DNA from: Prorocentrum cordatum
Taxonomy: Eukaryota
Length of the DNA stretch: 57,627 nt
Assembly: GCA_963575745.1 (NCBI GenBank)
Contig: CAUYUJ010000010.1
Location: forward strand, 62,001-119,627
Direction: 5' to 3'
Shown here: piece after piece, positions 1 to 57,627 of the stretch
Position numbering within the stretch: position 1 is the stretch's first letter
Layout: each line of letters begins with the position of its first letter
Translations under genes and position numbers: made by a program
The notes under the pieces: model-generated
Told to the model about the DNA's origin: nothing
What the model saw: only the letters and a program-made list of their open reading frames with translations
Databases searched by the model: none

Positions 1-831
1 GGCTATCTTGAGCCATGTTCGGCTAGAGGTTGCCGGAGGCTATCCTGAGCCAGGCTCTGCTATCTTGGACCATCTTGAGGCTGTCTTGAGGCCTCTTGGA
101 GGTCTGCTGGAGGATACCCTGATCCATGCTCGACCTCAGGACCCAGAACGTCTAGACACGATCCGTACTGAAAAACATGGTTCTGAGGGAAGGCCCCGTG
201 GTCCAGGATCCAGGACCTGTCTCTTTCAGGACCCGTTTGTGTCAGGCCTATCTCAGCCCACCCCCAGTGGCGCGAAGATCATCGCGCTTCGCGCATGGTG
301 GCTCGGGTGCGGAGGCGCCTTTCTCTAGGGCGACGGCCCGAGGCTGCGAAGAGAACGGCGCACCGCGGCGCGCGAGGCGCGCAGTCGGGTGACCCAGGAA
401 TCGGTGGACGTGGACACTCTCTCTCTCCCGCCCCTTCAGGGGCGGGCAGGCGTCCATGATCACCACTCCTCGGGAGGTCGTCGAGATCTCACTTGGCATC
501 GCTCGGACGTGTGCCTTTTCTCTCGGCGAGAACCGTCGAGGACCAGCCTGGACCCTCGAGCAAAAAAAGCACGCACGAAACCGAACAAATGCACGGGAAA
601 GGGACGTCCGAGCGATGGCGAGCTCAGGGCACGACTCCGAGGGGGTGGACCCGGGCACCGCAGGTGTTCGCGCCGTGCCGGCTTGGCGGAGCCCCCCCGG
701 CGCTGGCGCTCGGGGTGGAACGCTGCCAGCGGCCCGAGAGCGGCCTCGATCGCTCAAGGCTAAAAGAGGAGGAGGAGGAGGAGGAGGAGGAGGAGGAGGA
801 GGACGAGGACGAGGAGGAGGAGGAGGAGGAG

Positions 832-931
832 NNNNNNNNNNNNNNNNNNNNNNNNNNNNNNNNNNNNNNNNNNNNNNNNNNNNNNNNNNNNNNNNNNNNN
901 NNNNNNNNNNNNNNNNNNNNNNNNNNNNNNN
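832..931. other. Assembly gap (100 N)
   Basis: Run of N directly after a (GAG)n tract. Confidence 0.99.
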
Positions 932-1538
932 TAAAGACCTTCGCCGGGCCTCGCGGCCGTCGAAAAACGACTCAGGATGAAAAACCGGTCCTGGGGAATG
1001 GGTCGAGACTTCCAGGGACCCCGTATGGAAAAAAACACGACGAAGAGGATCTCGGGGCCCTTGGCGCGCAGAGCGCTCCAGGCGCCGGAGGCGCCGCCGG
1101 GGGGGCCCTGCACAATGGTTTTGTGCTTATGCCGCTTGCCCTCGTTCAGGGGGGGGACAGAACTCCCACCCCGACACGTCGATTAGCGAATTGGCCGTTT
1201 TCGGTTCGCGAGAGGGCGTCGCGGCCGTCATTTTTGCGGGTCCAGGTCCGTCGGTTTCGGCCCCAGGCCGTCTTCACCAAAGGGAGGTTTACTGAAGCGA
1301 GGTTTGCCCACCGCCGATGATTCCGCTTGCCCTTGTTCGACGAGTGCCGAGGGGTGGCCGGCGCGGCGGCGTGGTGCAGAGGCCGTGGGGGAGGTCTCGC
1401 CGCCGATGGCCGAGCCCGAGGCTCGCGCCACGAGGGGAGGCGAATAGCAGGAAGCTGCAGGATCGAGGATGGAGGTGTTTGGGCTTTCTCCTCCTCCTCC
1501 TCCTCCTCCTCATTTAGGTATATGTGTTGCGTGTTTTT

Positions 1539-2010
1539 GTTGCTAAGGCCTTACGGCCAGTGCCGCCGACCCTGGATACCTCGGCCCTCGAGGGTGACGG
1601 GATGCGTGATAAGACGTCGGAGGTAAATGAAGACGTGGCGGAGGAGGATGCGAAGGAGGAGGAGGAGGAGGAGGAGGAGGAGGAGGAGGAAGGGGAGGAG
1701 GAGGAAGGGGAGGAGGAGGAGGAGGAGGAGGAGGAGGAGGAGGAGGAGGAGGAGGAGGAGGAGGAGGAGGGGGAGGGAGACGGGGAGAGGGAGGGAGAGG
1801 GTCGCCCCGGGGGGTGCGTATCTGCCCACCCCCCACCCACACCCCCCCCAACCCCGGGTGGAGAGGGTAGGGAGGGGCTTCGCCACGACAACGAATTCCT
1901 TCTGTTTCGTGTTCGATTTCCTTTTATTTCGGGCGACGACGATGACGATGACGACGACGACGACGACGGTGATCCACGCAAGACGACGACACTGGGATGC
2001 GTCTTCCACA
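1539..2010 (-). mobile_element. Hairpin-ended, (GAG)n-carrying non-autonomous element, copy 1
   Basis: GGCC-TTAC-GGCC-AGT-GCCGCCGACCCT at 1547-1573, then (GAG)n. Flanked by the direct duplication taggta(t/g)atgtgttgcgtg at 1515-1533 and 2011-2029. Orientation is inferred. Confidence 0.6.
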
Positions 2011-2081
2011 TAGGTAGATGTGTTGCGTGCTTGTACTTCTTGGGTCCACAATCCGCCTGTAGAGGGACATGCCCGACCGAA
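2011..2081. mobile_element. MITE family A, right end only
   Basis: atccgcctgtagagggacatgcccgaccgaa matches the right TIR of the complete copies. The following 8 nt (tattagtt) fit nnnTAnnn. Confidence 0.7.
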
Positions 2082-2754
2082 TATTAGTTTTGGACGGGCT
2101 CGTGGCAGATTCCAGCACGGTTTTGGACGGGCCTGGGAGGCGTCACGAAAGCGCATTCTGAGCGCAATGGTTCCAGAGGATCTCCGCCATTTTCGGCCTC
2201 CCAGGCCCCAAGGCCGTTCGAGAGCAACCCAAAATGCGAATCTGGCTTGGAGAAAGCAAAGGTCGACAACCCGTTTGCTCCATGCCAGAATGGGAATCCC
2301 CAGGCGGCACACGAGGCAGGCATGTGTGTGTGTGTGTGCGGTATGGGCCGCCGCGGCACGTTGCTGCCTGCGTCCCTCCGCCGCCGTGCGGCATGCAGGT
2401 CTCCGCGCTGGAGGGTGTTCTGGCCACCCTTAGTGGGTCCCATACCTCCTCGCGTCGCGAGAAAAAAAAACGACGGCAGGTGTTGGCATTCGTTCGCCCT
2501 CTGGGGCTTTTGCCGGACCCCGTGACTGTCCATAACCTCGTGACGTGCCCAACCCATTGCATCAAGTGGCCAGATGAGTTGACCCACGTCGTTCTGGATG
2601 GTGACACTGTGAGAACCGTCATTCGCTGCGCGGGCTGCACTGGAGATGCCTGCCCGTTGCACGACCCACGGGACCTGCGCCGGCCGCGCGAGCAGGGGCC
2701 GGGGACCGGCGCGGAAGCGGCACGAGGAGTCGAGGTGCCGAGGCTCCGTCAGGC

Positions 2755-3100
2755 GTCGCTCCGCTGGACCCCAAGTGGCGACAGCTTCGCAGATCGCAGC
2801 CACCCCAGGGATGGCGAGGACGAATCTGAGTCTCCCCAGGACGTCGCCCCGCTGGCCCCGCCAACCTGCAGCCTTCCAAAACAGTGGCGACAGCGCCACG
2901 CTTCGCAACCTCTCCCCAAGGGATGGCGCGGACTGATCCGAGTCTCCGCTGGACCCCCCCCAGCAGTTTCGTAGATCGCAGCCCCCCGGGGACGGCGAGG
3001 TCTTGTAAAGGTCTGCGTGGGACGTCACTCCGCTGGAGCCCCCAGCAGCCCTCGAAAGTGGCGACAGTTTCGCAGTTCGCAGCCCCCTGGGGATGGCGTG
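2755..3100. repeat. Degenerate ~90-bp tandem repeat, ~4 units
   Basis: Recurring ccgctgg...gtggcgacag(c/t)ttcgcag..cgcagcc..gggatggcg units starting near 2760, 2850, 2945 and 3030. Confidence 0.7.
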
Positions 3101-3827
3101 GGCAAGCCAAGCAAACGGCAGGAGAGGAGAGGAGGGGAGAGAGGAGGAGAGAAACAGGAGGAGGGAAGAGAGGAGAAGGGAGGCGGGAGAAGGAGATGGA
3201 GACCGCCGGCAGGGGCAAGCCAAGTAGACAGCAGGAGAGGGAGAAGAGGACGAGGGAAGAGAGGAAGGAGGCGGGAAGGAGGGAGGAAGGGGACGCGATG
3301 GAGGTTGGGAGAGAGCAGGAGCGGAGAGGAGGAGGAGGAGGAGGAGGAGGAGGAGAAGGAGGAGGAGGGAGTCGTGAGAAGGAGCAGGTCGCGACCGCAG
3401 TGCTCTATTCCAAACGAGACCCCAACGCAGGAGGGTGGGGAAAAACGACTCGGGACGAAACACCGACTCCCATGGAAAAGCCCAGAGTTCTTGGGCTCCA
3501 CGTCGAACCAGAACACACGTGGCGTACGGGCTTCCCCAGGGGCCGGCCTCTTTCGCGCGCACGCGCCGTGGGAGAAGTGTTCTTGTTTGCCCGCCGCGAG
3601 TGGCTCGCGGCGAGAGAGCTCTCCAGTCGTACTTCTTAGGGCTCCCCAGGCCCCGGCACCCCCGTCTTCAGGAGGACGCTGACCAGGCATCTGTGCCGAG
3701 CCTGGCAAGACCGGCGCATGCACCGATCCCGCCGAGGATGGGCCTGGGCTGGATCGGCACAGGCATACGGTTGCTTGGCGCCCTCCGAGCCTCTCCCACG
3801 GGCCCCCCTCTCTTGCTGAGCCCCGAG

Positions 3828-4020
3828 GAGGCTGGGCTGGCAGCGCTGGCGCTTCCGCTGTCGCTGCCGTACCTGCGCGTGCCGGAACTCCTGCGGTGCT
3901 GCCAGGCGGCGCCGCGGTGGCGGGGCGAGGTCGAGTCTTGGCGCGACAGTCACGCCCACAGGGCGGGCGCCGGCGCCACGGCCCTCCACGCGGCGCTCGA
4001 CGCAGCAGACCCTTCCCGGG
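3828..4020 (+). CDS. Candidate exon with an F-box-like motif followed by an ankyrin-like ATALHAA; 3' boundary uncertain
   Basis: AG acceptor at 3826-3827, then in-frame EAGLAALALPLSLPYLRVPELLRCCQAAPRWRGE...GATALHAALD. LPYLxxxELLRxxQxxxxW resembles the F-box consensus. Confidence 0.4.
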
Positions 4021-4044
4021 AGCTCCCCGCTGTGCATGCCGACT

Positions 4045-4262
4045 GTCGACCGGGGGCCCCAGACGGTGCGGTGACCACACCGTGTGGTGGGGCGACCGCA
4101 CGGTGTTGGGACCTGCGGCGTTCTCCGAGGGCGCTTCGGGCGACTGGGGCCTGCCAGGGAACCCAAAGCCGTGCGGTGGCGGATCGTGCGGTGGTGTCTT
4201 CGGGGATTCCGAGGTCAGCACACGGTCTGACACCGCACCGTTTCGGGACCCCCAAGCCCAGG
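4045..4262. repeat. Dispersed repeat, paralog of 39215-39435
   Basis: Shared ggtgacc(a/g)caccgtg, gcacggt..tgggac, cgttctccgagg, gcgactggggc and gttcgaggtca/ccgaggtca blocks in the same order. Confidence 0.7.
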
Positions 4263-5103
4263 CCGCCGACGTCATGGTTTTTTATAAACACAAAATCATG
4301 ACGTACAACTCTAGAGGTCTGGACCCCTTCCTGAGGACTGACTTTTCAACCCGAGCCTCTCTGTTCACAGCCTCGCGGCTCAGTGAGGGCCGCCGACGGC
4401 TTCGGATCGTCAACAATTTCCCGTCCCTTGTTTGTCACCACGCGAGGGGGTCTGAGAGTCAACCCCGCCCCCGGGGGCGCCATCGAACGGCCGCGGGCCC
4501 TGGCCCGTGGAGCGGCGATCGCACCAGCAGGGGCGGGCGCGAGCGCCGCGGCAGTCCCCACGCGGCGCTCCTCGGCGCAGCAGCCGCCCTCCACCAGGGG
4601 GCGTCGGCTGTACACCCACACCGCTCCTGGCCAGGCCGACCCTGGGCCACGGATCGGTGCGTGCCCAGGCGTGCTCGTGTCGTGGCACAAAAAAAAGGCG
4701 GGCGGTTCTTGGCAGTTTTCGGCCCCCGGGGTCCCTCGCCAGGCCCTGGGGTGGGCCAAGAGCGGGGCCGGGGCTCGGGACGGCAAGCACCGCCGCTAAT
4801 CAAGCACCTCCTCTTTCGTTCAGAAAAGAAACCGCTGGTAAACCGCTGGTTTGTTTAACTGTGCCTGCATCTCGGGGGTGTTCATGGGAAGTTTCAGGCC
4901 AAACATGGCTCTCTATTCCATAATGGTCTCTGACCGCTCCTGGGGAGAGGGGCCGGACCTGCGAGGGGCCCGTGTCGAAACAAGGCAAGACATCCCACGT
5001 CTGGGTATAGGCCTCCCTCGCCAGCCCAGGAGGGCGTCTGCAGCCGACCGAGGTGTGAGGTCGAGGTCGGCTCGGGGAGGGTACCTTCATGTTCTTGGTG
5101 CTT

Positions 5104-5150
5104 GTGGAAAAACACACACCAACAAGCACACACAAAACACACACACACGC

Positions 5151-5181
<31 letters not shown>

Positions 5182-5284
5182 TACTCATACTCATACACAT
5201 ACACACACATACACACAAAAAACACACACATACACACACGTATGTGTTTTTGTTATGTGTTTGTGTGTGTGAGTGTTTTCCCAC
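5104..5284. repeat. CA-rich foldback (imperfect inverted repeat)
   Basis: gtggaaaaacacacac...(CATACA)n... mirrored by ...gtgtgtgagtgttttcccac. Confidence 0.6.
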
Positions 5285-5393
5285 GGATTTGATTGTGCCT
5301 CCTGGGGGAGGGTGCCCTCGACTGCTCTTCAGTGTGGCCGGCGGAGGGTCTCATGTTCTTGAAGGGTGGTTTCCTGGCCCAGGCCTGACTGTA

Positions 5394-5569
5394 CAGTCGG
5401 GGCGCTGAATAAGGAACCCTTTTCGTTGGGGAGGGGCTCGGTGTTCCTTGATTGTTTTACAGTTTGCCTTGGATTTTCCTGAGGTTCTCCATGGGAAGTC
5501 GAAGTTTAACTGATGGGAAAAGGGGGCCTCGTTCCTTATTTGGGGTTCGTTAGGTCATAGCCCCGACTG
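5394..5569. mobile_element. MITE family B (Tc1/mariner-type), complete copy
   Basis: TA|CAGTCGGGGC ... GCCCCGACTG|TA. Internal inverted aataaggaac/gttccttatt. Homologous copies at 31802 and 32141. Confidence 0.85.
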
Positions 5570-6508
5570 TACCCGGATCCCCGGCCCAAGGTGAGCCCAA
5601 CCAGGATCGGCGCAGCAGTACTGTCAAGGGTTTGTTCTTTGTTCGGTCGGTCCGGTCATGTCGTGGTCGGTTTCGCTCTCGGTCGATTCGGTTCGGTGCG
5701 GCCCGTTGTGTTGTGCCGTCGCTGCGTCGCTGCGGCCTGTCAGTTTCGGTGGGTTTCGGTGTCGCTGTTGGTTCTGTCAGGTTTCCGTTATGCTGTCGCC
5801 GTGGGTGGCCTCGTTGTACAGTGGAAACCCATGCCAAGAAACACCCTGCTTGCATCCAGGGTGCCCTGGGTTTCCTGGGTTTCGATGGTTTTGCTACGGG
5901 AAGCGTGACGTTCCCACACCTAAAACCAAAGGACGTTCTGGAGTCTCAGGGTTGGGTTTCTTGTGGAAGGTTTCTTGCGGTCGGGCCCCTACTGTACATG
6001 CTTGACCCAGGGCGCCACCGAGAGACCAGGGCCAGCAGGCTTGGAAGGGCTCCGGCCCGCGGAGGCACACTCTGGGCGTCGGAGCCTCCCAGGACCGACC
6101 TGGCGCGAAACAACTTCTGCACGCAATCACGGCTTGAGAGCTCTTAATTGTTCGTGATGCATGTTTTGTTTACCTTTTTTCGGGGGGTCCAGGAACGTGG
6201 CCCTCTTCCCCAAGCCATGCCCCCCTGAAGAAAGCTCCCAAGAAGAAAGAAAGGATCCCGAGGGAAAGGGTCTTGCGGTCTTCGCCACCTTCGGCCTCTC
6301 AGGGCTCCCCTCCCAGACCCAGGACTGCTAGAGACCGACTCGGCATAAGAGGCCACGGAGCAGGGACAGATGGGGGAGGAGAGGCGACGCATGGAGGTGG
6401 GCCGCAAGACCATGCTCTGGGCAAGGGAGCCTGTCCGCACCACCGCTGGGAGAACCAATTGGCCCCGCCTTCAAACATCCTCCCCAGGTGCGCCCCCCGC
6501 AGGAAAAC

Positions 6509-6680
6509 TTGGCGGCGCGCACAAGGGGGGTAGGGGGAGGGGGGAGGGCTTCTTAGAAGGAGGCTGCTTCTTAGAAGGCGCCGGCCTTACATCTACAAAG
6601 AAGGCCCGTGGCGTCTAAGAAGCAGGGGTGCTTCTAAGAAGCCCTCCCCCCTCCCCCCACCCCCCTCTGCGCGTGGCTGA
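6509..6680. mobile_element. Palindromic ~170-bp repeat (family C) with repeated TTCTnAGAAG motifs
   Basis: Near-identical to 46372-46540 and to the reverse complement of 47926-48095. The G-rich left arm mirrors the C-rich right arm. Confidence 0.8.
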
Positions 6681-6699
6681 AAAACGGGGTCGATGGCGC

Positions 6700-6856
6700 G
6701 GACATGGATCCAGGGGGCGTGGATTGGCGACGGGTCCCGTTTCCACTGGAAGTCGCGGATTTCCGCCGCCAGCGAGGCGGCCCGGGCCGCATGCTGGGGA
6801 GGGCACCTCCCCCGATCCATGGATCTGGCGACCGCGCGCCAAATCCATGGATCGCG
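6700..6856. repeat. Dispersed repeat family D
   Basis: catggat..agggggcgtggatt(g/a)gcgacgggtcccgtttcca...gagggcacctccccc...ccgcgcgccaaa.cca.ggatcgc, also at ~47430-47585 and ~53581-53746. Confidence 0.85.
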
Positions 6857-7824
6857 TCAATTCTCCTGTTGTGATGGCACTTGATTCGATGCCAATCTCA
6901 AATGTTTGACTGGTTGCCATTGATCAAGTCTACAGCTTTGCAAGGACACAGTCGACAAAATGAGAAGCCTCATTTGTCCTGGCAGCTGTTGTTGAGTTGT
7001 TCACATTCTGAAAACGCTTGATCAGAACATTCTCTACCCTACACCTTAGGCGATGCTTGAGAAAACTTGAGTTTTCGGCCAGAGTCTCGATTGTTCTTAA
7101 CGTTTCAATGTAAACCCCAAGTTTTGAATAGAAATGCTGGGTTTTTTATTCCAGATCTGAGACTATGAATTTCTGAACCCATGATTTCTTAAGCATTTCG
7201 CAGGGTGTAAGCCAAGCACAGAATGATGCACCATTGGCTATCTCTTCCTTGGCCCGGGAAAGCGGGGTCGACGGCGCGGACCCTCGCGCGCGAGCTGCCT
7301 GCCCTAAGAGCGGCCGCGCTGGCCGCCCTCTTCTCCCAGGGCGGCGCGGCAGGCCGGCGGCCCACGCAAGCCACGGCGCAGGGTCGCTCCAGCCAGCCCG
7401 CGTGGCAAGGAAGGGCATCCTTCCCCAGGCGACCCACTGCTCATCTCTAGGTAGTCGAAAAGTCTTTGACCTTTTTGGGGGGCCAAGATCCTGTCGTGTC
7501 TAATGGTTCTATCCGGGGCCTCTTCCTGGCCACTGGGGGCCAGAACAATCAGAAACGAGCAGAATTAGGAATGAGCACGATTAGAAGTGAACGACGTGTA
7601 CCCTTTCATCCTTGCCCCTTCGGCCCGTCCTTAGCGACTTTCGCTGGCCAGCCTACGTCGAAAAACAGCGTGTACCCTCAGAGGTCTGGATCCCTTCCCA
7701 GGGACCGGCTTCTCATCCGAGTCGTTTTCGAATTGTCCTGGGGCCCGTTGAGGCCCCCCAGAGGCCGAAGACGGCGAAAAGTCGTCCGACGTGTTTTTTG
7801 TGACGACGCGAGGGGGATCTAGGG

Positions 7825-7991
7825 TTAAGTCGGGCGTGTCCCTCTACAGGAGCAATATTCAGAAATATTCCCCAAAAAATTGAATGGGGACGACTCTTAT
7901 GTATTTTTGACTACTTTGGAGTTTTGTTTTGGTTGGTATGTTTTCAATTTGTCCTCCAGAATCCTCCTGTAGGAGGACGTGCCCGACCGGA
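7825..7991. mobile_element. MITE family A, complete
   Basis: TIRs ttaagtcgggcgtgtccctctacagg / cctgtaggaggacgtgcccgaccgga around an AT-rich core. Perfect 8-bp TSD atctaggg at 7817-7824 and 7992-7999. Confidence 0.9.
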
Positions 7992-8376
7992 ATCTAGGGA
8001 CGGTGCGGGGCGGTCCTGGCGATGACGGCGGCGGTACGCGACGGGGCTCTCCCGGTGGTCCGCCCCAGACCCGCCGCACGAGCGCCGCGCGCGCGGCGGC
8101 GGCGGCGGGCTCGCGGAGCTGGGGATGGGACGAAAGGGCACCAGCACCGCAGCTCCCTGGACCTCTCCTGGGGTTTTGATGTTCCAAAACCTACTTGAGC
8201 CTTGACTGCCAGACAAACCGAGCATCAAGAAAGTACTAAGGCTTGAGGGTGTTCACGTGTCGGGCCCTGGGAGGCGATGCTCGTTCGACGATGTTTCGAT
8301 ACTCCTCTTGGTGCTCAAAGTTGCCTCTGGGATGCCGTCCTTAAGTACGACGGGAACAGCATAATCCTGGGGTATT

Positions 8377-8495
8377 GGAGAGGCCTGACGGCCAGCGCCG
8401 CCGACCCTGATCGAAAGGGCTAGGAGTGGGGGGAGGAAGCGGAGGATGATGAGGAGGAGGGGGAGGAGGAGGAGGAGGAGGAGAAGAAGGAGGAG
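8377..8495 (-). mobile_element. Hairpin-ended, (GAG)n-carrying element, copy 2
   Basis: GGCC-TGAC-GGCC-AGC-GCCGCCGACCCT at 8382-8408, then GAG-rich sequence. Flanked by cctgggg(t/c)att at 8366-8376 and 8496-8506. Confidence 0.6.
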
Positions 8496-8749
8496 CCTGG
8501 GGCATTTTCAGACCTTCATTTTTCGGGCGTCGCGTGAGGGTGGGGCGACAGCTGCGGCGACGCCACAGAGCGGGGGCCGCCTGCGCGGGCACTCGGCGCG
8601 CGAGCTCCCCGCGCGAGGCCGCGCGCGAGCGCCCCCGTCTCCGATGCAGCATGCCGCGCCGGCGGGGCGCGTGAGCCACCGCATGGGGTCGCTATGCCAT
8701 CTCGCGCCAGACCCGCTTTTGACCGCCGCTCACATGCAGCGGGGAGAGA

Positions 8750-9152
8750 CTGCGGGAAGAAAAAACACACACTGTGGGACAAATCACACACACACACAGT
8801 GGGGAAAAACACAGCTGTGGGAAAACAAACACACACACACACCAACACAACACAACACAACACAACACAACACAACACAACACAACACAACACAACACAA
8901 CACAACACAACACAACACAACACAACACAACACAACACAACACAACACAACACAACACAACACACACACACACTGTGTGTGTGCTGTTCCCCCCAAAACA
9001 CACTGTTGGAAAAACACACACAGTGAACAAAAAACACAGCTGTGGGAAACAACACACACACACAGTGGGAATCAACACAGTTGTGTGTGTTTCCCCCAAA
9101 ACACACTGTGTTTTTGTACATGTTTTCCCACATTGTGTTTTTGTCCCACAGG
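8750..9152. repeat. CA-rich foldback element containing a (CAACA)n microsatellite
   Basis: ctgtggga(c/a)aaa-cacac units on the left, inverted gtgtttt(t/g)tcccaca units on the right. Pure (CAACA)n at ~8843-8962. Confidence 0.75.
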
Positions 9153-9345
9153 TGCGCCCGCTGATCGGCCCCCAGTAAGCAGCGCCCCAGGGACGAACAT
9201 GTCATCCCGACGGGCCCAGGGGGGGAGACCTGGGAGCCCGAAAGGGGGCTCGCAAGCATTCGGGACCCGCTTCCTTGGGGACCCTGCTGCCTCGTAGCGA
9301 CCTCCTTGGGGGCTCTGTCGCTTCGTAGCGACCTCCCCCTTTGAG

Positions 9346-9624
9346 GAGCACGTCCTCGAGCTCGGCTGGCGCGCGCCGGCGCTGCTGCGGGCGCGCGACT
9401 GCGCGGGGCGCCCGCCGCTGCTGCGGGCGGCGCAGCTCGGCGCCGCGCCGCTGGTGGCGGCTCTGCTGTGCGCGCGGGCGGACTCCGCCGCGCGCGGCGG
9501 CCACGGCTGGACGGCGCTGCACGCCGCCGCGGCGTGCGGCCACGTCGAGGCCTGCGGCGTGCTGCTGGCCGCGCGCGCGGACGCGGGCGCGCGGACGACG
9601 GACCGGGGCCAGGGCCGGGGAAAG
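9346..9624 (+). CDS. Ankyrin-repeat protein, internal exon
   Basis: AG|GAG acceptor, 93 open codons: ...ARDCAGRPPLLRAAQLGAAPLVAALLCARADSAARGGHGWTALHAAAACGHVEACGVLLAARADAGART..., i.e. two clear ankyrin repeats. Ends at an AAG|GC donor in phase 0. Confidence 0.85.
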
Positions 9625-10039
9625 GCGTCCCCCACCTCCTCCTCGGACCACCGCTGGGCTTGCTAAGGGGATGGGGGGGGGTACTAAGTAGATGTGATGG
9701 GCCTGCTGTCCACCACCACCACCATACGTTGGAGGGGGAGGGGGTCCTCCTCCTGCTCCTCCTCATCCTCCTCCTCCTCCTCGTCCTCCTCCTCCTTCTC
9801 CTCCTCCTCCTCGCCCTCCTCCTCCTCGTCCTGCACCTCCTTCCCCCCTCCAGCTTATGGTGGTGGTGGTGGTGGTGGAAAACAGGCCCATCCGGATGCC
9901 AAGTTGGATTGCGCCCAGGGGACACCTAGCTTATCAGTGGGTTGCAGCTGGAGTCCGAGCCAGGTGCCGAGGTAGGTGATGACGACGATGTCGGCTGCGC
10001 TGAGGATAATGTTGCCAGCATAGCTCTTGGCTGCGCTGG

Positions 10040-11065
10040 CGACGATGGTGGCGCCCGCGATCCAAAGCTGCGCTGACGAGCGCGCTGTCAACGAAGCTCC
10101 CGGCTGCACTGGCGAGGATGATGGCGTCGGTGATCCAAGCTGTGCTGACGAGGGTGCCGTCGTCGACGCTGCCAGCTGCGCACGTCGCCATCGAAGCTCC
10201 CGGCTGCGCTGGCGAGGGCGACGGCATTGGCAATCGAGGTTGTGGAGGTGAGGATGCTGGCGTCGAAGGCCTCGATTGCGCGGACGAGGATGAAGGCTTC
10301 GGCGATCCGGGGCTTGCCGACGAGGACGCCATCATCGCAGCTTTCGGCTTCGCTGGCGAGGGCGACGGCGCTGGCGATCCCGGCTGCGCAGGCGAGGGTG
10401 CTGGCGAGGCTCGCGGCCGTGCTGGCGAGGACCATGGCGCCAGTGACCCAGGCGAGGAAAATGGCGCCAGCGGTCCCAGCAGCGGCGGCGAGGATGCTGG
10501 CGTCGATGCTCTCGATGGCGCCGACGAGGATGCTGGCCTCAGCGATCCAGGCTGTGCTGACGAGGATGCCGGCACCGATGCACTTAGCTGCGCATCCAGA
10601 CGGTGCAAGCGAGGATGCTGGCGCCGATGCCGTCGGCAGCGCTGCCGAGGCTGGCGGCGCAGGCAAGTCAGCGTGCAGAGGAAGGAGGCTGGGGAGGGCG
10701 GGGCAGCGGCGGTTCCGAGCAGGCCGCGCTTGCTGGGTAAGGGACCTCCGAGAGGTCGACCCCCCCTGCGCAGGGTGGTCCCGAGGCAGGGGGAGGGACC
10801 GCTCTGGCAGCCCCTGCTGCCTCGTAGATGCCGGCGATCCCTCCACCTGCGCGGGACGGTCCCGCAGCAGGCGAAGGTGACCTGGCTGGCAGCGCCGCCT
10901 CGCCCAGGGCGGCCTGGAACTGCGCCGACGAGCATGCTGGCGTCGGAGCCGGAGCTCCAGGTTGTTATCGAAGCATTTGGCCGCGCTGGCGAGGATGGTG
11001 GCATCGACGATCTGGGCTACGCTGATGAAGATGTTGGTGTCAATGGTCTCGGCGGTGCTGTCGAG
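10040..11065. repeat. Degenerate GC-rich minisatellite in the ankyrin-gene intron
   Basis: Recurring gatcc.ggctg(c/t)gctg(a/g)cgaggatgctggcg units, interrupted at ~10670-10900. Confidence 0.7.
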
Positions 11066-12031
11066 GAAGCTTGCGTCGGCGCTCCCCGCAGAGCAGCGTA
11101 CGTGGCGCCCGCAGCGTGCGTGGCGCCCGCAGCGTGCGTGGCGCCAGCGGCGCGGGCGGCGCCAGCGGCGCCGGCAGCGCCTGCGGTGCCATCCTCGCGC
11201 CCGTGGCTTCTGGCGCAGAAACCCGCGGCGCAGGCGGCGGCCGCGGCACCGGCGGCGCCCGCAGCGCCCACGGCGCCCGCGGCGCCCGCAGCGTCCACAG
11301 CGGCGCCGGCGGCGTCCCCAGCGCCCTTGCCAGCGAGCAAGCCGCCTGCCGCCGACACCACTTGCGAAAACTCGACAGCGGCGGCAGCAGCCGCGGCCGT
11401 GGCCGCAGGGCCAGGTGGCGCCGCAGCAGCGCAGGCCGCTGCAGCGTCGCAGCCGCAACGCCAGCGGCGGCGGCGGCGGGCGAAAAGGCGGCGGCGCCAC
11501 AGCAGTGGCGGTCGCCGCGGCGCCGCCGCGGCTGGCCGCGGCGACAGCCTCGGGAGCCGCGGAGGCTGTGACAGCCGCCGCAGCGGCGCCGGCCAAAGGC
11601 ACCCAGGCCAGGGTTCCCCACAGGCCCACGCAACGCTGCAGGGGCGGCAGGCCAGGGGCGCAGCGGCGCCGGCGGCACGGCCAGCGGCGCGCGCCAGTGC
11701 CGCCGACGCCGCGCTGTGGCGGTCTCCATCAGCGCCGGGCTGGAGCACGCGCCTGAGCCAGGGGCGTGATCGAGCCCAGATGGCCTTGAGTCAAGGCTTG
11801 GACCAAAGAGCTATGGAATGACGACACACACACATCAGGGTGGGTACAGGGGGTCTGGGTGCGGGGGCGAGCGGAGAGGGCGAGAGGAGGAGATGGGGGA
11901 GACAGTGGACAAGAGGACGGGGAGAGCGGTTGTTCCCGCCGCCCACGCCACCGCCGCCCACGCCGCCGCCGCTGCCGCCACGCACGCCGCCGTCGCCGCT
12001 GCCGCGGGAGCGAGAGCACCCGCCCACGAAG

Positions 12032-12169
12032 GACGGGCTCGAACCGCTGTTCTACGCGCACCGCGGCGACGGCGGCGGGGGGGAGGCCGTAGCCCGGCTG
12101 CTGCTGCGGGCCGGCGCGAGGCCCTGCTGCCGCGCAGACCGCTACGGTTTCACCGACACGGGCGCCTGA
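12032..12169 (+). CDS. Ankyrin-repeat protein, probable last exon
   Basis: AAG|GAC acceptor in phase 0. DGLEPLFYAHRGDGGGGEAVARLLLRAGARP continues the ankyrin pattern from the 9346-9624 exon. TGA at 12167-12169. Confidence 0.7.
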   Translation, partial: DGLEPLFYAHRGDGGGGEAVARLLLRAGARPCCRADRYGFTDTGA

Positions 12170-13080
12170 GCACGGCCGTGGGCCTCCTGCTCGCCGGAGC
12201 ACTGCCCCCCAGAGCGCTTTTGACAAGGCGCAGCTGCTGGAGAGCATTTCGAAGCGAGAAGACCATCAGGTGGGTGCCCGCGTGCGCAACCGCCGAAGAA
12301 AGACGTGGCCAGCGCGTCCCCGAGGGTCGAGGCATCGATGTTTATAAGGATCGCTGGACGAGGACCGAGGTTCAAGGAGTGAGGATCGGGGTTCGAGGAG
12401 GAGGATGCGCGGTGGGGATTTATCCATGCCCACCGCTTGGGGAACCAATGCCCCAGAGGGCAGTGGACATGAGCATACTACGGCCCCCTGAGAGCTCAAA
12501 CGTGCCAACATGCGCACACCCACCGCCCCCCCGAGGCCCAGGAAGAGCGGTTCCCCGGGCGGCGGACGTGGACAAGTCCCAGTATCGGACGGGGAGGTCG
12601 CCCCCGGCGGCGGCGCGCGCGCGAGGCGCGCGCGCGCGAGCGGAGCCTGGGAGCCGATGGAGGGGAGGGAGAGGGAGAGGGCGAGGGCGAGGGACAGGAG
12701 GAGGAGGAGGCAAAGGAGGAGACGAGGAGGAGGGAGGAGGAAGAGGGAGTAGAGAGAGGGAGGAGGAGCCCAGGCGAGCCCCCCGACGGCGGCGAGCGGG
12801 AGCCCAGGAACCCCCCCACTCCCTCGCCGCGCGCCGCGACGGCCGAGGCTTGGGCGCGGCGGAGAACCCGCCGCGCGGCCTCTCCAGCCCGCCCGCGGGC
12901 GAGCCGGCGGCGGAGCCTTCGCCCGCGCCCCCGCAGGCTGCGGCGACGCCGACGGCGACGACGCCCGCGCCGGCGACGGCGACGGCGACGGCCAGCGACG
13001 CCGCCGACGCCCAACGGCAGCGCTGCGGGCGGCCCGCCGACGCTGCCGACGGCCACGCCGACGACGACGAGGACGACGAG

Positions 13081-13122
<42 letters not shown>

Positions 13123-13575
13123 CACGACGACGACGACGGCGGTGGCGGCGGCGGCGGCGACGACGACGACGACGCCGACGTCGCCGACGCCGACGAGGCT
13201 TTCGAATCACGCCTCGAGGCAGGGGTCTCCTCTCGTCCGCGCGCGGCGGCTCCCCACGGCCCTGCCCCGCGAAGCAAGGGGAGCGCGCTCGCGCAGCAGA
13301 GTTCAGCGCACAACGCCACACCTGGATGGCTCAGCGCCGACGCGCTTGGCGGAGGAGGAGGAGGAGGAGGAGGAGGAGGAGGAGGAGGAGGATGGTGGTG
13401 GCGTGATGGTGGTGGCTGGATGGTGGCGGCTGGATGGTGGCTCAGCGGCGCCGACCCGCTTGGCGGCGCCCGGCGACGACGAGTCCGCCGCTGGGCGACC
13501 CGCCGACGCTGCTGGCGGCTACGACGCCGGCGACGGCGACAACGCCGGCGAGGGGGACATGAGCATGTTGTCGTC

Positions 13576-13635
<60 letters not shown>

Positions 13636-13915
13636 CATGATCATGATCATGATCATGATCATGATCATGATCATGATCATGATGGTGATGATGATGGTGA
13701 TGGTGATGGTGATGGTGATTGTGATGCTGATGCTGATGCTGATGCTGATGCTGATGCTGATGATGGTGATGGTGATGATGATGATGATGCTGATGATGAT
13801 GATGATGCTGATGCTGATGCTGATGCTGATGCTGCTGATGCTGATGCTGATGCTGAGTGTGCTGATGCTGATGCTGATGCTGATGCTGATGATGCTGCTG
13901 ATGATGATGGTGATA

Positions 13916-13969
<54 letters not shown>

Positions 13970-14345
13970 CTGATACAGACGATGATGATAATGATGGTGA
14001 CGGTGATGGTGATGAGGATGCTGGTCATGCTCATGATGATGGTGATGATGCTGATGATGATGCTGATGATGCTCATGATGTTGATGATGATGCTGGATAC
14101 GATGATGCTGCTGATGATGATGATGATGATGATGATGATGGTGGTGGCGGTGGTGATGATGATGATGATGTTGTTGATGATGTTTATGATTATGCTGGTT
14201 GGTGATGATGATGGTGATTATGATGGTGGTGATGATGCTGGTGATGCTGATACAGATGATGATGATGCTGATGATGATGGTGATGATGATGATCATGATC
14301 ACGATCATGATGATGATGCTGATGAAGATGATGATGCTGATGATA
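13576..14345. repeat. Compound (GAT)n microsatellite with GCT/GGT/CAT variants
   Basis: Directly visible. It explains the poly-D/M/H/I ORFs. Confidence 0.97.
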
Positions 14346-14959
14346 AGGAGCAGGGGGAGGAGGAGGAGGAAAATAGGAGGATGCGGATGAGGATGCGGAT
14401 GAGGATGAGGAGGAAGAGGAGGAGAACGACGAGAAGAAGGAAGACGGTGATGAGGAAGGTGAGGGAGAGGAAGCAGGAAGAGGCAGGATGAAGAGAAAGG
14501 TGAGGAGGAGAGGAGTCGAGCAGCAGGATGCGGAGGAGGAAGAGGAGGAGGAGGAGGAGGAGGAGGAGGAGGAGGAGGAGGGAGGAGGAGGAAGGAGAGA
14601 AAAAGGAGGAGGAAGGAGAGGAAGAGGAAGATGAGGGAGAGGAAGGAGGAACGCGGTGAGGGAGAACAGAGCCGACGCTTGCCGTTGCATCGTAGACGTG
14701 TTGGCGTCGACGTGGCAAAGTGCGTGGCAGGGATGGGACGGGGCGCACATCCCGCGCGAAAGGGCAGAAGGCCGCTCTTGTCCCGGAGACGCGCGCACTG
14801 CTTCGGAGAGCCGAGCTCCCGCTTCCTGCCGCGGTGCGCACTGCTCGGTCGCCAGCTCGTCGGCGCGCGACGCGAGCCAGCACGTCGCTCTCGCCTCGGC
14901 GCCGCCGCGCAGGCTCGGCGTGAGGGTGGCGCTGCCGCGCGAGCGTGGAGGACGTGCCC

Positions 14960-16232
14960 TCCCTCTCCGCGTCGGATCGATTTGCGCGAGGACTTCTTCC
15001 ACACCCAGGGCAGGTATTTCATGGGGCAGGCCGTTCCCGTCAGCATGATATGGTTGATGTGGGTCGACGTGGGATCACGTCTGTCGATGGCGGATGTGTG
15101 TTTGTGGGCGGCAGCGCCTTCTCGACCCGTGTGCCTGAGTTGCGGTCAGCGGGCCGGGCCGTCACGGCTTACGATGCTGAGCGGCGCAGAGTTGCACGAT
15201 ATCACGGCGCCGTCCCACGGTGTGAAGGGCCAGGTCAAGTGGCCCGCGACGGCGAGGACTATGCGATCATGAAGGCCAGCCAGCTGGTCATGGGCTCTTA
15301 TCAAGTCAAGTCAGATTGCAAGGGCTCGGTTGGATGTTGCCACAGGCTCGAGGCGGCAAGTGGGCCAGGCAACTTGAGAGCACACCTGTGGAAGCGCACT
15401 AAGATGAACGACGATTTCTGCCGCGCTCCCGTTTTGCACGTCAAGGTGCACACGAGTGTGTCTGACGTCAGGGAGGGAGTCATCAGCCAGTTTGATCGAG
15501 CTGGTAACGCGGAGGCCGACGAGTTGGCCAAGGCTGGGGCCTCCTTCAATCGAGCTTCGGAGGCTCAGGAGCGCTTCGTTCGTGGCGCCATGCGCCTTCA
15601 CAAGATGCTGCTAGGTTACATTGCACAGTTCGGGGTGTGGTTCCACGAGCAGGGCGATGACTTTTAAAGACTATCTTTTCCCCGAGCCGCAGGAGGACGA
15701 TCTGGCCACTCCTCAGCAGCGGGCGGCGGTGAAGGAGCCTCTCTTGCCGTGGCCCTGGTTGGTGCAGAAGCATGCGTTGCTGGAGTACCCAGTGGTTGGG
15801 CACGACCGATTGATGATTTTCTGTACCAGCTGCTGCAAGTACCCGGACACAGGCAGCCTCAACCATCGGGGGCTTGACAGTGTTTGTTGCGGCAGAGAAG
15901 GGGGCAGTGGCAGGATTGTGGAGAACACGAGGCACTTCAGCAACCTCAGACATCCACAGTCGTTGCATAAAGATATCTCGCTTGAGGACGCTCGGAGACC
16001 TTCCGTCAGAGTCCGAGCCCTGGTGTGCAAGTCAAAAGGTTGGCGGGGCCCGCTGGGCGACTTGCCTGAGGTCGGCTTCAGGCCCAAAGGTAAAGTCCGT
16101 GCCGAACCCCAGCGTTACCTGGACACTAGCTTGAGTTTGAAAGACCACGGTCTATTATACCCAGAAGCCTTGGAGCTGGGTGCTCCACATGAGTCTGACA
16201 GCGATGACGATGTGGACCTCGACATGGTATGA
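14960..16232 (+). mobile_element. Decayed non-LTR retrotransposon 3' part: RNase H + Cys/His-rich C-terminus
   Basis: VFVGGSAF...QVARDGEDYAI...VKSDCKG...HVKVHTS...GNAEADELAKAGA follows the RNase HI motif order, with the first Asp mutated. After a frameshift near 15660: HDRLMIFCTSCCKY...VCCG...RHP. Confidence 0.8.
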
Positions 16233-16435
16233 CGGGTCGGCGAGGATGCCGACAATATCCAGGATTTGGAGTGCCAGCCCACAGTGGGTGAGTGCCCCGC
16301 AGGGGCGAGTTGCAGTACGGAGTGAGGACTGGATGTGGTGTTTGACCCTCACAGGCCCCATCAACTCGTTCGTTATTTTCTTGCCAGGGCTAGGATCGGT
16401 TTGGCCATGCCCAGGCACTACACTAACGCGTCGCG

Positions 16436-16575
16436 GCGATGGGCGACGTCCGTCCGAGGGCCTTGGGCTGCTGCGCTGGCTCTTGGACCCTCCAAGCGGC
16501 GATCGCGCCGAGGGGCGACGTCCGTCCGAGGGCCTTGGGTTTCAGCCTGGCTGGCCCTTGGACCCTCCATGCGGC
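16436..16575. repeat. Tandem duplication, ~72-bp unit x2
   Basis: gggcgacgtccgtccgagggccttggg...cttggaccctcca.gcggc occurs twice. Confidence 0.85.
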
Positions 16576-16587
16576 GGGCGCGCCCAG

Positions 16588-16756
16588 CCTGTTTTGCCGT
16601 GCGGCTCGAGCGTGGAGATGGATTTCTGCGCCACGCTCTTTCCACGTGCTCCTCTGGGACGTGGGCCTCGAGCTGCACCACTTGGTCTCGGGCTCCCCGC
16701 TCGTGGCGCTGGGAGCCCCGTGGGAGCTCTTCCCCGCCGTGGCGGGCCTCGTGCAG
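16588..16756 (+). CDS. Candidate exon of an unidentified (membrane?) protein
   Basis: CAG acceptor, open ...SFHVLLWDVGLELHHLVSGSPLVALGAPWELFPAVAGLVQ, and a canonical CAG|GTGAGC donor. Confidence 0.45.
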
Positions 16757-17524
16757 GTGAGCACGGGCCTGCCGCAGGCCCCGTGCTCCCTGGCCGCCCG
16801 CGCGGCCTGCTGTTGGGGTAGGCATGCTTCTCGCCCCCCGGCCTGGCGCTTGCAAGGTGGTCCTGGCCTTCGGGCTCCACCGCGTAGGTGCAAGGGAGGG
16901 GGGGTGAGGGGTGTGCCTGCCTACCCTCTGCTTGGATCCAACTGCCCCTTGGTTTTTGCTCGCTCGCTCGCTCGCTCGCTCCTCCTCCTCCTCCTCCCCT
17001 CCTCCCTCCTCCTCCTCCTCCTCCTCCTCCTCCTCCTCCTCCCCCTCCACCTCCTCCCCCTCCTCCTCCTCCTCCCCCTCCTCCTCCTCCCCCTCCTCCT
17101 CCTCCTCGTCGTCGCCAAGGGCGCCGCAGCGCCGCGCAGGGACCTTCCGATGGTCTGCGCCCGTCCGCGCGCTGCCCTTCGTTCCTCCCCTCCGTCAAGC
17201 CGTCGGGGGCGGGGCGGGCTCGAGCGCCTTCCGTTCGCTAAGCGGGAACGCGCACCAGTCCCACTGCCAAGTTCTGCCACCACTGGTTTGCGTCGTCGGC
17301 GGCGAGCGATGGGGGGGGGAGAGTGAGAGGGCGAGGGTTTTCTCAGAAGGCGGCGGGACTTCTCAGAAGCCCTCGCGCCTTCTGAGAAGTTTGTCGCGTC
17401 TTCGGGACAGGCTTAGAGGCATAGAGAACTTCTCGAAAGGCTCAGGGACATCCGAGCTATCCGAGAAGGCCCGCCCCTCCTCACTTCCCTCCCTCGCTCG
17501 CTGCCGAACCAATTTTTGCTACCA

Positions 17525-17692
17525 TTAAGTAGGGCCTGTCCCTCTACTGGGGGACTATTCTAAAATAGGTTTAAAAATACGCAAGGGACGATTGTTTGAC
17601 TATTCTTGCCCGTTTAGGGGGCATTGTTGTTTGATTATTTTTTAAAATTTCGTCGCCCAAGATCCGCCTGTCGGGGGACACGCCCGACCTAA
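17525..17692. mobile_element. MITE family A, complete
   Basis: ttaagtagggcctgtccctctac...ctgtcgggggacacgcccgacctaa. Perfect TSD tgctacca at 17517-17524 and 17693-17700. Confidence 0.9.
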
Positions 17693-17990
17693 TGCTACCA
17701 CTGATTTCTATGCCTTGGGAGGGAAGAGGGACTGGGCGGGGCCCGCTGTCGACGCGTTTGCCCTCCGTTCTGCCGCCGACCCGGCAGGGTGCGCGGCGGG
17801 AGCGGGACGCGGCGCACGCCCCCGGGCGCCGTGTCGGAGTGCCGCTCGCGTCTCAGCGCCGCGCTCAGTCTCCCGAGAGCCGAGGTCCCGCATGGGCGCG
17901 GCGCACGCGGTTCGCTGCCCATCTCGCCGCAAGAAGGGGCGCGCGCGAATGGGCCAAATGCTCTCTCTCTCTCTCTCTTTCTCTTTCCGC

Positions 17991-18031
<41 letters not shown>

Positions 18032-18813
18032 CCTCTCCCTCTCGCTCTCGCTCTGGCGCTGCGCATGCGCAGACCCTGGGCGGAACGTGGTGCTTCCGCG
18101 TGGGCCGCGGGGCGTCTGTCTCACACCCCGCGTCGTGGAGGACGTGGGGCCGCACGCGCGTGGGCGACGGGGCCCCCGCCGCCAGAGAGCCCTGTGTGGC
18201 TTTTCCGCCCGGCAGCGACGCTCCCGCGCGCGGCTCGCGTCTCGCCTCCTCTTCCTCCTCCTCCTCCTCCCTCCTCCTCCTCCTCCTCCTCCTCCTCCTC
18301 CTCCTCCTCCTCCTCCTCCTCCTCCTCCTCCTCGTTCTCCTCCTCGTCCTCCTCGTCCTCCTCCTCCTCCTCCTCCTCCTCCTCCTCCTCCTCCTCCTCC
18401 TCCTATTCCTCGGGCGAGTGGCAAAGGGGAAGGTTCACGCGGCCGATCCGGTTCGATCTCGAGTTCGTGCCGGCGCAGCCCGATCCGATGCACATTCCGG
18501 CTCAATCCAACTTCCCGATACGATGTTGAACGATCGTGCCTCCTCTGCTCCCATCACCCCCCTTTATCCTATGGCCACGGCCTGGACACAGCCTGGACAC
18601 ACCCAGAGCGAGGGAGGAGGAGGAGGAGGTGGAGGAGGAGGAGGAGGAGGAGGAGCGGGGAAGGAGAGGAGGGCGAGAAGGGAGAGGAGGAGGAAGAGGA
18701 GAAGGAGGAGGAGGAGGACAAGTGGAGGAAAGGAAGGATTGAGGAGGATGGGGAGGAGAAGGGGAGAGGAGGGATCGAGGAGGAGGAGGGGGAGGAGGAG
18801 GAGGAGGGGAGAG

Positions 18814-18961
18814 GAGGAAAACAGTGAATGGTGGCAATTGGCGCCTTTAGCTCTTGAAGGTCAGAGTGGTGGAGGTGCGTTGGCACCCCTCCCTACGGCC
18901 GACTTCGTTGGCCGAGGGACCATAGGGAGAGCCTCGGCCCCCTCCATTGGCAATGGCGCCG
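18814..18961. repeat. Dispersed repeat, paralog of 22986-23134
   Basis: gaggaaaacagtgaatg.tggcaattggcgcctt...ttcgttggccgaggg..c.tagggagagcctcggccccctcc.attggcaatggcgccg at both sites. Confidence 0.85.
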
Positions 18962-20038
18962 TAAGGTGGACGTGTCTAGAATGGGAGCGGGATCCCGGCA
19001 GCCCCTATGATAGCAGCTGCCGAGGAAGTGGGGTCGATGCGGCTGAGGCTTATGATGGTCCTCGCCAAGGAGGAAAAGACAGGAGAGGCGCCCAGTCGCC
19101 CGGGTGGGGCACAACGGCGATGCCGTCCGCGATGTGTCCTGGTCCTGAGGCGGGAACTCCTGGAAGGGAAGGGGTGAAACACAAAACATTTTTTTGATCC
19201 GCGGGTCGAGAGCGCACCTCTTCCGGTCGAAGCTAAGCGGGCCGCGCACAGCTTGAATTAACAAAGAGGTGGGCAGAAGGACGGCCCTCACGTCAAGGCC
19301 AGGAGGGGGCAAAGCCCCGGAATCAGGCGGTGCCGAAGACGATGTGCTTGCAAACGAACGCCTTGGACAGGAACCCGGCGGCGAAGTACCGGAAGAAGCA
19401 AAATGCGAGAAGCACAAAACAGGCATACACAGTTTCGACACCGTAACTAAGCAGGCCATGCGCACTCGGTATCCCGCGGGGGGGATATCGAGTGCACACG
19501 CAACGCTCAGGTGCCCTCTGTTGCACCCCCAGCCCCAGGGCCAGCTGCGCCCCCTTGGGAGCAAGCCCGAAGAGGCGCAGGTACCCCCCGAATCAAAGTC
19601 CCCCGACATACACAGATTTCGTGCATACGATGCGATGCCTCACGCACCAAACAGCACGGCACGGGCGGAAGCCAGCGTGTTCCGGCAGGGCTTTGCCGGA
19701 ACGTGCTGCGCACCTTGCAGAAAAAAACCTAGGTTTGTCCAGACCGTTACTCTATAAAGTCGACGCGGGGAAACGGGAAACCGTTTTCCAGTCACCTGAG
19801 TTGTTCTATCATCTCGGGTAGGGGTAAACTTCACCGGGAAAACGAAGCCAGAAGGCTCCTCATCTAAAAGGGTGTTTCCCCACATCCAAAGTGTTTGTTG
19901 TTTTCTCTGCACACACCCCGCGCAGGAGAACACATCTTCTCGTTTTCTTTCATCGCACACTCATTCTTTCAATCACTCACGCACGCCATCACTCACACTC
20001 ACTCAGTCACCCACTCACTCACACACGTACTCACACAC

Positions 20039-20071
<33 letters not shown>

Positions 20072-20274
20072 CTCACGCACCCACCCACTCACTCACCCAC
20101 CTACCCGCCCACTCCCCCACTCACACTCTCATCATCGTCAGCAGCATCATCTTCACCATCATCGTCATCATCATCATCACCACTGTCGGGATCAGCATCA
20201 CCACTGTCATCATCATCGTCGTCACCAATACCATTTTCATTCATTCGCTCACTCATTCACGGATTCACTTACTC

Positions 20275-21082
20275 ATCTCAGGCGGGAACCTCGACTGTGA
20301 GCGAACTGGGAGGACGTCTCAGTCGAGAGCCCCCTCCTTAGGGGGCCCGCACTTCATGTTTGCAATCCGAGTGGGTCATCGGAGACTCGTATATGTAGCC
20401 AGTTTTGGGCTCCAGGGGCTTGAATTTGGAGGAAGTAACAGGCAGGAGCTTCGTCTATGAGTGAACTGCGAGGAACTCAGGCGGGAGCCTTCTCCCTTTG
20501 GGGCCAGCAGCTCACGTTTGCAATCAGAGTGGGTCATCGGAAACTTGTACCTGTCGCCACTGTTGGGTTCATGGAGGAAATACCAGGCGGGAGCTTTGTT
20601 TATGAGTGCATTGCGAAAAAGTCTCGGGCGGGAGCCTTCTCCCTATGGGGCCCGCAGCTCATGTTTGTAATCCGAGCGGGTTATCGGATACCTCTAACTG
20701 TCATCGCTGTTGGGCCCCCTGAGGCTTGAATTTGGAGGAAGTATGCGGCGGGAGCCTTGTCTGCGAGTGAATTGCGCGGAAGTCTCAGGCGAAAGCCCCC
20801 TCCCTGTGGGCCGCGCGGGTAATTTATCAATCCGCGCGGGTCATCGGACATGCAATTGTCATCACATTTAGATTCCTGAGGCCAGAACATGGAGGAAGTA
20901 TGATGCGGCAGCCTCGTCTGTGAGTGAAGTGCGAGGAAGTCTCAGGCGGGAGCCCCCTCCCCATGGAGCCCACAGCTCACGCTTGTAACCCGAGCGGGTC
21001 AGCGGAAACATGTAATTGTCGTCACTTTTGGGCTCCTCAGGTTTGAATATGATGAAGTATCAGGCGGCATCTTCGTCTGCGA
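20275..21082. repeat. Tandem satellite, ~145-161-bp unit, ~5 copies
   Basis: ctcaggcgggagcc..ctcc...ggggcc.gcagctca.gtttg.aatccgag.gggtcatcgga...ggaggaagta...gagtgaa.tgcgaggaa recurs at ~20317, 20476, 20621, 20782 and 20939. Confidence 0.9.
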
Positions 21083-21132
21083 ACGGCCGCCAGGGGAGCG
21101 ATTTGGCCCTTGACTTCGTCGCACCATGCGAG

Positions 21133-21385
21133 GCGAGAGCCTTTTTGGCCTCGTCGGGTATGCGAGCCTCTGGCTGCATCTCTACGTCATGCTCTCCCGC
21201 GCCACGTGTATGCGTAACATGATGATCCTACGGCCGCCGCGGCGAGAGTTCCTGGAGCGCGGGCCGCCGGCGTCCTTGCTGAAGGCGCTCCTGGCGTTCG
21301 ACGTCAGAGCGGGGAGCTCCAAAGCAGAGGCGAAGCAGCTCGCGGCTGAGCTGGGCTTCGTGCTGAACCCCGCCTGGACGCAGTG
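21133..21385 (+). CDS. Candidate exon with a hydrophobic (TM-like) segment
   Basis: Complex, high-GC3 frame GESLFGLVGYASLWLHLYVMLSRATCMRNMMILRPPRREFLERGPPASLLKALLAFDV...ELGFVLNPAWTQW, bounded by plausible AG and GC sites. Confidence 0.5.
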
Positions 21386-22985
21386 GCGCCCCGCTCGAAG
21401 CCCGCGGGGTTGGCCCAACGGCTTGGTCTCGCGCGCCAGCGGCTCGCGGGGTTGCCCTTCGACCTGGCCCACGGGGTTGTCCCAACGGCTGCGCGACGTG
21501 GATGTGCCCGTGTTGGCCGAGGTGGCGACGGCGCCGAGGAAAATCGGCATGCGCGCTCGTACCAGGAGGAAGGAGATAACGCGAGGACAACGAGCGGGGG
21601 GGCAGAGGAGGAGGAGAAGGAGAAGGAGGAAAAGGGCGAAGAGGAGGAGGAGGAACGCGAGGAGGACAGGGCGGAAGCAGAAAAGGCGGAGGAAGAAGGA
21701 AAAAAGGAATAATAATAATAACAAGAAGAAGAAGAGGATCACACCTGCAACGAGTAGGACGAGAATGAGGAGGAGGAGGAGGAGGAGAAAAAGGAGGAGG
21801 AGGAGGAGGGAGAGAAGGAGGACGCAGAGGGCGCGGAGGCCTCCGCAAGGAAGGCCTCCGCAAGGAGGGCGCAAGGAGCTGCAGCAGAAAAGGGCGAGGG
21901 GCAAGCTAAATAGGTTTTGATGCGGGGCCCTACCGTCGGAGTAATTTGGTTTTTGCCAAACCGTGTGGTTCATACTACCTGGGCGCTGAACCCCCTCAAG
22001 CAATGCAGTGGGAGCCCTGAAAGCGGGAATCCTGGAAAGGACCATCAAGAATATGGGCGATCATCGATTTCCCACGCCATCCCCGCGCCAAGGGCGGAAG
22101 GGGGAGGGAGTTGTTGGTTGCCCCCCGCTGACCGCGACAGGGTGCGTCGTAAAAATGCTAAAAGGCGCTGCAGGCAACACGTGCCGAGACCAGCATTCTC
22201 CGCGGGGATCAAGAAAGCCGCCTTGGGAAAGCAGGGGAGGGATTGGCCGTTCGGTTTGGCAAGCCCGTCCTCGGATCCTGGGAAGGGGGGAGAATCTCAA
22301 AAGATCCTGCCTTATGCTTAGAACAACGTGCGTTCCGCCTGTTTGCAAATGCCCCGCAACGAACCCAGCAGGGTGCCCGTTGAACTGTCCTGGCAGGAGA
22401 GCAGAAGATCGAGGCTGACTTGTCGGAGCAAGCCCGCCCCAGTCACCCCCGCCATCCCCCTGAAGGGGAGGGGAAGGCAAAGAGGAAAAAATAATCCAGG
22501 CGGAGAGGAAGAAGAGGGAAGGGGGAGGGGAAGGGAGCGAAGACACAGACGGGGGGCGAGAGAGGAGGGGGAGGGGAGAGAAACAAAAGGGAACAAGGAG
22601 GGGAAGGGAACGAAAATCAGGGGGGAAGAACGGGCAAGTTGGGGTGGGGACGGTAGGTGTTGACGTGCCCCAGCTTGCGGCTTACAGTCCTTGAAGTGTT
22701 CGGGTAAGGGGTGGGGAGCGGGAGCGACCACATGAGTGACGCCACGGCGTGACGCCGCGGCGGCACGGATCGAACCATCACCTGGGTCGGGGTTGGGGGG
22801 AGGGAGCGACCGCATGAGTAACACCACGCCAGCACATGTGACGCCGTGGCGGCACGGGCCGACCCGTCACCCAAGTTGGCATGTTAGAGACATGGGGGTG
22901 GCCGGTGCGCCATAATGGGGAGGTGAATTGGCGTTGACAGGCACAATCAGCCAGCAGGGAAATAAATCCCGCTCACGGTCTCGAA

Positions 22986-23134
22986 GAGGAAAACAGTGAA
23001 TGTTGGCAATTGGCGCCTTAAGGTCTTGAAGGCCAGATTTGTAAAGCCACGTTGGCCCCCCTCCCTGCGGCCGCCTTCGTTGGCCGAGGGTCCCTAGGGA
23101 GAGCCTCGGCCCCCTCCCATTGGCAATGGCGCCG
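22986..23134. repeat. Dispersed repeat, paralog of 18814-18961
   Basis: See 18814. Confidence 0.85.
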
Positions 23135-23169
23135 CTGAGGGAGGGAGGGAGGGAGGGAGGGAGGGAGGG

Positions 23170-23324
23170 AGGAGAAAAAACGCACAGACACAATTAATCC
23201 CCGATGCCCCTAGAGATACGGGAAAACATGGGAAGTGGTGGGGGGAAGACAGATGCTTGGAAGATCTGGGAAACTGTGGGGAATCCTTTTGTTTGTGTCT
23301 GTTGTGTGACCCAGGGCCCCTTCA
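23170..23324. repeat. Dispersed repeat, paralog of 41445-41603
   Basis: cacagacacaattaatc...gggaaaa.atgggaagtgg.ggg...gaagaca...tgtgtg.cc.gggcccttca at both sites. Confidence 0.8.
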
Positions 23325-24039
23325 GGGAGGGAGCGAGGGAGGGAGGAGCAGCGGGCAAACACAAGCATCGGGGAAACGTAAGACTCGGGTAAGCTGGAAC
23401 TCGGGTTTGCCGACTTTTTTTTGACGAGCGCGTCTTGGATTTTGACGGTCCCGGTTTCGTGGTCTGCAGCGGGAGCCCGCGTCAGATTCTGGATTGGGTC
23501 TCGTCATTTTTATGATGGCCCCGTCAGGCCAACCCGAGTCCCCCGTACCTGAGTCTTACGTCCCCCCGGAAGCAGGAGACCGTTCCAGCCCGTGGCAGTG
23601 CCCTTGCCTCCCCCCCCCTCCCGTCGAGGCCCCCCGCGCGGGCACGCTGCACCCCAGCCTGATCGCGAGCCTCGTCGCGCGGGAGCTCGACGGCGCGGGC
23701 GTCGCTCGCCAGCCGCAGAGAGCGGCCTCCCCCCTCTGCACCTCCTCCCGCTCCTGCTCCTCCTCCGCCCCCTCCTCCTCGTCGCCCTCGTCCTCTCCCT
23801 GCTCCTCCTTCCTCTTCCCCCTGCTTGCATACATTGTCCTCCCCGTCCGCCGTCCCCTCCTCTCGGTGCCTTTCCTCCTCCTCCTCCTCCTCCTCCTCCT
23901 CCTCCTCCTCCTCCTCCTCCTAGGTGGCCCAAGTGATGAGAGAGCGAGATCCACCTCACACGCCATTCAGATCTCACACTCGCCAGGGCTCTCCCGCCTG
24001 GCAGCCATGGCGGCGGTGTGCCCGTGGGCGGCTCGTTCA

Positions 24040-25434
24040 TGAGCGCTGCCTTCTGTTGTGCTTCGTCGGCTTCAATCTCTGCGCGGCTTCCCGCGCCGCC
24101 AGGATCGCAGACCTTGTCGCCGAGTGCCCGTCCCACGACGCCATCGTGCTAGGCGGGAGCCAGCTGCGCAGCACGGGCGAGCTTCTCGAGCCAGAGAGAA
24201 TTGTGGATTCGTTTCGATCTTATCAGTATGGTCACAAGCGTGGGCAACTTGCCACACCATCGTGTTGCATCACCATCCGGTTGAAGAAGAATCGGCTTCA
24301 GAAGCAGTCGGTCAAATGATTTCTGCCAGTGCCCAAGCAGTTGTGGGGAAGAGCTGGATGTCTTCTCGGGGGGCAGCAAGAGCAAGCCATCGGCGCTACC
24401 GGGCTGCATTCTCCACCTCGTGTTTCCAAGACGGGACAGAAGCAGGTGTATGACAAAGCAGTCACCTCCCTCGTGGCTCGGCTGCAGAGCACGCTTGACA
24501 GCAAACTTGCTCTTCCCCTTCTCGTCATGGACCTGAATGGAGGTCTCAGGCAGTCAGATGACGTCGACGGTGCAGGAGAGCATGGCGTCGGCACCCCTGC
24601 CCTGCCTCGGCTGTCACCCGCCCCGTGCTGCAGGCGAGGGACCTCTCCGCCGCGAACGTGGCCTCCGATATCAGTGAGACTGGAGAAAGTCACATTGACT
24701 ACGTGGTGGTCCCTCGTGCTCTTCTCCCCGCAGTCGAGAGTTGCCAAGTTCGCGCCCGAGGCCAACTGCATCAGACCGTCTCAGCCAGGGACCATAGGCC
24801 AGTTGTTTCAGTTGCACACATCATCGCCTCTGCTGCTCCGCTTCCTGAGCGTCTTGCTCGGCCCAATCGCGAGGCCATGTACGAGCGCGTGCAGCTCAGT
24901 TCCAAACATGAGGAATTCATCACCGTATCGAATCAGATGGCGGAGGAGGTCAAGAGGATATATGAGGAGGGCAAAGCTGATGACTTGACCGCCACGCTAC
25001 TGAGAGTGCTCAACGATGCCCGCGAAATAGCTACTGCCTCCCCGCCGTACACAGAGGAGAGAGTTACTAGTGCTCAGCTCTTGGGCGCACCATTACAACA
25101 GCGTAGACGACAGCGTGAAGTACGAGGCAGGTCTACTAGTGAACTATATCCCAAGTTTCACGTTCGGCGTGATGGACGGCGCAGGGTCAAACTCGGGAAT
25201 GGTGAGACCACGCGCAGCGAGCTTGCGGGGGGGATCGAGGCCAGCGTCAGGAGCCTCGAGAACGCAGCCTTCTCCACCGCGGCCATCGATCGCATGCTCG
25301 AGGCCATCAACAACTGGTCCCGGGACTACCTTCAGCGCACCAAGAAGGAGAAGGCCAAAGGCAAGCAGGAGTTCGCAGGCCCCGCGTCCCAAGCTTCGAG
25401 AACTACAGCATCAAGGATATATCGTCACGGATGA
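24040..25434 (+). mobile_element. Decayed APE-type non-LTR retrotransposon, endonuclease region
   Basis: Across stops and frameshifts: FVGFNL...DAIVLGGSQ...LWGRAG...LLVMDLNG...SHIDYVVVP...ARDHRPVV, the EEP/APE motif order (N, E-site, DxN, IDY, DH). Confidence 0.8.
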
Positions 25435-26399
25435 AAGCGGCCGCAGCAGGCTGCAAAAGGCGCGCGCTAAAGATGGGGCGCCCGGCTCCAGCACAGATGG
25501 CAGCATGGATTCGAGAGCTAACGGAGCCCCCATACCTTCGACAAGCCAGGGGTCTCTCAGAAGAGTCGCATTACGTACGCGCTGCATGGCAATATGCTCC
25601 TGCTCTACGAGGACGGGGTCGCGGCCGAGCCCGAAGCGAAGCTCAAGGAGGACCCCGAGGATCCCAACACCCCCAGCGAAAGGCCTCATGATCAGCCCCG
25701 TGGAGGTCTAGAGATGATGCAGTTTTGGATTCCAGTCGAGCAGTTGATCAGCGAAGCCTTTCGAGGAATGGGAGGAGACGTGAAGATGAACCTAGCCCCT
25801 CGCAACAACAAGGCCCGCCAATTGGGTGAGAAGCGCAGAAGAGGCAAGAACTGAGTGAGTAGTCCCTACGGCCACGCCCTCGTGCTGGGCCTCTTCCTGC
25901 AGGCCATCAGCCTGCTGCCCGCGCCTTCCAATATTCTCCTTGCTGGTGTATTCTATGCAGTTGATCAGTTCACGTGTTGTGATATCTGCACACGTGCGTT
26001 CTATCGTGTCAGCGCACGTGGGTGCTCGGTTGTGCGGCTGTTGATTGCGCAGCAGAATTTTGCAGAACGTCAGGTGTTGCGGCAGCAGCACGGTTGCCTT
26101 GTTAGGCGAAATGGTGAAATGGGTGGCGTAGCAATGGCCATCGAGCCCCAGCCCGAGCCAGAGTACAACAGTCAGAGGATAGTCTTGAAGGGCTTAAGTA
26201 CTGCACTGTACTCCTCCTCCTCCTCCTCCTCTCCTCCTCCTCCTTGTCAGCAGCATCGGAAGCATCGAACCATCATCCTCCTCCTCCTCATCACCATCAT
26301 CATGGGCATAATCAGCATCATTAGCGGCAGCATCATTATCATCATCGTCATCATCAGCATCATCATCAGCAGCATTATCAGCACCGTTCGCGTTAACAT

Positions 26400-27075
26400 T
26401 GGTTACGCGTATGATCCCATCCGTCGCAGGTGAAGTGAAAAACTGTCCTGCTTCGCTCAATGGCTTGCAGTGCGCGATCGCTCAGATGACCACTCTGTTA
26501 GCGAGCCGCGTGTGCAACCTTTCTAGGAGCGGACATACAGGTGGTCACGCATGCGATCAGTGCGATTGCGGATGTGTGAATGTCTGTGTCTGGTTCTATC
26601 GTGCGGTGCCAGAAATCGTGAGTGGCGGAACCGTGAGAGATCACCCACTGCACCCACATTAGCAATCGAGCCAACATCAGCAACGACCGCTCACCTCCCC
26701 AGGTCATCGACAGCTTCGCTGACAGCTGCGTCGACCACTCCTTTGCTTAGAAGATGACCGACTTCCACTCGCGATCGCTATCTGTTCCAACAGGTGCCTC
26801 GTTGACTCTGGCTCCAGTTCCGACGACGACTCGGGTTCTTACCGAGACGCTTGCACGGGTTGCTATGCCAACGCCAGCACCGACATTGATTCTGCTTTCA
26901 GCCACGACTCCCCGCTCCGGCTGCTGCACCATTGCCAGCTCCAGCGTCCGCGCCAGCCCCGTCGCCGGTTCTGATCTGATTCATGCCGCGGGTCCAATCA
27001 TGGGTTCAATAATTGAAGGTTGTTATTGTGTTTGTCCAGGGTTAACAGCTTCCCCAATCCACTCACCATGGTCAA
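26400..27075 (-). mobile_element. Heavily decayed APE-type LINE 5' region with a 2A-like motif
   Basis: The minus strand at 27070-27032 reads HGEWIGEAVNPGQ. One added base gives NPGP-NTITTFN (APE first strand). AGVGIATR follows downstream. Boundaries are approximate. Confidence 0.5.
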
Positions 27076-27779
27076 TCACATCGTATTGTTGGTCGCACAC
27101 ACAGTCATGATATGTCGTGTGTGTCGTTCTCCCTGTTCCCAACCGCCCTGGAATGCGCGCGCCGACGGTAAATTGTCTACGGCCTTGCCGTTTTCCTCAG
27201 AAGGCATATTGTTTTTGGCACCGTCTCGGCCCCCCCGCTTCTGGATTGCGTTCGATGTTAGGAAACTGCATCAGACACTTGGTAGCAGAAAACACGAGAG
27301 ACTTCAACATTGTCTCATCTGCCCGCGTCAAGGAGGAATAGTTCAAAGGATGCCTGAGACGGCAAACAGCTGGTAGTAGGGATAGTGGTTGGCCACGAAT
27401 CTGCGGGCATCTTCATTGCCGCGGCGCTGTGCTTACATATTGCGGCCACTGTGCCGATGTGTGTGTGTGTGTGTCAGAGAGCATCTCTCAATAATGTCTG
27501 CTGCTCTTGTTGACAATCTGGGAGCTCGTCCTCGAGTTGGCGTTCCTGGTCTACTAGGACAACGCTCGCGCAGTTCCGTCGCACCGCAGGCAGCAGCGCG
27601 AGAGCCCCCCGACTGATCTAGACGTGGCTGGCTGTAGGCGGCTACCGGGCTTGTAATGGATCGTCGAACGGTTGCACATCACGCGTCACAAGAGTTGCCG
27701 CGACAAGTCGAGTCCGTATTTCGTGTCAGGTATCGGCGCCAAGGATCACGCGGACACAGAAGTGACAGTCGTCCACGTT

Positions 27780-29012
27780 GCCACCCGTTTGCAGGTCCTC
27801 ATGTCTGGGGCGCATTCAGTGCACGACGAGCTGCTGCTCTTAGTTTGCGCGAGGGGCCACAGAGTGCTGGTCCGCTCAAGCTGCGCTGGCCGCTTGCCGC
27901 AGCGGGTCGTCTTCGGCCGAAGGTGGGCTGCATCTCGCGGCGGTGCACGCGGAGGAGCGCGAGTGCTACTTCCTGGACCGCTCCAGCCGGCAGGAGAGTC
28001 GGAACATGGTCCAGGTCGCGCGCGATGTTGCAGAGCACCCGCCGTTCGAACAGGTCTTGGAAGGAGAGGCAGCTCAACGCGCTGCCCACGCAGAGGTTCC
28101 GCGCGATTCCGCCCCAACTGCGCGTAAGAATTGAATTACATGATTGGCATTCGCGCGTGGACAAATTTCCAGAGCAAGAGCACGCACCACGCAGTACGCA
28201 GTATTTTGGAGTTCGGCTTCAGCTGGGCACGGCATGATCGCTAGCGGCCCTGGGCCGAAACGAGCTGGATTAGGAGTCGTCCGGCTTAGCCTGAGTGGAC
28301 TCGATGTGCTGGCGTCGTCGCGCGAATCCCTGCGAGGACAACGAAGTTCAGAAGTTGCTGAACTGTTCGCTCTCAAGACGTACCTAGACAACGTGGGGTT
28401 CGGACGCCATGTGTTGTCCCCATAGTGTGATCGGGTCGTCAGCGGGCTTCGTACAGCGAGGATCGGCACCGCCGGTGCCCTGCATGCCCGTGCCGAGCTG
28501 CGGGACAGTGTCTGGGATCGCGCTCGAGACTTGGAGGGCGAGGCGGCTGCGGCCGAGTTCAAGGTTATGCGCGCGTGCGCGATGATGACAAAGTTGACGA
28601 TGCCTGCTACCCAGGTCTCGGCAACCGCGCGGGCGACAAACCAGCCCGTGCGGGAGCGCCTCGCGCCCGACTGATGCCGAGCCCCGTATGCGCACCGAGC
28701 GGCCGCATGGCCTGGTCCAGTTTGCGTAAGGACCTTGTTGGGACGATTCCGGGGGAAGGGTTTGTGCTGTCGTTGCCCGTCCGTCGTGCAATGGGGGCTC
28801 GGCGGGGGCGACAAATTGTCCGCCGGCTGTCCGACGATGGTGCACGTCCCGAGGGTTGCACCGACCTTGTGTGCTTCCCCCGCAGAGGCTACCTTTGCAT
28901 CCGATGCCTAAGGTTTGGCAGCGCGCTCGACATCACGAGTGCCTCGCCGTGCCGTCCTGGAAAAAAAACGGTTTGGAAGGTCAGGATTGCTGCGTGGAAG
29001 TTGACTGCGTAG
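27780..29012 (+). mobile_element. Second decayed non-LTR retrotransposon 3' part: RNase H + Cys-rich end
   Basis: RAGLGVV...LRGQRSSEVAELFALKTYL...*CDRVVSG...ELRDSVWDR...FKVMRA.../GNRAGDKPARAGA, then YLCIRCLR...PC. Confidence 0.65.
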
Positions 29013-29619
29013 GTCGGTTGCGCGGGGATCGCCTGCGTACGCTGTGGGGTGGCTACCGCCCGCGAGCGGGAGCCGAGCCTTTGGAAACGGGAGATGACCT
29101 GCGGCCGACTTCTTTCGGGGCTTGTGCCTTCGACCACCATTGTATGGACCTTGTGTGCTGTTGCACGTCGTCGTCGTCATCTCCCTTCTCTCCCTCCCCC
29201 TCCTCCTCCTCGACCTGGGCCCCAAACTTCCCTATTAGTGTTGTTGTTTTTGTTCATCGGGGACGGCAGAGCGGGGGGTGATGATTAGGGGGGAGTGGAT
29301 AGCATGGCGAGGGCCATGATATCTCTCCAGATTTCATTGCGCCTTTTCTTATTTCAATGCGTCCTTGACCCTCCCTCCCTGGGCCGCGCACATGCCGCCG
29401 GACATGATGTGCGCCCTTCCCTCTTGGACACCCTCCTCTTGGCCGCCCCCGAATTCACGGCGACATGTTGTTCCTCCTTTCTCCTCTTCATCGTTTACTC
29501 TCCCTCGCCCCGAGGTGCCCGTCCGCCGCCGCGTCCGGGCGCGAGGCCGCTTGCTGTCGCCACTTGCACCCCTGTTGGCCCTTCCGGCACAACACTCGCC
29601 CACCCTACCGGCCCAAGAG

Positions 29620-31385
29620 GGGGAGGAGGAGGAGGAGGAGGAGGAGGAGGAGGAGGAGGAGGAGGAGGAGGAGGAGGAGGAGGAGGAGGAGGAGGAGGAG
29701 GCGGAGGAGGAGGAGGAGGAGGAGGAGGAGGAGGAGGAGGAGGAGGAGGAGGAGGAGGAGGGGAGGAGGAGGAGGAGGAGGAGGAGGAGGAGGAGAGGAG
29801 GAGGAGACGGAGGAGGAGGAGGAGGAGAAGGAGGAGGAGGAGGAGGAGGAGGAGGAGGAGGAGGGAGGAGGCGGAGGGAGGAGGAGGAGGAGGAGGAGGA
29901 GGAGAGGAGGAGGGGCAGGAGGAGGGCCCCACCTCCCACCTGGCGCCGTGGCTCGAGAGCCCGCTGGGCGGCGCCCCTCCCAAAGCGGAGGGCGCTCAGC
30001 CCAGAGGGGGGGAGGGCTTTTCGGCGCGAGGCAGGGCGGGCGCCCTCGGCGAGGCCTTCGGCGGCCCTCGTCTGCCTTTGGTGGCCCTCGGCGGCGGTTC
30101 GGCGCGTTGCCGGCGCGGAGTCGTTGTCGTCGCCGCCGTCGCCGTCGGCGGCATCGCGCTCCCGTGCTCTCGGGGAGCGCACCGAGGAGGAGGAGGAGGA
30201 GGAGGAGGAGGAGGAGGAGGAGGAGGAGGAGGAGGAGGACGAGGAGGAGGAGGAGGAGAAGAAACAGAAGAAGAGGAGGAGGAGGAGGAGGAGGAGGAGG
30301 AGAGGAGGAGGAGGGAGGAGGAGGAGCAGCAGGAGGAGCAGGAGGAAGAGCAGGAGGTGGAGAAGGAGGAGGAGGAGGAGGAGGAGGAGGAGGGAGGAGG
30401 AGGAGGAGGAGGAGCAGGAGGAGGAGGAGGAGGAGCAGGAGGAGGAGCAGGAGGAGGAGCGTGTTTGAACGTTTTGGCCAGCACGGCGCGTTGACAACAA
30501 AGGGGGCGGGAGAGAGAGACAGAGAGAGAAAGAGAGAAAGAGAAAGAGAGAGAGAGAGAGAGAGACACAGAGAGAGAGAGAGAGAGAGAGATTACCAACA
30601 AAAAAAAAAAAACGAAAAAACATCCAGAAAAGGGCGCTAGGGCCTCCATCCCGCATGCTCGCTACCCCTCGGGATCCGAGCACCGCCTTCCTGGCCCCAG
30701 TCGCCCCTACCGAAGGGTGGGGGGAGAAGGGAAGGCCCCCCAAGGGACGGAGTGGGGTCATGGCGGGGCCCTCCTGAGCCCGCGGGAAGGACACCACTAT
30801 CCCGCTCCCGCTGGAGGAGGAGGAGGAGGAGGAGGAGGAGGAGGAGGAGGAGCAGGAGCAGGAGAAGGAGGAGGAGGAGGAGGAGGAGGAGGAGGAGGAG
30901 GAGGAGGAGAGGGAGGGAGGGGGCGACGAGGAGGCGGAGGAAGTGGAGAAGGAGGGGGAAGGGGGACGGGATAATCCAAAAGCCCGCATGAGAGGCTATC
31001 TGATCGCCTTTGGCCCATCCCGCACCGTACTTGAATCGTGGAAGGGGCCTCTCAGAAACGAAATCTCTTGCGGGGGCTCTTTGGAAGCCTCATGCGGGTT
31101 TCTTGGAAGGCTCGTGGTTTCATCTCGGGGCCTCTTGGAAGCCTCTTGGGGGCCTGCTGGCGATTTCGGAGGAGGAGAAGGAGGAGGAGAAGGAGGAGGA
31201 GGAGAGGAGGAGGAGGAGGATGGGGAGGGGGAGGAGGAGGCGGGAGGAGGCGGAGGGAGGAGGAGGAGGAGGAGGAGGGGGGAGGAGGCGGAGGAGGAGG
31301 AGGCGGAAGGGGAGGAGGAGGGGGAGGAGGAGGAGGAGGAGGAGGAGGGAGGAGGAGGAGGAGGAGGAGGAGGAGGAGGAGGAGG
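29620..31385. repeat. Cluster of long (GAG)n and (GA)n tracts
   Basis: Directly visible. One of many such tracts (also ~1650-1770, 37890-38310, 44720-45090, 51960-52320, 52600-52940). Confidence 0.95.
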
Positions 31386-31567
31386 GTGCGTTGAGCTTTT
31401 CGGGCAGTGCGCACGGGCGTTCACTTAAAGCTGACCTCGAGCGTGCCCGCTCGGGGGGAGGACGGCGTGCCCCGCCCGCTCCAGGGAGGTGAGTCGGGCA
31501 CTTCTCCCTGCAGGAGGGATGTTCAAAAATAGTCAAACAAATAGTTCGGGGGGCGAGATGTTGCGTT

Positions 31568-31727
31568 TCAAGTCGGGCGTGTCCCCCTACAGTGGGATTT
31601 TCAACGACATATTACAACTACTCAAAACATATCCCAAATTGGTCCAAAGGTACTCCAAAAATAGTCCCCATATTATGTTTTGACTATTTTTGAATATCCC
31701 CCCTGTAGAGGGACAGGCCCGACTTGG
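31568..31727. mobile_element. MITE family A inner copy
   Basis: tcaagtcgggcgtgtccccctacag...ctgtagagggacaggcccgacttgg. Flanks gttgcgtt / gttgcgca (6/8 match). Confidence 0.85.
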
Positions 31728-31801
31728 GTTGCGCATTCGTTGGCCATTTGGGGGGGGTAATGTTTGCATATGTTTAATTGTTCCTCCCACATCCCCCCGT
31801 A

Positions 31802-31964
31802 CAGTCGGGGCGCTGAATAAGGAACCCTTTTTGTTGGGCAGGGGCCTCGTGTGTCTTAGTTGTTTCACACTGTGCCCTGGGTTTTCCTGAGGTTTTCCAT
31901 AGGAAATCGAAGTTAACGGGGTCTCATTCCTTATTTAGGGTTCCTTAGGTCAACGCCCTGACTG
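31802..31964. mobile_element. MITE family B
   Basis: TA|cagtcggggcgctgaataaggaaccc...ttccttatttagggttccttaggtcaacgccctgactg|TA. Confidence 0.85.
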
Positions 31965-32140
31965 TAGGACAGGCCCGACTTCACCCAAGAGTCCTCCGCA
32001 GAGAACGGGGCGCGGAGGCCCCAGGAGGCCCCCCCGAAGGGGCTCCCTCCCGGGGCGCCCTGTGGACGCCCTGGGAGCGGGAGCCCTGCGCAATCTGCCG
32101 AGGATGGCTCAAGTCAGGGATCGACGACAGAGTTGATGTA

Positions 32141-32282
32141 CAGCCAGAGCTCGGTGTTCCTTGACTGTTCTACAGTTTGCCTTCTGTTTTCCTGAGGTTT
32201 TCCATGGGAAGTCGAAGTTCAAATTATGGGAGAAGGGGGCCCCGTTCCTTATTTAGGGTTCCTTAGGTCAATGCCCCGACTG
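32141..32282. mobile_element. MITE family B, left-deleted copy
   Basis: TA|cag...ctcggtgttccttga...gttccttatttagggttccttaggtcaatgccccgactg|TA. Confidence 0.8.
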
Positions 32283-32434
32283 TACCCCAGAATTCGTTTT
32301 CTCGTCGAACCTGTATAAACACATCTGGAATTCTCCCTCGATCCTCGAGCAATCCACGCGCTAGTCGCAGATTCGATTGGGAACGTCAATTCTCGGGTAG
32401 ATCAATTCTGTAGTCGATCACCTACTTGAATGTT

Positions 32435-32850
32435 GGCCTTGGGAGCGCGGGCGCATCGTAATTCACCATGGGTCGCGCCCCTGAGAGCGCGGAAGCAGCG
32501 CAGCTTACAGGTGGTCGGGCCCTAGGAGCGCGGGCGCAGCGTGAATTCGTAGGGATTGTGGCCCTGGGAATTCGAACCCAAAGCAATTTACCTTGATCGT
32601 GGCCCTGAGAACGCAGACGCAGTGCAATTCACGAAAGACCAGAGCGCTGGGAGCGCGGACCCAGCGTAATTGACTACGGAATGTGGCGGTGGGAGCGCGG
32701 ATACAGTGTATTTTGCGAGAGCTCGTGGCGCTGGGATTTGAGATCCAATATAATTTACAAGGTATCGCGGCTCTCGGAACGCACACCCAGTGAAATTTCA
32801 TCGGGATCGTGGCCTTGGGGGCGGGCTTCCAACGGAGAAGACATGCACAG
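32435..32850. repeat. Diverged 42-bp minisatellite, ~10 units
   Basis: Consensus approximately GGCCCTGGGAGCGCGGACCCAGCGTAATTTACNNGGGATCGT, with 41-42-bp spacing. Confidence 0.85.
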
Positions 32851-32884
32851 CAGGCTGGGTCGTCCTCAGGTTCGTTCCTTAGCA

Positions 32885-33305
32885 CGGTCCCTGGCGCGTC
32901 CCCTGGCACGTCCCCTCGCACGTTACGTGGTGCGTCCCCTTGCATTCGCGTCCCCTGGCACGTCTGCGGTACGTCCCCTGTCCAAGGGCACATCTTTGAG
33001 CGCCACGTCCATTGGCGCGAACCGTGGCACGTTCCCTGGCTCGGTCCCCGGGTCTCTGGCGCTTCCCTGTCCGTTCCGTGACGCGACTCCTGGCGCGTCC
33101 CGTGCCGCGTCCCATGGCGCGTCCCCCGGCGCGTCTCCTGGGACCTCCCGTGGCATGACGCCCCATGGCACGCCCCCTGACGCCCCTCGGTACGTCCCGC
33201 GGCAGGTCTCTGACGCGACCACGGCACAAGTCCCTTGACACGTCGCCTGGCGCATACATTGGTGGGCCCCTGGCACATTCCGTGGCACGTCCACGCACCC
33301 TGCGC
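32885..33305. repeat. Degenerate ~12-bp repeat (cgtcccctggca-like)
   Basis: Directly visible. Confidence 0.75.
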
Positions 33306-33599
33306 CCCCAGTCGGTTCGTACAGCTTCGGCGCCGAATCGAATCATGAGCACGAGCTGGTTGAGCGCCCCGCACGTTTCAACTATAACCAGCTCTCGGCG
33401 AGCCATACGTTCATGCAGCTCGAGCTAAAATCCACATCAGCTCGATCAAGAGGAGGATGCAAAAGACGGCCAGATCCACAACGCAATAGAGCACAGCATT
33501 GTTCAACCCAGTATGCAAAAGGCACAGCCCTGCACAGCGCGGCATAGCATGACGCAGCGCAGTACAGCCCTTTGCATGGTATCATCACCATGGGTCTCC

Positions 33600-34200
33600 T
33601 CAGCATTGCTATTGCCCATGTCTCAAGTTATGGCAGCTCTAAATCCCTTTCCGCGTTCGTGGATCGAGGGAAGCCTGATTGGCGTGGGTATGGGCCATGA
33701 GCGTCGCGCGCGTTTTCCGAAAATTGCAAACTAAACTCTCGAGAAGCCGACCAAGTCTGTGCGCTGAGAGTTGGCGATTGCCACATCACAGTTACCGCAG
33801 CATGCTGCACTGCACTGCCAGAAACTCAGCCCCACATGTGCTAAAATCTATTCCTCGCAGTTTGATGGCCCCCGCAAGGGGGGCAGGCAGATTGTGATGA
33901 GCCGGGGAGCTAGCCTGTCCCCAATCATGCGCTGCATGGCGTGGCTACGATGCATCGGACAGATGTGACTCCGCCAAAGGGACTCCGCCAAAGGATTGGC
34001 CCCGAAGCATGCAAATCCTCATGGCATCAAGCCAGCACCGATGGGATTGCCCTGCTGCGCATGACTTGGTGAGGTGGGCCTGGAGTTGTGGATCAGTCTG
34101 GTCCATCAGATCTTGCGATTTCGATTTTGCGAATGGATGGGCCATTGAGCAAGCATCGTGGGATATTGAAGTGTCTCCTGGATGTGTTTTGGACACCTTC
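33600..34200 (+). mobile_element. Possible decayed LINE post-RT region
   Basis: LIGVGMGHERRAR... and RWDCPAAHDLVRWAW...NGWAIE...VSP resemble the linker downstream of LINE RT. Many stops. Confidence 0.3.
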
Positions 34201-34239
34201 TAAGCCGTTCTCTCCTGGGGAAGATTCCCACCTCCTCCT

Positions 34240-34322
34240 CCTCCTCCTCCCCTTCATCGTCGCCGTTCTCTTCCTTCTCCCCTTCCGTCCTTTCGGGGAA
34301 AGGCGGATGGCGAACTGGGAAG
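34240..34322 (+). CDS. Candidate hydrophobic exon
   Basis: LPFIVAVLFLLPFRPFGERRMANWE with high GC3. Boundaries uncertain. Confidence 0.3.
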
Positions 34323-34967
34323 GAGGGTGAGGGGGGGGCGGTCCAGATGGCTCTGGACTGGTTGATTTGACAGTACCTGATCGCTACCTGCGAGCGTGCA
34401 CAATTAGCGATGTACCCCGCGGCAGCGCCGCTCGAACTCCTCCGTGGTGTTCTTCCTCCTCTTCCGCCGCGTGCTCCCCATCCCCCCCTCGTTCTCGCCC
34501 TCCCTCTCCTCGTCCTGCTCGACCCCCTCGTCCTCCCTTTTCGTTCTAACCCTCCAACGCCCGCTTGTTGAGCCTGTTATCCGAGGTGGTGCCCGCGGCA
34601 TGCCCGTTGGAATGTGGAGACCAGAAGGGGAGAGCATCCGCTGCGTCGGGCTGGCCGACGAGGGCTCGAAGCAGGCCTCTGCGCCGCAAAGTCTTTCTCG
34701 ACCCATCTATGTGTTCCCTCTCCTCCTCCTCCTCCTGCTCCTCCTGCTCCTCCTCCTCCTCCTGCTCCTCCTCCTTCTCCTGGTCCTCCCTTGACGACGC
34801 GTCGATCACACAGGAATTTAATGCTTCGGGCGCAGCGGCCTTCGTGGGAAGGCGCATTCCCGCTGCGCGAACCTCAAAGGTGCATGTGGCACGCTGGACA
34901 CTTGGTTCCTCAGGTCTACGAGAGTATTGTCGTCGGACCTGTTGAACCAGTCTGCATCGAGGTACAA

Positions 34968-35500
34968 GCTGAGCCAGACCCTCTTCATGCCGATGGACCT
35001 GACCATGAGCCCGTTCCAGCCGATGGATCCTGTTCATGCCGATGGAACTTCTACTGAGCCAGTTCGCGCCGATGTGCCTGCAGAGCCAGACCCTGCTCAA
35101 GCCGATGCACCCGCTGCTGAATCCGTTCAGGCCGATGGACCTGCGGAGCCAGACCATGGTCGAGGCAATGGACCTGCAGCTGGACCAGTTCGCCCGGAGG
35201 TCCCTGCTGAGCCACAAGATCTTCGCGGCACGGCGGTGTGCACGGGCGGCGTGATAGATTGGCTCAGCCGTTTCATGGTGGTATTCGGCGTGCCGTACCC
35301 GGGCCTGCACGGCGCCTGCAAGTTCTTCGGCGTTGTCTGCCTCGCCGGCTTCCTGAGCGTGTACGTCCCTGTTCATGCCGAGGGTCCTCATGAACCAGTT
35401 CGCCCTGATACACCTGCAGAGCCAGACCCTGAAGACCATGCTGCTACACCCGTTCATGCTGATGGAGCAGTTGAGCCAGACCCGGTGCATGCCGACGGGC
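34968..35500. repeat. ~33-bp minisatellite interrupted by a unique hydrophobic-coding segment
   Basis: gagccagaccctgttcatgccgatggacct-like units, with a non-repeat insert at ~35225-35365. Confidence 0.7.
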
Positions 35501-38500
35501 CTGGGCCTGCCGTTGCACCTTGTTCGCGCCGATGGGCAAGCTGAGTCAGTCTATTGTCGCCGTGCTGGAGATCGGCTTCGTGACCATGTATGGCAGCGGG
35601 AGGATCGCCATGCTGGGCAGCCTGAGCGGGAGGTGAGGGAGTCCACGCAAGGCAATGTGAGCGAGGAGCAGAGAGCATATACGCGCGATTGCGGTGCAGC
35701 TGGTCTCTTGGTCGCTCATAGGTCCCGCCACCCACTAATTTTTCAGACGGCGGCGGATGATCGATGGCGGCAGCGATCATGCGCTGATGGGGGTCTTAAC
35801 ACCTCCATTGCGAGTTCTCCCTGTCTCTAGCTCCCCTCTCGTTTCTGTATGCCTCGTCTTTCCCTGGCGCTTTGGCGTCCCCGCTACAATGTAGTATTTC
35901 TCTGATTCCTCCCTCGTCGCACGCGCGTGCCTCTTGAGGCGAGGGCCTGACCAATTCCTCCCTCGCCGCACGCTCGTGCCGCTTGAGGTGAGGGCTTACA
36001 CGACGGGCTGCTTCAACTTTCGAGGGCTCTGCTGGTGGCGCAAGTGGCCACGGCATGCGCTGCCCCTCGGGAGGCCAGAAAGGGTCCCTGGCACCATCCA
36101 GCAGGAGCATGCGCTGAGCTGGAGACTGTGCGCCACGTTTACGTCGTCTCCTCCACCTGGTCCTCCCCCTCCTCTTTCCAATTCGTCCCCCTCGTCCTCG
36201 TCACCCCTTCCTCGTCCGCGGGCCCCTTCCTCGGCCGCACGACCGCCCGCGCCGTGCTCCTCGTCGTCGTCGGCACTGCCGCCGTCGCCGCCGTTGTCGC
36301 CGCCTTTGCCGCCGTCGTTGCCGCCGCTGTCGCCTTCGCTGCCGCCGCCGCCGTCGCCGCGGCCGTCGTCGCCGCGTGGCGGTGAGCGGATGCGCGCGGG
36401 GCGGTTCAGATTGATTGGAGCGGGGATGATCGGAATAGGAGGCCCGCGTGGGGGTGGGAGTCCGATGCTTGTTCGTTTGCGTGGATCGTTTGCTCCTGTT
36501 GGGGCAAGTTTGAAGCTCGCATGGGGGTGGGGGAGTTCGACGCACGAGCCTGGCCCCAGCCAGGTTGTTAGCGGATGGCAAACATGGCACGCAGCACTTC
36601 AAGCAGTGGCGAAGCGTCCTGTGTCGCATATAGCCCCACCAAACAATGTTCTAAGAACCTGTTGTGGTTTCCACGAAATGTTCTTAGAACATTTCTGGTG
36701 GAGATTGTCCTGTTTTAACACGTCGGGCTTATGTTCTAAGAACATCGTTTTCGTTCTTAGTACACTCTCGGGCTCCAAGAACCTTTCGTGGTAGGACTAT
36801 AAGAATGCCGGGACGGTCGGTCCCTGCTCAGAGCAGGCGCGCAACGCCGTGTCGTTCACCCCTTGAGGGATCCAAAAGCGCCACGGAGGAAATGCAGGCC
36901 TCGCTGGTGTGCCGGCGCGGCGGGCCTCTCCCGGCGGGCCGGCTGCAGGCTGCTGGCTTCGGCCGGCAGCGCGATGGTGCTGCTGCGGCACAGAGCGGCT
37001 TCGGACTTGGCGCTGCTGGCCCGCACGGTGCGGCATCCCTGCGGCCGGCTCCGGGGCGCTGGACGCGGCGTCGGCCACGGAGGCGCAGCACGCCCTGCCG
37101 CACGGACAGCACTGGGGCGGGCAATTGCGGTCGGAAGCAGCTCTTCGTCGGCGGACGAGAGGGAGGCGAGCCGCTACAGAGCGCAAAGGTGACGGCGCCG
37201 GCAGCGCACGCCGCCTCTTGGCACCTCTGTCTGCCGTACTGCCTGCGCCACCTGGGCCTGACGGACGCGAGCGCCCTGACCGCCCTAGGGCCCCTGTGTG
37301 CGCCGCTGCCTCCCGGCAGCAATGGCCACGTCACCGGCAGCGCTGGAGGGCGCGACCGCCCAGGTGGGCGACGAGGCCCCGGCAGCAACGCAGCATTCTT
37401 GGCTACGGCCCAAATTGCTGATGCTGCCCACCTGGTCGCGGGCTTGGCGGCGGGCGAGGGCCCCAGCGCGGCCGCGGCCTCGCGCTCGGCTGGCGGAATG
37501 GGGGCGCACGGCCAGCTAGAGGCGCCCACGCGAGCGCACCACCGAGGCGCAGCCTTGCCGCCACTGCGCGGGCGGGCCACCGCGGGGCGCGGCGCCGGCG
37601 CCGCAGTTGCCGCTGCTGCTGCCGCTCTGGCGCGGGCGAGGGGTGCGCGGGCCAGCGGCGCCGGGCCCTCCGGGTCGGGGCCGCGCGCGGGCTCCCGCGT
37701 CGCGGTCCACGCGGCGCCCCCGCGCATGCCCAGTCTATAGGGCCCTGGCCGGCGCCCCCCCTTTCGCTGCAAGGGGCGGCCGTCGTCCTCGAGGGAGGAT
37801 CCCGTCTGGCGGATGGTGGGGGAGCGCGCCGGCTCCCGATGAAAGAGCTTCGGGCGCGCGGCACAGACGCGCGGCCGGCCGGAGGAAGAGGAGGAGGAGG
37901 AGGAGGCGGAGGAGGAGGAGGAGGAGGAGGAGGAGGAGGGGGAGGAGGGAGGAGGCGGAGGAGGAGGAGGAGGAGGAGGAGGAGGAGGAGGAGGAAGGAG
38001 GAGAGAGGAGGAGGAGGAGGAGGAGGAGAGGAGGAGAGGAGGAGGAGGGGGAGGAGGAGGGGGAGGACGGAGGAGGAGGAGGAGGAGGGAGGAGGAGGAG
38101 GAGGAGAAGGATGAGGAGGAGGAGGAGGAGAGGAGGGGGAGGAGGAGAAGGAGGAGGAGGAGGGAGGAGGAGGAGGAGGAGGAGGAGGAGGAGGAGAGGG
38201 AGGAGGAGGAGGAGGAGGAGGAGGAGGAGGAGGAGGAGGCGGAGGACTGTAGAAACGAGAAGGAGAAGGAGGAGCAGGAAAAGGAGGAGGAGAAGGAGGA
38301 GGAGGAGGGGGGGACAGTTACAGGTCTGACGGGGGCAACCTTTGAGGGGGCTGGAGAGGGCGCGCGCTGCCAGGCCGACGCGCTGCCGCAGGTTCTGGAC
38401 AGCTTGGAGACAGTGGAAAACCACGACGAGACCGTCCTCGGCCTCTGGACTGGGGGGCCCGCCAGGGTCCGCTTCGACCCGATCGATCCGGTTCGGTGTC

Positions 38501-39214
38501 GACTTCGGCAGGTACGATCTGGTCACAAAAAGGTTCGAGTCGCGGGAAAAATACATGATGGAAGTTTTCTGCAGTTTTCGGCCTTTGGTGGCCCTCTCCG
38601 AGCCCCGGAACCGTCAACCAATGATTCTATATGAACAAGCGGAGCTGGGGTAGGGTCTGGATGTCGGGGGACCCCATGTTGAAAAGAACAGCAACAACAG
38701 ACAACCGCAACCATGCAACACGACAAGAAGCTCAAAACAAATACACAACAAGACAGCACCACCACAAATCAATAACGACAAATAAACAGCAACAACAAAC
38801 AATACACAAACAACCAAACAACCAGCCAAACAACACAAACAACACAAACAGCACAAACAACACAAACAGCACAAGCAACACAAAAACAAACTCGCGCCTG
38901 GGGCTCGATCCCGCAATGCTGACGGTCCGTTCCGGCCCGATGCTCGCACGGCGTTGTTTTGCATCTTGTGTAACTAGCTCAGCGGATCCGAGTCGATGTT
39001 GACCCCGTGCCGATGCAGCCCGACCCGACGCACGATCCGATTCGATCCGACTTCCTGGCTCGATGCTGACCGACGAGCGCGCGTTCGGCCCCCACCCCCT
39101 TCCCCCGGCCTCAAAGTTGGCTCTGGACTCGCGGGGGCTCCGGGGCCTCTCCGCTGTCTTCGTTCCTTCGACCCTGTGCTGAACGCGCGTCCCGGGGCGA
39201 GAAACCGAGATTGG

Positions 39215-39435
39215 GTCGGGGGCCCCCGATCGTAGCGGTGACCGCACCGTGCGGTGAGTTGGTGGGGATTCGGGGTTAACGCACGGTTTTGGGACTCGGG
39301 TCGTTCTCCGAGGACGTCTCGGGCGACTGGGGCATCCGAGGTCCCAAGACCGTGCGGTGACGGACCCAGCGGTGAGGTCTTGGGGGATGTTCGAGGTCAC
39401 CGCACGGTCTGTCTCCGCACCGCTTCGGGACTCCA
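39215..39435. repeat. Dispersed repeat, paralog of 4045-4262
   Basis: See 4045. Confidence 0.7.
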
Positions 39436-39672
39436 GAGAAGGGGCCCGGACGGGACCAGGAAGTCAGAGGAGGAAGTTCTCCCTTTTTGTTGGGCCTCCT
39501 GGGCTGTATCGTCGCCACCGTTGGATTCGCCTCGAAGTGTGGGTCAGAACGCACCCCTCGAGGGGGGGGGGGGCAGCGGCCGCCGCCGCCGCAGGCCTCA
39601 CGCCACGCTGGAGCCGCCTGGGGGCGCCGAGGTGTCCCGGCGCCGGCTCCGGCCAGCAGAGAGACTCTATAG

Positions 39673-40675
39673 TTCAGTCGGGCCTGTCCCTTTGCAGGAG
39701 CAACATCCAAAAATGGTCAACAAAAACACTATGGGACGATTCTATAGGCTTACGCCACATCCGCCGACCCCTACATAAAACGAGTGCGCCTCCAGGACTG
39801 CGTTTCACGAGGCTTGTCCGAATCACGACACGGCGCTCGACATCGTTCCTGTTGCTTCGTTGCTGTTATCGTACCTCTTGGTGTTTTTTGGTGGCCTTTT
39901 GGTGACATCTTGGCCTGTCTGTAAGCCATGTCCGGCCGCCTCGAGGCATCTTGGGCCAAGTTTTGGAGCCTCTTGGCGGCCTCCTGGGGGCTTCTTGGAG
40001 GCCTGTGAGGTTGTTATTGGGGCAGGCTGGGGGCGTCTTGGGGCCGAAGGCTTGAACAGGTGCCCTCTGGACTCCCTCTTGGAGCCGTCTGGGGGCCCTC
40101 TTGGGCTGTCTTTGGGGCTTCGTAGGCTGTTTTTGGACTCTCTTCGACCCCTCTTGGGGGCCCCTTGGGCCGTTCGGGGGCGACATTGAAGGTTTCTTTG
40201 CCCATCTTGGACGTTGTGACAGCCGAAAAGGCGAGCATGCGAAAAATGCAGTTTTTTCCCAAGGGAATGAGGCGATTTCTGTTTCTTGGGACCCTCTTTG
40301 GACGCATCTTGGGAGCTTGTTGGGGCGCCTTGCCAGCTTCGGGGGCCGTCTGAAGGCCATCGTGAGCGTCACAAGGAGCGATATTTCGGCGATTCGTTGC
40401 CCTCTGGGAGCGTCTGGGGAGCGTTTTGATGCCTTCTTGGCCTGCTTTGGAGCACTCCGCTCCCCCATTGCGCGTTCGGTCCGGGGTCGGGCCGGGCCTG
40501 GAGGGGGTTAATTTGCCGGTTTGGGGTCCTTGGGGCGGAGGATTATGGGGGAAATCATCTCACACGCCTAGAGACCCACAAGGAGTCGGCGGATTTTAAA
40601 GCTATGTTCCGGTATTTTTAGAATGTGTTGATTTGTCATCCAAAAACCCCCTGTATGAGGACACGCCCGGCTTAA
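39673..40675. mobile_element. MITE family A split by an ~850-bp insertion
   Basis: Left TIR ttcagtcgggcctgtccctttgcagg, right TIR cctgtatgaggacacgcccggcttaa. TSD ctctatag / ctttatag (7/8). Confidence 0.85.
39742..40595 (-). mobile_element. Hairpin-ended element, apparently full-length copy with subterminal inverted repeat
   Basis: GATT-ctata-GGC-TTAC-GCC-ac-ATCCGCCGAC (39738-39768) and inverted GTCGGCGGAT-T (40585-40595). The interior is cttggg-rich repeat. Removing it restores a normal MITE-A core. Confidence 0.65.
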
Positions 40676-41444
40676 CTTTATAGGCCTCCCAGATGGGATC
40701 AGAGTAGTTGGGGTCGGAGGATCGCGCCGCATCGCCGATGCATCGCCAATGCGGCACCATGCGGAGCCCGACTTTCTTCGCGCGGACGTCGCCTATGCAT
40801 CGCCGGCGTCGCCGATGCATCGCCATCTGGGGGCGGCGGCGGCGCCGAGGTGTCCCGGCGCCGGCTCCGGGCGCTGGGTCTTGTAGGATCCTGCAGGGCC
40901 AGGGTTGCATTGACCCAGTTCTGGGCGCAGGATCCTGCAGGACCCTGCGAGGCCTGCCTGACCCGGGCTTGGATTGGCCCGGGTCAGAGCACTCCCGAGG
41001 CGGGAGGAAGGGGCTCGGACGGGGTCAGGAAAAAGATCAGTCCGTTCCCCTTCGCGCTGTGAAAAATCACGTCGGGGGGTTTTGGCTATATCAGGCCTCC
41101 GAGGACCCTTCCTGGCCTCGGGACCGGCAAAAAACAACTCAGGATGAAAAACTGGTCCTGGTGAAGGGGTCGAGACTTTTGGGGTTCGACGCTGCGAAAA
41201 GTCACGACGTCAGGGGTCTGGGGACGGGGCCAGGAAGAGGATAAATCCGTTCCGGAGCGCTCTGGAACGCTCGGCTTGGGGACGGGGCCAGGAAGAGGAT
41301 ACATCCGCTCCAGAGCGTTCCGGAACGCTCTCCGAGGGTCCGGGAATGCTCTGAGAGGGCCGCACGCTGCCCGAGCCATCGACTGCAGAGCCGTCGGATC
41401 TCAGAGGTTTCGATTCGTCCTCACCCGAATGCATCCTCTCAGGA

Positions 41445-41603
41445 GGAGAACACACAGACACAATTAATCGTCGACTCCCCCGAAAATATGGGAAAATATG
41501 GGAAGTGGCGGGGAAGACAAAAACCCAGAAAATATGAGAAAATATGGGGAATGATTTTATTTGTGTGTATTTATGTGTGTGTGTGTGTCCTGGGGCCCCT
41601 TCA
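41445..41603. repeat. Dispersed repeat, paralog of 23170-23324
   Basis: See 23170. Confidence 0.8.
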
Positions 41604-42514
41604 TCCTCGTCCTGGCTTCTTCTCAGGGGCCCCCTCGTCGGCCACGGCTGGGCGTGGCTCGAAGCACCGGCCGGCTTCGACCCCAGGAGGGGCTCTGGCT
41701 CCGGACGCCGAGCGGGGGTGGCCTCGCGCCCGCCAAGCAGGCCAGGAAGTAGGAAGAGCACGACATGGAGTAAGAGGAGACATCGAAGTAGGAAGAGGGT
41801 AGCGGTAAGTTCCAGGTAGTAACGCTGGATAAATGACGCGGCCCGCGCCGTGCGGCTCTGGCGCTCTCAGGATCAGCTGTTCACAGCCAGTGCACGTAAC
41901 GAGCGAGGCCGACCTCGCCCACCAGATTTATCCATTGTCCTTCCTGCTCCATGCAGCGCGGGAGCTAAACGCCCGCAGTCTGTTCTCGAGGCCCGGCCAG
42001 CGCAGGAAGGCGTCGGGATGCCAGAGAAGGCCCCCCAACGCCGGAAGCCTCAGGCGCCACGTTGGGGGGGTGAATATCGGGCCGGACGAAGGGGGGGATT
42101 GAGAAAGGGGGGGGTGCGGAATCTGCTGCATGCAGCTGGTTTTGGGCCCCATCGAGGGGCCCATTCCTCGATACATAGCCACCTCTGGCGCCGGGAGGCG
42201 CCGGGAAAATCAGCTACGTGAGCTGATTCTCAACCCCCCCCTTTGCTATTCCCCCCCTTTTGCCCGGCCCAAGAATAGCATCGGGGGGGGTGCATCGATC
42301 TTCAGCGCCGATTCCTCGCCGGTCGGGGTCCGATAGCCCACCCCGCCCATGGACGTGCCGTCGGGGGCCTACCGCCGAGAAACACGCGATGCATCGCCGA
42401 TTCCACGTCAACGTTCCCCCCCTGAGGCAGCCCCCCCCCCCCTTCTCATGTCCCCTCCGCCAGTCGACCTCCCCCGAAACCGCGCGCGACGCTGCTCGTC
42501 CTCCCCGCCCGCCG

Positions 42515-42600
42515 GCATCGGGAGGATCACGCTGGCGCTGTCCGTCCTGATCTTCGTGCTCTCCCCGTGGACCCTGCCGAAGCTCGTCGGGGCCTCCCGC
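42515..42600 (+). CDS. Candidate TM-encoding exon
   Basis: GIGRITLALSVLIFVLSPWTLPKLVG, with nearly all codons ending in G or C. Confidence 0.4.
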
Positions 42601-42906
42601 GGGTCGCGGCTGGGCGCTCCGCCCCGCCCCCGCCTCGCCCCCCCCCCCCCCCCCCCCCCCTCCCTGAGCGGGCCGTTGGCCACTGGCCTCCTGTTGCGAT
42701 TCACCGAGGGCATTTGGGGATCGACCCTTTCTTCTCCTCCTCCTCTCCTCCTCCTCCTTCCTCCTCTCCTCCCCTCCTCCTCCTCTGCCTCCTCCCTCCT
42801 CCTCCTCTCCTCCTCCCCCTCTCCTCCTCCTCCTCCGCCTCCTCCTCCCTCCTTCCTCATTCTCCCCTCTTCCTCCTCCTCTCCTCTACTCCTCCTTTCC
42901 TCCCCG

Positions 42907-43152
42907 TCCTCCTCCTCCTCCTCCTCCTCCTCCTCCTCCTCCTCCTCCTCCTCCTCCCCCTGTTCTGTTCCATGGCCATGGGGGGGCTGATCCGCGGGCT
43001 GCATACAAATTCCCCTTCCTACCCCCTTTCCTCCTTCCTCCCCCCTTCCTCCTCCTCCTCCTCCTCCTCCTCCTCCTCCTCCTCCTCCTCCTCCTCCCCC
43101 TGTTCTGTTCCATGGCCATGGGGGGGCTGATCCGCGGGCTGCATACAAATTC
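42907..43152. repeat. Tandem duplication, ~139-bp period
   Basis: (cct)n-ccccctgttctgttccatggccatgggggggctgatccgcgggctgcatacaaattc occurs twice. Confidence 0.9.
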
Positions 43153-44110
43153 AGAGAAGAGAGAGAGAGAGAGCTTACCTGCCGCAAAAAGTCTTGCTCG
43201 CACTTCCCGAGCATGTGCGCATCGAGGTACGGGTCCAGGAGACAGAAGAGTCTCTCCAGATCAGGAACGCGGGGGAGGTGGAGGGTCACATCAGACATGT
43301 CGGCACCGCAGACCTCACCTCTCCCTTTCTCGCTTCTGACTGCATTGCAACGCAGAGTGCCTGGCAGGGAACGCGCATGGTTCCTGAGGGTATTGCTTGG
43401 CCTGCTGTGTGTGCCAGCGATGTGCCAGCGGCCGCCTGTCATTCCGTCGAGCACCTTGTGTTCACCTGTGTGGCAGCGTGGCATCTGCGATGTCCCTTGG
43501 GCGAGGCTGGGCAGATTTATTGCCAGAAGCTGTGCTGTCTTCGTCGGCTGCGAGCCGAACCTGCACTGATCAATGAAAACGCTCTGGACGCAAAAAACAC
43601 GGGTTTCAAGCTCTCTGAGGTGTCTGGCTTCTTTGAGAAACCAAGAGCTCGGATCATTTGAGTTTGAAGGGCACGCTGGATGTTCCAACACACCAATCGC
43701 TCCCGTGGCAAGACGCACATACATGAAATAGAGAGATCCTCCGTACAGATCGTTCGCTGTGACCATCTGGCGCCACAATCTGGAGGTGGCAAGCGGCCGT
43801 CCCCATAGGTAATGTACGGAACGGAGCGGCCTGGATGTCGGGCATTCGGGGGCATCCAAGTATCGAGCAGCAGACCAGGTCTCGCAGGGCGGTCCAATCA
43901 TAGCCTCCAGAGCACGGCCTTGGAAAAACAAAACCGAAAGCTGTTCTCGTGCTTCGGGCGACCCCGGGTCACCGTTCACGGGGTCGTTTCTCATGCCTAC
44001 GGACAGCACAGCCACTGGGCCAGTCTCTGGGCCCATCTTCTGAAAAAAAGCTCCAAGCAGCGCTGAACATCTCCGGGCCTGCGTTGCCCGCTGAACAGAT
44101 GCAGCATATC
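43153..44110 (-). mobile_element. Retrotransposon 3' end encoding a C5-cytosine methyltransferase-like domain (frameshifted)
   Basis: Minus strand: MLHLFSGQRRPGD (motif I, from 44107), frameshift at the T7 run, then VLSV...GD, IGPPCETWS (catalytic PC), VLEHP (motif VI-like), IDQCRFG..TKT (VIII-like). Ends in a (CT)n tail at ~43153-43173. Confidence 0.75.
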
Positions 44111-45231
44111 ACGGGCCCGGTTGGGTCTGACACTACGCAGGCTATCTATACACAAGCCTTGTTACGTCTAGCGCTGGCGAGTGCGAGCCGTCTCCGTGAG
44201 CTGGCGGCACAGGGGGGGGGGTTCTCCCTCGACGTCCTCCTCCTTGGAGTGCTGCCGTTGCTTCCCTCCCTTCCGGCACCCTTCCGCCCGCTCCGATGTG
44301 CTGGAAACCCGTTCCTGGACGGAGTCCCCGGGGACTCTCGCCGATCTGCGGCTCAGGACCGACGCGCTTCAGGACCCGAGCTCAAGCCACGGGCGAAGCC
44401 TCGCGCGCACTTCTGCAGTCTTGCAGGACTTCGTTGGCCGTCTGCCTTGGCAATCTGAGACGTGCCGCCGCCCCCCTCGAGCGCGCACGCGGCCGCGCCG
44501 CAGGGCGGGCTGGGGCCCGAGCACTCGGCCGCACCATCAGAGGCCGGGAGCCGAGTGAAGCTGCCCAGGAAGGCCCTTCAGGGGCCAACGCCTTGCCACT
44601 CGAGGGCCAGCTTCGTGCCCGAGGTCTTCCTCCCTCCCTGCCCTCGTCCCCCCTTCCCCTGTCCTCTACCTCCCTTCTCCTCGTGCTCCTCCTCCCTCCG
44701 CCTCCGTCCTCCTGCCCCTGCTTCTCCTCCTCTCTCCTCCTCCTCCTCCTCCTCCTCCTCCTCCTCCTCCTCCTCCTCCTCCTCCTCCTCCTCCTCCTCC
44801 CACTCCTGCCTCCTCCTCCTCCTCTCTCCTCCTCATCCTCCTCTCCTCCTCCTGCATCCTCCTCCTCTCCTCGTCTCCTCCTCCTCCTCCTCCTCCTCCC
44901 CTCCCTCCTCCTCTCCTCCTCCTCTCCTCCTCCTCCCTCCTCCTCCTCATCGTCCTCCTCCTCCTCCTCCTCCTCCTCCTCGTTGTCTTCCTCCTCCTCC
45001 TCCTCCTGCTCCTCCTCCTCCTGCTGTTGCTCCTTCTCCCCCTGTTCCTGCTCCGGCCTCCTCCTTCCTCCTCCTCCTCCTCCTCCTCCTCCTCGTTCTC
45101 CATTCCCTTCCTTGTAGGTCATTCCTCTGTGTATCACCCCGTGGCTGGTTGCAAGGGCGGGCCCGGCGTTTCGCTTGGGACTTCCGTAACATGTATGATC
45201 CTGAAGCTTACGAGTTGGCAACAGCTTCACT

Positions 45232-45710
45232 GACGGAGGGCGTGCAGTTTTCAAAATGTGTATCTCGCCTTCGCGCCGCGCACATTCGTCTCAAAAAAAT
45301 ACCAGAGCTTTACGGATTAAGGGCGGGTCGTTTTCAGAATGTGGATCCCGCCCCAGCGCCGTCCACATTCTTTTTCAACATTTTCCAAAGCTTCACGGAT
45401 TGAGGGCGGGTCGTTTTCAAAATGTGGTTCTCGCCCCAGCGCCGCCCAAATTCTTTGTAGACAGTATCAAGAGCTTCCCGGATTGAGGGCGGGTGGTTTT
45501 CAAAATGTGGCTCTCGCTCCACCGCCGCGCACATTCGTTACACAAATTGGCAGAGGTTCACAGTTTGACTGAGGGCGGTTCATTTATACAATGTGCTCTC
45601 GCCTTATCGCCGCGCTCACTCGTTGCAAACAATTTCAAGGGCTTCACCGAGTGAGGGCGGGTGGCTTCCAAAATATGCGTCTCGCCGTAGCGCCGCGCAC
45701 ACTCGTTTTT
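45232..45710. repeat. Tandem repeat, ~83-bp unit x6
   Basis: gattgagggcgggt(c/g)gttttcaaaatgtgg.tctcgcc...cgccgcgcacattc recurs at ~45235, 45315, 45398, 45480, 45567 and 45650. Confidence 0.9.
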
Positions 45711-46189
45711 TTTTACAGTTGCAAGACAATATCAGACTCCCATGGCTCACGTACCAGAAGCGGCGCTTTGGAACGATTCCGGATTGTCAGGGCGCAACAT
45801 GTTCGTTGATTCGTTGCGTTGAAATCCTAGGGTTGGTGTGTCCTTGCACGCTTCAGGATGGTCAAACCGCAGCAATCATGCTGCATGGTGGCATTGAAGT
45901 TCCGATAGTGCTGTTTGAGCACGCTTCAGGATCTTCAAATGTTTGTCTCCCAACGGGGAACTTCCTTCAGTGAAAATCCATCCTTGTGGGGGCCTATGAA
46001 GAGGGATATTGGAGGGCGGGTTTATTCCAACGTCGTTGGTGAGTCTTTGGTTTACATTGGTCCTCATCCTCCTCATCATCATCATCCTCTTCCCCCCAAA
46101 CTTCCCATTATCCCTGTCCTCCCGCTTAGCTATTTCTGCGCAGCGGCGCCGTTGTGCTGCTGAGGTGCGCGCGCGCACCCGCCCTCCAG

Positions 46190-46260
46190 GCTTCGCGACG
46201 TTCGCGCCGGGCTACTTCTGGCCGGCATTCCTGGGAGACCTTGCCCGCGATGCTTCTCCA
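46190..46260 (+). CDS. Candidate exon
   Basis: ctccAG| then GFATFAPGYFWPAFLGDLARD. Confidence 0.35.
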
Positions 46261-46371
46261 GGGAGCACGGAGGAGGCGGAGAAGCAGGAGTGGGCGGAGG
46301 AGGAGGAAGAGGAGGAGGAGGAGGAGGAAGAGGAAGACGGGAAAAGGGGCAGAGGAGGGAGGGAAGAGGAT

Positions 46372-48095
46372 TTGGCGGCGCGCACAAGGGGGTAGGGGGA
46401 GGGGGGAAGGCTTCTGAGAAGGAGGCTGCTTCTCAGAAGGCGCCGGCCCTACGTCTGCAAAGAAGGCCCGCGCCTTCTAAGAAGCAGGGGTGCTTCTAAG
46501 AAGCCCTCCCCCTCCCCCCACCCCCCTCTGCGCGTGGCTGATCTTGGGCCTCCCTGAGGCCGTCCTGGAGGTCTGCTGAGCCGCCTCGGGGTCTCCTGTG
46601 CCTCTGATGGGGCCTCGCTGGGCCGTCACGAGAAGCCCGCGGGGCTTTCTGCCCGCATAGCAGGGGTGCTTCTCAGAAGCCCTCCCCCCTCCCCCCTCTG
46701 CGCGTGGCTGGAGGGTGGAGGGACGAGGCCAGAGGAGCCGCACGCGCGACGACTTCCGGCCCCCGAGCGGGCGGCCCGCAAGGGGGGGGGGGGGAGCGCG
46801 GCCGGCTCGGCCCGCGTGACCGCCCAAGGCGCGCGGAAGGAGGAAAGGTAGGACGGAGACGAGAGACTTCTCCTCCTCCTCCTCCTCCCTCCTCCTCCTC
46901 CTCCTCCTCCTCCATCCTCCTCCCTCCTCCTCCCTCCTCCTCCTACCCCTCCTCCTCCTCCTCATCCTCCTCCTCCTCCTCCTCCTGCTCGTCCTCCTCC
47001 TCCTCCTCCTCCTCCTCCTCCTCATCATCATCATCATCCTCCTCCTCCTCCTCCTCCCTATCTTCCTATTCCTCCCCATCCTCCTCCTCCTGATCCGCCT
47101 CCTCCCCTTCGAGACCCCCACCAAATTACCACCCCAGTGGGGGATGCACCCCTCGAATCGCGAAGGGAACGACCTGTATCCCCATTTCGGGAGTAGATCG
47201 GCCAGTGGGGCCCAGGCCACGCCGCTGGGGATGGGGATCGGTTGAACGATACTCATGATGAGGATGAGGATTGGGGGGGGCGGGGGAGGACGGGGAGAAG
47301 GACGAGGACGAGGACGAGGAGGGAGGACCGGGAGGGAGGGCCAGGAGGAGGAGAAAAGTCCTGCGTAAGCCCAGGATGCATCAACGATGCTGCAACACCC
47401 TCCTGTCCCAAGTCCCCCCTTTCAGGCGATCGCAAACATGGATCAAGGGGGCGTGGATTAGCGACGGGTCCCGTTTCCATGGAACATCGCAGATTCCCGC
47501 CGCCGAACGAGGTGGCACCGGCCGTTTTTTGGGGGAGGGCACCTCCCCCAGATTTGGCGACCGCGCGCCAAATCCACGGATCGCTAATCCATGCTTGCGC
47601 GCCCCCGACAGGAGGAGGGGGGAAGTCCAGAGTAAACCCAAGATGCATCAACGATGCTGCAACACACCCTCCCGTCCCACGTCCCCTCTTTTTTAGATTA
47701 CATTTGATGTGTACAATTCATTTGTATAAAAAAACTGCACGCTACAAGCCTTGCTTCCCACCGCCAGAAGCGCCCCTTTGAAAATACCAGCACCTCGTGG
47801 GCCTGCTATGCGGGTAGAAAGCCCCGCGGGCTTCTCGTGACGGCCCAGCGAGGCCCCATCAGAGGCACAAGAGACCCCGAGGCGGCTCAACAGACCTCCA
47901 GGACGGCCTCAGGGAGGCCCAAGATCAGCCACGCGCAGAGGGGGGTGGGGGGAGGGGGGACGGCTTCTTAGGAGCACCCCTGCTTCTTAAAAGGCGCGGG
48001 CCTTATCTGTAGATGTAAGGCCGGCGGCTTCTGAGAAGCAGCCTCCTTTTAAGAAGCCTCCCCCCTCCCCCCACCCCCCTTGTGCGCCCCGCCAA
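46372..48095. mobile_element. Foldback element with ~290-bp terminal inverted repeats
   Basis: 46372-46664 is the reverse complement of 47802-48095. Flanks gaagaggat / caagaggac (7/9). Confidence 0.7.
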
Positions 48096-48352
48096 CAAGA
48101 GGACCCCAAGACGGCCCAAGAGCGTTCAAAGCGAGCCAAGAAGGTCTCAAGACGGCCAGGGGGGGCCTCAAGACGCTGCAAGAGGCTCCCAAAATGGACC
48201 CCCGCATGGTGAACATCGCCCCGCTCCTTTCGGAAAACGTACACGTTTAGCACATTCGCTCCTTTGGTCTGATCAGCGTGCAAGACGGCCCAAGAGGCCC
48301 CCAATACCGCCCCAAGACGGCCAAGAGGTCCCTAAGACGGCCCAAGTGGGCT

Positions 48353-48376
48353 TCCGTAGCCATTTTGGCTCTCAAG
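48353..48376 (+). other. Dinoflagellate spliced-leader (DinoSL) relic
   Basis: TCCGTAGCCATTTTGGCT(CT)CAAG equals the canonical DCCGTAGCCATTTTGGCTCAAG plus a 2-nt CT insertion. It lies 60 nt upstream of the ATG. Confidence 0.93.
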
Positions 48377-48436
48377 GTTGTCAGCTAGTTGGCCTCGGTC
48401 TGTGCAGAGAAGCTCTCGCCGCCTTAGGCTCTGAGC

Positions 48437-48913
48437 ATGTCTAGCGCCCCGTACCGTGAGATGGGCGAGAGCGACAAGAGTGACCGTTGGGGGGACTTCG
48501 GGCGAGACTTCGGGGCCCTCGTACTGCGCGTCGTCGTCAGCCTGACGCTGGTGCACCACGGGCTTCAGAAGTTCCACAACCCTGAGGGCTTCTCCGCAGG
48601 GGTCGTGGCCAAGAGCTTCCCGTCGCTGCCCGGGACACCGCTCCTCTGGACGTACGCGGCGGCTGGTATGGAAATCGTGGCCCCAGTCCTCCTCGCCTGC
48701 GGCCTGTTTGCGAGGTTGGCGTCGTTCGGTCTCCTGGTAACCATGAGCTTTGCCAACGCCTTCCACTTCATGACCACGGGCATGGAGGGGTATCCTCTGG
48801 GTGTGCCTGCTGCCGGCGCGTACGCTTTTGAACCGTCCATGTTGTGCGGAGCCGTCTTCTTCTATTTCATGGTGGCGGGCCCTGGGAAGTGGTCGCTGAC
48901 TCCCAAATATTAG
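48437..48913 (+). CDS. DoxX-family membrane protein, intronless retrocopy (158 aa)
   Basis: Intact ATG..TAG. LVLRV...HHGLQKF...EIVAPVLLACGLFARLAS...TM..A..H...E...GPGKWSL is the DoxX/YphA-like 4-TM pattern. SL relic at 5', A6 at 49077-49082, TSD caagtgggcttc. Confidence 0.9.
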   Translation: MSSAPYREMGESDKSDRWGDFGRDFGALVLRVVVSLTLVHHGLQKFHNPEGFSAGVVAKSFPSLPGTPLLWTYAAAGMEIVAPVLLACGLFARLASFGLLVTMSFANAFHFMTTGMEGYPLGVPAAGAYAFEPSMLCGAVFFYFMVAGPGKWSLTPKY

Positions 48914-50224
48914 GCGGCTGGTCTTTTGCAGTGAGCGCTCCCTGGCTGGTCGTGTCGACGAGCCTGGCAGGCCTCAATTTTTCGTGCAGCCTTGGGCTGG
49001 ACTGCCGCCTTGGTTTGTTTCTGCGGCCCCACCAAGTCCTCACAGTGTGCGCGTGTTCATCCCGTCGCAGTTGGACAAAAAACAAGTGGGCTTCAAGACG
49101 GGTCAAGAGAGCCCCAAGAAACCCAAGAGAGGCCCCTGGCCCCTGAGGGTTCCAAAAGGTTCCCAAGAGAGCCCCAAGAAGGCCACAGGAGGTCCCCAAG
49201 AGGGCCCCGAGATGCCCCCAAGACGGCCCAAAGAGCCTTCAAAGGACCCCCTGAAAGGCACAGAAATGCAATACGCAGTGATCTTCGCACGGATGCTTGC
49301 TGGATTCTTGTATGTCGCACCAAAGCCGCACCAAAGCCTTGACACCAGCAGGGTTCCAAGACACTACGCCAGCGACATCGCGCCCTCACAAAACAGACGC
49401 GCTTTCCCTTTCTGGTTGGGCCGTCTTGGGACCCTCTTAGGCCGTTTGGGTGCCCTCTTGGGGGCTTCTTGGGGCGATCTTGGGGGCCACGTTGGCCTTT
49501 TTTGAGCGCTAGAAGCCCGAAACGGCGACAACGCTAAAATTTCGCTGTCTGCCTTTTGGAGCTCGGTTGGGCCGTCTTGTAGCTCTTTTGCTTTTGGGCG
49601 ACCCGGGGCCATCTTGGACCGTCTTGGGGGTCCCTTGAGGCCCTCTTGGCCCGTTTTGAGGCCCTGTCGGCTCCGAGAAAGTCGCGCGAGAATGCTGGAA
49701 ACGCCCCTGGAAATTCAATAAGTTTGGGACTGGGCCTTGTAATGCGAATTCGCCCAAGTCTGAGGACGGAAGGTTGAGGGAACATGAGGACATTCCAAGT
49801 CATGCCTCGCGGCGCACGATGTCGGATGAATTGTAGGAGCTTGAATGCCAACGAAGTCGCAGGCGAAAGCAAATGTTTGAAAAAGAGCCGCCGTCCGTCG
49901 GCGCAGTTGTTGGGTCTGTCATGTTTCGGCAGCATGGGCTTGAAGGAAGTCCACGCCGAGAGCTCGATCTTGAACAGGGTTCGCATTCATTAGTGTTCAG
50001 TGGTGGCAGTATTACGTGCAATGTCGATCCTTGTCCTTTGTCGTAAAGTTTGCATGGGCGGGGGGGAACAATTGAAAGCGACTTGCCTACCATCCGATGC
50101 GCAGCTGGAACTTTCAATTGTGACGGCCGCCAAAGTGAGGAAGTCGCGAACGAGGCTCCCAGACTGCCCATCTAACGCTCTTGGTGGTGCGACGGAAAGG
50201 ATGAGAGGTGGCCAGAGAGTAGTG

Positions 50225-50382
50225 TTCAGTCGGGCCTGTCCCTCTACCGAAGGAATCTGCAAACATAGTCTAAAAAATAGTATTGGGGCTGTTTTTGACT
50301 ATTTTTGCTATGTAGGGGACATGTTTAGAGTATTTTTATTTTTCGCTCAAAATCCCCATGTAGGGGGACACGCCCGACCTAT
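50225..50382. mobile_element. MITE family A, complete
   Basis: ttcagtcgggcctgtccctctac...gtagggggacacgcccgacctat. TSD gagtagtg / gagtagtt (7/8). Confidence 0.9.
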
Positions 50383-50445
50383 GAGTAGTTACCGCCACCA
50401 CTCATTCGCCCCTCCCTCCGCCCCTCGCCCCGTCCCCAATGTCCG

Positions 50446-50668
50446 CTCCCCTCGCCCCTGTCTCTCGCCTCTCTCCACCACACTCCCCACCTCCTCGCAG
50501 CCGCCCGACTGGGCGTCGCACTTCAGGACTGAGAAGCGACGCGCTGACTTGGGATCCACTCCCCTCGCCCCTGTCTCTCGCCCATCTCCGCCGCACTCCC
50601 CACCTCCTCGCAGCCCGCCGACTGGGCGTCGCATTCCAGGACTGAGAAGCGACGCGCTGACTTTGGAC
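50446..50668. repeat. Tandem duplication, ~112-bp unit x2
   Basis: ctcccctcgcccctgtctctcgcc...gactgggcgtcgca.t.caggactgagaagcgacgcgctgactt.gga occurs twice. Confidence 0.9.
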
Positions 50669-51616
50669 CAGCAGAGCAGAACGGCCGACAGACAACGACC
50701 GCGAGCGCCGAGCATGCCGTGTCCAGTGTCTGTGGTGACCCTACAGCGTCGGACGGCCTTCGCCTTCTGTGTGTCCATGCCCGCATTGTTGACGTGGCTT
50801 GACACGCGGCCTTCTTCCTCGGGAGACGGACTGTATACCCCACCACCACGTTCCCTCCCTCGCCAGCCAGGTGACGTCACCGTGGCAAATGATAGCAAAG
50901 GACGCGAGCGGCCACCCAAGTTCCACCCCGCGTTGCAGGCTGTGGACTGCGCAGGGCAAGTCGGCGGCCAAAGAAGAGCACCCAACTTGGTGGTTGGGCA
51001 GGCGAGGCCCCCACCACCACGCATCCACGGGCGCACTTCGGGCCAGCTCCTGGCGAGAGCGGCGCCCCCAGCCTACCCCAGGAGCCGACACGCGCAAGGG
51101 TCTAGCCCCCGACCCAATGCCGTGGAGGCTTGGTGGCGGTGTATACCCCCCCCTCCAGACTCAGGAAGAGTCGTGCGACACACCCCAGAAGCCACGCGAC
51201 CGGCTCCAAGATCGGGGGAATCCAAGAGGGGGGGTGAGGACCATGATATCTTGGTGCTCTAGCCTCAGCGCCGACCACATCCCTAAGTGGGTATTGTGCT
51301 GCCGCCACAATCACATGCTGGGACGCTTATGGTTTGCATCTTGGAGGGGTTGTCCGGAGATTTGTTTGATCCGATTTGCTCATTGAACATACGGTGGGGG
51401 CGTTGGTTAAGAAATGCGCCCAGGAGGCTGCAGACCCTGGATAATTCCTTATCTGATGAGGGCAGCGGTGACATCCATGGCCCAGCTTCGATGGGAATTT
51501 GTCTCATGAATTGTTGCATGCACGGGTTCGCCCTCGAAGCGTTAAAAAAAAATAATGCCCCAACCGCAGTAGGGGTTTGTGGATATCATGGTTGGGGCCA
51601 CCATCTTTCCCAGATT

Positions 51617-51794
51617 GTGAGGGCCTGACGGCCGGCGCCGCCGACCCTGAAAGACATCGACAACGACCAGGAGGGGGAGGATCAGGAGAAGGAGGAGGAG
51701 GAGGAGGAGGAGGAGGAGGAGGAGGAGGAGGAAGAGGCGAGGAGGAGGAGGAGAGGAAGGAGGATGCGGAGGAGGACTCCCTTCCGGGACCCCC
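51617..51794 (-). mobile_element. Hairpin-ended, (GAG)n-carrying element, copy 4
   Basis: GGCC-TGAC-GGCC-GGC-GCCGCCGACCCT at 51622-51648, then (GAG)n. Flanked by ccacc(a/g)tctttcccagatt at 51598-51616 and 51795-51813. Confidence 0.7.
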
Positions 51795-52510
51795 CCACCG
51801 TCTTTCCCAGATTTCGCGGCCCCCTCTTCCTCTTTCAATGCGTTCCGCGCACACGCTTCGGGCCACGGTGTGCGCACCTCCCCCCCCCCAGTCTTCTGGG
51901 CGCCCTCGCTGGTGGACCCGAAAGCAGGCACGCGGAGAGCCGGAGAAAACATCGGGGACTCCTCCTCCCTCCTCCCTCCCCCCTCCCCTCTCCCCCCTCC
52001 TCCCTCCTCCCTCCTCCCTCCTCCCTCTTCCCTCCTGCTCCTCCTCCTCCCCTCCCCTTTCCTCCTCCTCCTCCTCCTCTCCTCCTCCTCCTCCTCCTCG
52101 TCCTCCTCCTCCTCCTTCCTCCTCCTCCTCATCATCCTCCTCATCCTCATCCTCATCCTTCTCCTCATCCTCATCCTGCTCCTCCGCCTCTTCCTCCTCT
52201 CCTGCTCTCCTCCTCCTCCTCCTCCCCCTCCTCCTCCTCCTTCTCCTCCTCCTCCTCCTCGTCCTCCTCCTCCTCCTCCTCTCCCTCCTCCTCCTTCTCC
52301 TCCTCCTCCTCCTCATCATCATCATCCTCTCTTTCCTGCGGCGGCTTGCGGCCCCTAGCCGCTGCGGCCGCTCGCCGGCCGCCGCCGCCTCGGCGCAGCC
52401 GCCCGCTCGCGACGCCGCTGCGCCGGCCGGCATGTGTCCACCGCGCGCGCCGCCGCCGCGACGCGGTCCTCCTTGGGGCGCTTCGCGCCAGGAGAGCCGC
52501 CCCCCGTGAG

Positions 52511-52590
52511 GGTGTCGGAGTTCGTCCAGGCCTTCGGGGCTGGCGACGCCTGGGAGCACCTCGACCCGGAGCGGCGGACGCCGTCGGCCC
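52511..52590 (+). CDS. Candidate exon
   Basis: VSEFVQAFGAGDAWEHLDPER, a complex-sequence island between CTC tracts. Confidence 0.35.
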
Positions 52591-53101
52591 TCGGGGCTCT
52601 CCTCCTCCTGCTCCTCCTCCTCCTCCTCCTGCTCCTCATCATCCTCCTCCTGCTCCTCCTGCTCCCCCTCCTCCTCCTCCTCCTCCTCCTCCTCCTCCTC
52701 CTCCTCCTCCTCTCCTCTCTCCTCCTCCTCCTGTTCCTTCTCCTCCTCCATCTCCATCTCCATCTCCTCCTCCTGCTCCTCCTCCTCCTGCTCCTCCTCC
52801 TCCTCCTCCTCCTACCCCTCTCCTCCCGTGCCTCTCCCACCTCCTCGCTCTCCTCCTTCTCCTCCCCCTCCTCCTCCTCCTCCTCCTCCTCCTCCTCCTC
52901 CTCCTCCTCCTCCTCCTCGTTCTCCTCCTTCTCCTCCTCGAGTCAGTGCAAACGGGGCCAGTCAGAGCGCCAGATCTTGCAGGATCCTTTGGGGCCAGGG
53001 TCGCATTCACCCGGGTTCTGACGCAGGATCCTGCAAAGCCTGACTGGCCTGGGTTTGGATTGACCCAGGTCAGGAGATCCCCGAGGCCCCGGGAATGACA
53101 G

Positions 53102-53561
53102 GGCTTCGTGTAGCGCTCAGTCAGCCCCCCCAGGTAGTGCCAGCTGGCGTCAACAAGCACCCCGAGTAGCCGCAGCTGGCCTTAGCAAGCCCCTCCGAGT
53201 ACTCCGGGGCGGGCTCAACACCTGAACCCTGGGGCGCGGAGCGTCCCAGGGGCGCCGCTGGAGGCGGCGCCATGGTATTGAGATCGCCCCGGACTATTCG
53301 AGTGGCCTGATGAGGCCAGTTGGGACTCTTCGGCGGGGCGTGTTGGGGCCAGCTGGGACTACCTTTAAGTCGAGCATGTCCCTCCACAGGAGGAATGCTC
53401 AAAAATAGTGAAAAATAGATGGGGGCGATGTTTCTATCATGTTTTGAGTATGGTTGAGCATGTGTTGATTATGTTTGATTGTTTCTCCAAAAATCCGCCT
53501 GTAGGAGGACATGCCCGACCTAAGACTACCTGAGGGGGCTGTCTGTGCGCAGCCCGAAGCC
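53102..53561. mobile_element. TIR element (~47-bp TIRs) with MITE A inserted in its right TIR
   Basis: ggcttcgtgtagcgctcagtcagcccccccaggtagtgccagctggc (53102-53148) mirrors gccagctgggactacct|gagggggctgtctgtgcgcagcccgaagcc. Confidence 0.7.
53365..53523. mobile_element. MITE family A, complete
   Basis: ttaagtcgagcatgtccctccacagg...cctgtaggaggacatgcccgacctaa. Perfect TSD gactacct. Confidence 0.9.
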
Positions 53562-53579
53562 GTACCACCCAGGAGGCAG

Positions 53580-54070
53580 GCGATCGCAAACATGGATAAA
53601 GGGGGCGTGGATTAGCGACGGGTCCCGTTTCCATGGGAGATCGCGGATTTCCGCCGCCGATCGAGGCGGCACCGGCCGCTTTTTTGGGGGAGGGCACCTC
53701 CCCCGATCCATGCATTTGGCGGCCGCGCGCCAAACCCACGGATCGCTAATCCATGCTTGCGCGCCCCCGACAGGAGGAGGAGGGAAGTCCAGAGTAAACC
53801 CAAGATGCATCAACGATGCTGCAACACACCCTCCCGTCCCAAGTCTCCTCTTTTTAACATCTGTTTTTGATATACAAAAACTGCACGCTACAAGCCCTCC
53901 TTCCCACTGCCAGGAGCGCCCCTTTGAAAATACCAGCACCTCGCGGGCCTGCCACGCGGGCAGACAGCCCTGCGGGCCCCTCGGGACGGCCCAGCGAGGC
54001 CCCCCCAGGAGGCGACCGCGTGTCACATCCATTGGGCGCTAATCCATGCTTGCGCGCCCCCGACAGGAGG
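53580..54070. repeat. Long paralog of 47428-47855 (family D plus downstream module)
   Basis: Collinear match through ctaatccatgcttgcgcgcccccgacaggagg, gtccagagtaaacccaagatgcatcaacgatgctgcaacacaccctcccgtccc and gcgcccctttgaaaataccagcacctcg. Confidence 0.9.
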
Positions 54071-54508
54071 CGCAGGAGGCGGAGGAGGAGAAAGAGGAGA
54101 AGGAGGAGGAGGAGGAGGAGGAGGAGGAGGAAGAGGAGGAGGAGGAGGAGGAAGAGGAGGAGGAGGAGGAGGAGGCGGAGGGCGAAGAGCCAGCGGGCGA
54201 GGGCGAGGGGCGAAGAGCGCTGCGGCCCGCGGCGGCAGTGTCCGCGGGCGCGCCGATCCCCGGGGTGTCACAAAGTCCCCTGTGGGTTCAAGTCGGCCGT
54301 GTCTTTCTCCACAGCTGTGGAGGACGATGAATGGAGAGGAAGCATGTTGCCAAATAATTCCCAGATGTCTGGAACATGTGTTAAACATGCTCTCGCATGT
54401 AAACAACAGGTTTAACACGTGTGTGTAACGTGTGTCCTGCAGCTGGCACACGTTCTTTGAACTTCCATGACAGGACTGTTAGGGTGTCCATTGTCGTGGC
54501 ACCCACAA

Positions 54509-54650
54509 CTCTACAGGAGGAAAATTGAAAAATACCCAAAAGATAGTCCTGGGACAATTGTTTACTAGTTTTGACCATTTGGGATCGTTTGATGACTATC
54601 CTTCATTGTTTGCCCAAAATCCCCCATGTAGGAGGACACGCCCAACCTAA
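54509..54650. mobile_element. MITE family A, left-truncated
   Basis: ctctacaggagg, AT-rich core, then aaaatcccccatgtaggaggacacgcccaacctaa. Confidence 0.75.
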
Positions 54651-55541
54651 CCATTGATGGAACCCTGAGCAAGGGGTGGCGGAGATCCAGGCCGCTCACG
54701 TGGGGCGGCAGCAGATGGGGTCCAGGATTGCGCAGTGCATCGGCGATGCGGCGCGATCCTGTGCCGAATTCCTCCATCTTGGCGTCGCCGATGCATCGGC
54801 GATAAGTCGGCGATGCGATGCGATCCTCCGACCCCGTCCGCTCGGGCCCCTGTTGGGCGGCCGCCAGGGAGAGGCCACTGGGCCCAGCGCTGAAGAAAGC
54901 ATCCCTCTCAGAGTGCTGCCGACACGACAGGCCGGCGCCGCCCTCTGCTTTCTGAACCCGCACCGCGCAGGACAGGCGGCGTGTTTGCGCAGCACACGTG
55001 CCGCTCGAGCATGTGTGCAGGCCGAGCTGCTCCTTCATCATCGCGAGATCTATCCCATCCCGACTGGGCTGGGAAAGCCCTCCCTGGGGACAGACGCCCT
55101 CTCCATCGGGTTTCACGGCATCCATCCCCAGCCTCGACGGGGCAGGCTGGTGGTTCTGAGGAACCCTGGCCTGCTGGGGATTTGGATGGGTCCAAAGATG
55201 CTGACCCTCATACTGCCTCATCCCTCCTCTCTCCTCCTCCTCCGCACCCCGCTAGCCAGGACGTGTCGGGAATAGCTCGATTGAATTGCCCGAGGCATCA
55301 CGCCCAGAGCTCGCGACCAGGCCATCCTGATGATCGTCAACTCGCTTCGTGATCGGTCTTCTCTCATTTCATCGTAGCTTATCCTCTCTCCTCTTCGGCC
55401 CCCGCCCCGTCGCCCTCGGCCCCATGCCCGACCGCTCCAGGCTCCTGTGTTCTCTTTCTCGTTCTCTCTCTCTCTCTCTCTCACTCCCTGGGCATCGCGC
55501 CTGCGGGCACCACATGACTGGCGCACACGACGACGAGAAGC

Positions 55542-56180
55542 GACGATGATGACGATGATGATGATGATGTTGATGCTGATGTTGATGATGATGATGATGC
55601 TGATAACGATGATGATCACGACGATGATGATAATGATAAAGATGAGGATGAGGATGCGGATGAGGATGTTGATGCTGATGCTGATGGTGATGGTGATCGG
55701 GATGGTGGTGATGATGTTGTTGTTGATGATGATGGTGACTGTGATGATGACGGTGATGGTGGTGGTGATGGTGATGGTGTCGATGGTGACGATGATGATG
55801 ATCACGATGGTGAGCATGCTGATGATGCTGATGATGATTGTGACGAGGAGGCGGATGAGGAGGAGAAAGCGGGAGATGAGATCGAGGATGTATATGATGT
55901 CGTGATTACGGTGAGATGAAGATGATGGTGATGGTGATGATGGTGGGGATGAGAATGATGACGGTGGTGATGTTGATGCCGATGCCGATGCCGATGCCGA
56001 TGAGCGTTGGTGATGATGGTAGTGATGTTGATGTTGTTGATGGTGTTGATGATGATTGTGACCATGAAAAGGACGCGAATGAGTCGACCTACGCAACACT
56101 AATCAGCACATGGGGATGGGGCTGCTGATGATGAGGGTGATGAGGATGATCATTGTGGAGGTATGATGGTGATGCATACT

Positions 56181-56229
<49 letters not shown>

Positions 56230-56393
56230 CGATGCTTATGATGGTGATGACGATGATGATGCTGATGATGATGCTGATGATGATGCTGATGATGATGATT
56301 ATGATGATGATGAACATGATAATGATGCTGATGATGATGCTGGTGGTGATGGTGATGGTGACCGTAATTGTGATGGTGATGGTGATGGTGATG
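55542..56393. repeat. Compound (GAT)n microsatellite
   Basis: Directly visible. Confidence 0.95.
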
Positions 56394-57033
56394 GATTCCC
56401 AAATTGGAGCGTTTCGGTTTCAGCGACGTGTTCGTCTCGGGCGCCTCATTTTCAGTTCCGATGCTTCCACACAGTTGGGCACGAGGAGTGGGCACGAGTG
56501 GGGGATAGGAGGAGAGGAGGAGGAGGAAGAGGAGAAGGAGGAAGGACAGAGGAAGGGGCAGGGGGGGAGGAGCAGGAGGAGGAAGATGTGCAGGAGGATG
56601 ACCAGGAGGAACAAAACTGTTCCGCGTACCTCGCGATGTTACGTACGAGTCCTCGCTTGACAGACCCTGGAAGCATGACCAGTTGATGACGAACAGCGTC
56701 TTGAAACAGCCTGAGTTTAACATTTTCGAGCCCAGCTGAGCTCCGTGTCTGAAAATCCTGAGCGCGTCTCGGAGGTTTCTTGGCAGCGCTCTCTAGCAAA
56801 AAAAGTCCTCACCCTCCTCCTCAATCATTATCTGTGCTCCCGTCTCCCTCCTTCTCCTCCCTCCTCATTTCTCCCTCCTCCGTTCCCGCCTTTCTCCACT
56901 ATTTGTCCTTCTCTTTCTTTTTACCTAACAGCGAAGACTGATAGGTTTCTAGTGGTCTCAAAAGAGAGCAGCAGATGACTCCACAGGGGGGTCTGGGCGG
57001 GTGCCGGACAGGGTGCCGCAGAACTCATTTTAA

Positions 57034-57471
57034 GCCAACAGTCACACACTTCGTGCTCTTCGACTTCCCAGAACTCCATTCCCGGGCCACATTCCTGAAT
57101 GCCCGAGCCAGCTGTAGGCCACTTCGTGCTCTTTTCGATTTCCCTCCACGCCATTCCCGGGCCCGGGCCACATTCTGAATGCCCGGAGCCAACTGTAGGC
57201 CACTTCGTGCTCTTCGAGTTCCCAGAACTCCATTCCGGGGCCACATTTTGAATGCCCGGAGCCAACTGTAGGCCACTTCGTGCTCTTCGAGTTCCCAGAA
57301 CTCCATTCCCGGGCCACATTTTGGATGCCCGGAGCCAACTGTAGGCCACTTCGTGGTCTTCGAGTTTCCAGAACTCCATTCCCGGGCCAGATTTTGGATG
57401 CCCGTAGCCAACTGTAGGCAACTTCGTGCTCTTCGACTTCCCAGAATTCTCATTCCTGGGCCACACTTTCA
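57034..57471. repeat. Tandem repeat, 73-bp unit, ~6 copies
   Basis: gccaactgtaggccacttcgtgctcttcgagttcccagaactccattcccgggccacattttg(a/g)atgcccgga repeated. Confidence 0.95.
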
Positions 57472-57627
57472 GCAGGGGCAAGAGCACGACGAGGAGGAGG
57501 ACGAGCAAGACCAGGAGGACGAGGACGAGCAGGAGCAGGACGAGGAGCAGGAGGAGCAGGAGAAGAAGGACGAGCAGGAGGAGGAGGAGGACGAGCAGGA
57601 GGAGGAGGACGACCAGGAGGAGGAGGA

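What the first reader, a model, noticed from the sequence alone, without database searches (positions are those of the whole stretch)
1515..51813. Unclassified mobile family with a fixed hairpin end that carries (GAG)n and has variable-length flanking duplications
Seen at four sites (1547, 8382, 39747, 51622) with the same geometry: (A/G)TT - 5 nt - GGC(C)-T(T/G)AC-G(G)CC hairpin - short spacer - CCGCCGACCC. Three copies continue into (GAG)n and are bracketed by direct duplications of different lengths: 19 bp (1515/2011), 11 bp (8366/8496) and 19 bp (51598/51795). Two of these duplications end in ATT. The 51.6-kb empty site resembles uninterrupted sequence at ~29297-29362. On the minus strand the end reads GGGTCGGCGGC..GGCC-GTMA-GGCC-N5-AA(T). 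Inference: the family mixes hallmarks. Variable duplications plus one fixed and one ragged end suggest TPRT with 5' truncation, while hairpin + subterminal IR + internal microsatellite suggests Helentron/HINE-like rolling-circle elements. It may be the vehicle seeding the ubiquitous GAG tracts.
Basis: partly seen in the sequence, partly recalled or inferred. Interest (0 to 1): 0.75.

Follow-up and report, generated by a model that had tools for sequence, protein, structure and literature searches.

The report
Hairpin-ended mobile element family in dinoflagellates
The repeated motif is the conserved, hairpin-bearing end of a family of short mobile DNA elements found in several dinoflagellates; its ends are built like rolling-circle (Helentron-type) transposons, but three copies were inserted the way retroposons are.

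Summary
Three sites (1547, 8382, 51622) share a 36-40 nt block, (T)ATTGTARA-GGCCTKACGGCC-RRY-GCCGCCGACCC. A fourth site (39747) is a diverged copy. All three strong copies run into (GAG)n.

Two of them are flanked by 19-22 bp duplications (about 1% of control positions do as well). For the 51.6-kb copy, a paralogous uninterrupted site at 29286-29451 confirms a 178-bp insertion with a 19-bp target duplication. The 11-bp duplication at 8366/8496 is not significant alone.

New results:
- The same block, with a sharp left edge, is in 10 of 14 marine metagenome hits (GC 38-65%).
- It is absent from the prokaryote and viral collections.
- The window is dinoflagellate DNA, because it holds a relict spliced leader at 48344-48377.
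- A second conserved end, TCTCACACGCC..GTCGGCGGATTT, closes the weak copy (39738-40600) and two metagenome copies.

These two-ended elements have a 13-14 nt asymmetric subterminal inverted repeat, hairpins at both ends and central simple repeats. That is the Helitron2/Helentron (HINE/DINE-1) layout.

The target duplications and the one-ended copies contradict that family's rule of no target modification. They fit target-primed copying from a nick at ATT|T.

No Rep/helicase or reverse transcriptase was found. Only 3 of 32 GAG-rich regions carry the motif, so it does not explain the GAG tracts.

The parts
1537..1576 (+). Copy W1: hairpin-end module (GTTGCTAA-GGCCTTACGGCC-AGT-GCCGCCGACCCTG).
   Evidence: E 5e-12; 52.4 bits. 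In public runs 1546-1639 is a single exact piece at depth 46-58, against 2-8 for unique exact pieces.
1537..2010 (+). W1 inserted segment, 474 nt: module, 66 nt, (GAG)n at 1640-1803, a G/C-rich unique stretch, (GAC)n, then a ragged right end.
   Evidence: It is bracketed by the duplication 1515-1536 / 2011-2032. Nothing else in the window resembles it.
1515..1536 (.). W1 left copy of the target duplication (TAGGTATATGTGTTGCGTGTTT). The right copy is at 2011-2032.
   Evidence: 20 of 22 identical. 18 of 19 is reached by 0.98% of control positions.
2011..2032 (.). W1 right copy of the target duplication.
8372..8411 (+). Copy W2: hairpin-end module.
   Evidence: E 9e-13; 57.1 bits.
8377..8495 (+). 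W2 putative inserted segment, 119 nt: module plus GAG-rich tract, ending inside the purine tract. It lies between CCTGGGGTATT (8366-8376) and CCTGGGGCATT (8496-8506).
   Evidence: The duplication is 10 of 11 and not significant alone.
51612..51651 (+). Copy W3: hairpin-end module.
   Evidence: E 1.6e-11; 54.5 bits.
51617..51794 (+). W3 inserted segment, 178 nt: module, 22-nt spacer, (GAG)n, ragged end ...GGGACCCCC.
   Evidence: It is bracketed by 51598-51616 / 51795-51813 (18 of 19). It is absent from the paralogous site.
51598..51616 (.). W3 left copy of the 19-bp target duplication (CCACCATCTTTCCCAGATT). The right copy is at 51795-51813.
51795..51813 (.). W3 right copy of the target duplication.
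29286..29451 (+). Paralogous uninterrupted (empty) site for W3. The target ...CCAGATT|TCATTG is continuous here.
39738..40600 (+). Copy W4: complete two-ended element of about 860 bp. Left module at 39738-39772 (ATTCTATA-GGCTTACGCC-ACA-TCCGCCGACCCC). The interior has 11-nt-period CTTGG repeats (39876-40179). The right module is listed separately. There is no adjacent duplication.
   Evidence: (inverted pair 39759-39772 / 40581-40594, 14 nt, 93%).
40558..40600 (+). W4 right-end module: TCTCACACGCC, 16 nt, GTCGGCGGATTTTAA. The CGCC/GGCG hairpin has one arm inside the subterminal repeat.
   Evidence: The same module is in L002 and L005. Fold z-scores are -1.65, -3.15 and -2.76.

Best explanation
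The motif is the conserved, hairpin-bearing terminus of a family of short, non-coding mobile elements shared among dinoflagellates.

Complete copies have two different ends:
- Long end: (T)ATTGTARA, the GGCC-TKAC-GGCC hairpin, then a 13-nt repeat arm RAT-GCCGCCGACCC.
- Short end: TCTCACACGCC, a CGCC/GGCG hairpin, the inverted arm GGGTCGGCGGAT, then 3-6 A/T-rich bases.
- Between them lie host-like simple or tandem repeats ((GAG)n in this genome).

This is the asymmetric-terminal-repeat layout of Helitron2/Helentron non-autonomous elements (HINE/DINE-1). I infer that a protein encoded elsewhere recognises the repeat arm plus hairpin.

The three GAG-carrying copies are one-ended products. The hairpin end is joined exactly at a nick after ATT in a T-run (ATT|T). 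The target's ATT can pair with the element's terminal AAT on the other strand. Copying runs inward and stops at variable points. A second nick 11-22 bp upstream gives the flanking duplication. In short, insertion is target-primed and starts from the hairpin end.

Shown: the conserved end, the second end, the inverted repeat, one verified insertion with a duplication, and multicopy status.

Inferred: the enzyme, the template (DNA or RNA) and the order of the nicks.
For: A conserved module with a sharp edge:
- 10 of 14 metagenome hits carry it. Nine are distinct, because L011 and L014 are the same locus. Their GC is 38-65%.
- All pairwise similarity is confined to 27-41 nt.
- The extended pattern has 0 hits in the prokaryote genome contigs and the core pattern has 0 hits in viral contigs.

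The host is a dinoflagellate:
- A relict spliced leader lies at 48344-48377, about 60 nt upstream of a DoxX ORF.
- A 16-mer of the leader with up to 2 edits is found only in the window and in L003, and in 0 of 300 shuffles.
- The leader sequence is as printed in PMC5585692 (passages).

The second end: TCTCACACGC(C) is the only other 10-mer shared by 3 loci. It lies 544-959 nt from the first module in L002, L005 and W4.

Layout compared with the published definition (passages):
- The repeat arm is 13-14 nt.
- One arm lies 3-6 nt from its end. The other starts about 21 nt from its end, with the hairpin between.
- Both ends have hairpins.
- The centre holds a microsatellite or tandem repeats in W1-W3, W4, L002, L003 and L012.
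- W4 has lost one base on each side of the stem (GGC-TTAC-GCC), which keeps the hairpin.

Mobility and junction geometry:
- Empty site.
- Duplications.
- All three junctions lie at TT|T or TT|G.
- GAG association, p about 3e-4.

Multicopy status:
- Exact 94-nt piece at depth 58 and 46, against 2-8 for unique pieces.
- Four contigs of run X2 diverge to the left of 1540.
Against: - Helentrons and HINEs are reported to make no target-site modification (PMC4067079). Here, 2 of 3 one-ended copies have 19-22 bp duplications.
- No Rep, helicase or APE endonuclease was found in 190 window ORFs or 69 ORFs of 9 of the 14 metagenome loci.
- The T-run lies on the strand where the main hairpin is at the 5' side, the mirror image of the published orientation.
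- The GGCC hairpin is not more stable than in shuffled sequence (z about -0.2). It also competes with a CGGC/GCCG hairpin.
- The element boundaries of two-ended copies rest on conservation only.
- W4, L002 and L005 each have a 10-18 nt direct repeat 4-37 nt outside the modules (control frequencies 0.9%, 0.3% and 3.3%). This model does not explain them.
- Only three one-ended junctions were seen.
- Contig depth is a rough guide to copy number.
Confidence: 0.45

Rival explanations
1. It is a SINE-like or LINE-tail retroposon family. On the minus strand the module (...GGGTCGGCGGC-RYC-GGCCGTMAGGCC-TYTACAAT) would be the 3' tail that a stringent LINE reverse transcriptase recognises. Copies would be made by classical RNA-templated TPRT. 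W1-W3 would be 5'-truncated copies, and the two-ended copies would be full-length elements whose 5' end happens to pair with the tail.
For: - Variable 11-22 bp duplications, one verified by an empty site.
- A fixed end opposite a ragged end in 3 of 3 copies.
- AAT or AA microhomology between the tail and the start of the duplication.
- Retroposition is active in this genome, as the relict spliced leader shows. It is widespread in dinoflagellates (PMC5585692).
- The distal direct repeats around two-ended copies would also fit.
Against: - Truncated copies should be colinear with longer ones. W1 shares nothing with W2 or W3 beyond the module and purine richness, and W4 shares only the module.
- There is no poly(A) or terminal microsatellite.
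- No RT or APE was found in 259 ORFs.
- The 13-nt inverted arm, the hairpins at both ends and the central repeats have no known role in SINEs (my recollection).
- The distal repeats of two-ended copies do not abut the tail, as TPRT predicts.
Confidence: 0.3
2. These are retrocopies of a + strand RNA that begins at the module (a transcription start or 5' processing site). The complementary DNA would reach the RNA's 5' end, giving the fixed end. Priming would start at variable internal sites, giving the ragged end.
For: - Dinoflagellate retrocopies do reach the mRNA 5' end, as relict leaders show.
- Duplications are present.
- A contig of run X2 carries the W1-type sequence inside a longer piece.
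Against: - Four X2 contigs continue upstream of the module into unlike sequence. L009 has the module after an ORF and 226 nt more. The module is therefore internal to longer sequences, not at an RNA start.
- The ragged end has no poly(A).
- This does not explain the second end or the inverted repeat.
Confidence: 0.08
3. It is a cut-and-paste MITE or an introner: a terminal-inverted-repeat element moved by a DDE transposase and spliced out as an intron.
For: - An inverted repeat lies within about 30 nt of both ends, the pattern used to call dinoflagellate introner elements (PMC10666404 and PMC7789003, passages).
- GT follows ATT in 8 of 13 modules.
- The W1 duplication contains AG|GT.
Against: - Duplication lengths of 11, 19 and 22 bp differ between copies of one family. 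The ends are unequal and 3 of 4 window copies are one-ended.
- GT is missing in 5 of 13 modules, including 3 of the 4 window copies.
- No gene model or splice evidence could be obtained.
Confidence: 0.05
4. It is not mobile. It would be a conserved regulatory or RNA motif, or the first exon of a family of acidic (poly-Glu) proteins.
For: - In W1 and W3 the frame CCG CCG ACC CTG runs into GAG codons (my reading).
- The conservation across species is very tight.
Against: - The paralogous empty site with a duplication shows insertion.
- That frame has TGA inside the hairpin in W2 and W3, and W2 enters AGG (Arg) codons.
- There is no Rfam match.
- The flanks are unrelated in every locus.
Confidence: 0.03

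Closest known systems
HINE / DINE-1, the non-autonomous Helentrons (Helitron2 group of rolling-circle transposons)
   Same: - Short non-coding elements with 12-15 bp subterminal inverted repeats.
- One arm is a few nt from its end; the other is tens of nt from its end with a short palindrome between.
- A short inverted repeat has one arm nested in the subterminal repeat.
- Central microsatellite or tandem repeats.
- T-rich insertion sites.
- Termini are conserved between families whose interiors differ.
(PMC4067079 and PMC5148889, passages, compared.)
   Different: - Two of three one-ended copies carry 19-22 bp target duplications, whereas HINEs make none.
- The one-ended copies lack the short end.
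- The T-run is on the opposite strand relative to the main hairpin.
- No Rep/Hel/APE partner was seen.
- The host is a dinoflagellate. My search found no paper describing Helentron-type elements there (listing only).
Stringent-type LINE/SINE pairs with a stem-loop 3' tail, such as the CR1 and L2 groups (recalled, not tested here)
   Same: - A fixed structured 3' end of about 35 nt shared by otherwise unrelated elements.
- Variable-length target duplications.
- 5' truncation.
- Microhomology at the 3' junction.
   Different: - No terminal microsatellite or poly(A).
- No RT.
- The truncated copies are not colinear.
- A matching inverted arm and hairpin are present at the other end.
Dinoflagellate introner elements (PMC7789003, PMC10666404, bioRxiv 10.1101/2020.10.14.339549)
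   Same: - Short non-autonomous repeats in dinoflagellates.
- 8-20 nt inverted repeats near both ends.
- Abundant in a high-G+C dinoflagellate genome.
   Different: - Published classes have short fixed direct repeats (3-5, 4 or 8 nt) and symmetric ends.
- Here the duplications are 11-22 bp and the ends are asymmetric.
- Intron status was not testable.

Membership tests
Helitron2/Helentron non-autonomous elements (HINE/DINE-1) | A pair of 11-15 bp subterminal (asymmetric terminal) inverted repeats. | tested here: met
   W4 arms 39759-39772 / 40581-40594: 14 nt, 93% complementary. CCGCCGACC(C) / GGGTCGGCGG is present in L002 and L005. Only 3 two-ended copies were seen.
Helitron2/Helentron non-autonomous elements (HINE/DINE-1) | Asymmetry: one arm 2-4 nt from its terminus, the other 20-60 nt from its terminus with a short palindrome between. 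| tested here: met
   The short end has 3-6 nt after the arm. At the long end the arm starts about 21 nt in, with the 12-nt GGCC-TKAC-GGCC palindrome 8 nt from the edge. The edges are defined by where conservation stops.
Helitron2/Helentron non-autonomous elements (HINE/DINE-1) | Central microsatellite or tandem repeats in some copies. | tested here: met
   (GAG)n in W1-W3. 11-nt repeats in W4. (AT)n in L012, a GTT-rich array in L003 and palindromic tandem repeats in L002.
Helitron2/Helentron non-autonomous elements (HINE/DINE-1) | Insertion in TT or a T-run with no target-site modification. | tested here: not met
   The T-rich target is met (ATT|T, ATT|T, YTT|G). However, W3 has a 19-bp duplication verified by an empty site and W1 has 20 of 22. 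W4 has no adjacent duplication.
Helitron2/Helentron non-autonomous elements (HINE/DINE-1) | An autonomous partner with the same ends that encodes Rep/helicase (plus APE endonuclease in Helentrons). | not testable with these tools
   None was found among 190 window ORFs or 69 ORFs of 9 of the 14 metagenome loci (Pfam). No whole genome is held.
Non-LTR retroposons (LINE-dependent SINE, TPRT) | Variable-length target duplications and a fixed 3' end opposite a truncated 5' end. | tested here: met
   Duplications of 22, 19 and (weakly) 11 bp. The far end is ragged in 3 of 3 copies.
Non-LTR retroposons (LINE-dependent SINE, TPRT) | Truncated copies are colinear with the 3' part of longer copies. | tested here: not met
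   W1, W2, W3 and W4 share only the 36-40 nt module. Beyond it the alignment shows only purine richness.
Non-LTR retroposons (LINE-dependent SINE, TPRT) | An RT/APE-encoding partner with the same 3' tail, or a Pol III head. | not testable with these tools
   No RT or APE domain in 259 ORFs. The genome is not available.
Introner elements | The element lies in genes and its ends serve as splice sites. | not testable with these tools
   No run on record as RNA was listed. No joint across W1 or W2 appears among the joints shown. GT at module positions 4-5 in 8 of 13 copies.

The most novel reading that the evidence does not exclude
This would be a dinoflagellate-wide Helentron-type element that integrates by endonuclease nicking and target-primed copying from its hairpin end. 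That gives LINE-like 11-22 bp target duplications and inward-truncated copies. It would be a rolling-circle-class element using the integration step of the retrotransposon from which Helentrons took their APE endonuclease. It would link the two classes mechanistically. It would also give dinoflagellates a conserved transposon end usable as a genome-wide marker.
Probability: 0.15. Interest if true: 0.8.

Novelty: new variant of a known kind. Interest (0 to 1): 0.55.

Why it matters
Dinoflagellate genomes are huge, repeat-rich and poorly annotated, and their transposon families are largely uncharacterised.

- A 36-nt end that is nearly identical in hosts of 38-65% GC gives a specific probe. With it one can census a whole element family, find its enzyme-encoding partner and date or trace transfers between species.
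- If the Helentron-like layout and the long target duplications belong to one mechanism, current classification rules (no duplication means rolling circle; variable duplication means retroposon) would fail for this family.
- The result also corrects the idea that this family explains the genome's GAG tracts. It carries them in three copies but accounts for few of them.

Tried and rejected
Searches and look-ups that gave nothing:
- Whole genome: none is held. Records behind the metagenome loci are not held either.
- Earlier notes of this scan: blank.
- Rfam: 0 matches at gathering score in the window. Nothing lies at the modules at E up to 1. The only hits are sub-threshold miRNA-like matches to palindromes inside L002. 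I had considered hammerhead and HDV-like ribozyme ideas from memory; nothing supports them.
- Viral contigs: 0 hits. Genome contigs (prokaryotes): 0 hits.
- Literature search for four words of the motif: 28 papers, 20 listed, none about repeats or dinoflagellates (listing and abstract starts only).
- Helitron plus dinoflagellate search: nothing specific (listing only).
- Protein atlas on the DoxX ORF, tried for taxonomy: uninformative.

Sequencing runs:
- Only small-share holders were listed, and no RNA holder was listed.
- Laid contigs showed no joint across W1 or W2 among those displayed. Uncovered parts are not evidence.

Ideas rejected:
- Spliced-leader exon followed by retroposed mRNAs. 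The bases after GACCC vary, no ORF downstream has a Pfam domain, there is no poly(A), and the module is internal in contigs.
- Coding-exon family. There is a stop codon inside the hairpin, and the frames differ.
- Homology of W1-W3 beyond the module.
- Extra window copies. None has E below 0.08.
- Right-end module near W1-W3. None was found.
- Duplications next to metagenome copies without a second end. None is convincing; L012 has 13 of 14 identical at an offset of 24 nt.

Full report
**1. What is in the window**

The window is 57,627 bases with about 61% G+C. It is crowded with trinucleotide arrays and has a 100-base N run at 832-931.

A regular expression for the composite motif finds 4 matches on the + strand and none on the - strand.

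The three strong copies (W1 at 1547, W2 at 8382, W3 at 51622) share GGCCTKACGGCC-RGY-GCCGCCGACCCTG. W4 at 39747 reads GGCTTACGCC-ACA-TCCGCCGACCCC.

The 11-mer GCCGCCGACCC is enriched: 14 matches at up to 1 mismatch against 3.8 expected, and 0 of 100 shuffles reach 14. The hairpin word alone is not enriched: 16 against 20.2 expected.

A profile HMM finds W1-W3 at E 5e-12 to 9e-13 but misses W4. A covariance model trained with W4 scores it at 38.6 bits, and the next window hit has E 0.086. The window therefore holds four copies and no more.

**2. Duplications, empty site and GAG tracts**

- W1: 1515-1536 against 2011-2032, 20 of 22 identical.
- W3: 51598-51616 against 51795-51813, 18 of 19 identical.
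- W2: 8366-8376 against 8496-8506, 10 of 11 identical.

I applied the same search to 5000 random non-simple positions. Of these, 0.98% reach 18 of 19. W2 scores 14 of 19, which 16.5% reach. W4 scores 11. W1 and W3 are therefore significant, W2 is not significant alone, and W4 has no adjacent duplication.

The paralog at 29.3 kb is a true empty site. The W3 left flank 51570-51616 aligns to 29286-29333. The right flank 51807-51908 aligns to 29327-29451. The paralog is thus continuous across ...CCAGATT|TC... (left score 44 against a shuffle maximum of 32). A 178-bp segment was inserted with a 19-bp target duplication.

A perfect + strand GAG tract of at least 15 nt begins 68-107 nt after the hairpin in 3 of 3 strong copies, against 6.6% of random positions. 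However, the window has 32 GAG-rich regions (19 on +, 13 on -), and only 3 lie beside a motif.

Beyond the module, W1-W3 align only through purine richness. Self-BLAST finds no other similarity.

**3. The same end elsewhere**

An exact scan of metagenome contigs for GGCCTKACGGCCNNNGCCGCCGACCC gave 14 loci.

- Four (L001, L004, L007, L008) are unrelated coincidences without the flanking conservation.
- Ten (L002, L003, L005, L006, L009-L014; L011 and L014 are the same locus) extend the match to (T)ATTGTARA on the left. Their contigs have 38-65% G+C.
- All pairwise similarity among them and to the window is limited to 27-41 nt.

The edge is sharp. ATT (GTT in W1) is present in all 13 aligned copies, and a T precedes it in 7 of 9 distinct metagenome loci. 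ATT therefore belongs to the conserved block.

The core pattern is absent from viral contigs. The extended pattern is absent from one genome each of 185,579 prokaryote species.

**4. The host**

Pfam on 190 window ORFs found only a DoxX domain (48428-48910, E 9e-17) and an ankyrin exon (9298-9663).

About 60 nt upstream of the DoxX start, at 48344-48377, lies TCCGTAGCCATTTTGGCTC-TC-AAG. This is the dinoflagellate spliced leader DCCGUAGCCAUUUUGGCUCAAG as printed in PMC5585692 (passages) with a 2-nt insertion.

Such relict leaders mark retroposed dinoflagellate genes (same paper). A 16-mer of the leader with up to 2 edits occurs only there and in L003, and in 0 of 300 shuffles.

The window is therefore dinoflagellate DNA, and at least one metagenome copy (45% G+C) is as well. 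I do not assign a species. For comparison, 59.7% is the highest mean G+C reported among the genomes compared in PMC10666404 (passages).

**5. Public runs**

Only small-share holders were listed, and none is on record as RNA. Four runs laid on 1000-8800 carry exact pieces of the window, so the same or a very close organism is present:

- X1: 1353-1476 and 7444-7585.
- X2: 2270-2420 and 3520-4004.
- X9: 3822-4013.

W1's 1546-1639 is one exact piece at depth 57.8 (X1) and 46 (X3), against 2-8 for the other listed pieces of those runs.

An X2 contig matches 1543-1639 with 4 differences and then runs into unlike sequence. Four X2 contigs have loose ends before 1540 that agree with each other only at 0.57.

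The W1-type sequence is therefore multicopy, sits at other loci, and has its left edge at the module. Contig depth is only a rough guide to copy number.

**6. The other end**

Searching for the inverted arm gave three related right ends:

- L002: TCTCACACGCC-GAC-GGGTCGGCGG-AGTAAT.
- L005: TCTCACACGCC-AGGTCGGCGG-ATTTAC.
- Window 40558-40600: TCTCACACGCC-(16 nt)-GTCGGCGGATTTTAA.

TCTCACACGC is the only other 10-mer shared by three loci.

In each case it lies 544-959 nt to the right of a left module. This gives two-ended elements of about 575 bp (L002), 985 bp (L005) and 860 bp (W4, 39738-40600). W4's arms 39759-39772 and 40581-40594 are 14 nt long and 93% complementary.

The right ends fold into a CGCC/GGCG hairpin whose one arm lies inside the repeat arm. 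The loops differ in length. The z-scores are -1.65, -3.15 and -2.76.

The left GGCC hairpin is not more stable than shuffled sequence (z about -0.2) and competes with a CGGC/GCCG hairpin. However, W4 has lost one base on each side of the stem and so keeps it.

The interiors hold simple or tandem repeats: (GAG)n in W1-W3, 11-nt repeats in W4, (AT)n in L012, a GTT-rich array in L003 and palindromic repeats in L002.

**7. Comparison with known kinds**

*Helentron/HINE.* The passages I read in PMC4067079 define these features:
- 12-15 bp subterminal repeats.
- The 5' arm lies 2-4 nt from the end.
- The 3' arm lies 38-60 bp from the end, with a 5-10 bp palindrome 8-35 bp from the end.
- Some copies have central microsatellites or tandem repeats.
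- The target is TT or T-rich.
- There is no target-site modification.
- Subterminal repeats are conserved between families of less than 70% identity.

PMC5148889 adds that Helitron2 elements have asymmetric terminal repeats and hairpins at both termini.

Read on the minus strand, the present elements match every structural item, though the long-end arm sits nearer its end (34 nt) than the published 38-60 bp. The short-end arm lies 3-6 nt from its end. The long-end arm starts 34 nt from its end, with the palindrome 8 nt from it. The insertion points are T-rich (ATT|T, ATT|T, YTT|G).

Two points do not match:
- W1 and W3 carry long duplications.
- The T-run lies on the strand opposite to that of the published orientation.

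No Rep, helicase, APE or RT domain was found.

*Retroposon.* The one-ended copies fit target-primed insertion. The duplication ends exactly at the nick (ATT|). ATT can pair with the terminal AAT of the minus-strand element. The far end is ragged. However, the copies are not colinear, and there is no poly(A).

*Unexplained.* W4, L002 and L005 each have a 10-18 nt direct repeat 4-37 nt outside the modules. The control frequencies are 0.9%, 0.3% and 3.3%. The controls were drawn from the window only, and the L002 repeat is CT-rich.

**8. Verdict**

The motif is the conserved hairpin end of a dinoflagellate mobile-element family with a Helentron-like end architecture. Three of the four window copies are one-ended, GAG-carrying insertions made by a target-primed route.

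Whether the template is DNA (a Helentron variant that duplicates its target) or RNA (a LINE-dependent retroposon with unusual ends) cannot be settled from four copies without the genome. The claim that the family seeds the GAG tracts is not supported.

Noticed in passing
window 48344-48910: A relict dinoflagellate spliced leader (with a 2-nt insertion) lies about 60 nt upstream of an intron-less DoxX ORF (Pfam E 9e-17). This looks like a retroposed gene and identifies the host lineage.
   Followed up: partly
window 48281-48343, 49162-49235 and (reverse complement) 39876-40179: Repeats of 10-11 nt of the type GGCCCAAGAGG lie directly upstream of the relict leader. They also occur, inverted, inside element W4. 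Similar GCCAAAAGG arrays lie inside L010 and L012. They may be decayed leader 3' halves or a separate repeat.
   Followed up: no
window 7825-7988, 17519-17699, 31572-31725, 50220-50381, 53359-53530, 54509-54650: Another dispersed repeat family of about 160 nt at 69-78% identity, found in both orientations. Run X2 shows joints inside it at 7848/7861 to 7960.
   Followed up: no
window 47423-47866 / 53577-54013; 46408-46664 / 48059-47802; 5436-5574 / 32149-32287; 6702-6855 / 53590-53746: Further repeat pairs at 86-93% identity, one of them inverted. They were not classified.
   Followed up: no
window 57047-57469, 45223-45708, 20279-21082, 50442-50667: Tandem arrays with periods of 73, 83, about 150 and 113 nt.
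   Followed up: no
window 13576-14344 and 55545-56393: Very long (GAT)n-type arrays of about 770 and 850 nt, besides the GAG/CTC arrays.
   Followed up: no
window 39625-39653 and 40842-40870: A palindrome-containing stretch of about 30 nt (GCGCCGAGGTGTCCCGGCGCCGGCTCCGG) occurs on both sides of W4, 85 nt before and 240 nt after it. Its meaning is unknown.
   Followed up: no
window 40707-40750: GGGGTCGGAGGATCGCGCCGCATCGCC... resembles a decayed, inverted copy of the module about 110 nt to the right of W4 (pair I5). The model did not detect it.
   Followed up: partly
L009 172-765 and 992-1026: This metagenome contig has a HAD-type hydrolase ORF (Pfam E 8e-15), then 226 nt, then the module exactly at the contig end. 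The element sits downstream of a gene and probably broke the assembly.
   Followed up: no
window 9298-9663: An ankyrin-repeat exon on the + strand (Pfam E 4e-8) lies about 800 nt downstream of W2.
   Followed up: no
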